Part shown: piece after piece, positions 1 through 64,000 of the stretch
Numbering within the stretch: position 1 is the stretch's first letter
Layout: each line of letters opens with the position of its first letter
Origin: Azolla caroliniana
Taxonomy: Eukaryota > Plantae > Polypodiophyta
NCBI GenBank assembly: GCA_043228905.1
Contig: JBHGNT010000001.1
Location: 2,976,001 to 3,040,000, forward strand
Direction: 5' to 3'
Length of the DNA stretch: 64,000 nt
The notes under the pieces: generated by a model
Database searches by the model: none
What the model was told of the DNA's origin: nothing
Seen by the model: only the letters and a program-made list of their open reading frames with translations
Translations under genes and position numbers: made by a program

Positions 1-2973
1 TGCAAAATGCTGCTGAAGGATGTCCGACACGTTCCGGAGGTTCGATTGAACCTGATTTCGGCCGGGAGGCTAGACGATGAAGGCTACGCAGGTAGCATCC
101 GGAACGGCGTAATGAAGTTCAGCAAGGGGAGCCTGATAGTGGCTCGGGCCCGGAAAGACAACACACTGTACCTGATGAATGCCCGGTTATGTCCGGAAGA
201 GCTGAATGTGGCAGCCGACACTGCCGGTGAGCTGTGGCACAAAAGACTGTGCCACATGAGTGAGAAGGGGATGAAGAGGCTTGCAGAAGACAACCTTATT
301 CCAGTGAAGCACGTGCACCTGGAGAAGTGCACCGATTGCCTGGCCGGTAAGCAGAACCGAGCCTCCTTCCACTCAAGGCCACCGACGAGACGTAGTGTAC
401 CATTGGAGTTGGTACACACTGATGTGTGTCAAGTAGAAACGAAGTCACATGGCGGAGCCCAGTACTTCGTGACATTCATTGATGACCACAGCCGGAAGCT
501 GTGGACGGCACCGATGAAGACAAAGGACCAAGTGTTGTCCGTCTTCAAAGAACTCCACGCGAGAGTGGAAAGAGAATCCGGCAAGAAGCTGAAAGCGATA
601 CGAGCGGATAACGGAGGGGAATACCGGGGACAGTTCCAGGAGTACTGTCGCTCGAAGGGAATCCGGCTCGAGTTTACTGTGCCGAAGACGCCGGAACTGA
701 ACGGGCTGGCCGAGAGGATGAACCGGACCATAATGGAGAGGGTCCGGAGTATGCTGGCGCATGCGAAATTACCCAAGGGGTTTTGGGCTGAGGCAATGTC
801 GACGACGACATATGTGATAAACCGATCACCCTCAGTACCTTTGGACGGAGACACGCCGCAGAGAGTGTGGACCGGTAGGGAAATATCTTACCGGCATCTG
901 AAGGTGTTCGGGTGTCTCGCATACGTGCATGTGGCAAAGGACCGGAGAGGAAAGCTAGATCCGAAGACCCGGCCATGCATATTCCTCGGTTACGGCGACG
1001 ACGAGTTCGGCTACCGAGTATGGGACCCGGTCGACAAGAAGATATTCAGGAGTCGAGATATCGTCTTTATGGAGGACAAGACACTCGCCGACTGGGAGTC
1101 GGAGAAGAAGATGAAGAGCTCCAAGTCGACCGGTGAGGATAAACTCTACGAGGAGCAGTCCCGACCGGCAAGGGACCGGTTAGCACTCGAGGATCCGGCC
1201 GAAGACGGTGAAGAAACCGAACCGGCCGAAGAAGACGAAGATGATACCGGAACCGGCCCCGATCCCGAAATGGATTCGGATGAAGAAGAAGAATCGGAAG
1301 AACCGGTTACCGAAGCTCCCGAACGGAGATATCCTCTAAGAGAGAGGAGGGCCCCCCGGAGATTTCCGGATCCAGAGCACGTGCTGCTAACCGACGAGGG
1401 GGAGCCGGAGAGCTTTGAAGAAGCAAAGCACGACACCCAGAGCCGCAGGTGGTTGAGTGCCATGCAGGACGAGATGGATTCCCTGCATGAGAACCACACA
1501 TATGAACTTGTGGAGTTGCCGAAAGGAAAGCGGGCACTTCGAAACAAGTGGGTGTTCAAGCTGAAACCGGGAGATGCCGGAAACCCCCCGAGATACAAAG
1601 CCAGGATCGTGGTGAAGGGGTTTCAGCAGAAGAAGGGCGTCGACTTCGACGAGATATTTGCCCCGGTAGTGAAGATGACCTCCATCCGGACGGTGCTGAG
1701 CATAGCGGCAAGCATGGACCTCGAGGTAGAACAGATGGACGTGAAGACGGCATTCCTTCACGGTGACCTCGATGAAGAGATCTACATGCAACAACCGGAA
1801 GGATTCGAGAAGAAAGGGAAGGAGCACCTGGTATGCCGGTTGAAGAAGAGCCTTTACGGACTGAAGCAGGCTCCCCGGCAATGGTACCGGAAATTCGACT
1901 CCTTCATGACCGACGAAGGGTACCTCAAAACGCAGTCCGACCACTGCGTGTTTGTGAAGAAGTTCGAAGGCGGAGACTCTCTAATACTCCTCCTGTACGT
2001 GGACGACATGTTGATCGTCGGACGGGACCAGGTCAAGATACGGATGCTGAAGAAGGCTCTTCACCGAACCTTCTCAATGAAGGACTTGGGTCCGGCGAGG
2101 CAAATACTAGGGATGCACATCATCCGGGACCGGAAGAAGAAGCAGTTGTGGCTGTCACAGGAGAAGTACATGACGAAGGTGCTTCACCGGTTCAACATGT
2201 CGGAAGCAAGACCGGTCGGATCGACCCTCCCGGCAAACTGCAAGCTGTCCAACAAGCAAAGTCCCAAGACAAAGGCTGAAAAGGAGGATATGATGAAAGT
2301 GCCATATGCCTCAGCCGTCGGGAGCTTGATGTACGCCATGGTGTGTACGAGACCGGACATCGGATATGCAGTCGGAGTGGTGAGCCGGTACATGAGCAAT
2401 CCCGGCAAAGAGCATTGGAACGCGGCCAAGTGGATACTCCGATACCTGAAGGGCACGGCAAACGTGTGCCTCCGATTCGGCTCCGGTAAGCCCGAACTCG
2501 ACGGCTTTACTGATTCGGATATGTCGGCTGATGCAGATACCAGCCGGTCCACATCAGGGTATGTGATGACGTATGCAGGGGGAGCTGTTTCGTGGCAGTC
2601 GAGGCTGCAGAAGACGGTTGCGTTGTCAACCACGGAGGCGGAGTACATGGCAGCTGTTGAAGCTGGCAAGGAAATAATATGGATGAAGGACTTCATTAGA
2701 GAGCTCGGTATCCGACAGGAGGAGTACCGACTCTACTGCGACAGTCAGAGTGCAATCCACCTTGTGAAGAACGCGGCCTATCACTCCCGGACGAAGCACA
2801 TCCAGCGAAGATATCACTGGATCCGGGAAAGGATAGAAGACAAGGAGTTCGTGCTGACAAAGATCCACACGGACGAGAACGGATCGGATATGCTGACCAA
2901 GGTCCTCACACCCGACAAGCTGGAAGCATGCCGGAAGAGGATCGGATTGGAAAGACATCCCATGCCGAAGTGA
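1..2973 (+). CDS. Copia polyprotein, partial (end of protease, GAG-pre-integrase, integrase, RT, RNase H)
   Basis: Motifs WHKRLCH..C..C, LELVHTDV, IRADNGGEY, NGLAERMNRT, YGLKQAPRQWY, LLYVDDML, FTDSD, HSRTKHI; uninterrupted and near-identical to the ORF at 26462-30535. Confidence 0.95.
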   Translation, partial: CKMLLKDVRHVPEVRLNLISAGRLDDEGYAGSIRNGVMKFSKGSLIVARARKDNTLYLMNARLCPEELNVAADTAGELWHKRLCHMSEKGMKRLAEDNLIPVKHVHLEKCTDCLAGKQNRASFHSRPPTRRSVPLELVHTDVCQVETKSHGGAQYFVTFIDDHSRKLWTAPMKTKDQVLSVFKELHARVERESGKKLKAIRADNGGEYRGQFQEYCRSKGIRLEFTVPKTPELNGLAERMNRTIMERVRSMLAHAKLPKGFWAEAMSTTTYVINRSPSVPLDGDTPQRVWTGREISYRHLKVFGCLAYVHVAKDRRGKLDPKTRPCIFLGYGDDEFGYRVWDPVDKKIFRSRDIVFMEDKTLADWESEKKMKSSKSTGEDKLYEEQSRPARDRLALEDPAEDGEETEPAEEDEDDTGTGPDPEMDSDEEEESEEPVTEAPERRYPLRERRAPRRFPDPEHVLLTDEGEPESFEEAKHDTQSRRWLSAMQDEMDSLHENHTYELVELPKGKRALRNKWVFKLKPGDAGNPPRYKARIVVKGFQQKKGVDFDEIFAPVVKMTSIRTVLSIAASMDLEVEQMDVKTAFLHGDLDEEIYMQQPEGFEKKGKEHLVCRLKKSLYGLKQAPRQWYRKFDSFMTDEGYLKTQSDHCVFVKKFEGGDSLILLLYVDDMLIVGRDQVKIRMLKKALHRTFSMKDLGPARQILGMHIIRDRKKKQLWLSQEKYMTKVLHRFNMSEARPVGSTLPANCKLSNKQSPKTKAEKEDMMKVPYASAVGSLMYAMVCTRPDIGYAVGVVSRYMSNPGKEHWNAAKWILRYLKGTANVCLRFGSGKPELDGFTDSDMSADADTSRSTSGYVMTYAGGAVSWQSRLQKTVALSTTEAEYMAAVEAGKEIIWMKDFIRELGIRQEEYRLYCDSQSAIHLVKNAAYHSRTKHIQRRYHWIRERIEDKEFVLTKIHTDENGSDMLTKVLTPDKLEACRKRIGLERHPMPK

Positions 2974-2983
2974 AGGGGGAGTT

Positions 2984-3590
2984 TGTTGAGATTACGGTCC
3001 CTTCGGATGGGATGGTCGGATGTCGGAGATGAATGCCGACGAGCCCGGTTTCGGTTTCGGATCCGGATGACGAAGACCCCGGCTTCGGTGCCGGATGACG
3101 AATGTACCCGGAGAGCGATCCGGATGCAGGGACATATCCGTGAATATGTTCGCTATGGGCCCCTGAGGCTATAGTTGTAAATAGCCCAAAGTCGTATAAG
3201 TATAAATATGACTTAGGGCAAACTGTTTTGTTGTTGCTTCTCATTTTTTCTGTTTTTCCACTTTAGAGGAGTGAAGAGGGAGCAGCCGTGAGAGAGAGAG
3301 AGATAGAGCGCGAGAGAGGAAGAGGACGACGCCTCTGTGTATTTCCGCCGCCTGTGGCTAGGACAGCGAGCTCAAGGTCGTCGCCTTGGAGCTCGTCATT
3401 GTATACTTCTCTTTGTATAGTGTTGTTTGGAGTCTTGTACTCCCGTGGTTTTTCCCATCTAGGGTTTTCCATGTTAATCCCTGTGTACTCGTGTATTTCT
3501 CTCTTTGGTTCCTATTTTCTGCTGCATTGATCCGCGATTACTCGGTTGTGGCCGAGCGAAGAAGGTGAATCGAAGCGTTGATTCCCAACA
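2984..3590 (+). repeat. 3' LTR of Copia copy 1
   Basis: TGTTG/CAACA termini directly after the PPT; TATA-like TATAAATA, (GA)n tract, and blocks shared with LTRs at 19924 and 30546. Confidence 0.93.
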
Positions 3591-6419
3591 CAATACATGT
3601 GTTGTAGCCACATTGAGTGCCAACTATGCCTATTCTCAACCATGTTGATTGGCAACCACCATATTACATGAATTCATGTTCTACCTTGTATCTCTATAGT
3701 CTAGACTCTACCCCATGTTTGATCCCTAACTATTGGTTAGTCGAACACATCATGATGAACACGGCCATGTCCCTCCCCATATTGGTTTCCATTTCATTGA
3801 ACATAGCTAGTGGAAATTTTTGTGACACGGGCAAAAGACACTATATGTAGGTGTCAGTTAGTTCTCTACCCACTTAAATTCATGAGCCGACTCTTACTAC
3901 ATGGATCAAGATTTTTCCATCACACATCTAAATCCTTTTGTGTAAGTTCCCTTATTTAAAATCTTTATCAGTTATTAATGGACACTTCATGGATGTATTT
4001 ATGATTTTTTTGTTGAATGGATTGATTTGACATTCTAGATCCCCAACTAGCAAGTACACCAATTGACATAGATGCCCTACCATTGATCTTAAGTAATGAA
4101 TTTGGAGAATCTTAATGGACACAATACTTAAAGAAGCTATATATTTGGGGAGCATACACCTGGTTTGAATCCTTTCAAGGGATGAATGCAAAGCTATTTT
4201 TTGTACTACTCGTTATTGACATTTCGAGTACACACTTATGCTTTCAATATGACAAATGCTTCCAGAATGAATGGAAAATAACATTTTTTGAGATTTCCTT
4301 CGCATTTCCACTAAAGTTGATCTGGAAGATGTCTTCATATCAACATTGGTCAGTTTCTACAACAATTCCAAGAAAATGACCTCTATACCAAACTAAAGAA
4401 GTGTAACTTCAACAACCCAAGCCCCATCACGGTGAATGCAATTATGATTAACTACATAGAAAAACACGGGGAATTAATCACGTGGAATGCAAATTACACC
4501 AATGAAGCAACTTAATTAAGTGTTGATTTGCACCATCTTGTAATTCCTCTAGAATTCTCAGGAGGTAGAATTCCTTCCCTAGCATCCTGTTAGCTTTTGT
4601 TAATGGCAATTTAAGACATCTTAAGTAAATTCTTCAGTTTTTGTACTAAGCTTTAGAGAATACCGCACCTGATGGCAAGACTTTATTGGGGGTGTGATTC
4701 AGTCACACTACAATCAGAGGCACGCCTGCACAGTGAGGCTCGAAGCAAATAATGTGACAGACATACATGATGGGAACTGCTAGATACAAAAAGACCATTG
4801 CCACACTGAGTAGGTTTCTGTATTTTAATCTTGACTAATTAACAATCCCTTAACTCTGTTTTCCCCTCTAATCAATCTCCATTGACCCCATTAGGCTCGT
4901 TAAAATCACATGGGTGAGCTTGACGATCACGATTATGGTTGAATCATGGGTACACCATCGCAGTCAGAACCACCCTCATCGATGACTCCAAGGTTATAGT
5001 TCCTCACAGGAAAAGCAAAATCTGGATTGACACAGCCCTGGGTGGATCCATTGCCCCTCAGATGGAAGAATATGTGTCTTGATCCTATCCCCTTTTGATT
5101 AATTAAGTTGGAAGCATTATTAAGTGTCTAGAAATCTTGATATTAATCGTCTCACCTGGATCCCAATAACCAATTGCAGCATTTTATTTAAGAGCCTCCA
5201 TTATAGAATTTATACAATAACCTTACAAGTTACAATAATAGAGACTACAAGAGTTTTTTTATATTGTACCATTGTTTCAGTATGTATGTATACTAATTTA
5301 GAGTTACTTTGGGAGCTTTAAATCTTAAATAATACAAGGGGGCATTTTGGGAAATCAGTGAGAAATTAATGTTTAATTGCTTCAACTTCATTTCCATTGA
5401 AATTTTATTGGATACTGTGAACACATTGACATTCTTGTCAACTTTGTCCATCCATTTAGGGTAAAGTGTCTTGTTGACTTTAAAACTTAGAGAGCTTCTT
5501 TTTTTCCTTCTAGTTTGACAAGGGACCAGACAAAACAATATTGTGGAAATTAGGTCATAGGCACCCATGCATCATGAACATCAATACCGTTGTCTAGCAA
5601 TATTTGACAAAGGAACCAAACAATGTTGTGGAAATTAGGTTGTAGGCATTCATGTCTATGGTTTCTGCATATGATGGCTAGATTCAAGGTTGATAACCAA
5701 AAGAGAACAGGCTTAAAAAAAAAAGGAGATCAATTGTGTTGCTTTTCTCGTTTCTATACCTATCTTTTCATTGTTTCTATAAATTCCCTTGGTTATCACC
5801 TCTTGGGCACATATATGTGGTATGGAGTAATGTACGATAGAATTATCTCATTTTGCTCAATTAAATATGTTATTCGAGTAATTATGTACTTCATCAACTC
5901 ACTTCCTTCTCTCTCTTTTGGGGATTGACTATGGGCATTTTGGGAATGTAACTAAAACTTAGATGGCATTTGAGTTGTTACAAAGTTTTCCCAAATGTCA
6001 AATACCCCAACAATAATATTCAAGTGTTTTTTGAAAGAAAGATGCACCTTAGTATATTACTTGAGAACTATACATAGAGTAAATAGACGGAGAAATTTCA
6101 TCTCACTTCTATTGTGATACAAAGGTTAGTATAAGCATGTAATCAAACGGACGATGTCATATATGAAACAAGTGGAGCAATAACTATGAGCTATGCCACA
6201 GAAAAGAAGGTATGGTATAATTCCGCCTCTGACCAGAAGTTGTGTTTGAAAATAAATGAAGCCCTCGCCATCGTTTCTTAAAGGCCACTTGACGTTAGCA
6301 TAGAACATCAGTCAAACCCAACAAATCATCATATTGACCATGTATTATGTGGAGAAATAACATCTAGAATTCAATAAGCATGGTGCGGAGATGTATGTGA
6401 GCGTTGTTAAAAACACCAT

Positions 6420-8045
6420 CACATCTCGCTTTCCATATTATCCAAAGAGCCAACACCGTAATAATAATCCCAAATAACTAGATTTTCAATTCTGAACTGT
6501 TGAATAGAAGATGGAAATGAGGTGAGATAGAGGTGTCTATGAGAAAAGCAAAAGCCATGAGAAGCATGTGTACTTTCATACCTCATAACATCTCCATAAA
6601 GGACACCCCATAATACTGCCCCCTCATGAGAAAATAGATTCAACGAGAATAATGTTATCTTAGCAATAAAAACAACTTACTCCAAAATTGCTTGATCTTG
6701 GGACATAACCAAAACACATGCAGAATAGATTCCATAGGTGCACCACAATGCATTCCACAAGCATATTGCTGATTTTGCCTCAGCCAATCACCAACATGAA
6801 GTGTGTAATGCTTCAACAACCAACGAACACAAATAACTTTTTTCGGCAATTGCATACTCCACAACAATTTCCAAAATTTGGTAAGTTGCAATGAATGCAC
6901 ATTATTCGCAATCCAATGTTTCATGACAACATAGCATTTATACTTTGATTGCAACAACAAATTTCTACCTAGCTTAACCGAATATTGAAAAAACTCTAAA
7001 TGTTTACCATTTCAACCAACACTCGACTTTTTCCATTGATAATTAGCCTGATCCCAGTTCAAATTGTGAAGATGTTTTTAAAAAAAAACCTACAATGAGC
7101 AACACAACAAACATTCTTGAAAGGGTGGATCCAAAAACACTTTTTTCCGGATCATGCAACTACTCGAATATGTAGCTGAAACATTGGCGGACATCCACAC
7201 ATCCAATGCAGAAAATACATGCCACAACCTACCATCATCATCCACATTAAAGTATATCGCAACACCCGTAGTGTTAGTTACTTTAGCTCCTAAAATAACT
7301 TCTAAAGGAGAGAAATAACCAAGCTAAATATGATTACTAGAGTGGAATCATGAAGCCATAAATTGTCCCAATGCCACTTGCATATCATTGCACATAATAA
7401 CACCTCCTCGAACTGAACTCATCAACAAAGATTGTAACTGATGATTCATAACATAACACCTACATGATAGAACATTACCTGCAATTGATGCATCCAAAGA
7501 AGCCCAATTCAGCCTAGGACGGCTACCAAGCAAAAAACTTCTAGCTTAGAGAAGAGAAAATTCCAAGTCCAAGGCTGTCTCAACACGTCATGCATTGTTA
7601 AAGGCATTTTCTGAACTAGAAATTTTTAACAAACCAACTTGTGAGAATTCCATTAAAAAATCTATCTTCTGGCAAGGTTGTTGTAAACAAATGAAAATTC
7701 GTAATAAAGGCCCACCTTAATGAGGGTTGCCACACTCCGCCTATTGTCTGACACATAGTAGACAACCTATGCATCATCAGCTGATTCCAAACACATTGAA
7801 TTGGCAACATAGCTCTACACACAAATTTAGAAAGCAAAGCCTTACATTGTGATTCCTGATCCACCAACCCTAACCCACCCTTTTGTTTTGGAGCAATCAA
7901 TACTGCCCAAGCTACTTTAGGCCTTTATCTTGACTTGTTTTTCCTCCCCTAATGTAATTGCAAATGAGGCGTTGCACCTGCAAAATACATGACCTAGCAA
8001 ACAACGTAGTAGAAGCAATATACCAAATAGTTGTTAGAAGAACTT
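6420..8045 (-). pseudogene. Degenerate LINE (L1-like) ORF2 C-terminal part (post-RT and zf-RVT)
   Basis: Minus-strand peptides IAPKQKGGLGLVD and FWKLLWSMQLPKKV...CGMHCGAPMESILHVFWLCPKIKQFW match plant L1 ORF2 motifs; many stops; boundaries approximate. Confidence 0.75.
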
Positions 8046-9745
8046 GGTTAGAATATTCAAGTATTTAAATTTATGAATTCCTACTTATAATACAAAATCA
8101 ATGAATCATTGTGAGAGCTAAATTTAGGGATCTGGGTTAATTCATTACATTAATCCCAATTATGATGTGATTTGATTAAAGGTGATCACACAAATAATAA
8201 TTCATTTAGTGTTGTACTTTGCAATGCTTAGTGTTGTAGCTACAATTATTAACCATGTATTTACAATAATTCAATTTATAATTATCAATAATGTAATGTT
8301 TTCTAAGATTGACATTCAAGAGTTCATATGCTATGCTATATTATATTGCATTTGATGTGTTGATTGTTTTGATTTGAAGAGCTCTACTATGTAATGTGTA
8401 TGAGTTTTGAAGATGAAATCACAAGACTAGGTAAGTTTGATACTCATAAGCATTAAAATGTCAACTTACAAAGCATGAAATTTGGATTGCATTTTTTTAA
8501 ACAAAAAGATACGCCTTGGGATTATAAAATCACAAGAAATACAAAAGTTGTGTTGGATAAACAAATATACCAATTGATTCTCTTGTACTCACATCATGGC
8601 CGATTTGCATCTCTAGCAACAAAATCCATAAACAAAGTTAGTACACATTGTTTCCCAATCTAATGTGGGTGATTGGAAGGCGCGATGTACATTAGTTTTT
8701 GACAATGTCACTCACGAATCACGATGGTTCTGTTATAATTGTTGAATTCTGGTTGTTGCTTATTCATACATTACATGCCAGTCAATATGAAAGTTAATGC
8801 CATTCATACATTACGTGGTCAATGTTGATGCTATTTTCAAAAAGCAAATGCATTTTAAAAGGTTATGGGATTCAATGCTCATTTTTAGGGAAAATGGAGA
8901 TCACATACCATCGATGCATATTGTTCCTGTCATTTTGGAAATTTGGATTGCGTATATAGTATCAAGATCAACTTGGGTCATCCATGGTCATGGATGTTTA
9001 ATGGATGGGTGGTGGATGTTCGTGGATTAGTCCTCATGGCTATCACGGATGGGTAGTGATACATCATGCATGCGTCATGGCTATCATGGCTATCATAGAT
9101 GGGGAATGATACATCATGCACACACCATAAAGATGAAATCCTTGGTTTTAAAAGCTTGCCAACCACGTGTTTGTATTAAACTATTTTCAGTTGAGCACAA
9201 AAGCAATCATGAACGTGACACATCACCTTTCATTTTCAAAGGCATTGATTGGTACACTCAAGTTAATATTGCTAGTATTATTAAATTGGCTTGAGATAAT
9301 TTGATAGTATGGCTAATCTTACCAAATTTGTGCTCTTGGATTAACAATGATTGACTATTAAAAAGGGAACAATTAATGGACAAGGATCGTGGATATGATT
9401 ACTGACTAGTATAGGTGGATAAAAGATTGAACATATAACATTGGGACTTCTAACCATGATTATGTAACATATATGCAATTAAGCATTACTAAATTGTTCA
9501 AGGACATCCTTAATACGAATTCGTCACTAACACAATCAACAATAGGAAAATTTGAATTCAAGTTATAAGTGTTTATTTCTTTGCATGCGTAGGTGAAATT
9601 CCAAACTACAAAGCATGCCCAAAGCTTAACTTCCCCATAGTTTCCATGATGTAATAACTTTTGGAGAATATTTCGAATGCCTCCTTAGTATGTTTGTGCA
9701 TAATAAGCATTTCAAGAGCTATATATTACATTTCATATGTTTCGT

Positions 9746-10100
9746 TGAGTCAAACAATGTGTAATATGGGATGCAAACCATAATATAAGATGTCTTATAG
9801 ATGACCAGTTACAATCATTCTGTTTTATACAATGAACATTAGAATGATGTGATGCTAATTTGATTAAGGTTCGATTAGCTTCTTTTGGACAATACATTGA
9901 AGGCCTCCTTAGTAGTTATGCCACATAATAAGGACATCAAGAAATGTGTATTACATGTGATCGGTTTCCTTGAGTCAAACAATGTGTAATATTGGATGCA
10001 AACCACGATATAAGATGTTCTATAGATGATTGACAATCAATTTCTCATATACAATGAACATTACAATGATGGGATTGTTGATTTGCTTAAGGTTCACATA
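9746..10100. repeat. Diverged direct duplication (period about 225 bp)
   Basis: TGAGTCAAACAATGTGTAATAT.GGATGCAAACCA..ATATAAGATGT occurs at about 9746 and about 9971. Confidence 0.7.
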
Positions 10101-10829
10101 GCCCCTTTTCACAAAAAATAATAATTCAAAAACCCTATTGCCAAGACTTTTGGAAGTCCCAAGTATGTCACACATGATTGATATCAAAATCATGGGAGCT
10201 TTCAACTTGTCCCAAAATTGCTTGTGGAATTCAACAACTAGACTATCCCATCTAGGGAAATAAACAACCTCTCATATACTTTCATGAGGTATAAGATTGT
10301 TGATAACCCTTGGCAAAGATTTCAAGCAGGGTATGCCCATTTTTTGTGTGCATACATTAAAGATAAACTATGCAATAACTTATCCTCAGTAATCATGTGC
10401 TCTTAAGCACATATCTTCTATTAGTTCATTTAATAGATAAAATAAGAGGGGTCACTTGAAATCTTTTTCGTAAGCTCTCAATTACATTTATGTGAACTTT
10501 TGATTATTTCATTTTCATGATTACCAATAAATAATCTGACAAGAATTAATCACGCTTCAAACCTAACAAAATGCATTATAACAAACATAATATAATATAA
10601 TAATATAATAGACCATCATTTTAAAAGAATCTAGATATTTGGGGACAAATTTACTTTTCATTTACTTTTAAAAGACGATGAATCAGTTCTAGGGAGTGAC
10701 AGGGAGGCTTGATTATGTTTTCATTTACTTTTCAAATTTGGGGGGCGGTTTTCTGTGAGGATGAGTGGAGTCAAACTGTCAAAAGGTGTTGTATTAGGAC
10801 GTATACATTTAGTAGCAGGTCTTCTGTGT

Positions 10830-11320
10830 TGCTGGCTATGAGCATGCTGAAGAAGGATTGAAATGGTTCAAAGCTAGGAGCTGTGAGGGCTTGTCTCAAG
10901 ATGCAACTACTTTGGTTTCTATCTAAGGAATAACTTGGTGCAAAGTGTTGATTGCAAATTATGCTGAACATGAATATGAGCATGCTGAAGAAGCATTGAA
11001 ATGGTTCATACCTATGTATCATGGAATTCATTGATTGCGGGATACGTTGAATATGGACCTTTTAATGATGTTTTCAAATGTATTCAGCAAATGAAGTTGG
11101 AGGAGAATGTTCCAAATGTTGTAACATATTTGTGATGCTTGAAAGCATGTGGAAGAATTGGAGACGTTGACAAAGTACGAAGACTGTAGGTAGAGATTGT
11201 ATGGGATGGTCTCAAAAGTGATATTTGTATTGACAATAGTGTGATAGGGATGTATGCTAGGTGTTGATATTTGTTAGATGCACAAGATGTATTTGATACT
11301 CTTGCAAACAGAGATATTGC
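10830..11320 (+). pseudogene. PLS-class pentatricopeptide repeat (PPR) pseudogene fragment
   Basis: Manual translation: SWNSLIAGYVEYGPFNDVFKCIQQMKLEENVPNVVTYL*CLKACGRIGDVDKVRRL*VEIVWDGLKSDICIDNSVIGMYARC*YLLDAQDVFDTLANRDI, preceded by two EHAEE(G/A)LKWF half-repeats; three in-frame stops. Confidence 0.85.
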
Positions 11321-11339
11321 CCTACCAACCTCACAAGGA

Positions 11340-11710
11340 TGTCATCAGCGGATGAGTTGTGGTTAGGGGTGAAATGCCACTTGAACCGAAGACTTGTGGT
11401 TATTTCTTGCAGAATGCTCTTGGAGTAGTCTAGTTTTTGCTTGCTTCTTTCCTTCTCCCACGTGTGCCGGCAGATGACGTCTATTCGGGCGTGTTCACTC
11501 ACTCACGCGATATTGTTGGGCTATGAAAACCCAAAAAGATACAGACCCAGTTAAGGTGTGTGATATTATTGCATCAACTACCGTAGCTCCAGCCTCTTCG
11601 GGTGTCGTAAACGATGAGTGTTCGTCCTTGGAAAAATAGGATTCCTTGTTATTAGTCGCTCACACTCACCAATTTTTGGAAGGAAGGTTTGGTGTCCAAC
11701 CAAGGTTCGT
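11340..11710. mobile_element. Probable truncated LTR fragment of an unrelated family
   Basis: Starts TGTCA just after the PPR fragment, has LTR-like composition and abuts the truncated LTR of element A; no partner copy in the window. Confidence 0.3.
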
Positions 11711-11926
11711 ATACAAAAAATATTGCTTTCATTTATTATTTCACTATAGAAAATTGATGTATATTCCAGATTTCTCTAGAACATTCTAGAAACTTTAGGA
11801 GTACTCCAGACAGCACTATAAAAAGAGGCACAAGGCATTATTTCGAATCAATTCGGTTCAACACCAATCTTACGCCTCCTAGTTGTTCTTGTATCTTTCT
11901 CCTTATAATATATATCTTCTATTGCC

Positions 11927-11979
<53 letters not shown>

Positions 11980-12065
11980 CTCGTGAGTTCCACACCATCT
12001 TCTCCTCTTAAGTACTCATAGTACTCATCCTCCTCTACCTCTAGTAGTAATTCCCTCTCCGTCTT
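11711..12065 (+). repeat. 5' LTR remnant of A (both termini and the PBS missing)
   Basis: Aligns to 41660-42050 including the (CT)n(AT)n tract; roughly 9% different by eye over the first 220 bp. Confidence 0.85.
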
Positions 12066-12119
12066 CTTACTCCTCCCTTCTTTCATACTAATCCTCTTAT
12101 CCCTCCTTTCTACAATACT

Positions 12120-13240
12120 ATGGCAACTGTTAGCACTCAAGAATATCAATCCATTTTCTTAGAGTTGCAATGTTTGAAAGAAAAGTGACTCGCATTGGAA
12201 CAAGAAAATCAACAATTATTGGGGGATCTTCAACAAATCTCTTTAGAAAAGCAACAAATGCAACAATGACAACAACCTGGGGAGTTAGCGTTACGCGTGC
12301 AACAACTTGAACCAACCATTGTAGCATTGCAACAACAAGGACCAAGTACTCAAAGGATTCATAAAGAACCCAAGATCGGCCTTCCTATGAAATTTGATAG
12401 AACACAATCACAATTGAGAGGATTCCTTAATCAGGCATCCTTCCCGATATCCCACCGATGCATCACGAGTGGGTTTAGTAGGCTAAGTAGCTCAGCTTTG
12501 GCATGGTTCGCTCCGTTGTTAGAAAAGGAATCTTCATTACTAAATAATTTTGAAGAGTTTATAAGCGAGTTTAAAGCCTGTTTTGGATATACTAATAACA
12601 TAAGGATAACAATCAACAAAATCCGATGATTACATCAAGGTGATTGTCCAGCCTCCGCTTACGTTGTAGATTTCCGTCTACTCACCTCCGATATCCCCTG
12701 GGATGAACAAGCATTGATGGAGCAATTTCAATACGGCCTACGAAATGATGTCAAAGACTTACTCCTGACTTTCCTTGAAGAACCAAAATCGCTCATAAAG
12801 GCAATCAGTTGAGCGGTACGATGTGATAACCGGCTTTTCGAGTGACATCGGAATGCCAATTACAAATTCCAAGGACCAGGTAGCAACCCACATATGCCTC
12901 GGTTGCATCAAAACCATTTGCAAGGGAGTCATACAATGCATCTCTGGCAAATACTCCAACACCAATACAAATCGACACCACATGTCGTCGTGGACCATTG
13001 TCAGAAGAAGAAAAGCAATGACGTCGAGCAAATTGATTATGTCTTTATTGCGGAGGACTAGGGCATATCACAATAAACTGTCCACATAGGGCAAGAAAAC
13101 CGGTAAATCAAATAGTAGCTTGTACTAAACTTGAGTCTATTTCATTAGGAGTTTCTTATCATCCTAATAGTACTAATAGCCCAAGTCTATCGAACAAATT
13201 TGAAGTCCTTAGTCAATTAGAAGAAAAGTTAAACGACTAA
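12120..13240 (+). pseudogene. Gag of chromovirus A (PEG10/RTL1-like capsid plus CCHC knuckle)
   Basis: KEPKIGLPMKFD..RGFLNQ, ALAWFAPLLE..LLNNFEEFISEF, CLYCGGLGHITINC; stops and frameshifts. Confidence 0.85.
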
Positions 13241-13279
13241 GTCCAGCCAAAATAGGAGTAGTTTGGTTGGACAACCCTA
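13228..13279 (+). promoter_or_regulatory. Putative -1 ribosomal frameshift signal, gag to pro-pol of A
   Basis: G TTA AAC (13228-13234) two codons before the gag stop; 6-nt spacer; 11-bp stem 13241-13251/13262-13272; the -1 frame is open into the protease ORF. Confidence 0.75.
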
Positions 13280-13804
13280 GATCTGTGCAACCCATTAGTG
13301 GATTCATTCTCTCTAAACAAGTTAGCAATGTGTTCTTAGCTCAAGTAACAATTAGTACTAAAAGTACCCCTCCAGTACATGTCTTAGCACTCTTAGATTC
13401 CAGAGCTAATTCTTGCTCCATGGATAGGAATTTTGCCCAAGCTCATCAGATATCTCTAAGAAAACTTTCTTGCCCAACATCTGTAGTAGTCATTGATGGT
13501 CGTCTCATTGCTTCCGGAAATATCGTAGAAGAGTCACAGCCGATTTAGGTTGTCCTAGATAATTTGGTGTGTGTAGTATCATTTAATATAATTAGTAGTC
13601 TAGAGCATCCAATTGTCTTGGGCTTACCATGGTTCAAATTACATAACCCAAACATAGATTGGAGAACAAGAGAAATCCGGTATCGACAAACTTGAGGATC
13701 TAGTCATCGAATTTCAACCATTTCACTACATCAATTGCGTGAGGAAGGACGCAAGGAATCAATGTTTGTCTTCGCAGTATCAGTAAAACCTTCTATGAAG
13801 GATC
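13234..13804 (+). pseudogene. Aspartic protease region of A pol
   Basis: VLALLDSRANSCSMD (degenerate LLDSGA) and IVLGLPWFKLHNPNIDW. Confidence 0.85.
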
Positions 13805-14252
13805 TATTTATCGATGGAGTAAGCTTCTCAATGTTGTTGCAGGATTCGGATCGGCGTATACCCTTTTCATGGCAAATCAGGCGGAGATGGTTGTCAGACA
13901 CCTCCGAGCCTCACACTCACTTAACAACTAATGGATGATTAAGCACAATATCTCTCTCAAGCTCGCTCTCATAGACAATAGGGTAATGAATGTAGACAAC
14001 AAGAGTAATGAATATGTTTATTAACCCTCTTTGCTAAGAGGTCTAGCACCAACAAGGAAGAGAGATTAGTGTTCTCTAACTAAACACTTCACTAATCTCT
14101 CTTAAGCTTAAAGGTTACAAGGAGGAGGAGAGGATGCTCTAGCTCTTAATCACTTAGGAGATCTTTACAAATGGGAGAACCCCCACAAAGCCACTATTAT
14201 GTGGCTTATATAGCTTTCACGTTTAGGGTATGGGCATTTCACACTTGGACGT

Positions 14253-14940
14253 TGTCGTAAAGAAAACCGGCCATAGGCGGAATCAAAGAAAAAGGCGCAT
14301 GAACCGGCTCCTACACGGGTGGACGGGAGGATTGATATATTGTACATAATTCGTAATTAGGGCGATTGGTGTAAATACTAGGTAGCACATTTATTAGGGG
14401 ATTTTGTGCGTATCTCTGTCGACAGGGGCAGGGAATAAAGCAGTTTGGCTAAGGAAAAGGGGGCACCCCCTTTGGGGGAACTATTTAAGGAGGGAGAGGA
14501 GGAAGGAATAGGTATCGCGCGCTAGGGAGGACGAAGTGCTGCTGCAGATCTGAGTGCCGAGCTCTCTCTTCTCCTCCGGCCGTCGGTCTCTGTAGGTCAG
14601 AAGCTCGCTGCCTCTGCTTCGTGGACAGCCCGTGCACTTCCAGTAGAGGCTCTCCCCCTTTTTGTTTGTTTCTAGGAGTCGAGCGAGTGTTGTCTGTGTG
14701 TGTGAATAGGATCCCCGTGTCGGGTCCATCGCCGCCTTGCCGGTTGTAACTGTCAGAGTCGTATTCTCTTGTTATTGTAAACTCTTGTTATTGAAATCGA
14801 GTGTTGCGTTCTATATCTCTCCTTCTCGCTTCGCGTATCTACAAATCTCTCTCGCTCTCTGTCTGTCTGTCTCTCTTGCTCCTCGGTTCAAGCCCTCGTG
14901 GTCCCGCCCCTTCTACACGCGCGCGCGTAACTTCGCGACA
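14253..14940 (+). repeat. 5' LTR of B
   Basis: Matches 25279-25437 plus 37156-37696, a few percent diverged. Confidence 0.93.
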
Positions 14941-14944
14941 TCTT

Positions 14945-14962
14945 TGGTGAACCCGACGTGAA
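14945..14962 (+). promoter_or_regulatory. Primer binding site complementary to the tRNA-Trp 3' end
   Basis: TGGTGAACCCGACGTGAA, 4 nt after the LTR end. Confidence 0.85.
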
Positions 14963-14985
14963 CGGGGCGGCAAAGGAGTCGAAAG

Positions 14986-17119
14986 ATGAGGGGATCGGAG
15001 CTAGCAGAGGCAATGGCGGTGGCCGTCGACCGATTGGTGAGCGCTCGTGAGGGGACGGGTACCCTCGATAGAACCATTGAATCGATCGTCAGCTCTATAG
15101 GCCGTTTCGGAGGGAAAGACGCCAAGAGTTATTTGGAGGTTTACCGGGCCGAAATGATCATGAGGGATATCCCAGTGGACAGGCGGTTGTCCGGATTCCC
15201 TCAGGTGGTGACGTCGGGCATCCACGCGGAGGTGCTCGAGGTGTTGGCCGGATGCCAGACTTGCGAGGAGTTCGAGTTGCAGCTCCTCAAGAAGTACGGG
15301 TTTGACGACTCGCTTCGGCTGTCGAGGTGGGACTTCATGGCGTGGGTGGAAAGCCCCGGAAAGGGGAAGAACACATCGGTGCTCCTCCAGGAGTTCGAAA
15401 AACGGTTTGCGCGGCTGTCGACGTTGGACCGGACGGTGCTCGAAACAAGTCGAGTACTACTATTTGTCAAGTCGGTGGACGCACTCGACAGGGAAAAGGT
15501 GGGTCCCCTATTGGAAACGGACGAGGGGCTCACGGCAGACTGGGCCGTGGTAAAACGGGTCTGCAGCCGTTTCGACAAACGGCGCGATTGGAGCGACGGA
15601 AGCTCGTTGGGGTCAGGGCCGGTCCCGGGGAGGAGGCTCGAGGAGCCGGTATCGGTGCCGGCTGGTAGGAAGGAAGAGACCCGAATCTGGCCAAACTCGG
15701 GGTCGGCATCGAACGACGTGGTCAGAGGCCCATCCGGAGGAGCGGCTCTGGAGGAGCGGCTCTGGAGGAGCTGACATAGATGGTGCACGACCTGCAGATC
15801 ACACAGGCCCGGAGAGACAGCGGCGAACAACCTCGCGACCAGAGGCTCCCGGCTGGGTAGCGGTGCATGTGGTGTGACGCGATCGGTCACATTCGGAAGG
15901 ATTGCGCGGATTTCGTTGACGCGCTCAGGACCAACGTGGTGTTCCTCTGGAACGGGCGTATGCACGCGAGCGAGACCCGGAGAGACCTAGAACTGAATAC
16001 GGGGTGTGACGGAATGAAGAGGTTGATGGAAGAGGCCACGACACGGCACGTCGAAGCCGTTAACTACTCAGTGTCGGCGGGAATTCCGGTCGGGGGTGAT
16101 GAGACCCGGAAGGCGAAGGACTCCAGATTCTGGCCGCTAGTGCTAGAAGGCCTCTCCGGAGTTTGGATGAAGAAGGAAGAGGCGGACCGCACGGAACAAC
16201 GGATCCAGGAGGTCACCGGTTGGGACGATCCGGTCGAAGAGAAAACGGGCTTCGTAGAAGCCGCTTGTCAGAACTACGAGGTTCTGGTGGAGGACAAACG
16301 GGCAGGAGAGGCCGGAGGGGTCGGCCCCCCGAGAAGGTATGAGACCCGGTTCGGACCGAAACCGACCGGTGCCGGCAACCCAGGCGCGTCGGACGGAAAG
16401 AAGCAGGCGGGGTTTCGGTTGACCATCGAGATCAAAAGGACCACAGACCTGCGAAAGGTCCTGGAGGAACGTATCCTCGACAACAAAGTGGAGTTGTCAT
16501 TGCGGGAGGTGCTGGGAATCGCCAAGAGGGAGTTTCACGACTCTATCGTAGACTTGGTGAAGTGGAAGAGGCTCTCGACGAAGCCGGAACCGGAGAAGCC
16601 GGTGGAGGTGCGGACCACGCACCTGGAAGACGAAGCCCTAGAAGACGAGTTGGCGGGAAGCCACTACAGGAAGCTGCATTGGGCCAGGGCAAAAACGGAA
16701 ACCCCTGTACGGATCGGCAACATTCTGGAACCGGTGGTGGCGTTGGTAACCATGGATCCGAAATCAACCTGATGTCCATGGATTTCTACAAGAAGGGTAA
16801 ATGGCCGATCAACACCAAGCACGGTTGGAAGATACAGGCAGCGACGCGCGCCACGGAAGAACTGCATGGGGCTTGTCCAAACGTACGGGTGAAAATCGGC
16901 GATGTCGAGATCGACCAGCACTTCTTCGTGCAAGAGATGTCCTCGCATCTCGTTATACTAGGAGAGCCATATATCACAGCGGCACGGATGGAGAACGGTT
17001 TAGCCTATGCAAGAGTCAAGAGCCAGGATGGGCGTCACTCGGTCCAATTCCTAACAGTGCGACCAAACCACGAGCGTAACCACGAGGCCCTCGGCGGCGA
17101 AACCCGAGGGGATTTTTAG
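14986..17119 (+). pseudogene. Gag-protease ORF of B
   Basis: Gag N-terminus (SIGRFGGKDAKSYLEVY), CMWCDAIGHIRKDC knuckle, linker VLEERILDNKVELSLREVLG, protease VALVNHGSEINLMS...VILGEPY; broken by a 14-bp duplication near 15736-15763 and a frameshift near 16745. Confidence 0.85.
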
Positions 17120-17175
17120 AGAGGGCTATCAAGGCGTGGGGCCGCGATAGTCCGGACACCCGGAAAGAACCCCAC
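17110..17175 (+). promoter_or_regulatory. Putative -1 frameshift signal, gag-pro to RT-RH-IN of B
   Basis: G GAT TTT followed by TAG; 6-nt spacer; stem GGGCTATC/GATAGTCC; loop GTGGGG complementary to CCCCAC at 17170-17175; the -1 frame is open to 17574. Confidence 0.75.
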
Positions 17176-17931
17176 AAATGTACAGTACCGAAGAAGACAT
17201 GTACCATAGGTAGGGAATTTTGGTTCTCCTACAACGAAGGTTGTACTATAACCAGCGTCAGCGGCCGGGAGAGGAAGCGAGCGGAGGAGCGGCTCAGGGG
17301 ATGCGGAGTCCTCTTCCCCGACGAAGACATCAACGGCGTCGTGGAGGCGGTCTCTTTTGACGACACCTTGGGCGAATTGCGAAAGGTGATCAGTGAAGAC
17401 CTTAGAGAAGACTGGACCGTTCTGGTAGGGTCGATGGGAATGTACGAAGTCATCGCGGACTTTGGGGAAAGGATTGAGTCGGATCGGACGGCCCGTGTGG
17501 ATACAAAGTACAAGACTATGGACCGAAAGGTGAGGCCAATCGCGGCACCCTTGCCGGAGGGCAACGAGGAGTAGATAAAAGGGGTTGTGTCGGACCCAAG
17601 TTTACGGAATCTGGTTGGCATAGGATAGGGCACTGGTTCACCGACATAACGCTACTCGAGCTCAAGGTCGGTGGGGGCGGCTTCCTACTACCGGCGAAGG
17701 AGGACCGATTTCGGAGAATGCTCGGGAGGCACGGCAAGGCTTTAGCATTCTCACCGGAGGAGATCGGGTGCATAGACCCGACAATTGTCGAACCGATGGT
17801 GATCTTCACGGTACCGCATGTACTGTGGAATCTCAAGCCGATTCCGGTGCCGAGAGCTCATATCCCGAAGTTGATGGAGCTCCTGGAGCAAAAGGTGGAG
17901 ATGGGCATCCTCGAACCGTTGAGTGCCCCGT
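17116..17931 (+). pseudogene. Pol of B, part 1 (linker and RT start)
   Basis: TKYKTMDRKVRPIAAPLP, ALAFSPEEIGCIDPTIVEPMVIFTVPHVLW, GILEPLSAP; continues as YSNRW at 22528. Confidence 0.85.
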
Positions 17932-19923
17932 TGTCGAGGTGTTCCTCTCGTGCATGTAGAAGGGGCGGGACCGCGTGGATCTTGGACTAGGGAGTAGAGG
18001 AGAAAGGATAGGACATGATATGGAGGCTTAGCTCAAGAGGAGAAGAGGAAAGAATAAGACCACGACATCGAAGGAGATATCGGCGGAGGCAAGATGCTCA
18101 ACAAGTTATGTTAAAACAACGAATGGTTACAACAGTGGTGGCCGCCATGGCCGCACCAAAATGACTATCCGAAAACCCTAAAGGGGAACCCAAGAAGAAA
18201 ACCCTAACCGAAACCCTAACCCTAAACGAAAAGGGGAAGAGGGAGAACCCCTCGACTAAGTGGTATACCTTACTCGCACAAAATAGGCAACCCCTTCATA
18301 AGTGACCCCTCCCCTCCTTTTATAGCCCAAGGAGGGAGGGACCTTACAATGTGGGACAAAAATGTCCCCTCTCTTTCTATACACCATATCCTAGCATACA
18401 TGTGCACATGTTGCACACCACCGACTTGCCCCTTCCACCCCGGTTTCCGCCTATGGACGAAAATCTTCACGACATCCACCCACACCAAACCGCACATCCA
18501 CCGGTATGTGCCAAGAAAGGAAAAGGGTGAGAGATTTCGTCCACGGTGATCAACCGGGTCTTTCGCCTTACCGGCACCCAACCTTCTTGCCGGTCCCTTG
18601 CTGGCGCCGATCCGTCTTGCCGGCCCCGACCCGCCGACTCCATCCGATCCACCACGTCCACCGCGTTTCCCCGAACCGTCGGCTCCATCCGATCCGCCAT
18701 ATCCGACGTTCACGCCTTCTTCTTCGACCGACCCTCCCGAACGCCATTGCCGATCTGGTCACTCTGTTTGCTCGACGGATTCCGCCCCTCGCGTACCGCT
18801 TGTGTTCTATCTCCGGCTCGATCCTCTCTTCGTCTCGAACACCTCGTGCCAATTCCCTCCGTTCCGCGCTCACCTTCTGTAGGCTCTTCCCGTGTGCCCT
18901 TGTTGTCTCCCGAACATGCGGTCGTTCTTCGGTCCCTCGGTGACCTCATTACGCGCTCCTCGCTTCTCCCTCGCTCGCCGTGCTCTCTCGCCGTAGAGCG
19001 TACCGTCATCCCGGCCACCATGTCAGTGTCCTTCGCGACTCCCGTTACCGCTTTCCCAGACACAATCCTTCGTTCACGCCGATCACGCCCGTCTCGCTTT
19101 GTTGATCTTGGCGTCTCGTCGCGCCGCCCGTCGTCCCGCACTTGCCTCTTGAAGGGTTTCCCCGACCGTCATCGTCGGTCACTCGTTGCGGCTCTTCCGG
19201 GTGCATGTTTGCTTCTTGGCCCTTCGCCGACCGTAGTGCACGCTCCGTTCTACGCCGTAATGCATTTGCGTTACATACTTCCCTCGTTGTAGTCCCGACC
19301 TCCGTGTCGGCCTCTTCGTACTTTCTTGCCGTAGCCCCTTTCGACTCCGGCTTGCCGTCTTGGCCGTGCTCATCCGTCTTCATGCACCGGGTACCCGTTC
19401 TAGTGGCCTCGTCAGTTCCGGTCTCCGACTCCTCACCGCCACCCGTCGTGTCTCCGGTCTTATGTTGATCCGCAACCGCCGAAGTCTCAAGGATAGATGT
19501 GGAGGGCTCCTCTCGCTCTCGGTCTTCTGCCAAGTCGTAATCACCGTGCCTGGTTAGCTTCCTTCTCGCGCTCATCGGCTCCCACCGGGTGTTGTGGCCC
19601 GTTCGCCTCGACCTCCAACTGTGCCAACTTTGCCTTCGCCCGGATCGGTCTCGGCCGATCGAGTTCCGGTTAGGTCGGCTCCCTTCTGTAATCGTAACCG
19701 GCCGGTAGATGTTTGTCCGAACAAATCCGACCTTGCCTGCTCTTCTTCGGTTCGGGCCCGGTTGACCAGACCCTGCTCCAATGTTCTTCCGCATCGTCTT
19801 CCGGTCATGTCGGATTATCGACCGGTCCATCTTCCGGTCGGGTCGGTTCCCGACTCTCTCCTCTTTGCCGCTCCCGACCTCTCCGTCGATCCTCTCGTAT
19901 ATGCCCGTTCCGAGCCTCGCATC

Positions 19924-20511
19924 TGTTGGTAGACAGGTCCCTCCGGATGGGAAGGGAGAAGAAACGGTATGAACCGAATGAGGAGAACCCGACTTCGGAG
20001 AGTCGGATGGTGTAGGCCCGGTATGAACCGGATGAGGAGTACCCGACTACGGAGAGTCGGATGGAGCACATCGAGGCTACATTTGTAAATAGCCGAAAAG
20101 TCATATTAGTATAAATATGACTTAGGGCAAACTTTTAGTAGCTGTTGTCATTCTTGTTGTTATTCTTTCTTGTTGGTGCAAGAAGAAATTAGAGCGCGTA
20201 ACTGTACAGAGAGAGAGAGAGAGAGACGAGGTCGTTGCCTCTGTTGTAACCGCCGCCTGTGGCGAAGATCTGAGAACACGAGGTCGTTGCCTTAGTGATC
20301 TCACTATTGTATATTTCTGCATAGTGACAGTTTGCAGCTCGTGGGCTGCCGTGGTTTTTCCCCTATTTTGGGGTTTTCCACGTATACCTCCTGTGTACCA
20401 TTTCTCCTCTTCTTTTTCTTTTGTGTCGCGTTTCATTACCTGTTTTCTGTGTATGAAAAGAATCTCGGTTGTGGCCGAGCGTCGGACATTAGGAACGCCG
20501 AGTTTCCAACA
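19924..20511 (+). mobile_element. Solo Copia LTR (relative of copies 1 and 2)
   Basis: TGTTG...CAACA with a perfect 5-bp TSD GCATC (19919-19923, 20512-20516); shares AAATATGACTTAGGGCAAAC and CTCGGTTGTGGCCGAG with the Copia LTRs. Confidence 0.92.
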
Positions 20512-20996
20512 GCATCCTCATCTTCGTACGTGTTCGCTCCGGGCCACACCTGCTCACGGCTACCGCCCTTCTCTCCGGTCTTATGTTGGCATTCGAGCGC
20601 AACCGCCGTAGTCTCCGGTCTCGGTGTCGAGAGGTCTTGCCTCCGTCCGCTATGACCTTCCTCGTCGTCGTTTCGATTGTCCGCTTTGCCGCCGCCACCT
20701 TCCGTCTCTCCGGTCTCACGTGGGCTCTCGGGGCCGACTGCCGAAGTCTCTTGAATAGGTGTGGGAAAAGTCCCGATACCGTTACTCGCCGATGCCATGT
20801 TCGTAGCCACCTTCGTTCGGACGCCGTGGTCCGTGGCTATCTCTTCCTCGTTCTCTTCGTCGCCGTGGTAGGCCGCCTTGCCGCCACCACCGCCCGTCGC
20901 TCTAGGTCTCACGCCGGCACTCGGGCCGGCCGCCGGAGCCTCTAAGACCGGTGTGGGTAAGGACTCGGCACCGCCACTCGTTGTGTCAGTAGCCGC

Positions 20997-21962
20997 TTAC
21001 GTCCGGTTGTCGTTGTCCACGGCTACCCCATCTCCGACTCCGCAAACCTCGATTACGCTTGCCACCATCTCTCCCATGCCGTCGTCTCGGTTGCCCGCCT
21101 TGCCGCTGCCACCGTCCGTCACTCTAGGTCTCACACCGGCTCTCGGGCCGGATGCCGGAGTCTCTAGGACCGGTGTGTGTAAGGTCGCGGCACCGCCGCT
21201 TGTCCGCTCCTCACTCAATGTTTCGGGCCGCCATGTCCCGAATCCGTAGTTACCGGCCTCCATGGCCGTCCCTTCACCGCAAGGCAAGAGGGTCGCTTGC
21301 TCCGCACCCTCTCCTATCTCGCCGTCGTACGCTCTCCCGGCCTCTGTATAGACCCCGCCTTCTACGTCTAGGGAGGCTTCTTCCTCCGTAACCTCCGATC
21401 GCCTCCGGCCCGACTCCATAATAAGCCCTTCTTCGGCTCCGATTTTCGCCTTCACAAGCTCGCATGCCTCTCGTATTAGCGCTTCTAGGTCGAGCTCCTC
21501 CGAACCGTTTTGCGTTGAGCTCTCTTCCGGCGGCAGTGCGTACTCACTCGCCGCTCTCTCTTCTCTGCCGCTCGCGGGCCACGTTGTTGCCGGCCGCTCC
21601 CCAACGGGTTGCCGGCATACCCACTCCGGTTTCACGTATCCGCACGCTTCCAATAGGGCTACCTCCAAGGACACCCACGACTTGTGAGCTTCTCGTAGCT
21701 CCTTGACCTCCTTGTGCACCGATGCGGCCGCCACTCGAGGAAAATACTCTAGCCGCATCTCCTCGTCCACGCCCCCTTTCGCCATCTCGGCCTCGTACGC
21801 CTCCAAGAACCTCGGGACATCGTCCTCGTTGAATCGGCCGACTCGATCGACCACCCTTTCGACGGCTTGTTGAGCCGCATCTCGCTTTGCCATCTTCCGT
21901 CCGGCTTCCATCACGATTTTTGCCATCATCTCCTCGAAGTCCAAGTCTTCTTCCATCTCCAT
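20997..21962 (-). CDS. Gag N-terminal-derived protein of C with an acidic, repeat-containing extension (321 aa)
   Basis: ATG about 15 nt after the PBS; VERVVDRVGRFNEDDVPRFLEAYEAEM aligns with B Gag IESIVSSIGRFGGKDAKSYLEVYRAEM. Confidence 0.7.
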   Translation of the reverse strand: MEMEEDLDFEEMMAKIVMEAGRKMAKRDAAQQAVERVVDRVGRFNEDDVPRFLEAYEAEMAKGGVDEEMRLEYFPRVAAASVHKEVKELREAHKSWVSLEVALLEACGYVKPEWVCRQPVGERPATTWPASGREERAASEYALPPEESSTQNGSEELDLEALIREACELVKAKIGAEEGLIMESGRRRSEVTEEEASLDVEGGVYTEAGRAYDGEIGEGAEQATLLPCGEGTAMEAGNYGFGTWRPETLSEERTSGGAATLHTPVLETPASGPRAGVRPRVTDGGSGKAGNRDDGMGEMVASVIEVCGVGDGVAVDNDNRT

Positions 21963-22524
21963 GCTCCCTTGCCGCCCTTCACGTCGGGTTCACCAAATAT
22001 GTCGAGGTGTTCCTCGCGTGCGTGTAGAAGGGGCGGGACCGCGGGGATCTTGGACTAGGGAGTAGAGGAGAAAGGATAGGACATGATATGGAGGCTTAGC
22101 TCAAGAGGAGAAGAGGAAAGAATAAGACCACGACATCGAAGGAGAGATCGGCGGAGGCAAGATGCTCAACAAGTTATGTTAAAACAACGAATGGTTACAA
22201 CAGTGGTGGCCGCCATGGCCGCACCAAAATGACTATCCGAAAACCCTAAAGGGGAACCCAAGAAGAAAACCCTAAACGAAAAGGGGAAGAGGGAGAACCC
22301 CTCGACTAAGTGGTATACCTTACTCACACAAAATAGGCAACCCCTTCATAAGTGACCCCTCCCCTCCTTTTATAGCCCAAGGAGGGAGGGACCTTACAAT
22401 GTGGGACAAAAATGTCCCCTCTCTTTCTATACACCATATCCTAGCATACATGTGCGCATGTTGCACACCACCGACTTGCCCCTTCCACCCCGGTTTCCGC
22501 CTATGGACGAAAATCTTCACGACA

Positions 22525-25140
22525 CCGTATTCGAATCGGTGGTTTACGGTGCCGAAGAAGAACGGCACGTTGTGCTTCATTCAGGACCTGCAACCGGTCA
22601 ACAAGGTGACCATCCGTAATGTAGGAATCGGACCGACCATAGACGAGTTCGCGGAGGCCTTCGCTGGAAGGTCGATCTATTCTGTCGGTGATCTGTACTC
22701 GGGGTACGATCAGTTCCAACTAGCCGTGGAGAGCAGAGACATTACGACGATGCGGACTCCTCTCGGCCTAGTGCGGATGTGTACCCTGCCACAAGGAGGG
22801 ACGAACTCAGTGGCTCACATGGTGAACGCAATGAACAAAGTGCTCAGGAATTGTATCCCAGACATCACCATGTCATTCTTAGATGACATCCCGATCAGGG
22901 GATGCCCGGTGGAGAAAAAGGACGAGGCAATCGGGTCGGACGGATGTCGGAATTTCGTGGCGTCCCACATCGATGACTGCGAGAAGGTGATGTAGAGACT
23001 AGAAGGCGTGAGGCTCACCTTCTCCGGGGAAAAGTCGGCCTTCGGGCAATCAGAGATCATGGTCGTCGGGCACCTATGCGGACCATACGGTCGGAAACCG
23101 TCTCCAGCCAAGGTGGAAGCCATCTCCGCAATGAAGCATGACTCCAATTCGGTCACGAAGGTCCAAAGATTCTTGGGAGCATACGCGTTCTACCACATCT
23201 GGATCCCGCACTACGCACATGTCACGGAACCCCTCTACGGACTATTGAAAAAGGGGCGTAGCTTTGAGTGGAGGACGGAGCACACGGAGTTGGTACGGAG
23301 ACTAAAGGAGGCGCTTACGGTAGCGTCGGCTCTCCGTAATGCGGTTTACGGCAAGGATGTTCCCATCTGCGTGACGGTGGACACCAGCCCGACCGGGATC
23401 GGGTGGGTAATCAGTCAGGAGGACAAGGACGGTGTACGATTCCCGATTCGGTTCGGGGCGAAGGTATTGAGCGAGCGGCAGCGAGGATACGCCCAAGTTA
23501 AGCGCGAACTTTGGGGTGTCGTTTCGGCAGTCAAGGCCGACAAGGATTATCTGATCGGGATGGAGGTGATCATCGAGACGGACTGCCTGCCGATACTTGG
23601 CATGGTTTCTGGATGCGCGACGCCGGACCTAGCAATGCTCCGGAGGATAGCGTACATTAAGTCCCTGAACCCGGAGATACGGCACATCTCCGGAAAGGAC
23701 AACGCCATGGCTGACATGCTTTCGAGGGCAAGGTTCAACGACGAAGACGGCATGGTTTCAGATGACGAAGAAGTCGGCGAGGACTTCTTCGGGTCGGCTA
23801 ACGTAACGACGAGGAAAGGGAACACTCTGGCGCTTAACAAATTTGACGAAAGCAGGTACGACGGGGAGTGGCTCCAAATCGGGAGGTTCCTACAAACGAT
23901 GACGTCGGACACAGCATGGGCGAGAGAGGATGTGAGCCGGGTACGGAAGAAGGCATACCGATTCTTCCTGCGGGACGGGTGCATATGGAGGCACCCAAAG
24001 AAGAGAAGCGGCATCCCACTCCGAGTAGTGGCAAAGAAAGAAGAACAGGGGAAACTACTCGCGGCATTTCACGAGAGCCCCTAGGCCGGACACCGCGGAA
24101 CGTGGGCCACGTTCAAGAAGCTGAAGGAGAAGTACTGGTGGCCGGGGCTGTACCAAGACGTGCATCAGTTCGTAACGACTTGCGAAAGCTGTCAGATGCA
24201 CTCCGTAGTCTGACACCGAGACGAGCTACACCCGACCTACCTGCCTATGGTCCATTTCAAGCGGATGGTGGACTTGGTGACGATGCCGATGGGGGTAAGA
24301 CAAATGCGATACCTGGTGATTGCACGGGAAGACTTAACGAACCAGGTGGAAGGTCGTGCACTACAAAGCAAGACAACCACGGCAGTATGCTAATTCCTGA
24401 TCGAAGAAGTAGTGTGTCGGTATGGGTGCGTCGGGAGGATCGTGGCGGACCGAGGAGAGCTGGATGCGCGGGAGGCTGAGGAGCTATTCGACCGGCTAGG
24501 CGTCAAACTCTCCCTCACTACGGCGTACAATCCGGAAGCAAACGTAAAAGGTGGAACGTGGGCACGGGCCGATCGTAAAGGCGTTGGTGCGTGCATGCGG
24601 AGGGCAGGTCGGGAATTGGCCGCAGCTCCTTCCTTACGCACTATGGGCGGACCGAACTACGCACAGTTCGGCGACAGGGTTTATGCCGGTAGAGCTGATG
24701 TACGGACAGAAGCCGATCATGCCGGTGGAACAGACGGTTTCTTCATGGGCGCCGGTAGATTCGAAGGACGAGATGAGCTGGGAGGAGTTGCTGGCGGCGC
24801 GGATTCGGCAACTCGAGCGGAGGCCAGAGGACGTGATACAGGCAAAGGAAAAGTTGCGAGCGGCAAGGGAGCGGAACAAGACCCAGTTCAACCGGACGCA
24901 CCAGTTGCGACCAAAGAAGATCGAGGAAGGCGACTGGGTCTTGGTATACGACAGCAACCTCGACAATTAGCACAAGGCGGTGCGAAAGTTCGCTAGGAGA
25001 TGGTTCGGGCCCTACACGGTGACGAGCGCGAACAACAACAGCACACATACCACCTCGCTGAACTCGACGGTACACGGTTAGCAGTGCCGGTGGCTGGGAA
25101 GTGGATCAAAGAGTTCAAGAAGCGGTTCGAAGACGAGCCG
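22525..25140 (+). pseudogene. Pol of B, part 2 (RT, RNase H, integrase)
   Basis: WFTVPKKNG..FIQDLQPVN, DLYSGYDQ, LPQGGTNS, FLDD, VDTSPTGIGW, ETDCLP, NAMADMLSR, IVADRGE, TTAYNPEAN, RWFGPY; several stops; no chromodomain seen. Confidence 0.92.
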
Positions 25141-25278
25141 GAGCCGGCGAGCGAGAGTAACGACGACGATCAATTCGGGTCCAGTGGAGAATCAGAGAAC
25201 GACGAGTGAAGCCGGTTTTCTTCGGTGTCTACCCGTCTCTAGCGCATGCCGATGGATGCGCGGTTTGGTGGGGGTGGA

Positions 25279-25437
25279 TGTCGTAAAGAAAACCGGCCAT
25301 AGGCGGAATCAAAGAAAAAGGCGCATGAATCGGCTCTTACACGGGTGGACGCGAGGATTGATATATTGTACATAATTCGTAATTAGGGCGACTGGTGTAA
25401 ATACTAGGTAGCACATTTATTAGGGGATTTTGTGCGT
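25279..25437 (+). repeat. 3' LTR of B, left piece
   Basis: Matches 14253-14411; interrupted by E. Confidence 0.92.
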
Positions 25438-26131
25438 TGTCGCGTTGTTACACACTGTCGTGAAGAAAACCGTCCACAAGCGGAATCGGTGCACCGGAGC
25501 GTAGGAACCGGCTCTTCATGCACGTGCGCCTTCTGTTGTACATAGGAGATCCTACGTAGGCAGATTCGGTAGGTAGGAAGTAAAGGGGAAATGGCTCCTT
25601 CCTTGCCTATAAAAGGAGGGAGACGAGGAGGGGCGAAGGGATCACGGAGAGTCGAGGACGAAGTGCTGTCGGTTTGTGTGCGAAGGCTTCTCTCTCTCTC
25701 TGGTTCGCAAACTCCATAGCTTCCTTCTGTGCAGGTTTCGGGAGGCTCGCGCTGCTCTGAGGAATGCCCAAGTGCTTCCGGCAGCACCTCCAACCTACTC
25801 CTTCCTTTCGGCAGCAATGAAGACCCGAATGATGAAGACCCGGTTTTCGGATCCGGATGATGAAGACCCCGGCTACGGAGCCGGATGATGAAGACCCGGT
25901 TTCGGATCCGGATGATGAAGACCCCGGCTACGGAGCCGGATGACGAATGTACCCGGAGAGAGATCCGGATGCAGGGACATATTTGTGAATATGTTTGCCA
26001 AGGGCCCTCGAGGCTATATTTGTAAATAGCCCGAAAGTCATATGTGTATAAATATGACTTAGGGCAAACAGTTTGTGTGTTGTTGCTCATTTTTCTGTTT
26101 TCCACTTAGAGGGAGCGAAGTGAGAGCAGCC

Positions 26132-26163
<32 letters not shown>

Positions 26164-26433
26164 GAGGTCGACGCCTCTGTGTAATACCGCCGCCTGTGGC
26201 GAGGACAGCGAGCTCAAGGTCGTCGCCTTGCAGCTCGCCATTGTACATTCCCTGCGGATAGTGATAGTTGGAGTCTTGCACTCCCGTGGTTTTTCCCGTC
26301 TAGGGTTTTCCACGCTAAACCCTGTGCATTCGAGTCTCTCTCTGTGTTTTGATTTACTTCTGCATTGATTCGTGTTTCCTCGGTTGTGGCCGAGAGGTGA
26401 AAGTTTTTTGGAAGCGTCCCATTCCTAACAATC

Positions 26434-26445
26434 TGGTATCAGAGC
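26434..26445 (+). promoter_or_regulatory. Primer binding site, initiator tRNA-Met
   Basis: TGGTATCAGAGC, 3 nt after the LTR end. Confidence 0.95.
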
Positions 26446-26461
26446 GATTGCAGTGCAGAAA

Positions 26462-29400
26462 ATGGAAGGCGGCAGCAGCGGGCAGCCGGGGATGATGGTG
26501 CTGAATGCGCAGAACTACGCCGACTGGAAGATAAAGATGGAGGATCTGCTCATTGTTCGGGACCTGTATGAACCGATCGACAAGTCGGAAATACCCAAGG
26601 GGGTACTTGAGACGGAATGGAGGCTTCTGAACCGGAAAGCCGTTGCAACCATTCGGCAATACGTCGACGTGAGCGTTCTACAACATGTGGCGAACGACAC
26701 CAACGCATATGAGATGTGGCAGAAGCTGTGGGGCCTCAACGAGAGGAAGAATGCGTTGAACCGGACCTCCCTGATGAGGAAGATAGTGAACCTCAAGTAC
26801 CGGGACGGCGAGAGTATGGTGGAACACGTAAGCACGTTCATGGGATTCGTGAACCAGCTTGCGGCGATCAAGTTCCCGTTGGAGGATGCAATGCAAGCCA
26901 TCATGCTAATGTGTACATTGCCGGAAAGCTGGGAGAACTTGGTGGTGACTCTCAGCACCTCCTGCACCGAAGATAACTTGTCCTTACAAACGGTAAAGAC
27001 AAGCATTTTGAACGAAGAAGCGCGTCGGAGAGATAAAGAACCGGCCTCCGATCCGAAGATGCTGCTTACCGAATCGGATCGGGGAAGACAACGGAACCGG
27101 AGTCCGCAAAGACGGGAGAAGTCGGGGACCCGGTCGCAGTCAAGAGGAAGGCCCACATGCTTCCACTGTGGGAAGTCGGGGCACTTCCGAAAGAATTGTC
27201 AGCATTACCGAAAAGACAACGGAGCCGACGACACCGATTCGAAGAAGTCTTCGGAACGGAACGGTGCTTACCGGGGAGCCACGGACCGGAATGGTTCGGA
27301 TCGGCGAGGGCAGGACCGGAAAGGAACGACGGCACTCACGGCAAGTGAAGAGGAGATCATGCTCATCACCGAAGAAGGTGAACTAAACATTGTCGGCGAT
27401 GAGACTACCTGGGTGGTCGATTCCGGAGCGTCGTTCCACCTGACCCCGGAAAGAAGATACTTCTCATCCTATACAGCCGGTGAGCATGGCTGCGTTCGGA
27501 TGGGAAATGAAGGTACGTGCCGGATTGCCGGCATAGGAGACGTGTGGTTGACAACCTCGACCGGATGCAAAATGTTGCTGAAGGATGTCCGACACGTTCC
27601 GGAGGTTCGATTGAACCTGATTTCGGCCGGGAGGCTAGACGATGAAGGCTACACAGGTAGCATCCGGAACTGCGTAATGAAGTTCAACAAGGGGAGCCTG
27701 ATAGTGGCTCGGGCCCGGAAAGTCAACACACTGTACCTTATGAATGCCTGGTTGTGTCCGGAGGAGTTGAACGTGGCAGTCGATACTGCCGGTGAGCTCT
27801 GGCATAAGAGACTGTGCCACATGAGTGAGAAGGGGATGAAGAGGCTTGCAGAAGACAACCTTATTCCAGTGAAGCATGTGCACCTGGAGAAGTGCACCGA
27901 TTGCCTGGCCGGTAAGCAGAACCGAACCTCCTTCCACTCAAGGCCACCGACGAGACGTAGCGCACCATTGGAGTTGGTGCACACTGACGTGTGTCAAGTA
28001 GAAACGAAGTCACATGGCGGAGCCCAGTACTTCGTGACATTCATTGATGACCACAGCCGGAAGCTGTGGACGGCACCGTTGAAGAAAAAGGACCAAGTGT
28101 TGTGCGTTTTCAAAGAACTCCACGCGAGAGTGGAAAGGGAATCCGGCAAGAAGCTGAAAGCGATACGAGCGGATAACGGAGGGGAATATCGGGGGCAGTT
28201 CGAGGAGTACTGTCGCTCAAAGGGAATCCGGCTCGAGTTTACTGTGTCGAAGACGCCGGAACTGAACGGGCTGGCCGAGAGGATGAACCGGACCATAATG
28301 GAGAGGGTCCGGAGTATGCTGGCGCATGCGAAATTACCCAAGGGGTTTTGGGCTGAGGCAATGTCGACGGCGACATACGTGATAAACATATCACCCTCAG
28401 TACCTTTGGACGGAGACACGCCGCAGAGAGTGTGGACCGGCAGGGAAGTATCCTACCGGCATCTGAAGGTGTTCGGGTGTCTCGCATATGTGCATGTGGC
28501 AAAGGACCGGAGAGGAAAGCTAGATCCAAAGACCCGGCCATGCATATTCCTCGGTTACGGCAATGACGAGTTCGGCTACCGAGTATGGGACCCGGTCGAC
28601 GAAAAGATATTCCGGAGTCGTGATATCATCTTCATGGAGGACAAGACACTCGCCGACTGGGAGTCGGAGAAGAAGATGAAGAGCTCCAAGTCGACCGGTG
28701 AGGATCAACTCTACGAGGAGCAGTCCCGACCGGCAAGGGACCGGTTAGCACTCGAGGATCCGGCCGAAGACGGTGAAGAAACAGAACCGGCTGAGGAAGA
28801 TGAAACTGATACCGGAACCGGCCCCGATCCCGAAATGGATTCGGATGAAGAGGAAACGGAGGAGCCGGTTACCGAAGCTCCGGAACGGAGATATCCTCTA
28901 AGAGAGAGAAGGGCCCCCCGGAGATTTCCGGAACCAGAGCACGTGCTGCTAACCGACGAGGGGAAGCCGGAGAGTTTTGAAGAAGCAAAGCTTGACACCC
29001 ATAGCCGCAGGTGGTTAAGTGCCATGCAGGAGGAGATGGATTCCTTGCATGAGAACCACACATATGAACTTGTGGAGTTGCCGAAAGGAAAGCGGGCACT
29101 TCGAAACAAGTGGGTGTTCAAGCTGAAACCGGGAGATGCCGGAAACCCCCCGAGATACAAAGCCAGGATCGTGGTGAAGGGGTTCCAGCAGAGGAAGGGC
29201 GTCGACTTCGACGAGATATTTGCCCCGGTAGTGAAGATGACCTCCATCCGGACGGTGCTGAGCATAGCGGCAAGCATGGACCTCGAGGTAGAACAGATGG
29301 ACGTGAAGACGGCATTCCTTCACGGTGACCTCGAAGAAGAGATCTACATGCAGCAACCGGAAGGATTCGAGAAGAAAGGAAAGGAGCACCTGGTATGCCG

Positions 29401-30535
29401 GTTGAAGAAGAGCCTTTACGGACTGAAGCAGGCTCCCCGGCAATGGTACCAGAAGTTCGACTCTTTCATGACCGACGAAGGGTACCACAAAACGCAATCC
29501 GATCACTGCGTGTTTGTGAAGAAGTTCGAAGGAGGAGACTTTCTAATACTCCTCCTGTACGTGGACGACATGTTGATCGTCGGACGGGACCAGGTCAAGA
29601 TACGGATGCTGAAGAAAGCGCTTCACCGAACCTTCTCAATGAAGGACCTGGGTCCAGCGAGGCAAATACTAGGGATGCACATCATCCGGGACCGGAAGAA
29701 GAAGCAGTTGTGGCTGTCACAGGAGAAGTACGTGACAAAGGTGCTTCACCGGTTCAACATGTCGGAAGCAAGACCGGTCGGGTCAACCCTCCCGGCAAAC
29801 TGCAGGTTGTCCAGCAAGCAAAGCCCCAAGACAAAGGTTGAGAAGGAGGACATGATGAAAGTACCATATGCCTCTGCCGTCGGAAGCTTGATGTACGCAA
29901 TGGTGTGTACAAGACCGGACATAGGATATGCAGTCGGAGTGGTGAGCCGGTACATGAGCAATCCCGGCAAAGAGCACTGGAACGCGGCCAAGTGGATACT
30001 CCGATACCTGAAGGGCACGGCAAACGTGTGCCTCCGATTCGGCTCCGGTAAGCCCGAACTCGACGGCTTTACCGATTCGGATATGTCGGCTGATGCAGAT
30101 ACCAGCCGGTCCACATCAGGGTATGTGATGACGTATGCAGGGGGAGCTGTTTCGTGGCAGTCGAGGCTGCAGAAGACGGTTGCGTTGTCGACCACGGAGG
30201 CGGAGTACATGGCGGCTGTTGAAGCCGGCAAGGAAATAATATGGATGAAGGACTTCATTAGAGAGCTCGGTATCCGGCAGGAGGAGTACCGACTCTACTG
30301 CGACAGTCAAAGTGCCATCCACCTTGCGAAGAACGCGGCCTATCACTCACGGACGAAGCACATCCAGCGAAGATATCACTGGATCCGGGAAAGGATAGAA
30401 GACCAGGAGTTTGTGCTGACGAAGATCCACACGGACGAGAATGGGTCAGATATGTTGACCAAAGTGCTCACACCCGACAAGCTGGAAGCGTGCCGGAAGA
30501 GGGTCGGACTGGAAAGACATCCCATGCCGAAGTGA
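26462..30535 (+). CDS. Copia Gag-Pol polyprotein (1357 aa from the first ATG)
   Basis: NYADWKIKM, CFHCGKSGHFRKNC, WVVDSGAS, integrase HHCC and D-D-E, YVDD and RNase H; no stops; the ORF-track start at 26453 is a GTG. Confidence 0.96.
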   Translation: MEGGSSGQPGMMVLNAQNYADWKIKMEDLLIVRDLYEPIDKSEIPKGVLETEWRLLNRKAVATIRQYVDVSVLQHVANDTNAYEMWQKLWGLNERKNALNRTSLMRKIVNLKYRDGESMVEHVSTFMGFVNQLAAIKFPLEDAMQAIMLMCTLPESWENLVVTLSTSCTEDNLSLQTVKTSILNEEARRRDKEPASDPKMLLTESDRGRQRNRSPQRREKSGTRSQSRGRPTCFHCGKSGHFRKNCQHYRKDNGADDTDSKKSSERNGAYRGATDRNGSDRRGQDRKGTTALTASEEEIMLITEEGELNIVGDETTWVVDSGASFHLTPERRYFSSYTAGEHGCVRMGNEGTCRIAGIGDVWLTTSTGCKMLLKDVRHVPEVRLNLISAGRLDDEGYTGSIRNCVMKFNKGSLIVARARKVNTLYLMNAWLCPEELNVAVDTAGELWHKRLCHMSEKGMKRLAEDNLIPVKHVHLEKCTDCLAGKQNRTSFHSRPPTRRSAPLELVHTDVCQVETKSHGGAQYFVTFIDDHSRKLWTAPLKKKDQVLCVFKELHARVERESGKKLKAIRADNGGEYRGQFEEYCRSKGIRLEFTVSKTPELNGLAERMNRTIMERVRSMLAHAKLPKGFWAEAMSTATYVINISPSVPLDGDTPQRVWTGREVSYRHLKVFGCLAYVHVAKDRRGKLDPKTRPCIFLGYGNDEFGYRVWDPVDEKIFRSRDIIFMEDKTLADWESEKKMKSSKSTGEDQLYEEQSRPARDRLALEDPAEDGEETEPAEEDETDTGTGPDPEMDSDEEETEEPVTEAPERRYPLRERRAPRRFPEPEHVLLTDEGKPESFEEAKLDTHSRRWLSAMQEEMDSLHENHTYELVELPKGKRALRNKWVFKLKPGDAGNPPRYKARIVVKGFQQRKGVDFDEIFAPVVKMTSIRTVLSIAASMDLEVEQMDVKTAFLHGDLEEEIYMQQPEGFEKKGKEHLVCRLKKSLYGLKQAPRQWYQKFDSFMTDEGYHKTQSDHCVFVKKFEGGDFLILLLYVDDMLIVGRDQVKIRMLKKALHRTFSMKDLGPARQILGMHIIRDRKKKQLWLSQEKYVTKVLHRFNMSEARPVGSTLPANCRLSSKQSPKTKVEKEDMMKVPYASAVGSLMYAMVCTRPDIGYAVGVVSRYMSNPGKEHWNAAKWILRYLKGTANVCLRFGSGKPELDGFTDSDMSADADTSRSTSGYVMTYAGGAVSWQSRLQKTVALSTTEAEYMAAVEAGKEIIWMKDFIRELGIRQEEYRLYCDSQSAIHLAKNAAYHSRTKHIQRRYHWIRERIEDQEFVLTKIHTDENGSDMLTKVLTPDKLEACRKRVGLERHPMPK

Positions 30536-30545
30536 AGGGGGAGTT

Positions 30546-31206
30546 TGTTGGGATTACGGTCCCTCCGGATGGGATGGTCAGATGTCCGGGAATCGGGAAT
30601 GAAGACCCGAATGATGAAGACCCGGTTTTCGGATCCGGATGATGAAGACCCCGGCTACGGAGCCGGATGACGAAGACCCGGTTTCGGATCCGGATGATGA
30701 AGACCCCGGCTACGGAGCCGGATGACGAATGTACCCGGAGAGAGATCCGGATGCGGGGACATATTTGTGAATATGTTTGCCAAGGGCCCTCGAGGCTATA
30801 TTTGTAAATAGCCCGAAATTCATGTGTATAAATATGACTTAGGGCAAACAGTTTGTGTGTTGTTGCTCATTTTTCTGTTTTCCACTTAGAGGGAGCGAAG
30901 TGAGAGCAGCCGAGAGAGAGAGAGAGAGAGAGAAAGGAAGAGGTCGACGCCTCTGTGTAATACCACCGCCTGTGGCGAGGATAGCGAGCTCAAGGTCGTC
31001 GCCTTGCAGCTCGCCATTGTACATTCCCTGTGGATAGTGATAGTTGGAGTCTTGCACTCCCGTGGTTTTTCCCGTCTAGGGTTTTCCACGCTAAACCCTG
31101 TGCATTCGAGTCTCTCTCTGTGTTTTGATTTACTTCTGCATTGATTCGTGTTTCCTCGGTTGTGGCCGAGAGGTGAAAGTTTTTTGGAAGCGTCCCATTC
31201 CTAACA
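30546..31206 (+). repeat. 3' LTR of Copia copy 2 with a U3 array of 27-28 bp units
   Basis: TGTTG...TAACA; GA(T/C)GAAGACCC units at about 30600-30750. Confidence 0.95.
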
Positions 31207-34200
31207 ATGTTGTACATAGGAGATCCTAGGCAGGCAGATTCGGTAGGTAGGAAGTAAAGGGGAAACGGCTCCTTCCTTGCCTATAAAAGAAGGGAGACGA
31301 GGAGGGGCGAAGGGATCGCGGAGAGTCGAGGACGAAGTGCTGTCGGTTTGTGTGCGAAGGCTTCTCTCTCTCTCTGGTTCGCAAACTCCATAGCTTCCTT
31401 CTGTGCCGGTTTCGGGAGGCTCGCGCTGCTCTAAAGAATGCCCGAGTGCTTCCGGTAGCACCTCCAACCTACTCCTTCCTTTCTGTGCGTTTACGAACAG
31501 GTATCAGCATCTATTCGCCGGCCTGTTCGGTTGTAACCGACCTCGTGTTTTGTTGTTTGTCTTTGTTAATACATACATACATTCGTGTCTCTCTGTGTCG
31601 CTATCCCACTCGCGTCTTTGTGTCGAAGGGCCGTGTCCCTGTGAATCTACTCTCGCACGTAGTGGGTCTCTTCTCCTTTCTCTCTTGCTCTTAGGTACAG
31701 GACCCCCGAGGTCCCGCCTCATTCCACGCATCCGCGAGGAATACCTCAACAGCGCGTGCGTGGAGAAAGGCGGGACCACGGGGGTCTTGGACTAGGGAGT
31801 GACGGAGCGTAGGAAGTCGTACTTCACCGTTTCCGAGGCATCCTAGGAGCACACCGGAAGCAACCGAAGGGAGAGAGAGAAAGAGAGGGAGCGCGTGCTT
31901 GACACCGACTCGCACACACACACACACACACAGGCCGACCCGACTCACGCCCTTATGTACAGGAAACGCAAGAAAGAGGAAGCACCCGACACCAACAGAG
32001 ACACGAATATACACAGACAGACGCAAATGTATATATATAAAAGGAAGAATACATTCCCGGCTTCGAGCCGGACCAAGGTAGGTTACAGTAGTCGTCGGCT
32101 GCCAAGACGTCAGTCGGGGAGCTCACGGGCTTGTTGCGCCGAGCGGGGTCTTGCGCAAGAGACGAGCTGAAGCAAACCCTAAGCGAATACGAAGGGGGGA
32201 GAAGAAGAAGAAGAAGAAGAGTAACTAACCCTAAATCTAACGGTATACCCTCTAACGCAAAATGGGCAACCCTTTCACAAAGGCCGCTCCCTTCCTTTTA
32301 TAGAACAAGGAGAGGGATGTGTTACAATGTGGGATAAATCCCGACTTACATGGGATCGTCTGTCCCGACTTGACTACTCTTCGGCGCCATAAAGGCGCCC
32401 TCGTTATTCACACTAAATGTACAAGGGTGAGCACACACGCTACACCCCGCCGATGTAGCCAATGTTTCCCGGTTTCCGCCTCTGGCCGAAATTCTTCACG
32501 ACATCCGCCCCCACCTAACCGCACGTCCACAGTACGTGCCAAATCCGGTGAAGGGTCAGAGATTTCGGCCGTGAGAAATCGGTCTTCCGTGATCCGCATC
32601 CCGGCTTGCTACCGGTTTGCTCCGTCGGCTTCAATTCTTCCTTCGTGCTTACCTCCCCGTAGGCTCGTTCGACCCGTCGATCTCCGTAGTACGCGTACTT
32701 CCGTTGGCCCTTGTTCGGCCGTATGAACACCCGCTCCCCGCCATATGCCCGATGTCCTTCGCTGGAGGAAAGCCTGTAGTGGCCCGCTTGGCCTCCGTTG
32801 ATCATTCGTGTTGTCCTGATTGCCGCCCCATGCTGCTTCGCGTTGCCTTCGTCCTCTCGCCGCCACCTTCCTTCTCCATGCTCTTTACATCACCGCGTCG
32901 GCTCGAACCGCCATGGTCTCCGGAACGGTGTGGAGGATGCTTCATGGCCTTCTACGCGCTACCTCCGAACCGCGCAACCTATCTCCGCGCTCGCCTTTCC
33001 GCTCTGGCACCTCCGTGTGCCACATACCCTCGTCCGTTGTTTGGCACTACCTGTGCCGTACTCCGGTTCATTGCACGCCTTGTCGGCCCCTTTCCCGGCT
33101 AGATCGTGCATCGCCGCTCACCCACATACCAGTGTCCTCCGCATCCGAGGAACACCCCGTAGTAGCCCGCTTGGCCCTTCCCGTCTTCGTGTTGTTGCAA
33201 CAGGTCCCGAGTCTTCCGCTTGCCGTCGTCCCCTCGCCCCACCAGCTTGTCACCCTGGCTTGCCGTGTCAATCTTCGCTACTTCGACGGAGCTACCGAGA
33301 TCTACGAAGCGAGTGTGGAGGATCCTCCTCCGGCCTCTTTTGCCATCCCATGACTCCGACCCTGTGTAGTCCACTAGGCACTTGTCACCTCGTTCCTGGC
33401 ACCTCCCTTGTGTCGTCTTCCGCTTCCTTTCTTCGGCACCGCCCATGCCGAACACTGTCCCGTAGTCACGCTTCGATCCGGCCCGCGATGGCCACTTGCG
33501 AGACTCTTGTTCCGTCCCAGGTGTGCCTTTCCGGGCCAACACACCTCCTCGTGTTTGCCCCTACTGGCTCCTTTCGAAACTTCGTGTCGTCGGGTCTCGT
33601 TCCCTGCCGCCATCGTCCTTCTCCCTAGGTCTCACGTTACCACGTTGGCCGAACTACCGGAGTCTCCGGATCGGTGTGAGGGTCCCATAGGACCAGACTC
33701 CGTTTCTATGCTTGCCGAGATTCGAGTGTCTTTTGTTTGAGTCCCTCCCGGACTCTCCTCGTGTCTTCCGCATAGTCGGGTCCCGTTTCCCGCCGCCACC
33801 AACCTTCTCTCTCGGTCTCATGTTGCCACGTTGGCCGAACTGCCGGAGTCTCTAGTTAAGTGTGGGGATCCCGTAGGACTGAACTTCCATTCACCCACTA
33901 AACTTGCCAGAAGGTCTGATTCGGTTCGTAGCCGCCCTGCCGGCCTGATACCTTCTTTCTCTGCTTCCGTCGTCCGGTCACGTTCACCTGCCGCCACCGT
34001 CCCTTCCTATAGGACTCACGCCAGCTCTCGGGCTGACCGCCAGATCGGTGTGAGGATCTCCGTAGACCGCCCATCCGTGGCCCTTTTCCTTCATCACCTC
34101 GCCGCCACCGTCTGTATCTTGGTCTTACGTCGGCCGCGTTGCCGACTGCCGGAGTCTCTAGAACCGGTGTGAAGGATCCTCCTTGGGCCTCCGATTTGTC

Positions 34201-35649
34201 TTCCTGACCCTGTCCCGGGTCGTCCTTTTCCGCATGCCGAGAGGGCGTTTTGTTCCGCACCCTCTCCCGTGGTACCGACGTACCGTCTCCTCAGCCTCTC
34301 CGTAGGCCTGCTCTCTTCCTCCCTCCCGGAATGGTCATCCGGGAGTCCGCTCCGCCCGGTTCTCGTCCAGGTCTGTTCGTCCTTCTCTGTATTGCCGGGT
34401 CCCGTTCTCCTGTCGCCATCGTCCTCTCCTATAGGACTCACGCCGGCACTCGGGTCGGCAGCCGGATCATTGTAAGGATCTCCATAGGACCGGCTTTCAT
34501 TCTCCTGTACATCTCCCGAACTCGTCGTCGCTCTCCTTTCTGCGTTCCCGCCTCCATCCTCCATCTCTTTCGGTCTCACGTTGCCACGTCGGCCGAACTG
34601 CCGAAGTCTCTGGATAGGACGTGGGGTAACCGGTTTTGTAACTTCTTTCGGCGACTCGTCCAGACCACTGCCCCTTTTAGTGGTGTCGGTGGATAGCATC
34701 CGCTCTGTGATCGATCAAGCCCCGCCGGAGCTTGATTCTCCAATGTCCGGAGTTTCGGCTCCAATGCCGATCTTGCCAGACTCTTTCCGAACCTTTGATC
34801 ACCCTCCTTCCAACTCTCGACCTTCGCCCGGTCGGTCTTTCTCCCCATGTAAAAGAGGGCGGCTCGTCCCACACCCTCTCCCGTATCGGCACCTTTATGC
34901 CGAATCCGGCCCCAATTGAACAATCCACGACCGGATCACGCTCCACCCGTATCGGAGCGTCGTGTGGTTCTGTCCCCGGTCGGGTCGTTCCTTGGTCTCC
35001 TCGTCGACCCTTTCGTTGGCCATCTCCCATCCATCTTCGCTGGCATCGTGCCAGGACTCCTCGGTACTACCATCCATCTCCTCGGTCTTACATGGGCATA
35101 CCGGCCCGAATGCCGAGTTCTCCGGAATCGGGTCCGTGGGCTTTCGTCCGCTCCTTCCCCGTATCGTATCGTCGGTGATTCTTGGTCTTTCGCCGCCGCC
35201 TTCCTCCGCTTGGGACTCACGTGGGCACTCGGGCCCGACTGTCATCGTCTCGGGAGCAAGTGTGGGAAGACACAAAGAATCGCCCGTCCGTTTTACGCCC
35301 TTGTCCGTAGCCACCGACTCTTCATGGTGGCGGTCGTCTTCTTACCGATCGCGCAAGCCCCGCCTGGGCTTGCTTCTCCGATTTCCGGGGTTTCGGGCTG
35401 ACACGCCCGAAATCGTTGGTCCCAACTACCCAGTTCCGCGATCTGTATCTCGGCCTCGTCCTTGGTCGTTCTATCTCCGCAAGTCAAGAGGGCGTTTTGT
35501 TCCGCACCCTCTCCCGTCGTACCGTCGTACCGATCTTCCGTCGTCGCGTGGGGCAAGTCCGTCTCCTCGGTCTCGGCTTGCGGCCTCGATCTTCCCTCTT
35601 CCTCGAGCATCGCCTCGAGAGCTGTGTACGCCTCCGCAATCCTGGCCCC

Positions 35650-36351
35650 AACGCCGACCCTTGCCAACTCCCTTTGTCGTTCGACCTCTTCCCGCAGTGA
35701 TGGCACGCCGTTGCGCGCCTTCCTCTTAGCCTTCTCGGCTCACTCGTCGTCTAGCCGTTGGCACACCCTTCCGACCTTCGACCAGTCCTCTGTAAGCCCA
35801 TTCCCTACGTCATCGTCTTCGAGCTCCATCCCGATGGCTTCCCGTTCCGCTCGGTCGATCGACCTAACAAACAATAGGACCTTGTCCGCCCCCACCAATC
35901 CTTGTTCCCGCTCTGGGAACCGAGCAAGCTGTCGCTCAAACTCTCGGAACGCCTTGGTCGCGGCCCGGTGGGTCTTTACCGATGCTACCCACTAGTCGAA
36001 GTCGTGTCGTCCCCCGCTCTTCCGCCGTCCTCCATATGCCTTCAAGAGTGCCTCTTCGAAGGCCTCCCACGAACTATGAGCCTCACGGAGCTCCTTTACT
36101 TCCGCATGCATCCGGACAACTACGACCCGACAGAAGAACTCCAGCCTCAACGCCTCGTCTACGCCGTGCTCCTCCATTTCCGCGTTGTAGGCTTCCAAGT
36201 AAGATGGGACTTTGTCCCCGTTGAAACGGTCGACTCTTTCGACCACTCGCTCAACCGCTTGTTGCGCTGCTTCTCGCCTCATCACCACTCGTGCCGACTC
36301 CAACACCACTTCGACCACCATCTCCGCGAGGTCGTCGTCTTCCGACTCCAT
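35650..36351 (-). pseudogene. Gag fragment of E
   Basis: MESEDDDLAEMVV...VERVDRFNGDKVPSYLEAYNAEM, homologous to C and B Gag; stop at 35992; similarity continues (VLLFVRSIDR). Confidence 0.8.
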
Positions 36352-36543
36352 CCTCCCTTGCCGCCTTTCATGTCGGGTTGTTACGTGCGTGCGTGGAGAA
36401 AGGCGGGATCACGGGGGTCTTGGACTAGGGAGTGACGGAGCGTAGGAAGTCGTACTTCACCGTTTCCAGGGCATCCCAGGAGCACACCGGAAGCAACCGA
36501 AGGGAGAGAGAGAAAGAGAGGGAGCGCGCGCTTGACACCGACT

Positions 36544-36578
<35 letters not shown>

Positions 36579-37155
36579 GGCCGACCCGACTCACGCCCTT
36601 ATGTACAGGAAACGCAGGAAAGGGGAAGCACCCGACACCAACAGAGACACGAATATACACAGACAGACGCAAATGTATATATATAAAAGGAAGAATACAT
36701 TCCCGGCTTCGAATCGGACCAAGGTAGGTTACAGTAGTCGTCGGCTGCCAAGCCGCCGGTCGGGGAGCTCACGGGCTTGTCGCGTCGAGCGGGGTCTTGC
36801 GCAGGAGACGAGCTGAAGCAAACCCTAAGCGAATACGAAGGGGGGAGAAGAAGAAGAAGAAGAAGAAGAAGAGTAACTAACCCTAAATCTAACGGTATAC
36901 CCTCTAACGCAAAATAGGCAACCCTTTCACAAAGGCCGCTCCCTTCCTTTTATAGAACAAGGAGAGGGATGCGTTACAATGTGGGATAAATCTCGACTTA
37001 CATGGGATCGTCTATCCCGACTTGACTACTCTTCGGCGCCATAAAGGCGCCCTCGTTATTCACACTAAATGTACAAGGGTGAGCACACACGTTGCACCCC
37101 GCCGATGTAGCCAATGTTTCCCGGTTTCCGCCTCTGGCCGAAATTCTTCACGACA

Positions 37156-37696
37156 GCATATCTCTATCGACAGGGATAGGGAATAATGCAGTTTGGCTAA
37201 GGAAAAGGGAGCACCCCCTTTGGGGGAACTATTTAAGGAGGGAGAGGAGGAAGGAACAGGTATCGCGCGCTAGGGAGGACGAAGTGCTGCTGCAGATCTG
37301 AGTGTCGACCTCTCTCTTCTCCTCCGGTCGTCGGTCTCTGTAGGTCGGAAGCTCGTTGCCTCTGCTTCGTGGTCAGCCCGTGCGCTTCCAGCAGAAGCTC
37401 TGGACCCCCTTTTTGTTTGTTTCTGGGAGTCGAGCGAGTGCTGTCTGTGTGTGTGAATAGGATCCCCGTGTCGGGTCCATCGCCGCCTTGCCGGTTGTAA
37501 CCGTCAGAGTCGTATTCTCTTGTTATTGTAAACTCTTGTTATTGAAATCGAGTGTTGCGTTCTATATCTCTCATTCTCGCTTCACGTATCTACAAATCTC
37601 TCTCGCTCTCTGTCTCTCTGTCTCTCTCTCTTGCTCCTCGGTTCAAGACCCCCGTGGTCCTGCCCCTTCGACACGCGCGCGCGTAACTTCGCGACA
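37156..37696 (+). repeat. 3' LTR of B, right piece
   Basis: Matches 14408-14940 and ends CGACA. Confidence 0.92.
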
Positions 37697-37821
37697 ACGT
37701 CTCTTTGCTTCTTTTCCTCTTGTCGTTTCCTCTTCGTACTACGTCCTTGTTGATGCACTCTTATTTGTGATTGGTTGTGTTATTATCCCGGCGCTTAACA
37801 CCTTCCAACACCACTAAAGAG

Positions 37822-40800
37822 GGATCCATAGTTCAACTTCCCGAGAAGTATCGTCATTATGCCGGCATGTTTAATAAGGTATAAGCCAGTACTCTTCCTC
37901 ACCATCGACCGTATGATTGTCCCATTGATTTACAACCAAGAAAAGAGCCACCACGAGGACCGATCTACAACTGGTCACCAACCGAGGTAGAAGTCCTTCG
38001 AGCCTACATAGAGGAGAATTTGGCAAACGGGTTCACTCAACATTTGAAATCTCCAGTGAGCACACCCATTTTCTTTGTCAAGAAAAAGGACGGATCACTT
38101 CGTCTCGTCGTGGATTACCATGGCTTGAATAAGGTCACCATCAGGAATAGGTACGCACTTCCACTTATTTCGAGTCTTTTTAGAATGGATTAATGGTGCA
38201 AAGTTCTTCACAAAGATCAACTTTCGAGCAGCATATAACCTCGTACGGATCCGATCAGGAGATGAATGGAAGACCACATTTCGCACCCGATCTAGGCACT
38301 TCGAGTATACGGTTATGCCATTCGGTCTTACCAATGCGCCAACAGTCTTCCATCACATGGCAAATGATATATTCCGAGATTTCTTGGATATCTGTTTGAT
38401 CATCTATTTGGATGATCTACTAGTTTATTCGAAGACTCAAGAAGAGCATGATTCTCATGTACTATTAGTACTAAAACAACTTCGAGAACATGGTCTTTAT
38501 GCAAAACTGGAAATTTAATGTAGTTTTGAGTGCAACCAGGTGGAATTTCTAGGCTATGTCATCTCCTCGGAAGGCATCTCTATGGATCCAACTAAGGTCA
38601 AAACTGTGGTAAAGTGGCAAGCTCCACGTTCGTTGCGAGATATGCAATGTTTTTTAGGCTTCACAAATTTCTATCGCAAGTTTATACAAGATTACTCAAA
38701 GCTTATTTTGCCTCTCACACAGCTTACCAAGAAGGGGCAGTCATTTGTTTGGTCGAAGGAAGAAGGCATGGTTGTTGAGAGTCTTAAGAAAGCATTTACA
38801 TCAGCTCCTATTCTAGCTCATGTTGATCCGAAAAAATTGTTCATCATCGAGGCAAACACGTCCGATTTCACTCTTGGTAGCATTCTATCACAACAAGACG
38901 ATGATGAAAAGCTAAATCTTGTGGCTTTCTACTCGTGCAAGTTTGACGCCGCCAAAATTACCTACGAAATACATGACAAGGAGCTATTAGCAATAGTGGA
39001 CTCTTTTACACAATGGAGGCATTTTTTAGAGAGATCTTCTCATCAAGTCGTTGTATTCAATGATCACAAAAATCTTGCTTACTTCCAGAATGCTCGTGTA
39101 TTAAATCAACATCAAGCTCGGTGGGCCCAATTCCTCACTCATTTCAACTTTAAAATTACATATCGTCCTGGGAATCAGCAAGGGAAGGCATATGTGTTAT
39201 CGCAGCGCTCGGATCTAGCACCTCGTCCTGGTGATCCAGCATTCGATAATCAAAAGCAAGTAATCCTGGGACCGACACGACTGCAATCAACATGGGTTTT
39301 CAACACGCCATTGGATTCCCACATTATCGATACCATACGTGAAGACTTGAAGACAGACGCTTTCACTCAAGCCATTCTAGTGCATATTGATCCCTTTCGG
39401 GCATCTTGTTCACAGTCGCAACAACCAGGTACGGACTATCGACAATTCCAATGTCATGATGTATTACTATTCTTTAAGAAACTCTTCTATGTTCCTAATG
39501 GTTCTTGACGCCTTCGAGTAGTCCAAAATTGTCATGACCCATATACAACTAGGCATTTTGGTAGTACTAAAATGTTGGATTTAGTACAATGATCATTCTG
39601 GTGGCCTCATATACGATGATTTGTCGAAGACTATATTCGGACATGTGATACATGTTGTAGAGCAAAGATGCCAAGACATCATCCATATGGTTTATTGGAA
39701 CCATTACCAATTCCAAGCAAGCCGTGGCAATCCATTTCTCTAGATTTCATCACAGAGCTTCCAGTTTCAAAGGGATTTGATGCGATCTTAATAGTAGTAG
39801 ATCGATATACTAAGATGGCACATTTCCTGCCTTGTACTAAGGAAATCACTAGTGAAGAGACTGCCAAAATTGTCATGTGTGGGGTATTTCGGCATCATCG
39901 CCTCCTAGATAGTATATCATCAGCGACCGTGGACCTCAATTCGTCTCGAAATTCTGGAAGCATCTCTTCAAAATGCTCAAGGTCACTTGTAACCTCTCCT
40001 CTTGCGAACAAGCAAAACGAATAAGCAGATGAACAGACGAACAAGCAGAACGAATAAATCAAATGTTGGAATAATATCTTCGGTGTTTTCTAAGCTATCA
40101 ACAAGATGATTGGGCAGATATTCTCCACTTTTCCGAATTTGCATATAACAACTCTATCCACTCATCGACTAGGGTTACACAATTTTATACTTATACAAGC
40201 TATCATCCTCGGTGGTGTGTGGTCGAAACTCCGGAGTTACCCATAAATCCTCGTGCAGAGGATCATTTAGAGCGGCTACGCAAGATACAAGCAGACCTAT
40301 CTACTCATTTACATCAAGCTCAACAAACATAGAAGGACTATGTGGATCGTCATCGGCTTCCATCCAGTTTTAACATTGGAGATCGGGTATGGCTATTACG
40401 ACGACACATCAAGACTACTAGCCCATGCGAAAAATTGGATTATCGACGATTAGGTCCTTTCCGTATTTCCGGAAAAATTAATGATGTCACTTTCCATCTC
40501 AAGCTACCTCTGCAACTACGGGTAGATGATCCGGTTTTTTATAGTATTGTTCTCTTCTCGAAACTTATCAAGACAACACTATTCCGAATCGTATTACACC
40601 ACCTCCACCCCCGATCGTGCTTGAAGCAGGACCGGAGTACGAAGTTGCTGCTATCCTCGATTCCAAGATTGTTCGCAACAAGCTCTACTATTTGGTCGAT
40701 TGTCTAGGCTATAGTCCACGCGAGCGTACTTGGGAACCAATCGAGAATGTAGCAAACGCTCGAGCTCTTATTGAGGACTTCCATCGACAATACCCCGACA

Positions 40801-40865
40801 AACCAGGTCCTCAATCTAAGACGACTCGTAATACTCGTCATCTTAAGGGGGGGATAGTGTCATGA
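37822..40865 (+). pseudogene. Pol of chromovirus A (RT, RNase H, integrase, chromodomain)
   Basis: [87 protein letters not shown]; many stops. Confidence 0.93.
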
Positions 40866-41609
40866 TATAGCTTGGTATGGCTTTAAAAGGATTTGAACCC
40901 ATGTTCTCTTCTCGAACCTTATCAAGACAACACTATTCCGAATCATATTACACCACCTCCACCCCCGATCGAGCTTGAAGCAGGACCGGAGTACGAAGTT
41001 GCTGCTATCCTCGATTCCAAGATTGTTCGCAACAAGCTCTACTATTTGGTCGATTGTCTAGGCTATAGTCCACGCAAGCGTACTTGGGAACCAATCGAGA
41101 ATGTAGCAAACGCTCGAGCTCTTATTGAGGACTTCCATCGACAATACCCCGACAAACCAGGTCCTCAATCTAAGACGACTCGTAATACTCGTCACCTTAA
41201 GGGGGGGATAGTGTCATGATATAGCTTGGTATGGCTTTAAAAGGATTTGAACCCATGTTCTCTTCTCGAACCTTATCAAGACAACACTATTCCGAATCGT
41301 ATTACACCACCTCCACCCCCGATCGTGCTTGAAGCAGGACCGGAGTACGAAGTTGCTGCTATCCTCGATTCCAAGATTGTTCGCAACAAGCTCTACTATT
41401 TGGTCGATTGTCTAGGCTATAGTCCACGCGAGCGTACTTGGGAACCAGTCGAGAATGTAGCAAACGCTCGAGCTCTTATTGAGGACTTCCATCGACAATA
41501 CCCCGACAAACCAGGTCCTCAATCTAAGACGACTCGTAATACTCGTCATCTTAAGGGGGGGATAGTGTCATGATATACCATAGTATGACTTTAAAAGGAT
41601 TTGAACCTA
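40548..41609 (+). repeat. Tandem triplication of a 354-bp unit (chromodomain, PPT and LTR head)
   Basis: Units start at 40548, 40902 and 41256; near-identical 108-aa ORFs at 40893 and 41247. Confidence 0.95.
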
Positions 41610-41875
41610 TAACCTTGTATCACATGGGTTGAAGCCCTACCATTAAGCTATACATTGTAATACAAAAAATATTGTTTTCATTTATTATTTCACTATAGAA
41701 AATTAATGTATATTCCAGATTTCTCTGGAACATTCGTGAAACTTCAGGAGTACTCCTAACATCACTATAAAAAGAGGCACAAGGCATTATTTTCAACCAA
41801 TTCGGTTCAATGCTAGTCTTACGTCTCCTAGTTGTTCTTGTATCTTTCTCCTTATAATATATATCTTCTATTGCC

Positions 41876-41968
<93 letters not shown>

Positions 41969-42067
41969 TGAGTTCCACACCATCTTCTCCTCTTAAGTAC
42001 TCATAGTACTCATCCTCCTCTACCTCTAGTACTAATTCCCTCTCCGTCTTTAGTACTATTCCTGACA
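41566..42067 (+). repeat. 3' LTR of A
   Basis: TGTCA...TGACA termini after the PPT. Confidence 0.9.
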
Positions 42068-44414
42068 CTCCCCCTCATGGTTAGCAGTACACGCTCCTCA
42101 TCCGGCAATCTTCGGCCTCCATTCGGCATGGTCAGTTCTTCTTCGATTTCTTCGGCCAAGTCAAATTTGGTTCCTCATTCAGCCGGTTCCCCTTGTTCTT
42201 CAGTCAATTCTCGATTTTGCCGAGTATTAAAACGGGTTCCGCACGATCGGTTCTTCTTCGATTTCTTCGGCCGAATCAAATTTGGTTCCTCTTTCGGCCG
42301 GTTCCCCTTGTCCTTCGATCCGTTCTCAATTTTGCCGAATATTAAATCGGCCGACTAGCTCAATTTCTATTTCGATCGAATCGACTTCTACTCGATTCGG
42401 CCGAGCGTCAACTCGACTCGATTCGGTTGTTGGAGGCTTGTTCTCATTCTCCCAATCAACAATCATCTTCTCTTCCATGAAGCCGATGTCTCGATTCCTA
42501 ATCACCTTCTTCTCCGTTAAGTTCCATAACCGATAGTCGAATTCATCATCGTTGTAGCCGAGAAATATGCATGGCCAAGATCTCGGGTCCAGCTTCCCCC
42601 TCTGGTCCTTTGCACAATGTAGATAGGCAAGACAACCGAACACCCTCAAGTGTCGGTATGATACATCTTTGTCGCTCCACACCCTTTGTGGAATATCACC
42701 ATCCAAGGGTACTGAGGGTGATCTATTGATCACATACGCTATTGTCATCAACGCGTCAACCCAGAACGTCTTTGCTAACTTCGCATGTGCAAGCATAATT
42801 CGGACCCTCTCCGTTATGGTCCGGTTCATTCTCTCGGCCAACCCGTTGAGCTCTGACATCTTCAGCATGGTATACTCGAGCCGGATTCCCTGTGCTCCGA
42901 AATATTCTTCGAACGGTCCACGGTACTCTCTGCCATTGTCCGCTCGAACTGGGTTCAACTTTTGGTCGATTTCCCTCTCGGCCCTCGCTTGGAACTCTTT
43001 GAAGACGGATAATACTTTATCCTTCATCTTCAATATAGAAGCCCACAACTTCCGGCTACAGTTGTCTATGAAGGTCACGAAATACTGTGACCCAATATGA
43101 GAGTTTGTGTCCACGTATCATACATCCGTATGCACGAGTTCCAGTGGCATTTTCTTCCTCATCGGGGACCTCGATCGGAACGAGGTTTGATTTTTTTTGT
43201 TAGCCAGGCAATCAACACACTTATCCAGATGCACTTTCTTGACCTCCGGTAGGAGTTCCTTTTCGGCTAGCATCTACATTCCTTTCTGGTTTATGTGGCA
43301 TAGCCTCTTATGCCACAACTCACCAGTTGTATCGATTGCCACGTTTGCTTCCCCTCAGCATAATCGAGCATTCATTATGTACATCGTGTTGGTTTTCCGG
43401 CCTCGAGCCACAATCAGGCTCCCCTTGCATAACTTCATGACGTCGTTCCGGATGCTACCCATGTAGCCTTCGTCATCCAGCCGATCGGCTAATATCAGAT
43501 TCAATCTGACTTCCGGAACATGTTGAACATCTCTCAACACTAGTTTGCACCTGGTCGATATCATCAGACACGCATCTCCAATGCCAATGATTCGGAGTGT
43601 TCCTTCATTCCCCATTTTTACAAGACCGTGGTCTCTAGCCTTGTATGATGCCTTATATATGTTGTCACCTTCAGACGCATGACTTCCCAAGTCGATGCAT
43701 TGATCTAGTCTGGCCTTTATCTCCGAACTGTACCGGCAACCAAAGATCTTTGCACATGAGCATGTCCCGATCTTCACCTTCCACACTAAGTAGTTGGAGC
43801 CGATTAACTTGAACATGCAACCGAACAAGTCTTCCATCGCTCTAATACCACTTTGTTAGGATCGTGACCAACCACAACCGTTCTACTTCGAATGTTCGGG
43901 TGCTAAGAATCGGTATAGACAGTACACAAACAAATGAACGAGAAAGCGGAAAGATAAATACAGAGACACAAGATGTTTACGTGGAAAACCCTAATTGGGA
44001 AAAACCATCGGAGCCCACAGACTCCAACTATCACTATGAGAGGAAGGGTACAAAGGAAGACTCAGAGGCAACAACCTCGAGCTCTATCTTCGCCTACCAG
44101 CGGTTACAACAGAGAAAAAGACGCTTTGTATCTCTCTCTCTCTCTCTCTCTGTACAACGATAATGATAAACACCTCTAATAAGTTTGCCCATACAACTTT
44201 CTAGTTATTTACAACTTTCTAGTTATTTACATACATAGCCCATAAGGGCACATTTGGACTATTTACAAATATAGTCTTCTGAGTCGGCCATTAATTCGAT
44301 TTCAGTTCTCGATTTCGATCTCAACCTCGGCCTATCGTCCTTGGCCAAATTTCCCTTGTGTCCTCAATTTGGTTCATTCTCTTCTTCCCATCCGGAGGGA
44401 CATGTTTCCCAACA
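42068..44414 (-). mobile_element. Degenerate Tork-like Copia, 5' half only (LTR, PBS, deleted gag, integrase)
   Basis: LTR 43854-44414, PBS TGGTATTAGAGC 43839-43850, integrase VRADNGREY/NGLAERMNRT; ends at the VLLT.EGE linker where A begins. Confidence 0.9.
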
Positions 44415-45910
44415 CTTTAGAACTTCAACATTCGGAATATCTGCCGATAACAAAGACTGATAATAATCGGCTACGATATGCCTCATTTCATTTCTATCCG
44501 TTGTGACAAAACCGTCAGATCTTTTTAACTGCACAATCTGGATCTTATTTCTTTTAGGCATAACATTTATTTATTTTTTAAATTGACATGGTGTCACCTT
44601 TTGCACACCTTAGAACTTCAGCATTCGGAATATCTGCCGATAACAAAGACTGGTAATAATCGGCTACGATATGCCTCATTTTAACTCTATCCGTTGTGAC
44701 AAAACCGTCAGATCTTTTTAACTACACAATCCGGATCTTATTTCTTTTAGGCATAACATTTATTTATTTTTTACATTGACATGGTGTCACCTTTTGCACA
44801 CCTTAGAACTTCAGCATTCGGAATATCTGCTAATAACAAAGACTGATAATAACCGGCTACGATATGCCTCATTTTAACTCTATCCGTTGTGACAAAACCG
44901 GAAGATCTTTTTAACTACACAATCCGGATCTTATTTCTTTTAGGCATAACATTTATTTATTTTTTAAATTGACATGGTGTCACCTTTTGCACACCTTAGA
45001 ACTTCAGCATTCGGAATATCTGCTAATAACAAAGACTGATAATAACCGGCTACGATATGCCTCATTTTAACTCTATCCGTTGTGACAAAACCGGAAGATC
45101 TTTTTAACTGCACAATCCGGATCTTATTTCTTTTAGGCATAACATTTATTTATTTTTTAAATTGACATGGTGTCACCTTTTGCACACCATTTTGTTGCAG
45201 ATGTTTGAAAAGAAAACTGTGCACGCTTTTACTGCGAAGAAGAAATCAACATCATAACATTTTGCAATTCAGAATGAATATATTGATAATGAGGATGTTT
45301 TTCCTGCAAAATTTGAAGAGAAGCCAAACCTCTCTTTGCATTCAGCAAACCTCTAGTGTAATTACTTTGTTTTATCTTAGCTTGTTGTACAAGAATTTAG
45401 AGACTACATTAAGAGCATTCGGCCATTTCTGACCATTAGAATCTCCAACAACCATTCTCCAAAGTGAAAAAACTGAATGTTGCAAAGTCATATCAACAAC
45501 AATAAACCTTGTCACATACAATCGGGAAATAGGATTATGGTTGTCCATACAGAATTTAAGCAAAACCGGAGCATGATCAGAGAACGAAGTGCTAGATACA
45601 ACACCCACATATCCTCCACAATCCCCAAAAAAAGAATTCGCATAAAACCCATCAATTCTAGACAAATTGAGAGCAACACTTCTTCTATTGGAATGTGAAT
45701 ATAACAAGGAATCATGCATGCGAGAGAAAATAGGAATATGCCACAAATTAGTAACTTCATATTTAAACATTAGTTTCTCCCACTCACGCAATTCCGAACC
45801 CGAGAAAGTAATGGAAGGACTACCTAATCTATTAGCAGGGCTTTCAATCATGTTCCAATCACCACACATACACCAATGTTGTGCCACAAGAAGATCTTGC
45901 AATAACATAA
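44415..45910 (-). pseudogene. LINE ORF2 endonuclease and linker remnant
   Basis: WCMCGDWN, SRIDGFY and SDHAPV are APE-endonuclease motifs. Confidence 0.88.
44416..45187. repeat. Four tandem copies of a 193-bp LINE ORF2 segment
   Basis: Units start at about 44416, 44609, 44802 and 44995; the minus strand encodes RNKIQIVQLKRSDG...ADYYQSLL. Confidence 0.93.
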
Positions 45911-48900
45911 TTAAGCTTATAGTTAGACCTTAACCTTAATCAAAAAATAAGGGTGATTACCTATATGCACATATTTCATGTACAACCTTAGGTCATCTCT
46001 TAATACTTGATGCCATAAAAATGATAATTTATTTTATTAAAGTAAAAACTTGATAGAAAGACTTAACGCCAAAAATAATACTTGTTATAAGAAATACAAA
46101 GATCAGAAAACAAACTTAATGAGTTCATATTTCAATCAAACCTCAATCACATTTATGCCAAGTTCAATCAAAATTTCTTCTCTAACGTATAATTTTAGAG
46201 AACATAATGCAAAATGGGTAGTCGAGAACGTGCATGTCACTACATTCAAAAAATACACATTTAGTTATGTTTCTTTCATTTGACAAACAATATTTTCTCG
46301 TGTTTGTGGTCACTCATCAATACAAAGTCCCCCAATAAAGTTGTGTGCCATATCACATTCTATTACAGACAAAATACTTGTGTGCACTATGCACACACAC
46401 CCACCCATACATGGTCATGCTTGTAAGTTGTAAGGGTGTATATAACAAGTTTAAGACATGTGTCCTATGTATATGTTGGCCCACAAAAGAGCATTAACGT
46501 GACCACTTGATGGGGTAGAACAATTAATAAACCCTAGCTAGTTGCTTCACAAACTCGTAGTACCTAAGATTCATGCACCCCAAAAACTAAAACCTTTTCA
46601 TCATTATGAATTGATTTGGCAATGATCCATAATCATCCAATCATATTTATCCATTGAATGAATGAGGGCCTCTCTAAAGGATGACCTCCTAATGTATTGG
46701 CTATTGAACCTAGAGGCATGGAATGACTCATGACATCTCTTTCCAAATCATCTACGACAGGTCTACATTGTGAACATTTACCACAACCAATGGCAAACAC
46801 ATCTATTTTAGATATAAAAAAGAGGAATCGGCTCAATTAAATTTGTATTTTCCACATCATTGGGAGGATTTTGATTTGGTCTCTTCTGCTTGAACTTAGC
46901 TATTAAACAACAAACAAAATCACCATTGATCATAAAACTACTTGGCCACATTGTCATCACGAAATGCATGCATTAAGTCATTTATTGATTTGTTCATTGT
47001 CTCTCCTTCGATCCCATGTTATCATTCCGACCATTTATTGATACATTCATTCTCTCTCTTCCTTTCCCATGTAATTTTTGTCATTTTCTCACTTTCATTC
47101 TCATTCCCTCTCACAAAGCCACTACTACTTAGGCTTGTAAATGCACCTACTATTTGTTGACTTGTGATTTCTCTCTTCTCCTCTCATTTAATAGCTTGTC
47201 TCTCTTTTCCGCTCTTATCGTCTTATTAATCCTTAGTGCATGTATGTGAAGCTTTATTTCCCCTTGTATCATGGAAAAACGTAATTAGTCGTACAAGAAG
47301 AAATCACATTCATGTGGGATACATATGAAACAAAGTGGGAACATACACATGGTATGATGGAAATGTGAAAAGATCACGGCGATCATAGACATGTCATGTG
47401 CATTGATGAAAATAAATTCACAAAAGGAGAACATATACGACATTAGAAGAGAGTAAAGTAAGATAAGTGTGGTTTGGTTAAAGCTAAACAAATAAGGGAA
47501 GGAGAATCAAAGATCTTGAGATGTGCAATATCATTTTCATAATTCAAGGATATCTCTTTGTCTAAGACACTGTTTTACATAGACAATAGAATCAAGGGAA
47601 GTAAAAGATTTAACTTGCCATTCATAAGACTTGGTTTACAAGGGAAAGTTAGATGAGAATTGGTTTACAATTTTATTTTATTTTATTCAAACAATGTTTT
47701 ATATTATGTCCAAAGCATACTTCTGCATAGATATTTACATTTTCAACTGCTCATAGACTGCCATAGACATACATATCTCCCAAAGCATTACCAAGAACAG
47801 TTATACATGGCCGCATGGCCACATGCCTCATGTCGGTGGAGGAAATACCTAGAGAGGTGGCCGATACCTCCAACATATACAACCATTAACCATGTAGAAT
47901 ACATTCATCGTTTCCCATCTCTTCTAGAAACTTATATGTTTAGTCTTCTATATTGAGCCAAAAGTGATCGAGTGCGAGTTTATCCATGATGGCAATAAGA
48001 CACTTCATTGTAGCATAAAAGCACAAAAGTTGCAAATGTAATTGTACCTCTATTTAGCACCTATTGCGATTATAGATAGCTAGTCTTGTTTGGCCTTCAT
48101 ATTCAGCTATCAAGTTACAAAGATCTTAGGTACGTGGCGATTGTTTGTCACACCAAAACAAGAAATAAACCAAGATGTTCTATTGTGTATTAACGAATAT
48201 CAAATTGAAAATGTGTTTAGGAATAAATCTACTTACTCTATTATTTTATTGCATTCTGAACCTTTGAAAATTCGAGTCTGTGCGAACTCTTGGAATGTCA
48301 CACACATACACTGCATGGAACCTCACTTAGTGATTACCAAAAAGTACATATCTCCACCAAGTTAGAAGAACTTGTAGTAACAAAATGATTGTTTTGAGTC
48401 CCTCGTTCTAATCGGGCATGAAATGCATTACCTTACACCTACTCAACAAAACCAAATACTTCATATTAGATGGTAGAAAAGGAAAAGCTTGTATACTTTA
48501 TTATTCTCTGTTCAAATTGCACAATAAGAAATCGCATGGGTCTTTTTAAAATTGAAATGGTATCTTAGTAAATGAAGAATTAGAGAATATATGATCCATT
48601 CAATGTTTTGGTTGCCTCCATCAAAGTACACATTCTTATGAGGTAAAACCAATTGTTAAAGGTACATTCAAATGTGAATCGAAATATATCATACAAGTAA
48701 TAACATGGAAATATATGCCTGGCATGTTGGAAGGACACTGAAAAGGTCAACGAAAGTGTGGACATATCATGTGCCATGATGAAATTCTCTCGTGATGGGT
48801 CTACCAAATGTCGTTGGTATAAGATCTTACAAGGGATTGAATGCAGAGTGGCGCGCTTTAATTGAAGCCTAAATAAAGTGAAGAGGGTGGGTGAACCAAT

Positions 48901-50249
48901 AAAAGCGAATCAAACATCTTTACACCTAGAGTAGAAACTTCCTTGAAACATGGTAAGTGCTTGGACTCCAACTAACCTTTCGATCAATGTTCTCCTTTAT
49001 TAAACGCTAAGTAACATGGATATTAAACCCATCTATTTGTTTTAGACCTAGTTTTTATTAGAACGAAGAAAAGGTTTTGATATTTAGATATGAAGCCCAA
49101 TTGAGATGATAAAGCAAAGAGAAGGTTGATCCATATATCTTGGATTCTACAAAAGGTGGACCATTTTGGCCAAAATATTGCTCTAAGATGGGAGTTTATA
49201 CTCAACATTCTTGAACATTTCAAAATATTTCTAATGCCAAGGCCACCTCACTCATGTAATATTGCTCCAAGAGATTCTACCTCGTCTTATATTTGGCCTA
49301 GGCTAAAGAAATGGATGTAAAAAACTCAACAATTCCTTTAGTTCCTAGATTCTAATGACAACTAGAGGCAATGGTGTCACATGACGACTCAAACTAACCG
49401 CTAAGCGAAATGTAAAAAACTCAACAGTTCCTTTAGTGTCGCTCATCCACACTTGGAATGTTTGCAACGAGTTAGCTGAGAAATCTCTTCGTAATTTGTC
49501 AAGTTAGATACTTTGTAATTTCAAATGAGCATTGTGGCATCCTTCAAAATATTGGTATAACACCCTAAAACGTTGTATCTAGTGAACTGTGAGGCTTCAC
49601 AAACAAGAGGGTGAACAATAGTCTATAATATATATAACATGGAGCACACAAGTTTGCCAATCCCGCAAGTTCGTCCAACATCAACGTGGAGGTTCTGTCT
49701 AGGCACCTAAGTGAATGCAGATGCCAGAGGGGGGTGTCAGACTCTCAGATTTAAAGTTGATGGGGGAACAAATACCTTGTGAAGTGGAATAGAGAAGCCC
49801 ACAAGTGGGAGTCGGGACCATGGTGGGTCAAGTAGAAAAGCCTCTTGTCCCCATACAGGTCTTGGGTCTCAGGGCTTTTTTGTTTTTAGATCATGGGGGG
49901 TGAGCGTAATCACAATGTGTTTTGTTTTATACATACAATACGAGAAAGGATCGATTATGTAAATCGATGAAGTGAATGGCGGGCAAGAAAACAGGATGGA
50001 TGGCCATATACATATGTAATTGCTTTGTCCGGGTGCGTTGCTAATTACGGCTGCTTAATTACGAGCTTAATCTTAATGTTAGAGATATGTTTAGTTGAGG
50101 AGACTTTAAAGCTCTTGAGGTCCATATGTATAATGTAGTACCAATAAAGAAAGAAGAACCATTTATGTAAGTAAATTCTCATGTAAAGTGTGCGACTGGG
50201 ATTCGAACCCTGTACCTCTTTCTCTCTCTCTCTCTCTCTCCCACCTGCA

Positions 50250-50257
50250 TATAAATA
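50250..50257 (+). promoter_or_regulatory. TATA box of the plantacyanin gene
   Basis: TATAAATA after a (CT)n tract, about 160 bp upstream of the ATG. Confidence 0.65.
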
Positions 50258-50413
50258 AGGCCCAAGCACCACCATAACTCATCTCTCACCTGCATTGCTT
50301 TACCTTTCTCCCGCTCAGAGCAGGAAGCAAAAACCACCATTCTCCATTCTCCATTCTCCATTCTTCATCTCTTCCAGCTCCTGTGTACACTTGCTAGAAA
50401 GAACCCTGCAGCA

Positions 50414-50636
50414 ATGGCCCACAGTGGAGCTCCCCGGGGAAGAGGCATGGCGATGAGCTTTAACTCCTTCTCCGTGGCTTGCCTTTTCTCCCTCCTCCTT
50501 CTCGCCATCGCCACCTTCGTCTCTCCCTCTCAAGCTCTGGTCTACAATGTGGGTGATCGTTCCTGGACTTTGCCCCCAACCATGAACTACGATTTCTGGG
50601 CTGCATCCAAGGAATTCCGTGTCAACGACATACTCA
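50414..50636 (+). CDS. Plantacyanin / basic blue copper protein, exon 1
   Basis: Signal peptide, then YNVGDRSW...YDFWAASKEFRVNDIL; donor GTAAGT at 50637, phase 1; the second ATG at about 50447 is an alternative start. Confidence 0.9.
50433..50453 (+). promoter_or_regulatory. Degenerate miR408 complementary site
   Basis: CCCGGGGAAGAGGCATGGCGA versus the ideal GCCAGGGAAGAGGCAGTGCAT, in the GRG codons where plantacyanins carry this site. Confidence 0.6.
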
Positions 50637-51383
50637 GTAAGTGTTATGTGTACCTTCTTCGCCATATAGCCAGCCTCCTGTAGAAGTCTGACCTTATGAT
50701 CAGGGTTAGGGTTCATTGTTTCTGTCTGATGAAGTAATGGCATCAACCATGCATGCACAGACACATAAAGTACACATTAGACCTGCTTAGCTGCTCTTTC
50801 TATAGATCTCGGGACGCCTGAGCAGGGGTATGTTCTCTGTAAAGATGGAGGAATAGTTTAATGATGTGCTTAGTAAATTTTATTACCTTGTTACCCCTGC
50901 CTGCCCGCCCGCCTGCGTGTCTATCTATCTGTCTCTCTCTGCAAGCTTTCTGTCTCGTGAAGCAGTTTTATATATACTCTGTAACTTCATATATCTTATT
51001 AACTCTTTTCGTTTTTAGCTGTAAGTTCTGAGTTAGCTAGGCAGGCACTAGAACTAGTGCTTCTGTCGCATGAAGTAACAGAGTAAATATCCTGAGCTCT
51101 GTACGTTCTATTAGGGTTTCGGTCTTAGGATTGCATACATCAATGCAGATTAGGGTTTCCGTTATCGTGCATTATACTTTGACTTGGGCCAGGGTTTCAT
51201 TATCAGGATGTCTTCGACCTCATGAGGAATGGTTATCCTTCCAGCAGGGTAAATCAAGGCGTGGTTTTTGTGTTTTTTCTTTTTCTTTTCCTGCAGAAGC
51301 TTGATTGATTTATGTTACCTTCTTCTTCCCTGTCTTCTGGGAGCAAGGTCGTAGGTATGGTCTAACGAGTGGTTGTTATGCAG

Positions 51384-51586
51384 GATTCTCTTACCCGTCG
51401 GAGATCCACAACGTGGTGCAGGTCACGCCTGCAGCCTATGCGAGTTGCTCGGCTGCCCGTCCCCTCAAGGTCTACTCCAATGGGAATTCTCTCGTCCGTT
51501 TGTCCAGGCCAGGGACATACTATTTCATCTGTGGGATTCCCGGACATTGTGATGCTGGCATGAAGATGAAGGTCACTGTGCGCTAA
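51384..51586 (+). CDS. Plantacyanin, exon 2 (spliced product 141 aa)
   Basis: Branch CTAAC at 51362, acceptor TGCAG; HNVVQV..Y..C and YYFICGIPGHCDAGMK give His/Cys/His/Met copper ligands; no AGP or GPI tail. Confidence 0.92.
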
Positions 51587-54500
51587 GAAATGGAAACTGT
51601 TCAGCTTCCTCAGTGCCATATCCCATACCCTAAACCCTAAACCCTATATCTATGTCCACCGCCTGTCTGTCTGTGCTTACATTTTACAGATTTCCTTTTT
51701 TTCTGTTTTTTACTCCCATATGTAATTCTTCCTCCTGTTTCTGCACATGCTGTAATGACTACTCGTTAGTTTAGGAGCGAGCGAGCAAGCAAACGCTTCT
51801 ATATACATCTGCCATATCTGCCTCCTTTAAAACCTCTCTGTTTTCTTCTTGTCTTGTGCTTCTTCTTATACTTCTCTCCATATATATCTATGTCCCTCCC
51901 TTTTCTGCAATCACTACTTGTGCATTCGCTGTAATGCCCACTTAGTTGGTGTATGAGCTTAGGCTTTCTTTAATATGAGCGAATGGCTTTATTAATCTGA
52001 GCAAACCGCTTCTAATTTACTCAAAATGTGAGCTAATAATGGTTCTGATTACTGACTTACTGTGAGCTCATGCTTCTCATAACTTACTGTGAGCTAATTG
52101 CCTCTAATTACTTCCATCTAAGCTAATGTTTTCTGTCCATCTCTGTTAATGTATAGGAACGAATGGGCTATGTTCCCTTCTAAACCCTACACAAATCAGA
52201 TATAGGGATTTCTTTCTTGTCAGTTGCTGTACTGACTGTTTGCTAGTATTTTGTTTTGGTTCATTTCTGCAGAGGGCTATTGCTTCTCTCCCACTCCCTG
52301 TCTCTGTCTCCCATATATTGATGTACAGTAAAGGTTTTGGTTTCACACTATGGGTGGACGCACACAGACATAAGAGTGTTCAATTGGAAATCGAACTTAT
52401 AGCACCCTCTTTAAGTCTAGTAGTGTGTGTAGATATGTATTTTGGAAGCCAATTCAATTGCTTTTACTTTGCATTTAAAATTCATAAAGACTTGATATCA
52501 CTTTGTCTCCCCGCTTCACAATAGGACAGAGAGCTTACGAATCGTAACACAAAGTTGTGATGTCTTTTCTATTGCATTGGCTTTATAGTATTAGTGGCAG
52601 TGCCTTTGTTTACTACACATTACTTTGTATGCCTCAACACACCCCTGCTCATTTTGTTATATGTCGATTGGCTTTGATGGGTGTTTGCCTTGTTGCATTG
52701 TTCTTATATGCGCCTCCATGCGTAACTGACACTACTATCATGTACGTGAAGATTTAGAACTTTTTGAACCATATTGTTCTAATGGTGTAAAAGCTTGTGG
52801 GGTGGGTTGTTACGATTTGCATGCGCTATAGTAATGAAAAGTCTTCCTTTCCTTCTCCTACTACGCATTTGCCACTTGCTCCACCACTTCTTGTCGGTGG
52901 GTGTGTCGCCATCATAGGCTAAATTCTTACCATCATTATTTCATATCTTTTGTCACCTTTTCCAATTTGGTAAAAGAATTTACCTCATCTTTACAATATG
53001 TTATACTTTTTAAATCTATTGGCTAAAATGCCCTTCATCTTTTGTACTTCCTAAATAAAATATCATATTTTAGTAAGCTCATTAAATTTACATTGTCATT
53101 TTCTACTAATCTCGAGGGCCAATATTTGAAGCTTTCTCTTATCTATGTAATTCTTTGTGGCTCTACCACTCAACCCTCGTGTCTTAGGTCTCAAAAGTAC
53201 TCTCACCATTAACTGAAAGATTATTTGTTTAACTGAATCTAAGAAAAATATACTTATGAACTTCCTTTTCATTTAAAAATATATATATATTTGGCAAAGA
53301 AGAGTCTGGATCATATATATCTCAAGGAATAAAAACCCAACTGATTGATTTTTAAGATAAACTCTGTCAAAATTTCATGAAGCTGGTCACCCGATTCACA
53401 GTGGAACAAGCCATTGGGATAAAAAAATTGCAACTCCTCTCTTTAGTAAGATATTTAATACCTATAGAACCAGTAAATGTAGTAGATATCATCAGAAGAA
53501 TTACTTGTAATATTTTGAGTTCCTATTTCCAATAGTATGTACGATAAGGAGAACCTCAAGGCTAAATGCTTGGTTTTGACCCAATGAATCGCCAAAAATC
53601 CTGTTATACGGAGAGAGGCAATTGCCATATGGTTATTTGATGAAATTATAAGTTTCTCAATTTATAAATTAGAACAACCCAGTGCAATGAAGCAACAAGG
53701 AGCATAATGAAAGAAATATGAGCACAGATGTACTCTATATGGATGTATGTTGAGCTATGTCTATCCCTCCCTCTTGCCTTGCTTGATTTAGGCTTTCCTT
53801 TTGCATAACAATTTTCATGCTTACCAAGTTCCACTATTCTTTTCAATAAACCAATGGAACTCCGCATAAAAGACCTTATGTCTGAATCATGATCATGAGA
53901 AAGAGCAAGTGAGAAATGGAAATCATACTCAAGGGAGAACAATTGTGATCTATGAAACAAGGCCAGCATCAAACTTGGATTCTCTCATATTTATGACTTT
54001 GATGCTATATTATAAACCACCAAGCCAAGGGCCAAAGAGAAAAGAGGGCCCAGCTACTCATCTCGCCCATTCAAAGCCCAATCAATGGCTCATCTTGATT
54101 GAATTATTGTGCTTGAAGATTTTTTCCTGAAACCTCTAACTGTTCTGATATCATATGCCAAAGTTCCTGAGCTCTCAAAAAGTTATCCTTTTAGGTCAGC
54201 TCTAAACTATGTTCAAATTAAGTGGGTTATGGGGACGATTGTAGCTAGTGGAGTTAGAGTGAAGTTGTGCGCCGAAAGGTGCATATTTGGCTAATGATCA
54301 CACCTCGTCCACAGGTAAGATGTGTATCCATGTATATAGGTTGAATAATGAAACTGAAAGAAATATGGAAAAGGTGGGCCCGATCATTTTATGTTCTGAA
54401 TATAGTTAAGGTTCAAAGTGGTCAGTCCAAAATGTAATCACAAGCAGATAATTTGTCTATATTCATACAATGCAAACATAACCAAATGCATAGTTGAGGA

Positions 54501-56576
54501 TAACCACTTACAACCAATTACAAAGAGAATGGGAAAGTATTGAGTATTTACTGTGGGAGAAGCTTCACAATCCTTGTTTGAAAGTTGGCACTCTTTCTCA
54601 AAACAGAATTTTAACAATCATAGTTTTTTCCCCTTGAGTATACTCAAATTAGATTAGGTATAAACCCTCTAAACTTGCTGTAAGTGTGAAGATTTGACCT
54701 AAGTCTATTTTGTCCGAGAGATTGTGTTGAGTGTTGTTTGGCCCATTCACTCAAATCAGATGTAAATATCGCCTTTGGATTCTCGATGTTTGTGTCTTGG
54801 TACAATGATACCAAGCATCCCAACTTGCAAGAAAACCATCACACCTTGCTCAAGAAGACATGATCTATTGTTATGTTTAATGATCAATATTTGATGATGC
54901 TTTTGTGAGCAAGATGCCTATGGTCATCCATCACATGATGCCCACATGTAGCCCTTCACATGGAGATTCGACCAAGGAAAGTAGCCTAAGAAAATAAATA
55001 TGAGACGATACTCATGAGAAGTTCAATGTAGTAAACAAAATTACAAACCCAAGTAGGTAGGCAGATTTCTCAAAATGAGAATGAGACACATGACCTGATT
55101 TCCACCATTCTAAATTAAACTTGGTAAATGTATTTGTATTAATACACATGAGGTAGTTCCAAATCATATGCACTTTAACTCACATAACCTGAATATGATT
55201 CATGCTTCATATGCCTGCCCTAAGAATTATTAAGAACAGTGAAACAAAAAATAACTCAATACCTCTAACCATGTTGCAAATACTTACTCCTTTAGAGCAA
55301 TCTTCTGCGGAGTCGAAATAGAGTGTCTCTCTTTCTAGCCAAGGATTTGTGATAGTAAATATCGTAGCACGTCCAGCAAATCTTAGCAAGGTCCCTTGGT
55401 TCCACAATGCTCAAGATTTTATGAGGATATGTTCCTCGAGTTTGGACGTGAAGTCTCTTCCGGGCTGGTGTTAGAGTCTTCTTTTGCTCTTCAGAGAAGT
55501 CTTTCATTTAGGTATGCTTGCTTTCTAACAAATCGCACCATTCTATCTTTACCAGGAAAAATAGCTATAAATGAGCCGAACCAAAGCTTCGCACGCCTTT
55601 TCTAACACTAGAAAGGCAGAAGGAAGAAGGAGCAACATCAAGTAAGCATATGAAATCAATGCATTTCTTAATGCAAGAGAATTTTCACAAACACAACTTA
55701 CTTGGGATACTTGCAGAGAAACAATATTTGAAACATACTATACATTCAAGTCTTTTGATGACATAATATTTAAACAATCACATAAATCTATTTTTTGTTG
55801 GATGAACTATAAAAACCAACCCAAATGCAAATGATGGAATTCAAAGAAGAAAAGACTACATCATCTCATAGTATCTGTCCTTTTTCTAATCTTATTCGTT
55901 ATTTATTTCACAACACTAGGTTGCTTACACACTACACTGACACTAAGTTAATTTTTTTTCCCTATAGTTACTATCAACACCTTCTTGTCTGTTGGTCACT
56001 CTCGTTTGCAATGTGGAAGTTATATTTTCCTTCAGTAACATTCATATATGTGCAGGATATAGTGGTTTTCTCTTTATTTAATTTCTTACACTTCCTCTCT
56101 CACTTCTTTACATAAATACAAAATAAAAACCAGGAGTGTTCTTCCCCAACTAAGCTTTTTATTTTGACAGCACTCTACGCACAAAATGGCAGAAAACCTA
56201 GAGGTATTCTTTTGCATAGTGTGAATGACTATGTTGGATTCCAAGACTTATGATTGACCTTGTACAAACGTGATTTACTGTATGATTGAAGTTAATACCT
56301 TACTCTTGAACAAAAGAGTGAATTTTGCATGTGCGTTTTGTACATGGGAACTCAACCATATGGTAGAGTAGAGATGGAGACCTCATCAACACTTGAGAAA
56401 AAGATATGGCATACAGTATAGACAATCTTGGACAGTACCAAAAGCATGCTTGATGTTGCTCAAAATGTACACCTAATCGATGTTAGAGAAGATCAAGCAT
56501 GGCTCTGAAACTGTACTCTGTACTAAACCGTTTTCATCAATCGGAAATTCTACATTTGACTCTTATTGACAAATTA

Positions 56577-56750
56577 ATATTCATATCTAAATGCTTAGAC
56601 AAGATCATAGATGGCTGAAGCTGCTCTACAATGGTCAGACTTTTCCTCAAGCAAGCATACAAATCTAAGCTACGAATGCTTAGATATTCACATCTAAATG
56701 CTTAGAAAAGATCATTCATGGCTGAAGCTGCTACAATGGTCAGGATTTTC
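56577..56750. repeat. Short diverged direct duplication (period about 107 bp)
   Basis: ATATTCA.ATCTAAATGCTTAGA.AAGATCAT..ATGGCTGAAGCTGCT occurs twice. Confidence 0.75.
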
Positions 56751-58126
56751 CTGAAATGAACATTTTTGAAACTAAGCTTCAAATGCTTGGACATTGGAAA
56801 ATCGATCTCGTTTTTCTGGATGGAAAACTATAAACTGTATATGCTTCTTGATTCTGCAAAACCATGCTTCATGTTTCTCCGTTTTATATTTATATATGCT
56901 TACAAAAGAATAAATAATATGGCAAGACGATGGTTTGCTATTGTATTTCTTATGGGAGAACTATGAAGAAAACATACTTCTGATTCTCTCTTATTTTTGA
57001 ATGTATATGTGTCGATGTTTCTCAGTATAATAAATATATACGGTCTTCTCAATCCTTGTTACAACAGGTAAAGCTTAAAAACAAGGTTGTGATACGTATG
57101 GCTGTGGATGATGACACCACGGTTCCTTATCACTATAACTGAAGGGAATCTGGCCAGCCAGAAAAGCCTAATAAGTACTGGTAAAGTGTGCAGCCGGGTG
57201 GGGCCTGGTACTGAAAACCAATGACAATTCTATACAGATTGGGGGGGAGTTCAGTACTGGACATTGGAAGAGGAAAATGAAATCTGATGTCTCTCCAATG
57301 AAAGACAGTCAGTCATCAAGTCACTCTTTTACTAATTACTAGATAGTTCTGGATTTGCTACCAACACATTTAATGCTGCGTGTCTCCAAGAAATAGATTG
57401 AAATTGTGAAGGCTGTGTGGCCAAATATGAAGCTTAAAGAAAATAGATTGAAATTGTGAAAGATCTAAATGCAACACATCGAAGAATACATTCATACAAC
57501 CAGACTTATGACCTATGATTTCTAGGAAAATTAAGTCTGATGTCTCTCCAATGAAAGACAATAAAGATAATCCAACAACGATGGTCACTTCACGACCTAT
57601 ATGTCTACAACCACTGACAGATTAGCATTATCCTGTACAATGACATAAAAGCTAAGGGGTTGAGAAGAGATGAAGCCATCTTTCTTCCAAACATAAAGGC
57701 GTGCATTATAAGTTACAAGTGGCATTAGATTCCACTTTATACTGGCATGTAATGACTCATCATGGATATTGTTCCCTTGGGTCATGGCGCCTGCATTTAC
57801 ACTTCCTTCTTGCGAATACAAAAAGCATGTCTTTGGTCCTTTTTAGCTTTGTCATGGCACATCTTGGAATACAACCCCATTCAACCGTATCATGAGAATG
57901 CGCCCCAAGACCTTAGCATGGACAGTACAGACTTGAAACGAGAACATTAGAAAGACAAAAGTATAAGCCGAAACCTAACCTAAACTCTAACCTGACATGT
58001 CAAAAAACAAGCTGCTTACTAAGCATGCCATATGTTAGAAAAATGCTTGATTAGAGATATTGAAACTGAAAGGTACAGGCTACTTACTGGTGATCTGCAG
58101 GTGAACCCAGTCATGGCGTGGACGGA

Positions 58127-58154
58127 TTTAGGCTTTAGGGTTTAGGACTTAGGG
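58127..58154 (+). repeat. Degenerate interstitial telomeric heptamers
   Basis: TTTAGGC TTTAGGG TTTAGGA CTTAGGG. Confidence 0.55.
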
Positions 58155-59860
58155 TTCGTCCCCCTCCACCGCCTCATTGAGAGATAAGCATGTGCCAGGA
58201 TTTGGCAGTAAATCAGAAGAGACAGTGCAAATCGGAATCCTTGGACCTGCCACCAATTTCTATTTTATATCATCACAAATAGCCCCCCCTAACTTCATTG
58301 GATTGAAAACCCGCCATGCCATAAGTTGGTCCGAAATAGCATGGAGGATGTTCCCGTGATTGATCAATGGTTAGATAAATCTTACAAGAAGTCGAAGATA
58401 TGTGCCGGACAATTATTCGAGCACATTGAATCTCGGCTTGTGTCTGTGCATTGTAATTTGTAACAATATTTCCACGCAAGATTCTACCTCCAAGTCTTCT
58501 TCTACTACAACAAGTTGTGATTCAATCAATTTGCGTTTTAGCCTTTCTAATCTTCGTCTCTCCTTTGATTGATATTGTTGGGTCTCTTTTCATATGTTCT
58601 CCTAGTTAGATCCTCTTGTGATGATTTACTGACTAGGAGATTGGTACCACTAGTCAAATTTATCATGTTGTCTTTTTAAGGTTTAAACATTTGGTCCATT
58701 TGTACAACCCCCTCTCAATCAATCATCCCCCACTTTTCCTCATAAATCCATGGAGAAACTTTTATGCATTCCTTGCTCTTCTCTTTTGTTGCATTCATAC
58801 CCAGGCCTTTTTCACAAAAAGTGCCACCCATTTTACAACAATGCAAGAATCTTTACTTGATAGTATGATGAGGATTGCATAGATGAGCATGCAACTTTGC
58901 GAGGTAATGGTGAGTATGTGCATGGGCGTGTCATAGATGTCTTGAAGGGGCCCACACTTAATGAAACGATAAAAAAGGCATGTTTATACTTGGAACATAC
59001 GTTGCTTGTAGGTATGTCGTGGATGTGTAAATGATCTCTCAAGGAGATGGTGTAATAAAAAGAACGCATGCTTGAATCATCAAACAAATGCATATTCAAT
59101 TGACGTAATGAGTATGTCATGAGTGGATGTACCATGGATAAGTCAACTTGGATGTATCTTGGACGATCAAGGATAGACAACCATGCATAGGTGATAGAGA
59201 GAAACTAATAAGTTTTATAACCCCAACTTATGTCAAAAAGATCCATGTCGTGGAAGGAAGTTCGCCTCTATGGTTAAAAAGGCATACTACTTGCTCTCCA
59301 AATGAATAATATACTAACACTAGTGAATGCCAAGCATGGTTGTCAATCTTGAGGATGAAACAACCAATTGTGTACAAAACAATATGGTATGTGTATGTGA
59401 AAGAATTTGTTTTATGCGTCACATAAGATTAGGCATGACACCATGCCAATTTGCCATTCTAACATATTAATGCATCTAATGTTCATTAGCTCATCTTATT
59501 AAAATCCTTGAATATCAACATTCAATAGGATAATGTAGGCTAAACTCTATGCGTGTTCAACCTTAGGATTGTAAATTTGACTTAGGCATCCAACTTAAAA
59601 CATTCATCATTCAATTAGAATGGCCAACAAACCAAATCAAATTGTTTGGTTAAATTTTCTACAAAACAATGGCTTTATAAATTATCATCATTGAGTCTTA
59701 CTACTTTTCAATTTTAGAATGCCTCTTTTCATTAGTAAATCTTTCTTTGATTTTTGGGAATCTTTAAGAAGGTCAAAAGACCTTTCTTCCAATTTTGCGT
59801 TGCCATTTGCTCCCTCTCTTTATAATTAAATAAGAAGCATACAAGGAAAATATACATGTC

Positions 59861-60093
59861 CATTCATATCTCTCTTGCTAGTGCCCTTTCATAATTTCAA
59901 TCACTTTGCTGCTCTGAGTTAACACAAATCAAAATCAAAATGTTTGTTGAATTCACACTAATCAACGTTTGGTTATCATTCCTATCTCTCTTGCTAGTGC
60001 CCTTTTATAATTTCAATCACTTTGCTGCTCTGAGTTAACACAAATCAAAATCAAAATGTTTGTTGGATTAACACTAATGAACGTTTGGTTATC
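59861..60093. repeat. Tandem duplication of about 116 bp
   Basis: Near-identical copies starting at 59861 and 59977. Confidence 0.88.
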
Positions 60094-62627
60094 CTCACCA
60101 CCAAATGATAGTGTGAAGCCAAGTGAATTCGACATTGATGATAGTAAATTGTCTTGGAGAGATTAGTGTTAATTATAAAGGTATTAATTGTGACACTTTT
60201 CCCATGAGCAAGAGTTGTCCTTGGTAATTTTCTGAATATTTAGTAAAAGAACACTCATAAAGGACTTTCGGAAGACATAATGATTTCTCATTGGTTTTTT
60301 AATTTGTAATGGTTGAAAATATCCAACTAATGATTTCAAAATATTGTTCTATTGTTTGTGCCTTGGAGATGCCTTTTCAAGCATTAAATGAATGTGAAAT
60401 CTTTGTACAAACAAAAATGTGCAATAACATTTTACATCCACTACTGATGAAAATATGCACTTAATAACGAGGTTATAAACATGTTTTACAAGTATGAAGT
60501 CTGATCATTTCCAGAATTTAGGGGAAATTGATCATGTGAGAAACCTTCAATAGAAGAGATCTTCATCATATAGGTTTTAATGAACCTAGTTATCGTAGGG
60601 CTTGACAACAGGATGCATATTATTAGTGAGCCTTAGGAAAATGCACTTTCGTTTAATTTGAGAAGCTTAAACTATCCCTATATATCATTGTGATAATGGA
60701 GTATACCTTATCAACAGTTTGCTACAAACCTCATAACAAAAACAAATTTATACTTCTCTCAAATCAAAATCTTAGATGCATGAATGAAATAAACATCTCA
60801 ACATATTATTTTGGTGTAAGTTTTATTTGTTCATAATCTTAGCTTGATCTTGTTTGATTTTGGTAAGTTATGATCTAGGGCCTCGACCTTTTGTTTTGTG
60901 TGGAATCTAGACGAACCCAAATGGATAAGGAACCTAAAAGTACTAGAAATTTGACCGGAGTCATTGGGGAGAAGGGGGGTGCCATTATGAAATACATAAG
61001 TCTCTATCACATGAGCTCAATGTACATTGCAATTTTTTTTGTTTTTGCATCCCTTTTTTATACAGATTTTACATAGATGTTGTTTTACTCATCGCATACT
61101 CAATACAAAAGGCTATGTTTAGTCCTCAAAGTTTTATAAAGTGGGGTCTTACCTTAGGCCTTGAATGGGTATCATGCAATGTACTTGCATTTGATTGAGA
61201 TTGAGCCTTTGTACTGCTACATTGACAATCCCTAATACATGCATGCACATGAAGTAACGAGATATTTGATCAACCAACTATTGTTGATCTACCTTTTAAC
61301 CTCAAATATTAATACAAGGCAGTCTTACACATAAAGATTCACCTTGGTATTAACCGAAAGATGCCCAAAGGCTACAAAGAACTCATCATGAAAACACAAC
61401 CATCATACCCACATCAACCGACATGTCGAATAGCAAAAGCCCTCATGGAACTAACTTAGAAATTGCATTAAGGCTAATTTTGAAATATGGCATTTCGTCA
61501 TGGCCAATAAGCACATGCATCCACTTTTGGATTTTGAAATTACATGGTGTGTTGTGTTGTTTGATCATGTCTATGCCATCATATGTTTCCCATTTCTCTA
61601 TGCATTCTCCTACTTTTGCTAGATTTTAAAATATTCCAAGTACAAAGGTTCCCTTTTCACTAAGGTCGATATATTATTTTATTATCCCCTTAGCAACAAT
61701 GCTTCATAGTGTCTCCCATGTTGTTCCAAATCCTAATGTTGTATGTTATATGGTTACATCATATCTGTTGTGTTTCATATTATTGCTACAATGTACTTTG
61801 TGATAGAAGACCATGACAATAAAGCTGATTTTGCTTATGTTACATTTAGATTTGTTCAAACAGTGACACGTGTGTTTGTATGGTCAAATATTGAACTTGT
61901 TGACCCTTGAAAAGGTATAACCTTGGGGACTTGGGGTTGAGGTTGAGGTGAAGCCTCTACAATACATAGTTGGGCAAATGTTGAGACATACAACGTCATG
62001 CAAAACATACATGTGAAATATAAAGATAAGGAACCCATCTCTTGGTCAGGGAGTTTGAAAGGATGTGGCATAGGTCAAACTTGAAGATCTTACATAGTAG
62101 TACCTCAAAAAAATATTGTGTGTTTTGAGGAGCATAAACTATTAATCAACATTCGTAGGGAATGCCCACATATTGCACACGGCTTGGGTCATATTAGAAT
62201 CACGGAATGTGGCTTCAATGTTTCCTTGAAAGAATATGTTGAACGTCAAGTTCCCTATTGCCACAAGCCATGTATGTGTTTGAACCTATATATATGTCAT
62301 GTAATGTATCCCAAGTTTTGACCTAGAGGAAATATTAAAGGATGCCAAATTCAACAATCCCCATTGGCTTCATGTCTCAAACTTGGGACTAATATATATT
62401 ACAAGATATATAATAAGTGTAGTAAAGGGGCACAAACTTTTGCATATTAGTTTATATACATGGCATAAGGCATTATCCATCCACATTACATGAACACAAG
62501 CACCATGCTAGCTGCTAACTGAATGAATGAATTGACAATGGGGGGTGGTGTGGAGTTAATGCATTGGCCCGATTTTGTCAACTAGGTAGTAGGTAAAGAT
62601 AGAACTAGCGAGCTCTACAGATTTGTT

Positions 62628-63596
62628 TAGAGAGAGAGAGAGAGATTAGATTGATTGGTTGAATATGATGATGATGATGATGATGATGATAATGATGAAT
62701 CATGATGATGAGGCCCCATCTTCCCCATGTGCACATGCGCACACATATTTAATGTTTACGGAGTTTGGAAGACAGAAATAGAGTAGTAGGCCAGCAGAAT
62801 AAGCATAATTTTTAACGATAAATAAAAACTAAAAACAAGCAAAAAAAGAACTCAATTACAATGTGTAAAAAACAGGGGAAATTTTGCATATAAAAGAAGA
62901 AGAATATTATTTACGTAGACGTCTAGTGTGTCTGTGGGTGTGTGTGTGCGTGTGTGTCTTGTCAACGCAGGGGGGGGGGGGGGGTGCGGATGATATTATT
63001 GTTACTATTATTAAAACCTCCCCAAAGGAGAGACTAGAGAGTAATGGAAAATTACTTAGCTTTAAAACCAAGCCATAGGAGGAGGGACTGTGGTGTGTTT
63101 TTAATTTTGGGCAGACCTATTTTTGAGGTAGAAAAGCAAAAGCAGAGATTTGTTCTTTTAATATGGGATCAATTTCGTTGTTCAATCTAAGACTTTCATG
63201 TGTATTTTATATATATATATATATATATAAAAGAATTAAGCAATGGGCACCTTCGCCCGGCCATCGGAAAGTACTACTTAAATAAGCGAACAACGTGAAA
63301 AGGAGAAAAATAAACAGGCTTCTTCTTGAAAATGTTCTCTCTTTTTGGGCACGCAAATCTAGCAGCAGCCCATTGGACCAAAACCCACCTCCCGTTGGGT
63401 TTATGCTTTCTTTTCTTAATTCAATTTTTTGGCCTTTTCTCTTTTCCCGGGGAAGGCCGGTAAATCAAAAGGAAACAAGAAGGGATTAAATAGGAAGAGA
63501 TTTGGTGTCAGATCAGATGATCATTTCCCTGTCCTATCCATCTATATATATATACATATATATATATGATATATCCCTTATCTCATGATTGAGAAA

Positions 63597-63640
<44 letters not shown>

Positions 63641-63790
63641 GAAACCGAGAAACAGAACAAAAATATAAACAATCCAACAAACTGCACAAAACAAAAAGAA
63701 AGGGCAGAGCATAATAATTCAATGACATATTTAATTCCTCATGACAACGTGCGGCGATGACAAAAGACACCCAACAAATATGCCTTCACA
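62628..63790. repeat. Microsatellite cluster: (AG)n, (GAT)n, (TG)n, poly-G, (TA)n, (CT)n
   Basis: Read directly from the sequence. Confidence 0.8.
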
Positions 63791-64000
63791 TAATTCCTGA
63801 AAATAATAATAATAATAATAATATAACAAAAATTCCTCAAAACCCATTTATCTCTCTGCTCTCTCTGTACAAAAAAAAAAACAATAAGAATAATATACTA
63901 CATACGCACACAAATCCTACACTAAAAAGAAACAAAAGAGTTACTTCATCATAACATAAATAAAACCAAGTATATGAAATACAACATAAGGGCTACATTA

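What the first reader, a model, noticed from the sequence alone, without database searches (positions are those of the whole stretch)
14249..37700. All four family insertions made 4-bp TSDs centred on CpG
Seen: ACGT/ACGT (B), CCGT/CCGT (C), GCGT/GCAT (E) and ACAC/GCGC (D, consistent with GCGC after CpG decay). The consensus is NCGY, whereas the solo Copia LTR has a normal 5-bp GCATC. Inference: the integrase has a 4-bp stagger and prefers CpG. In an AT-rich, CpG-poor genome this would steer insertions into young GC-rich elements, a sequence-encoded route to self-nesting without a chromodomain. The sample is only four, three hosts are CpG-rich anyway, and two TSDs are reconstructed.
Basis: partly seen in the sequence, partly recalled or inferred. 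Interest (0 to 1): 0.72.

Follow-up and report, generated by a model that had tools for sequence, protein, structure and literature searches.

The report
Retrotransposon family that inserts at CpG
A plant jumping-gene family nearly always inserts at a CG pair and duplicates four bases there, a habit already reported for its likely moss relatives (Phygy), and this likely explains part, but not all, of why copies pile up inside one another.

Summary
The four insertions (B, C, D, E) belong to a Ty3/Gypsy family with a tRNA-Trp primer site and no chromodomain.

Genome-wide, 1,889 of 2,154 host-facing LTR starts have CG at the centre of the target. TG (78), CA (83) and TA (3) fit later CpG decay. 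Background CpG is 2.6%, and a Copia control shows 0 of 59. Of 42 paired ends, 27 are perfect 4-bp duplications and none is a perfect 5-bp one. The motif is the symmetric VCGB, not NCGY. Families about 60% identical in pol share it.

Neumann et al. 2019 already list '4 bp (100%) (NCGN)' and tRNA-Trp for Phygy; membership was not tested by phylogeny.

Self-nesting is a bias, not a rule: 14 of 47 insertions, against 3.8% expected by length, 14.7% by CpG sites and 7 of 59 for Copia. CG targeting combined with a regional bias shared with Copia predicts about 20%. Whether the integrase reads methylated CpG is open.

An earlier scan note describes another Phygy-like nest in this genome; a word search found none on this TSD.

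The parts
14253..37696 (+). Element B: Phygy-like Ty3/Gypsy LTR retrotransposon (gag, RT-RH-INT, interrupted by stops and insertions); 5' LTR 14253-14940, 3' LTR split 25279-25437 + 37156-37696
14249..14252 (+). Left TSD of B, ACGT
37697..37700 (+). Right TSD of B, ACGT
14945..14962 (+). Primer binding site of B, complementary to the 3' end of host tRNA-Trp(CCA)
   Evidence: 6 of 6 fetched genomic matches are tRNA-Trp
17932..22524 (-). Element C: non-autonomous family member (gag remnant only) inserted in the RT region of B; LTRs 17932-18474 and 22000-22524
17928..17931 (+). Left TSD of C, CCGT (ACGG in the element's own orientation)
22525..22528 (+). Right TSD of C, CCGT
25438..37155 (-). Element E: non-autonomous family member inserted in the 3' LTR of B; LTRs 25438-25455 + 31752-32503 and about 36371-37155
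25434..25437 (+). Left TSD of E, GCGT (same as the empty site at 14408-14411)
37156..37159 (+). Right TSD of E, GCAT (one CpG-to-CpA change)
25456..31751 (+). Element D: solo LTR of the family inserted 18 bp inside E's LTR end, itself interrupted by Copia F
25452..25455 (+). Left TSD of D, ACAC (two CpG-type G-to-A changes from GCGC)
31752..31755 (+). Right TSD of D, GCGC
19924..20511 (+). Solo Copia LTR inside C with 5-bp TSD GCATC (internal control)
25816..31207 (+). Copia element F (1368-aa gag-pol ORF 26429-30535) inside D, flanked by a 276-bp duplication instead of a short TSD
13794..37800 (-). Host of B: solo LTR of another family with a 5-bp TSD CCTTC (13789-13793 / 37801-37805), lying in a decayed Ty3/Gypsy pol; strand inferred from the LTR ends

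Best explanation
This is a Phygy-like Ty3/Gypsy retrotransposon family whose insertions make 4-bp duplications centred almost always on CG (motif VCGB), likely because its integrase itself recognises the central CG, and this likely enriches insertions in CpG-rich repeats, including its own copies, on top of a regional bias that a Copia family shares. Shown: TSD length, the motif, the decay pattern, the absence of a chromodomain match, conservation of the rule in distant families, and the nesting enrichment. Inferred: that the integrase (not a host factor) reads the bases; that the non-autonomous elements C and E borrowed the family's integrase; that TG/CA centres are later 5mC deamination. The likely mechanism is the known 4-bp intasome geometry (target bent at a central pyrimidine-purine step, T disfavoured at position 0 and A at +3) plus added base-specific contacts that exclude TA, TG and CA. 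The near-invariant D-R-G-E-L at the start of core helix alpha2 is an untested candidate for those contacts.
For: Genome-wide centre counts CG 1,889, CA 83, TG 78, TA 3, i.e. 92% of pyrimidine-purine centres are CG where abundance predicts 11%. 27 of 42 paired ends are perfect at 4 bp, 0 of 42 at 3, 5 or 6 bp; 42 of 42 have CG on at least one side. Copia control: 0 of 59 CG at the same offset; 5-bp TSDs in 3 of 3 cases where both ends were found. Distant families in the same genome: 8 of 8 host-facing starts CG (two are near-duplicates), and 11 CG, 3 CA, 3 TG, 1 TA of 18. Pfam at E<=1 finds RT, RNase H and integrase but no chromodomain in 3 of 3 pol proteins. Nesting 14 of 47 vs Copia 7 of 59; CpG-reweighted Copia predicts 20% nesting and flank CpG 0.056 vs 0.054 observed. 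Literature: Phygy 4 bp NCGN; retroviral 4-bp geometry; ZAM integrase binds CGCGCg directly (abstract).
Against: No biochemical test of the integrase; a host CpG-binding tether would give the same footprints. Observed nesting (30%, 95% CI 17-45%) is above the plain CpG-weighted expectation (14.7%, p=0.007) and fits only when the Copia-like regional bias is added (20%, p=0.15), so CG targeting alone does not explain it. Samples are small (47 and 59 sites), come from one chromosome arm, and the two families may differ in age. 101 of 2,154 non-GG starts were left unclassified. 6 of 42 pairs match at only 1-2 of 4 bases (decay, mis-pairing across unfetched DNA, or aberrant ends).
Confidence: 0.8

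Rival explanations
1. The integrase (or a partner) reads methylated CpG, so the motif is a direct route into silenced repeat chromatin without a chromodomain.
For: Insertion flanks are CpG-rich: 77% have >4% CpG against 54% for VCGB-weighted random sites. TSD centres decay symmetrically to TG and CA, as methylated CpG does. No chromodomain match.
Against: The flank excess is reproduced by CpG-reweighting the Copia sites (0.056 vs 0.054), so nothing extra is needed. Decay can follow methylation that spread after insertion. No methylation data were available.
Confidence: 0.15
2. Nesting is mostly regional: chromatin preference or purifying selection confines all LTR elements to repeat islands, and the CG rule only picks the exact base inside them.
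For: Copia, with no CG preference, is in family sequence at 7 of 59 (12%) against 3.8% expected (p=0.007). 33 of 47 family insertions are in other DNA. In P. patens, Phygy-into-Tcn1 was the commonest repeated nested pair and Phygy is not among the families named for auto-insertion (PMC6911290).
Against: The family still nests 2.5 times more often than Copia (p=0.028) and has CpG-richer flanks (p=0.004), as CG weighting predicts.
Confidence: 0.3
3. The preference is only for bendable pyrimidine-purine steps, as in 4-bp retroviruses, and CG is over-represented by circumstance.
For: 4-bp-TSD retroviruses favour a central YR step and avoid T at position 0 and A at +3 (PMC4422553), which matches the V and B positions here.
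Against: TA, TG and CA are each about 7% of dinucleotides against 2.6% for CG, yet TA is 3 of 2,053 YR centres.
Confidence: 0.02
4. Chance from a sample of four in CpG-rich hosts.
For: Three hosts in the window have 6-8% CpG.
Against: 88% genome-wide against 2.6% background and 8.4% in family DNA; Copia 0 of 59.
Confidence: 0.005

Closest known systems
Phygy clade, non-chromovirus Ty3/Gypsy (Neumann et al. 2019, PMC6317226; passages and supplementary table 5 read)
   Same: 4-bp TSD with NCGN; tRNA-Trp primer; no chromodomain or archaeal RNase H; coding region fills the interior.
   Different: The motif is refined here to VCGB and shown to be near-obligate.
TatI (same table)
   Same: 4-bp TSD and tRNA-Trp primer.
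   Different: TatI carries an archaeal RNase H in 100% of copies; no such domain matched here. No NCGN preference is listed for TatI.
ZAM of Drosophila (PMC2527525, abstract read; 4-bp TSD in PMC3276498, passages)
   Same: Gypsy-type integrase with a CG-containing target (CGCGCg) and 4-bp TSD; the integrase binds the site directly.
   Different: Insect element with a longer fixed consensus; here only the central CG is fixed. Relatedness was not tested.
Prototype foamy virus and other 4-bp retroviral intasomes (PMC4422553, passages; structures 3oym/3l2q)
   Same: 4-bp stagger, central YR step, T/A avoided at TSD edges; among the closest solved integrases by sequence (E about 1e-19, with Ty3).
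   Different: Their YR preference is weak (about 63% over random) and covers all YR steps. The residue aligned to Ala188 is small and neutral there, but Glu here, in D-R-G-E-L.

Membership tests
Ty3/Gypsy LTR retrotransposon | LTRs with TG...CA ends, PBS, pol order RT-RH-INT | tested here: met
Phygy | 4-bp TSD with NCGN motif | tested here: met
Phygy | PBS for tRNA-Trp | tested here: met
Phygy | No chromodomain, no archaeal RNase H | tested here: met
   Pfam at E<=1 on 3 pol proteins
Phygy | Polyprotein ORFs span nearly the whole interior, no extra ORF | tested here: met
   ORF scan of 19 full-length copies, (gag and pol ORFs run from the 5' LTR end to near the 3' LTR; the shorter ORFs listed overlap them or the LTRs)
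Phygy | Length 7,656-9,968 bp (descriptive; the paper calls size a weak classifier) | tested here: not met
   6,614-7,423 bp
Phygy | RT/RH/INT phylogeny groups with the P. patens Phygy reference set | not testable with these tools
   No named Phygy protein among the best 120 of 383 hits listed; named relatives are Riccia (55-70% identity) and Adiantum proteins. Filed as Phygy-like, not as Phygy.
TatI | Archaeal RNase H domain | tested here: not met
Selgy | tRNA-Ala PBS, about 5 kb | tested here: not met
Chromoviruses (Tcn1, Galadriel, Tekay and others) | Chromodomain at the integrase C-terminus | tested here: not met

The most novel reading that the evidence does not exclude
A whole lineage of seedless-plant Ty3/Gypsy elements has an integrase that is a CpG-specific, methylation-sensing reader, using the charged D-R-G-E-L helix start. 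It finds silenced repeat islands, and its own CpG-rich copies, straight from the DNA: a chromodomain-free targeting route.
Probability: 0.15. Interest if true: 0.75.

Novelty: new member of a known kind. Interest (0 to 1): 0.3.

Why it matters
The core trait is in print for Phygy, so the finding itself is not new. What this genome adds is scale and sharpness: about 2,000 insertion sites show that the CG is close to obligate, that bendability alone cannot explain it, that the rule holds in families about 60% identical in pol, and that it accounts for a measurable share of nesting. Plant LTR integrases are otherwise described as nearly sequence-blind (PMC6317226), so this is a clean system for asking how an integrase gains base specificity and whether it senses CpG methylation. 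The TSD pairs are also a built-in clock for CpG decay.

Tried and rejected
TSD lengths of 3, 5 and 6 bp: no perfect match in 42 pairs. NCGY: rejected, G is common at position 4. YR bendability alone: rejected by the TA count. Local composition: rejected by tiles and the Copia control. Self-nesting as a rule: rejected (33 of 47 elsewhere).

A first nesting count (27 of 99; 21 of 72 on C1) was dropped because it mixed ends found next to other family copies and could count one event twice. It was replaced by 47 host-facing 5' starts found by one exact pattern. Of the 73 planned regions outside the window, the last 13 (C1 beyond about 10.69 Mb) were not fetched.

Comparing TSD decay with LTR-pair divergence (CpG 3.2% vs other 1.25%, including one outlier pair) could not date methylation relative to insertion. 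Copia LTR ends were found in only 4 of the loci scanned, so Copia TSD length rests on 3 cases plus the window. Metagenome contigs are collapsed and gave only a handful of junctions. Host identity: organism labels are coded and no RNA holder was listed. No tRNA gene in the window. The Atlas search gave only generic integrase clusters. No structure was predicted.

Literature searches found NCGN for LTR elements only in PMC6317226 (of 7 papers listed for that string, two were opened) and no paper testing CpG-driven self-nesting or a methylation-reading integrase. The library lacks most subscription journals. The per-element table of PMC6317226 did not turn up among the 5 supplementary files searched, so Phygy's edge-base bias could not be compared.
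Full report
Setting. The window is C1:2,976,001-3,040,000 of a 523-Mb eukaryote assembly. It holds a GC- and CpG-rich repeat island in AT-rich DNA. The primer site matches host tRNA-Trp(CCA) genes (6 of 6 fetched), and the named protein relatives are from a liverwort and a fern, so the host is a plant. 'Fern' comes from earlier scan notes and was not tested.

Anatomy. Self-alignment and the sequence give this nest. A solo LTR of another family (13794-37800, 5-bp TSD CCTTC) holds B (+, 14253-37696). B's RT region holds C (-, 17932-22524), which holds a solo Copia LTR (19924-20511, GCATC). B's 3' LTR holds E (-, 25438-37155). E's LTR holds the solo LTR D (+, 25456-31751), which holds Copia F. 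B, C, D and E share TGTCG...CGACA-type ends (D ends CAACA). C and E keep only a gag remnant, so they are inferred to have used the family's integrase in trans.

Observation check. The flanks are ACGT/ACGT, CCGT/CCGT, GCGT/GCAT and ACAC/GCGC as reported. The two imperfect pairs are not guesswork: E's empty site is GCGT in B's other LTR, and D's is GCGC in 31 of 41 homologous LTR ends. Contigs from 3 of 3 public runs skip C exactly, with 4 ambiguous letters at the joint.

Genome-wide motif. An exact 17-mer LTR start occurs 3,800 times. 1,646 have GG at the TSD-centre offset, which is the internal side of 3' LTRs. Of the other 2,154, 1,889 have CG, 83 CA, 78 TG and 3 TA; 101 were not classified. 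TG and CA are equal, as deamination of methyl-CpG on either strand predicts, and the TA count matches double decay (3.4 expected). In 40 random 10-kb tiles from the first 11.8 Mb of C1, GC is 39.9%, CpG 2.6% (o/e 0.65), and TA, TG and CA about 7% each. A Copia family from the same chromosome has CG at that offset in 0 of 59 sites.

TSD length and shape. Among 42 paired ends (3 from the window), 27 match 4 of 4, 9 match 3 of 4, and 6 match 1-2 of 4; none is perfect at 3, 5 or 6 bp. All 42 have CG on at least one side. Over 99 events outside the window the motif is A>C>G>>T, C, G, T>G>C>>A, i.e. symmetric VCGB, with weak preferences beyond it.

Depth of the rule. Relatives at 59-77% pol identity keep TGTCG-type LTR ends and, where the contig reaches it, mostly the tRNA-Trp site. 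Two such families in this genome give 8 of 8 CG (two near-duplicates) and 11 CG, 3 CA, 3 TG, 1 TA of 18 host-facing starts, after setting aside internal-side starts.

Self-nesting. The family is 4.3% of tile bases (95% bootstrap 0.9-8.7%) but 13.9% of CpGs. With one classifier, 3.8% of uniform positions, 14.7% of VCGB sites, 7 of 59 Copia insertions and 14 of 47 family insertions lie in family sequence (family vs Copia p=0.028). Weighting the Copia sites by flank CpG density predicts 20% nesting (observed 30%, p=0.15) and flank CpG 0.056 (observed 0.054). So two factors multiply: a regional bias of about three-fold shared with Copia (chromatin or selection), and the CG rule. Most insertions (33 of 47) are still in other DNA. 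Limits: small samples, one chromosome arm, an incomplete repeat library and unmatched ages.

Mechanism. Pol has RT, RNase H and a zinc-finger plus core integrase, with no chromodomain or archaeal RNase H match; gag matches DUF4100. The closest solved integrases are foamy virus and Ty3. For 4-bp retroviruses the target is bent at a central YR step, and T and A are avoided at the TSD edges (PMC4422553, passages). That explains V and B but not the exclusion of TA, so base-specific reading is inferred. ZAM shows that a Gypsy-type integrase can bind a CG-rich site directly (PMC2527525, abstract). The stretch aligned to foamy D185-Q-G-A188 is D-R-G-E-L (numbering converted by me from the chain; D185 recalled). 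D, G, E and L are present in 18 of 18 aligned proteins and R in 16 of 18, whereas retroviruses have small neutral residues at the Ala188 position. This is a candidate only.

Comparison with what is known. Neumann et al. 2019 state that Phygy elements prefer NCGN and tabulate '4 bp (100%) (NCGN)', tRNA-Trp 81%, and no extra domain. Jedlicka et al. 2019 report GC-rich centres in 4-bp TSDs, and Phygy-into-Tcn1 as the commonest repeated nested pair in P. patens; Phygy is not in their list of auto-inserting families (passages and section 6). Phygy-class elements are also annotated in a liverwort (PMC12885004, passages). This family meets the TSD, primer and domain criteria, falls short of the published length range, and could not be placed on a tree with Phygy references, so it is filed as Phygy-like.

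Verdict. A real, strong and well-replicated feature, already described for the closest clade. New here are the near-obligate character, the VCGB refinement, the breadth across families and a first estimate of its share in nesting. Interest 0.3; it would be 0.75 if the integrase proves to sense CpG methylation (probability about 0.15).

Noticed in passing
window 25534-31483: Copia F has no short TSD. It is flanked by a 276-bp duplication of its host LTR (25534-25809 = 31208-31483, 96%), its 5' LTR lacks the first ~50 bp, and a 6-base filler sits at that junction; this looks like an aberrant one-ended integration finished by repair.
   Followed up: partly
window 25245-25278; L201-L256 after pol: The tract before the 3' LTR is G-rich but interrupted by pyrimidines and preceded by a conserved, probably hairpin-forming stretch in this family and in relatives down to about 60% identity. 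Earlier scan notes discuss unusual plus-strand priming in other families of this genome.
   Followed up: no
window 36361-36388: Element E has a small deletion across its PBS/5' LTR junction, apparently between two similar short words, which removed the LTR's first bases and part of the primer site.
   Followed up: partly
L064 (G000:C1:7869657-7876958): A family copy with identical LTRs whose flanks do not form a 4-bp TSD (CGGC/ACGA) but share a longer repeated stretch; possible aberrant integration or a tandem host.
   Followed up: no
P0001 residues 916-920 (L050): The integrase motif D-R-G-E-L replaces the small-residue helix start of retroviral integrases and is near-invariant in 18 aligned proteins.
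   Followed up: partly
L050:2125-4302 (gag): Gag matches DUF4100, and the top Atlas cluster for the integrase is most commonly Basidiomycota (phylum known for only 3 members); a lead for a fungal link of this lineage.
   Followed up: no
   Followed up: no
G000 C8:17.80-17.82 Mb, C16:4.99-5.11 Mb, C5:10.11 Mb: Tandem clusters of tRNA-Trp-like 3' ends (63 pattern matches genome-wide, many about 0.9-1.2 kb apart). Only 6 loci were checked with ARAGORN.
   Followed up: no
window 40548-41607 and 44412-45188: Near-perfect tandem repeats (3 x 354 bp, 4 x 193 bp), the first at the 3' end of the host Ty3/Gypsy pol.
   Followed up: no

What the first reader, a model, noticed from the sequence alone, without database searches (positions are those of the whole stretch)
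14253..37696. Self-nesting Gypsy family: one autonomous-type element, two Gag-only partners and a deleted fourth member
Seen: B, C, E and D have distinct LTR bodies but share TGTCGT(A/G)AAGA starts and C(G/A)ACA ends. B, C and E also share a tRNA-Trp primer site (18 nt and set 4 nt from the LTR in B and C, partly deleted in E), a GGCGGCAA(A/G)GGAG leader with the gag ATG within about 25 nt, and a GT-rich non-canonical PPT (GGTTTGGTGGGGGTGGA, GGTTTGGTGTGGGTGGA, GGTTAGGTGGGGCGGA). C sits in B's RT, E in B's 3' LTR and D in E's LTR. Established: Gag-only LTR elements (TR-GAG) exist in plants, and most seed-plant Gypsy clades give 5-bp TSDs. Inference: this is a helper/parasite system in which C and E borrow B-type Pol, and one such insertion disrupted a helper. 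The B RT wording (LPQGGTNS, FLDD) and gag linker resemble Gypsy elements I recall from fungi and algae more than Athila/Tat.
Basis: partly seen in the sequence, partly recalled or inferred. Interest (0 to 1): 0.8.

Follow-up and report, generated by a model that had tools for sequence, protein, structure and literature searches.

The report
Capsid-only retrotransposons that switch helpers
This is a real nest of plant jumping genes in which two enzyme-less families keep a conserved capsid gene with a long floppy tail and likely borrow copying enzymes from complete relatives; such partnerships are known from cereals, but here a sister family carries a different helper's ends and half its capsid, which likely marks a helper switch.

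Summary
The nest is real, with 4-bp NCGN target duplications and a tRNA-Trp primer site. B fits the features of the published Phygy Gypsy clade (tree placement untested). C and E are multi-copy (152 and 341 exact start sites). None of 80 fetched loci has its own protease, zinc knuckle or pol. They form one old Pol-less lineage whose capsid is about 40% identical to that of autonomous relatives and is under purifying selection. The protein is capsid plus a low-complexity tail; C lost the capsid C-lobe yet keeps a frame of about 1000 codons open. Likely helpers are the B/H/D-type autonomous families that share their LTR ends. A third Pol-less family (F) carries the ends and capsid N-lobe of another autonomous family (G), which indicates a helper switch. 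Two first-reader claims fail: B was already dead when C inserted (13 lesions), and self-nesting is no more than CpG target choice predicts (13 of 53 nested; 21.7% expected). Gag-retaining partners and host switches are published for cereals, so this is a new variant of a known kind.

The parts
14253..14940 (+). B 5' LTR (688 nt), TSD ACGT
14945..14962 (+). B primer-binding site, tRNA-Trp(CCA)
14986..17116 (+). B gag-protease, decayed (2 stops, 2 frameshifts)
17080..17931 (+). B pol, part before the C insertion (1 stop, 1 frameshift)
17932..18474 (-). C 3' LTR
18475..18491 (-). C G/T-rich PPT
18640..18699 (-). C Trp/Arg-rich motif near the end of the tail (45-nt repeat unit)
19924..20511 (+). 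Copia-type solo LTR inserted in C, 5-bp TSD GCATC
18550..21962 (-). C single ORF: capsid N-lobe (about 110 aa) plus low-complexity tail; here broken by a stop at codon 322 and the solo LTR; 927-1092 codons in 6 of 40 other loci; low coordinate approximate
21978..21995 (-). C primer-binding site, tRNA-Trp
22000..22524 (-). C 5' LTR (525 nt), TSD CCGT
22525..25206 (+). B pol, RT-RH-IN part after C (5 stops, 2 frameshifts)
25262..25278 (+). B G/T-rich PPT
25279..25437 (+). B 3' LTR, first piece
25438..25455 (-). E 3' LTR, outer piece (split by D)
25456..25809 (+). D 5' LTR, first 354 nt; the rest and D's internal region are deleted
25816..31206 (+). Ty1/copia element inside D, 5' LTR missing about 50 nt, 1368-codon open frame
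31207..31751 (+). D 3' LTR, from about nt 79 to its end
31752..32503 (-). E 3' LTR, inner piece (starts with D's TSD copy)
32504..32520 (-). E G/T-rich PPT
34900..36351 (-). E ORF: two-lobed capsid (about 205 aa) plus acidic tail, about 479 codons in the family, broken here; low coordinate approximate; followed by about 2.4 kb without a long frame
36371..37155 (-). E 5' LTR; 18 nt lost at the LTR/PBS junction
37156..37696 (+). B 3' LTR, second piece

Best explanation
C and E are copies of an old, multi-copy Gypsy lineage that has no pol but keeps a selected capsid gene with a long low-complexity tail, and they are likely copied in trans by autonomous Phygy-type families (B, H, D type) whose LTR ends, tRNA-Trp primer site and PPT they share. 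Shown: no protease, zinc knuckle or pol; shared cis ends; the same NCGN target; overlapping ages; purifying selection on the capsid and on the frame of the tail. Inferred steps: the element's RNA is translated into capsid-tail protein; that protein joins a helper's particle through its capsid lobe and so brings its own RNA in; helper RT and integrase copy and insert it. The lineage likely changes helper by recombination, as family F shows with G-type ends and N-lobe on an E-type C-lobe and tail. The window copy of B was not a working helper, and nesting follows from CpG-centred target choice in CpG-rich elements.
For: Exact start sites: C 152, E 341, B 179, H/D 751, F 586. 0 of 80 C/E loci with own protease, zinc knuckle or pol; 6 of 80 had helper-type coding downstream, each traced to a host element. 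LTR-end matches out of 30 (5'/3'): C to B 24/27, H 26/23, G 13/15; E to B 25/24, H 25/22, G 14/13; F to G 24/30, B 15/14, H 16/14. F N-lobe 75% to G and 38% to E; C-lobe 68% to E and 36% to G. dN/dS 0.37 for C N-lobe and 0.26 for E capsid against 0.6-1.3 in off-frame and non-coding controls. In-frame large indels 30 of 41 in C's ORF against 14 of 40 in E's non-coding part (Fisher p 0.0008) and 12 of 15 in F. Capsid fold: pLDDT 86, best matches Arc/dArc capsids, Z 10.5. 30-row clade, SH-aLRT 100, with no zinc-knuckle or protease row. Nested 13 of 53 against 21.7% of CpG sites, p 0.36.
Against: No RNA, particle or mobilisation data; no RNA holder was listed. Which family helps C is unresolved: its ends fit B and H about equally, and the 9 dated B-type copies (K 0.026-0.061) are older than most C copies (median 0.013). 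Tail amino acids evolve about neutrally in C and E (0.73-0.75), although 0.45 in F. E spread with a stop at codon 479 and C without a C-lobe, so neither part is essential. Genome searches return only top hits, so a rare autonomous parent of C/E could be hidden. The tree is the quick search and its labels are motif-based.
Confidence: 0.75

Rival explanations
1. Mutualist Gag donor, as proposed for Quinta and Sabrina: C, E and F supply bulk capsid protein that both partners use.
For: The capsid is selected; E and F keep both lobes; this role is proposed for RLG_Quinta and RLG_Sabrina (PMC11302176 and PMC9744471 passages).
Against: No zinc knuckle in any C/E-type protein seen; C has only the N-lobe and would not be expected to build a lattice alone (inference); E capsid is only 44% identical to H and 35% to G.
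Confidence: 0.2
2. The frame is kept open only to protect the RNA (to escape decay of transcripts with long untranslated tails); the protein does nothing and capsid conservation is residual.
For: Frame is conserved while tail residues drift; the ORF ends near or in the PPT in C and F.
Against: dN/dS 0.37 in C's N-lobe among C-type copies and 0.15 between C and E; E amplified to at least 341 copies with about 2 kb of non-coding RNA after its stop.
Confidence: 0.12
3. C and E are recent deletion derivatives of their own autonomous parent that my searches did not sample.
For: Own-genome searches list only the best 40-150 hits.
Against: 0 of 80 loci, half of them taken in genome order; none of the 18 external homologs read (of 19 hits) has a zinc knuckle or protease; nothing after the capsid aligns to H Gag or Pol above shuffles.
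Confidence: 0.08
4. The tail's Trp/Arg motif is an Argonaute hook or membrane-binding patch, and the elements persist as silencing suppressors or as dominant-negative brakes on their helpers.
For: A WWIGWxxWFGW-like motif ends the ORF in C, F and external homologs; GW motifs bind Argonaute in plant proteins (PMC3520747 passage).
Against: The DNA is conserved at third positions too, so an RNA signal is not excluded; CGG-to-TGG decay can create Trp; no sign of selection within F (1 synonymous, 5 non-synonymous); E ends in a different Trp motif.
Confidence: 0.08

Closest known systems
Phygy, non-chromovirus Ty3/gypsy clade (Neumann et al. 2019, PMC6317226; passages and supplementary file 3 read)
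   Same: 4-bp NCGN TSD, tRNA-Trp primer, no chromodomain or extra RNase H, coding region fills the internal part.
   Different: Autonomous copies here are 6.8-7.4 kb against 7656-9968 bp; Phygy was defined from Physcomitrella only; coding layout is 'ND' there and Gag-PR plus overlapping Pol here; the passages read mention no non-autonomous partners.
RLG_Cereba/RLG_Quinta (PMC11302176; passages)
   Same: Partner keeps GAG plus an unknown domain, shares LTR termini, PBS and PPT, has a divergent GAG and recombines around it.
   Different: Centromeric CRM-type clade of cereals; here no zinc knuckle, a disordered tail of variable length, and one subfamily with half a capsid.
RLG_Wilma/Sabrina/WHAM and RLC_Angela host switches (PMC9744471; passages)
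   Same: Long-lived semi-autonomous families with only short motifs shared with the helper; the five partnership criteria; helper switches through LTR transfer are proposed there.
   Different: Sabrina_SA keeps GAG and protease. In the passages read the switch concerns LTRs; here the capsid N-lobe moved with the ends.
TR-GAG (Chaparro et al. 2015, PMC4350172; passages)
   Same: LTRs, PBS, PPT and a single gag-derived ORF without pol.
   Different: TR-GAG is under 4 kb with 5-bp TSD and TR-GAG1 has a zinc finger; C and E are mostly 4.0-5.7 kb, with 4-bp TSD and no zinc finger.
SARE/SNRE of soybean (Du et al. 2010; title seen in a reference list; text not held; content recalled)
   Same: Autonomous/non-autonomous partnership kept up by LTR swapping.
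   Different: Recalled as a Copia system; capsid-lobe exchange not recalled.

Membership tests
Phygy | 4-bp TSD, NCGN | tested here: met
   53 of 53 dated B, C, E, H, G copies with matching TSD have NCGN in at least one TSD copy; one F copy of 15 has GTGT
Phygy | tRNA-Trp primer site | tested here: met
   18 of 18 nt match to a genomic tRNA-Trp plus CCA
Phygy | No chromodomain, no extra (archaeal-type) RNase H; this separates it from TatI, which also has 4 bp and Trp | tested here: met
   Pfam on intact H and G Pol shows RT, one RH and IN only
Phygy | Short element, coding region fills the internal part | tested here: met
   H: ORFs cover to 5646 of 5720 nt; G to 5665 of 5667
Phygy | Length 7656-9968 bp | tested here: not met
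   H about 7.3 kb, G 7.2-7.4 kb, B type 6.8-7.2 kb; the paper calls size a weak classifier
Phygy | RT/RH/IN tree placement with REXdb Phygy references | not testable with these tools
   No REXdb sequences held; nearest named RT relatives are from Riccia and Adiantum
TR-GAG | Single gag-derived ORF, no PR/RT/RH/IN, at least two copies | tested here: met
TR-GAG | Under 4 kb, 5-bp TSD | tested here: not met
   C 4.0-4.7 kb, E 4.8-5.7 kb, 4-bp TSD; F is 3.3-4.0 kb
Autonomous/non-autonomous pair (criteria of PMC9744471) | Same PBS and conserved LTR termini | tested here: met
Autonomous/non-autonomous pair (criteria of PMC9744471) | Overlapping insertion ages | tested here: met
   E 0.02-0.06 with B type 0.026-0.061; C 0-0.026 with H 0-0.003 and a D-type copy at 97.9% LTR identity; F 0-0.012 with G 0-0.020; small samples biased to the closest hits
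Autonomous/non-autonomous pair (criteria of PMC9744471) | Parallel subfamily structure and shared promoter motifs | not tested
   No population analysis of all copies; F shares a 216-nt LTR stretch with G at 87%
Ty3/Gypsy capsid | Two-lobed helical capsid fold | tested here: met
   Model of E residues 1-205, pLDDT 86; N-lobe 38-108 rmsd 1.7 to Arc N-lobe, Z 9.7; C-lobe 112-205 rmsd 2.5 to PEG10, Z 7.4; Foldseek best E 0.03

The most novel reading that the evidence does not exclude
The Pol-less lineage is a capsid-grafting parasite: its N-lobe plugs into a helper's capsid lattice, the unstructured tail ending in a Trp/Arg patch replaces the nucleocapsid and carries its own RNA in, and the lineage changes helper by swapping the N-lobe together with the LTR ends. 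Half a capsid would then be enough to hijack a retrotransposon particle, and capsid-lobe identity would set helper range.
Probability: 0.25. Interest if true: 0.75.

Novelty: new variant of a known kind. Interest (0 to 1): 0.5.

Why it matters
Why Gag-only retrotransposons keep their Gag is argued from sequence alone (mutualist donor or parasite). This genome holds three natural variants of one lineage: a full capsid with short tail (E), half a capsid with long tail (C), and a swapped lobe with swapped ends (F), next to recent autonomous families. That makes the question directly testable. It also extends Phygy-type elements and their partners beyond the moss in which the clade was defined, and shows that such elements would be missed by RT-based classifiers.

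Tried and rejected
Single-sequence fold of the E capsid was unusable (pLDDT 42). Pfam finds nothing in the C ORF and only sub-threshold Retrotrans_gag or Ty3_capsid hits for capsids; sequence search of solved structures found nothing. A first indel count from raw gaps was uninformative (16 of 33 shared in frame) because the aligner splits events; it was replaced by net change between anchors, where some events are still not independent. The idea that the Trp motif derives from the integrase GPY motif was rejected: no alignment above shuffles. Atlas search of the motif gave no usable hit. Expression: no RNA holder listed; two contig runs cover the C family but are probably DNA. In the capsid tree the F/G grouping is an artefact of F being a chimera. 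Rows dropped from age summaries because the LTR pairing or boundary was wrong: L015, L025, L044, L048, L058, L119, L191, L195, plus loci with no LTR pair. 'D is a solo LTR with a long duplication' was rejected because its two pieces differ by 0.038 while the Copia between them is at 0.010. No complex prediction was run: capsid pairs would pass by likeness to solved structures.
Full report
Observation. Self-comparison and reading of the window confirm four nested elements. B spans 14253-37696 on the + strand; C (17932-22524, -) sits near the start of B's RT; E (25438-37155, -) splits B's 3' LTR; D (25456-31751, +) splits E's 3' LTR. All target duplications are 4 bp: ACGT, CCGT, GCGT/GCAT and ACAC/GCGC (the last explained by CpG decay, inference). 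LTR distances are B 0.042, E 0.034, D pieces 0.038, C 0.012. Two Copia insertions complete the nest: a solo LTR in C and an element with a 1368-codon frame in D. The primer site matches a tRNA-Trp gene of the same genome.

What B is. The supplement of Neumann et al. 2019 gives Phygy as 4-bp NCGN (100%), tRNA-Trp (81%), no extra domain. Here 53 of 53 dated copies show NCGN, and intact relatives have no chromodomain or second RNase H. Tree placement against REXdb could not be tested, and the elements are a little shorter than the published range. The nearest named RT relatives are from Riccia and Adiantum (67-74% over RT), with a fungal protein at 44%. The host is not established; unreviewed scan notes call it fern-like. 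B itself is dead, with 8 stops and 5 frameshifts. C is 27% of B's age; under a clock the chance that all 13 lesions came later is about 4e-8 (my arithmetic), so C did not knock out a working helper. Intact autonomous relatives exist: H (7.3 kb; Gag-PR of 708 aa and an overlapping Pol frame of 1172 codons; K 0-0.003 in 16 pairs), a D-LTR subfamily and G (K 0-0.020 in 10 pairs, different LTR ends). These samples are the closest hits and so lean young.

What C and E are. Exact start sites number 152 for C, 341 for E, 179 for B and 751 for H/D. Of 80 C/E loci (40 closest hits, 40 in genome order) none has its own zinc knuckle, protease or pol; 6 had helper-type coding downstream, each belonging to a host element. 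E encodes about 479 residues: a two-lobed capsid (model pLDDT 86, best matches Arc/dArc) and an acidic tail; only 1 of 40 loci is fully open. C encodes 927-1092 residues in 6 of 40 loci: the N-lobe only, then a repetitive tail, acidic first and basic last, ending in a Trp/Arg motif. Other C-start subfamilies still have both lobes. The E capsid is 44% identical to H and 35% to G. Outside this genome, 19 homologs were found; the 18 I read are all capsid plus tail or fragments of it. Several are nearly identical to families of this genome and are not independent; others are at 55-72%. A quick tree puts C, E and these homologs in one 30-row clade (SH-aLRT 100) without any zinc-knuckle or protease row (the careful search did not finish).

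Selection. dN/dS is 0.37 for the C N-lobe and 0.26 for the E capsid, against 0.6-1.3 in off-frame and non-coding controls; the tails are at 0.73-0.75, like the controls. The frame is held all the same: 30 of 41 large net indels in C's ORF are multiples of three against 14 of 40 in E's non-coding part, and no stop is shared between C copies while 18 are private.

Helper matching. C and E share their LTR ends with B and H (22-27 of 30 letters) and not with G (13-15). A third Pol-less family, F, has the reverse pattern: G-type ends (24 and 30 of 30), leader (40 of 40) and pre-PPT (33 of 34), a G-like N-lobe (75%) but an E-like C-lobe (68%) and the same kind of tail and Trp motif. F has 586 exact start sites (18 loci examined, so the count may include other families), K 0-0.012 like G, and 9 of 15 copies open from start to PPT. 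This is the best evidence for helper dependence and for switching by recombination. The helper of C is not settled: E overlaps B-type ages (0.026-0.061), whereas the closest C copies (median 0.013) are younger than all 9 dated B-type copies and overlap H/D.

Nesting. In 40 stretches of 10 kb at round coordinates, these families cover 10.6% of bases but 21.7% of CpG sites. 13 of 53 dated copies lie inside a relative: more than bases predict (p 0.003), no more than CpG sites predict (p 0.36). The sample is small and the mask may undercount. Nesting into the same family is described for other plant Gypsy families (PMC6911290 passages).

Mechanism. Shown: Pol-less structure, shared cis ends, same target, overlapping ages, selected capsid and frame. 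Inferred: translation, entry of the capsid lobe into helper particles, co-packaging of the element's RNA, copying by helper enzymes (confidence 0.75 for the whole, lower for the role of the protein). Rivals are a mutualist Gag donor, a frame kept only for RNA stability, an unsampled autonomous parent, and an Argonaute-hook or brake function. No expression data were found.

Comparison and verdict. Gag-retaining partners (TR-GAG, Quinta, Sabrina/WHAM) and helper switches are published. My ten literature searches found no Pol-less partner for Phygy-type elements, and none with a half capsid or a lobe swap. The scan's index had no note on this family. Verdict: real, a new variant of a known kind, interest 0.5.

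Noticed in passing
L190-L207 (for example L193 323-3663): Family F: young Pol-less element of 3.3-4.0 kb with G-type ends and N-lobe, E-type C-lobe and tail; its ORF runs through the PPT to the LTR.
   Followed up: yes
window 17095-17120; L112 internal about 2160; L138: Gag-PR and Pol overlap in different frames with GG(A/G)ATTTTTA just before the Gag-PR stop in B and H, and a like word in G; likely a -1 frameshift after the protease. Pol has about 170-200 residues without a Pfam match before RT.
   Followed up: partly
L028 127-701; L030 72-701: C-type internals carried by other LTRs: an E/C chimeric LTR with E-type PPT (L028) and a D-type LTR (L030), so LTR exchange also occurs among C, D and E.
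   Followed up: partly
window 1-3556 and 42437-44156: Two more Copia copies: one 92% identical to the Copia in D, one about 71% on the - strand.
   Followed up: no
window 37700-41610: A second, unrelated decayed Gypsy (RT, RH, IN, Tf2-type SH3) right after B, with a 354-nt tandem array at 40548-41610.
   Followed up: no
window 44412-45188 and 59861-60093: Tandem arrays with units of about 193 nt and 116 nt.
   Followed up: no
G000:C8:17796786-17823370, C16:4989496-5105638, C5:10105608-10112200: Clusters of sites matching the tRNA-Trp 3' end at regular spacing, possibly tandem tRNA gene arrays (65 matches in all).
   Followed up: no
L043 3377-3964, L046 1263-1865, L056 8460-9056, L074 7208-7780: Further divergent capsids of the same Gypsy group (28-38% to H); two are followed by a zinc knuckle.
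   Followed up: partly
L021, L082, L202, L147: Tandem or three-LTR arrangements of C, F and D-type elements.
   Followed up: no
window 50255-50680: Weak plastocyanin-like match (E 0.016), possibly a host exon.
   Followed up: no

Follow-up and report, generated by a model that had tools for sequence, protein, structure and literature searches.

A probable -1 frameshift signal after the protease domain in a Ty3/Gypsy retrotransposon lineage of Azolla

In a stretch of Azolla caroliniana DNA of 64,000 nucleotides (the window), a retrotransposon is met in which the frame for Gag and protease (PR) is closed by a stop codon, and reverse transcriptase, RNase H and integrase (RT-RH-IN) follow in the -1 frame. 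The question raised by this locus is how the second frame could be translated, and whether the junction between the two is a device of a whole family or a lesion of one copy.

The element and its junction

The element is a decayed Ty3/Gypsy LTR retrotransposon extending from 14253 to 37696 of the window, with a length of about 7.1 kb when nested insertions are subtracted. It is composed of the following parts.

14249..14252, + strand: left target-site duplication ACGT (NCGN type), the same four bases standing at 37697-37700
14253..14940, + strand: 5' LTR (TGT...ACA), 97.5% against 25279-25437 and 93.9% against 37156-37696
14945..14961, + strand: primer-binding site (PBS) complementary to the 3' end of tRNA-Trp(CCA), with its complement in host tRNA-Trp genes
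14986..17119, + strand: ORF1 gag-pro with zinc knuckle, DUF4100 and aspartic protease, broken by a stop (15772-15774) and frame changes
16740..17100, + strand: protease domain; a frame change in the window copy divides the family motif LVDHGSEIN
17110..17937, + strand: ORF2 pol, part 1, linker and beginning of RT, read in the -1 frame, with a premature stop at 17572-17574
22525..25278, + strand: ORF2 pol, remainder (RT, RNase H, integrase), broken, after a nested insertion
25279..25437, + strand: 3' LTR, first part
37156..37700, + strand: 3' LTR, remainder, and right target-site duplication ACGT (37697-37700)

The window copy is dead, both ORFs being broken by stops, frame changes and insertions. 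The insertion inside RT (17938-22524) is a related element with gag on the - strand at 20997-21989, and the one inside the 3' LTR (25438-37155) comprises a Copia element, whose ORF (26429-30535) has 1368 codons, and another LTR element. Tandem repeats of 354 bp (40548-41610) and 193 bp (44412-45290) are also found in the window. In relatives of the element ORF1 is present as open frames of 710-771 codons, and the gag-pro and pol ORFs overlap with no spacer between them.

By its NCGN duplication, tRNA-Trp PBS and domain order the element appears to be of the Phygy type. A 4-bp NCGN target duplication and a tRNA-Trp primer site are given as marks of Phygy (Neumann et al. 2019, PMC6317226), and other shared features are a compact build of non-chromovirus Ty3/gypsy character, the lack of a chromodomain and homologues in P. 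patens. ACGT flanks the window element on both sides, and NCGN was found in the relatives with resolved ends. The stretch complementary to the PBS was present in all three host tRNA-Trp loci scanned; these genes were found with a loosened 3'-end pattern, a stricter first pattern having given none. Clusters of the tRNA-Trp 3' pattern were noticed at G000:C8:17796786-17823371 (about 1.2 kb apart) and C16:4989495-5105657, possibly tandem tRNA arrays. The length listed for Phygy is 7656-9968 bp (7.7-10.0 kb), whereas family A measures about 7.1-7.3 kb and sister families 7.3-8.4 kb and more; homologues here extend to fern and liverwort, unlike Phygy as described (PMC6317226). In the pol frames of three relatives RT, RH and IN were recognised, and the same frames gave no protease family and no Chromo family at E 0.1.

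The C-terminal domain of ORF1 is probably retropepsin-like, as suggested by sub-threshold Pfam matches in 9 and 6 of 20 homologues (best E 0.0036), by a PDB sequence search in which the sole match was a weak one to Ty3 Gag-Pol (E 0.69), and by Atlas neighbours in both features and fold, among which fungal relatives are present. AlphaFold applied to the protease alignment returned a pLDDT of 42, too low to use. The protease motif is D-H-G (16740-16772 in the window) in nearly all homologues, not D-T/S-G, with D-S-G in one. Of 30 family A copies, 8 have it 129-130 residues ahead of the stop; the other 22 are broken between motif and stop or give no match. Among protein homologues, including those from Physcomitrium (P. 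patens), Adiantum and Riccia, 64 of 120 end 115-150 residues past the motif; the C-terminus of these 64 is DF in 34 and PL, a few residues past xF, in 14.

The junction itself is made up of six features.

17110..17116, + strand: slippery heptamer G_GAU_UUU (GGATTTT), read in the sequence and conserved in the family
17117..17122, + strand: ORF1 stop TAG (17117-17119) plus 3 nt, a 6-nt spacer
17123..17130, + strand: predicted pseudoknot, stem 1, 5' strand, GGGCTATC
17136..17141, + strand: predicted pseudoknot, stem 2, 5' strand, GTGGGG
17146..17153, + strand: predicted pseudoknot, stem 1, 3' strand, GATAGTCC
17170..17175, + strand: predicted pseudoknot, stem 2, 3' strand, CCCCAC

The coordinates of heptamer, stop, spacer and both stems had been reported in a preliminary description of the locus and were all exact on re-reading; the -1 frame, described there as stop-free, is open at 17080-17574 and contains the pol linker YKTMDRKVRP. 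The H-type pseudoknot proposed at the same time is favoured by modelling, in which the window knot outscores 100 of 100 dinucleotide shuffles, and a knot score of at least 30 was obtained after only this one of nine heptamer-like sites in 14253-17937. When 64 nt were folded with nested pairs only, stem 1 was recovered with z -1.9 (7 of 200 shuffles equally stable), and a CCGG/CCGG hairpin in loop 3 of the window copy competed with the base of stem 1. An Rfam search near the site gave no family at threshold and four chance hits.

Conservation of the junction and the competing explanations

The genome search gave 2809 initial candidates; 40 of them were scored, and 30 were retrieved. Altogether 231 loci were examined; the junction was present in 219 of them (162 distinct, in nine families), which are best matches and no random sample, and in none of the other 12. 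In the eight -1 families of the source genome GGATTTT was found in 113 of 122 distinct copies (29 of 30 in family A), and a stop, be it TAG, TAA or TGA, directly follows the heptamer in 120, though copies and families share ancestry and such counts are not independent. In 83 of these 122 non-E copies the -1 frame runs unbroken from the heptamer to the pol linker; no copy offers such a path in the +1 frame, and the remaining 39 are broken ahead of the linker. One continuous gag-pro-pol frame, named in the preliminary description as the contrary case, was met in a single fusion by an extra T, possibly counted among the 83. The junction is family-wide, by which a lesion of one copy is ruled out as its origin; the family has preserved the cassette, which at the window locus is carried by a dead copy.

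Similar proportions come from metagenome loci, 68 of 80 being scorable: the linker is in -1 in 53 and in +1 in 2, it is not reached in 10 and the site is missing in 3, many of these contigs being near-identical and hence not independent. Their heptamers are GGATTTT (55), GGATTTC (4), GGGTTTT (2), GGTTTTT (2), GGTTTTC (1) and AGATTTT (1); those of divergent relatives (GGATTTC, GGGTTTT and GGTTTTC) are all -1-compatible. Between families A and A2 pol has a dN/dS of 0.075.

Two single copies, L166 (G000:C80) and L109, carry one T more, giving a fused frame of 1803 codons, or one T less, and mutation and assembly error were not told apart in them. Such copies are a point in favour of slippage by RNA polymerase on the T run, which would add one U to some transcripts and fuse the frames with no shift by the ribosome. 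Such slippage is disfavoured because the run is short, just 5 T and only 3 T in the GGATTTC relatives, and it leaves aside that the knot is placed at ribosome spacing; of the explanations weighed here it is the least probable.

The pseudoknot was followed through the families by the covariation check that had been suggested for it. Stem 1 was compared over 18 natural junctions, two per family and 16 distinct. In its 8-bp core 124 of 128 cells are paired, and in four core pairs both partners have changed. Covariation scored 0.313, and slid controls did not exceed 0.136; the window copy supplied the structure, and relatedness inflates these counts. As the variable length of loop 3 blocks scoring on a MAFFT alignment, stem 2 was scored per family by script, and its pairing is kept while the sequence changes (GUGGGG/CCCCAC, GUAGGGA/UCCUUGC, GCGAGA/UCUCGC and GGGACA/UGUCCC). 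Of 29 junction types, 26 have a knot that outscores 100 of 100 shuffles; the other three are equalled by 1, 3 and 6 shuffles. Over the 29 types the optimal spacer is 4-7 nt, with 6 nt in the window (criterion 5-9 nt), and in several -1 families stem 1 can be extended so as to leave 4-5 nt. Stem 1 is lost (score 2 bp) in 3 of 30 family A copies, which can be explained by the decay expected of dead copies.

A different route to pol would be splicing of gag-pro to pol in the manner of Ogre, with TTTTTAG as 3' splice site. In families A, A2 and D this stretch resembles an acceptor, an Ogre intron lies at the same PR|RT boundary (PMC6317226), and Riccia gene models unite both frames. The intron, which the preliminary description had set against frameshifting, does not emerge from the DNA: there is no intervening spacer, TAG is replaced by TAA and TGA, and the first AG past the heptamer is complete at nt 3, 5, 7 or 18, in different frames, according to the family, so that a conserved acceptor was not found. 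It is this shifting of the nearest AG between families and frames that disfavours splicing, which is regarded as very improbable. The Riccia joins are scattered. All 25 longer homologues (P0223-P0247) are Riccia sorocarpa gene models in which protease is fused to pol, and in a comparison of protein models alone their joins were seen to bypass the junction and to vary in position; they are likely to be gene-finder introns, that is, annotation artefacts of a frameshifted element.

It could also be supposed that pol has its own translation start, an AUG past the ORF1 stop used by reinitiation or internal entry, and that the RNA structure serves this purpose or RNA packaging. A structured element beside a stop could indeed guide reinitiation. 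The first Met of the pol frame, however, is found at codon 23-112, varying by family, which speaks against reinitiation, and the retention of a -1-compatible heptamer at constant distance from the stem would be left unexplained; this route is given even less credence than splicing, and somewhat more than polymerase slippage.

The junction is thus very likely a programmed -1 frameshift signal, with Gag-PR as the main product and RT-RH-IN requiring a -1 shift. At the level of sequence this reading is carried by overlapping ORFs, a conserved heptamer with a stop behind it, a constant spacer and a pair of stems whose pairing persists across families. G_GAU_UUU is a known G_GA variant of the X_XXY_YYZ heptamers (PMC5009743), and GGAUUUU of PEMV shifts in wheat germ extract, where a nearby stop helps (PMC4737148). 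The general mechanism of -1 frameshifting has been reviewed (PMC5009743, PMC7618472). In the element studied here most ribosomes would terminate at the ORF1 stop and release Gag-PR, and a minority would stall at the pseudoknot with GAU in the P site and UUU in the A site, slip back by one base (GGA UUU) and complete Gag-PR-RT-RH-IN. On this scheme one protease would be produced for every Gag, and the output of RT-RH-IN would equal the shift rate. Synthesis of protease at Gag levels, with RT-RH-IN by frameshift, had been put forward in the preliminary description; the anatomy of the junction supports it, and the protein ratios are what we infer from that anatomy.

Sister clade E and a likely -2 layout

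A deviating layout is found in family E (loci L082-L097, L126-L145 and L212-L231 of the source genome, with the same layout in metagenome loci L282 and L287). Its ORF1 ends in AG_GUU_UUU_GAC_UAG and the -1 frame hits a stop at once. The pol linker lies in +1 (= -2) in 25 of 40 copies and in -1 in none of the 40. The heptamer is GGTTTTT in 36 copies; the other four have AGGTTTT or AGATTTT, which suit a -2 shift less, and these four, one of them young and complete, count against such a shift. The knot has 10+8 bp, starts 5 nt past the heptamer and is compensated in stem 2. In 20 full-length regions, mostly picked for an open ORF1, both ORFs are complete in 10, and in nine of these 10 the LTRs are 99.4-100% alike. 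A divergent metagenome family of the same layout forms one clade with E (support 100/100) in a tree of 29 of 32 rows, three having been omitted because they lacked a linker match or had insufficient length. In this clade pol has a dN/dS of 0.07 at dS 1.1, indicative of purifying selection; the depth of the clade and this ratio therefore mark the layout as old and pol as in use. For the same ratio the idea of clade E as a non-autonomous parasite was rejected as unlikely.

AG_GUU_UUU, of the RG_GUU_UUU type, is the -2 site of PRRSV (PMC7618472, PMC6675879), and in engineered constructs a spacer 1-2 nt below the -1 optimum promotes -2 shifting (PMC3458567). The chance that clade E uses -2 shifting is put at about even. 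Sequence alone cannot separate -2 from +1. Against a -2 shift it counts that the stem 1 extension in several -1 families leaves as short a spacer. Pol of this clade may instead be reached by +1 shifting or by reinitiation, and for the latter the pol frame offers an AUG a few codons upstream. If -2 shifting is accepted, the proposed switch would consist in a change of the site to AG_GUU_UUU and of the spacer from 6 to 5 nt, with the knot retained and -1 turned into a dead end. It is considered a balanced possibility that the whole Phygy lineage of seed-free plants makes RT-RH-IN through pseudoknot-driven shifting after the protease and that one clade was switched from -1 to -2 by the loss of one base.

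A shortened form of family E, measuring about 4.5 kb and with LTRs 99.5% alike, was observed at L188 (G000:C1:22575000-22584900), L081 and L087. Its ORF1 runs into the final pol codons and RT-RH-IN is absent; it is likely a non-autonomous element with Gag-PR only.

Relation to known systems and significance

In alpharetroviruses the protease belongs to the gag frame and the -1 shift takes place after it; the heptamer of Rous sarcoma virus is A_AAU_UUA. The exact heptamer of the dianthovirus RCNMV is G_GAU_UUU. The gag/pol junction of Rous sarcoma virus (Alpharetrovirus) resembles the present one in having the -1 shift just ahead of the first stop and a pseudoknot as stimulator (PMC5009743), and differs from it in heptamer, in lineage and in being that of an enveloped virus; retroviral pro-pol shifts are treated in PMC12789967. 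With the umbravirus PEMV2 and RCNMV a site of the G_GAU_UUU type, a stop at or near its end and the use of plant ribosomes are shared (PMC4737148, PMC5009743). The likeness to dianthoviruses, pointed out in the preliminary description, holds for the heptamer type and the stop and does not extend to the stimulator, which in these viruses is a bulged stem-loop with long-range pairing (PMC5009743) and here a predicted local H-type knot. For clade E the nearest parallel is nsp2TF of PRRSV (Arterivirus), where the 8-nt site is identical, -1 leads to a stop and -2 to a long frame (PMC7618472, PMC6675879). In PRRSV, as described in these sources, no RNA structure takes part and nsp1beta is needed together with a C-rich motif 10 nt downstream, whereas clade E has a predicted pseudoknot 5 nt downstream; its site may work like the arterivirus -2 site but is not a member of that type.

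Among plant elements the split between PR and RT is itself known. Ogre has an intron there and Retand a single stop codon, both with an extra aRH (PMC6317226), in contrast to the overlapping frames, slippery site and knot found here. The layout had been called different from the usual gag/pro-pol split in the preliminary description, which is correct for the -1 signal, new for a plant lineage, and not for the split. The reference table for plants in PMC6317226 has no type in which GAG-PROT overlaps with RT-RH-INT, and Phygy is entered in it with its ORF organisation not determined and no frameshift named. Only +1 cases were given for plant elements with split gag and pol in a 2003 survey (Gao et al. 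2003), as reported in PMC5009743, and frameshifting is named only in general terms in the relevant portion of a 2025 review of plant elements (PMC12786077). A description of this signal was not found in the literature searched, with subscription journals, Repbase and REXdb lying outside the search.

The comparison of copies supports -1 frameshifting after the protease throughout the Phygy-type elements, with a likely -2 offshoot. The gap left by the undetermined layout of Phygy would thereby be filled with a -1 signal that can be tested, and one short cassette becomes available for plant ribosomes in dozens of naturally occurring forms. Protease at Gag levels raises the question of how early processing is restrained, on which the D-H-G motif may bear. 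The -1 and likely -2 cassettes, matched and one base apart, make the spacer-length rule, so far a matter of engineered constructs (PMC3458567), testable in a natural system. If the -2 reading is true, clade E would represent a natural -2 frameshift driven by RNA structure only in an active plant retrotransposon, and thus an evolved test of the mRNA-tension model.
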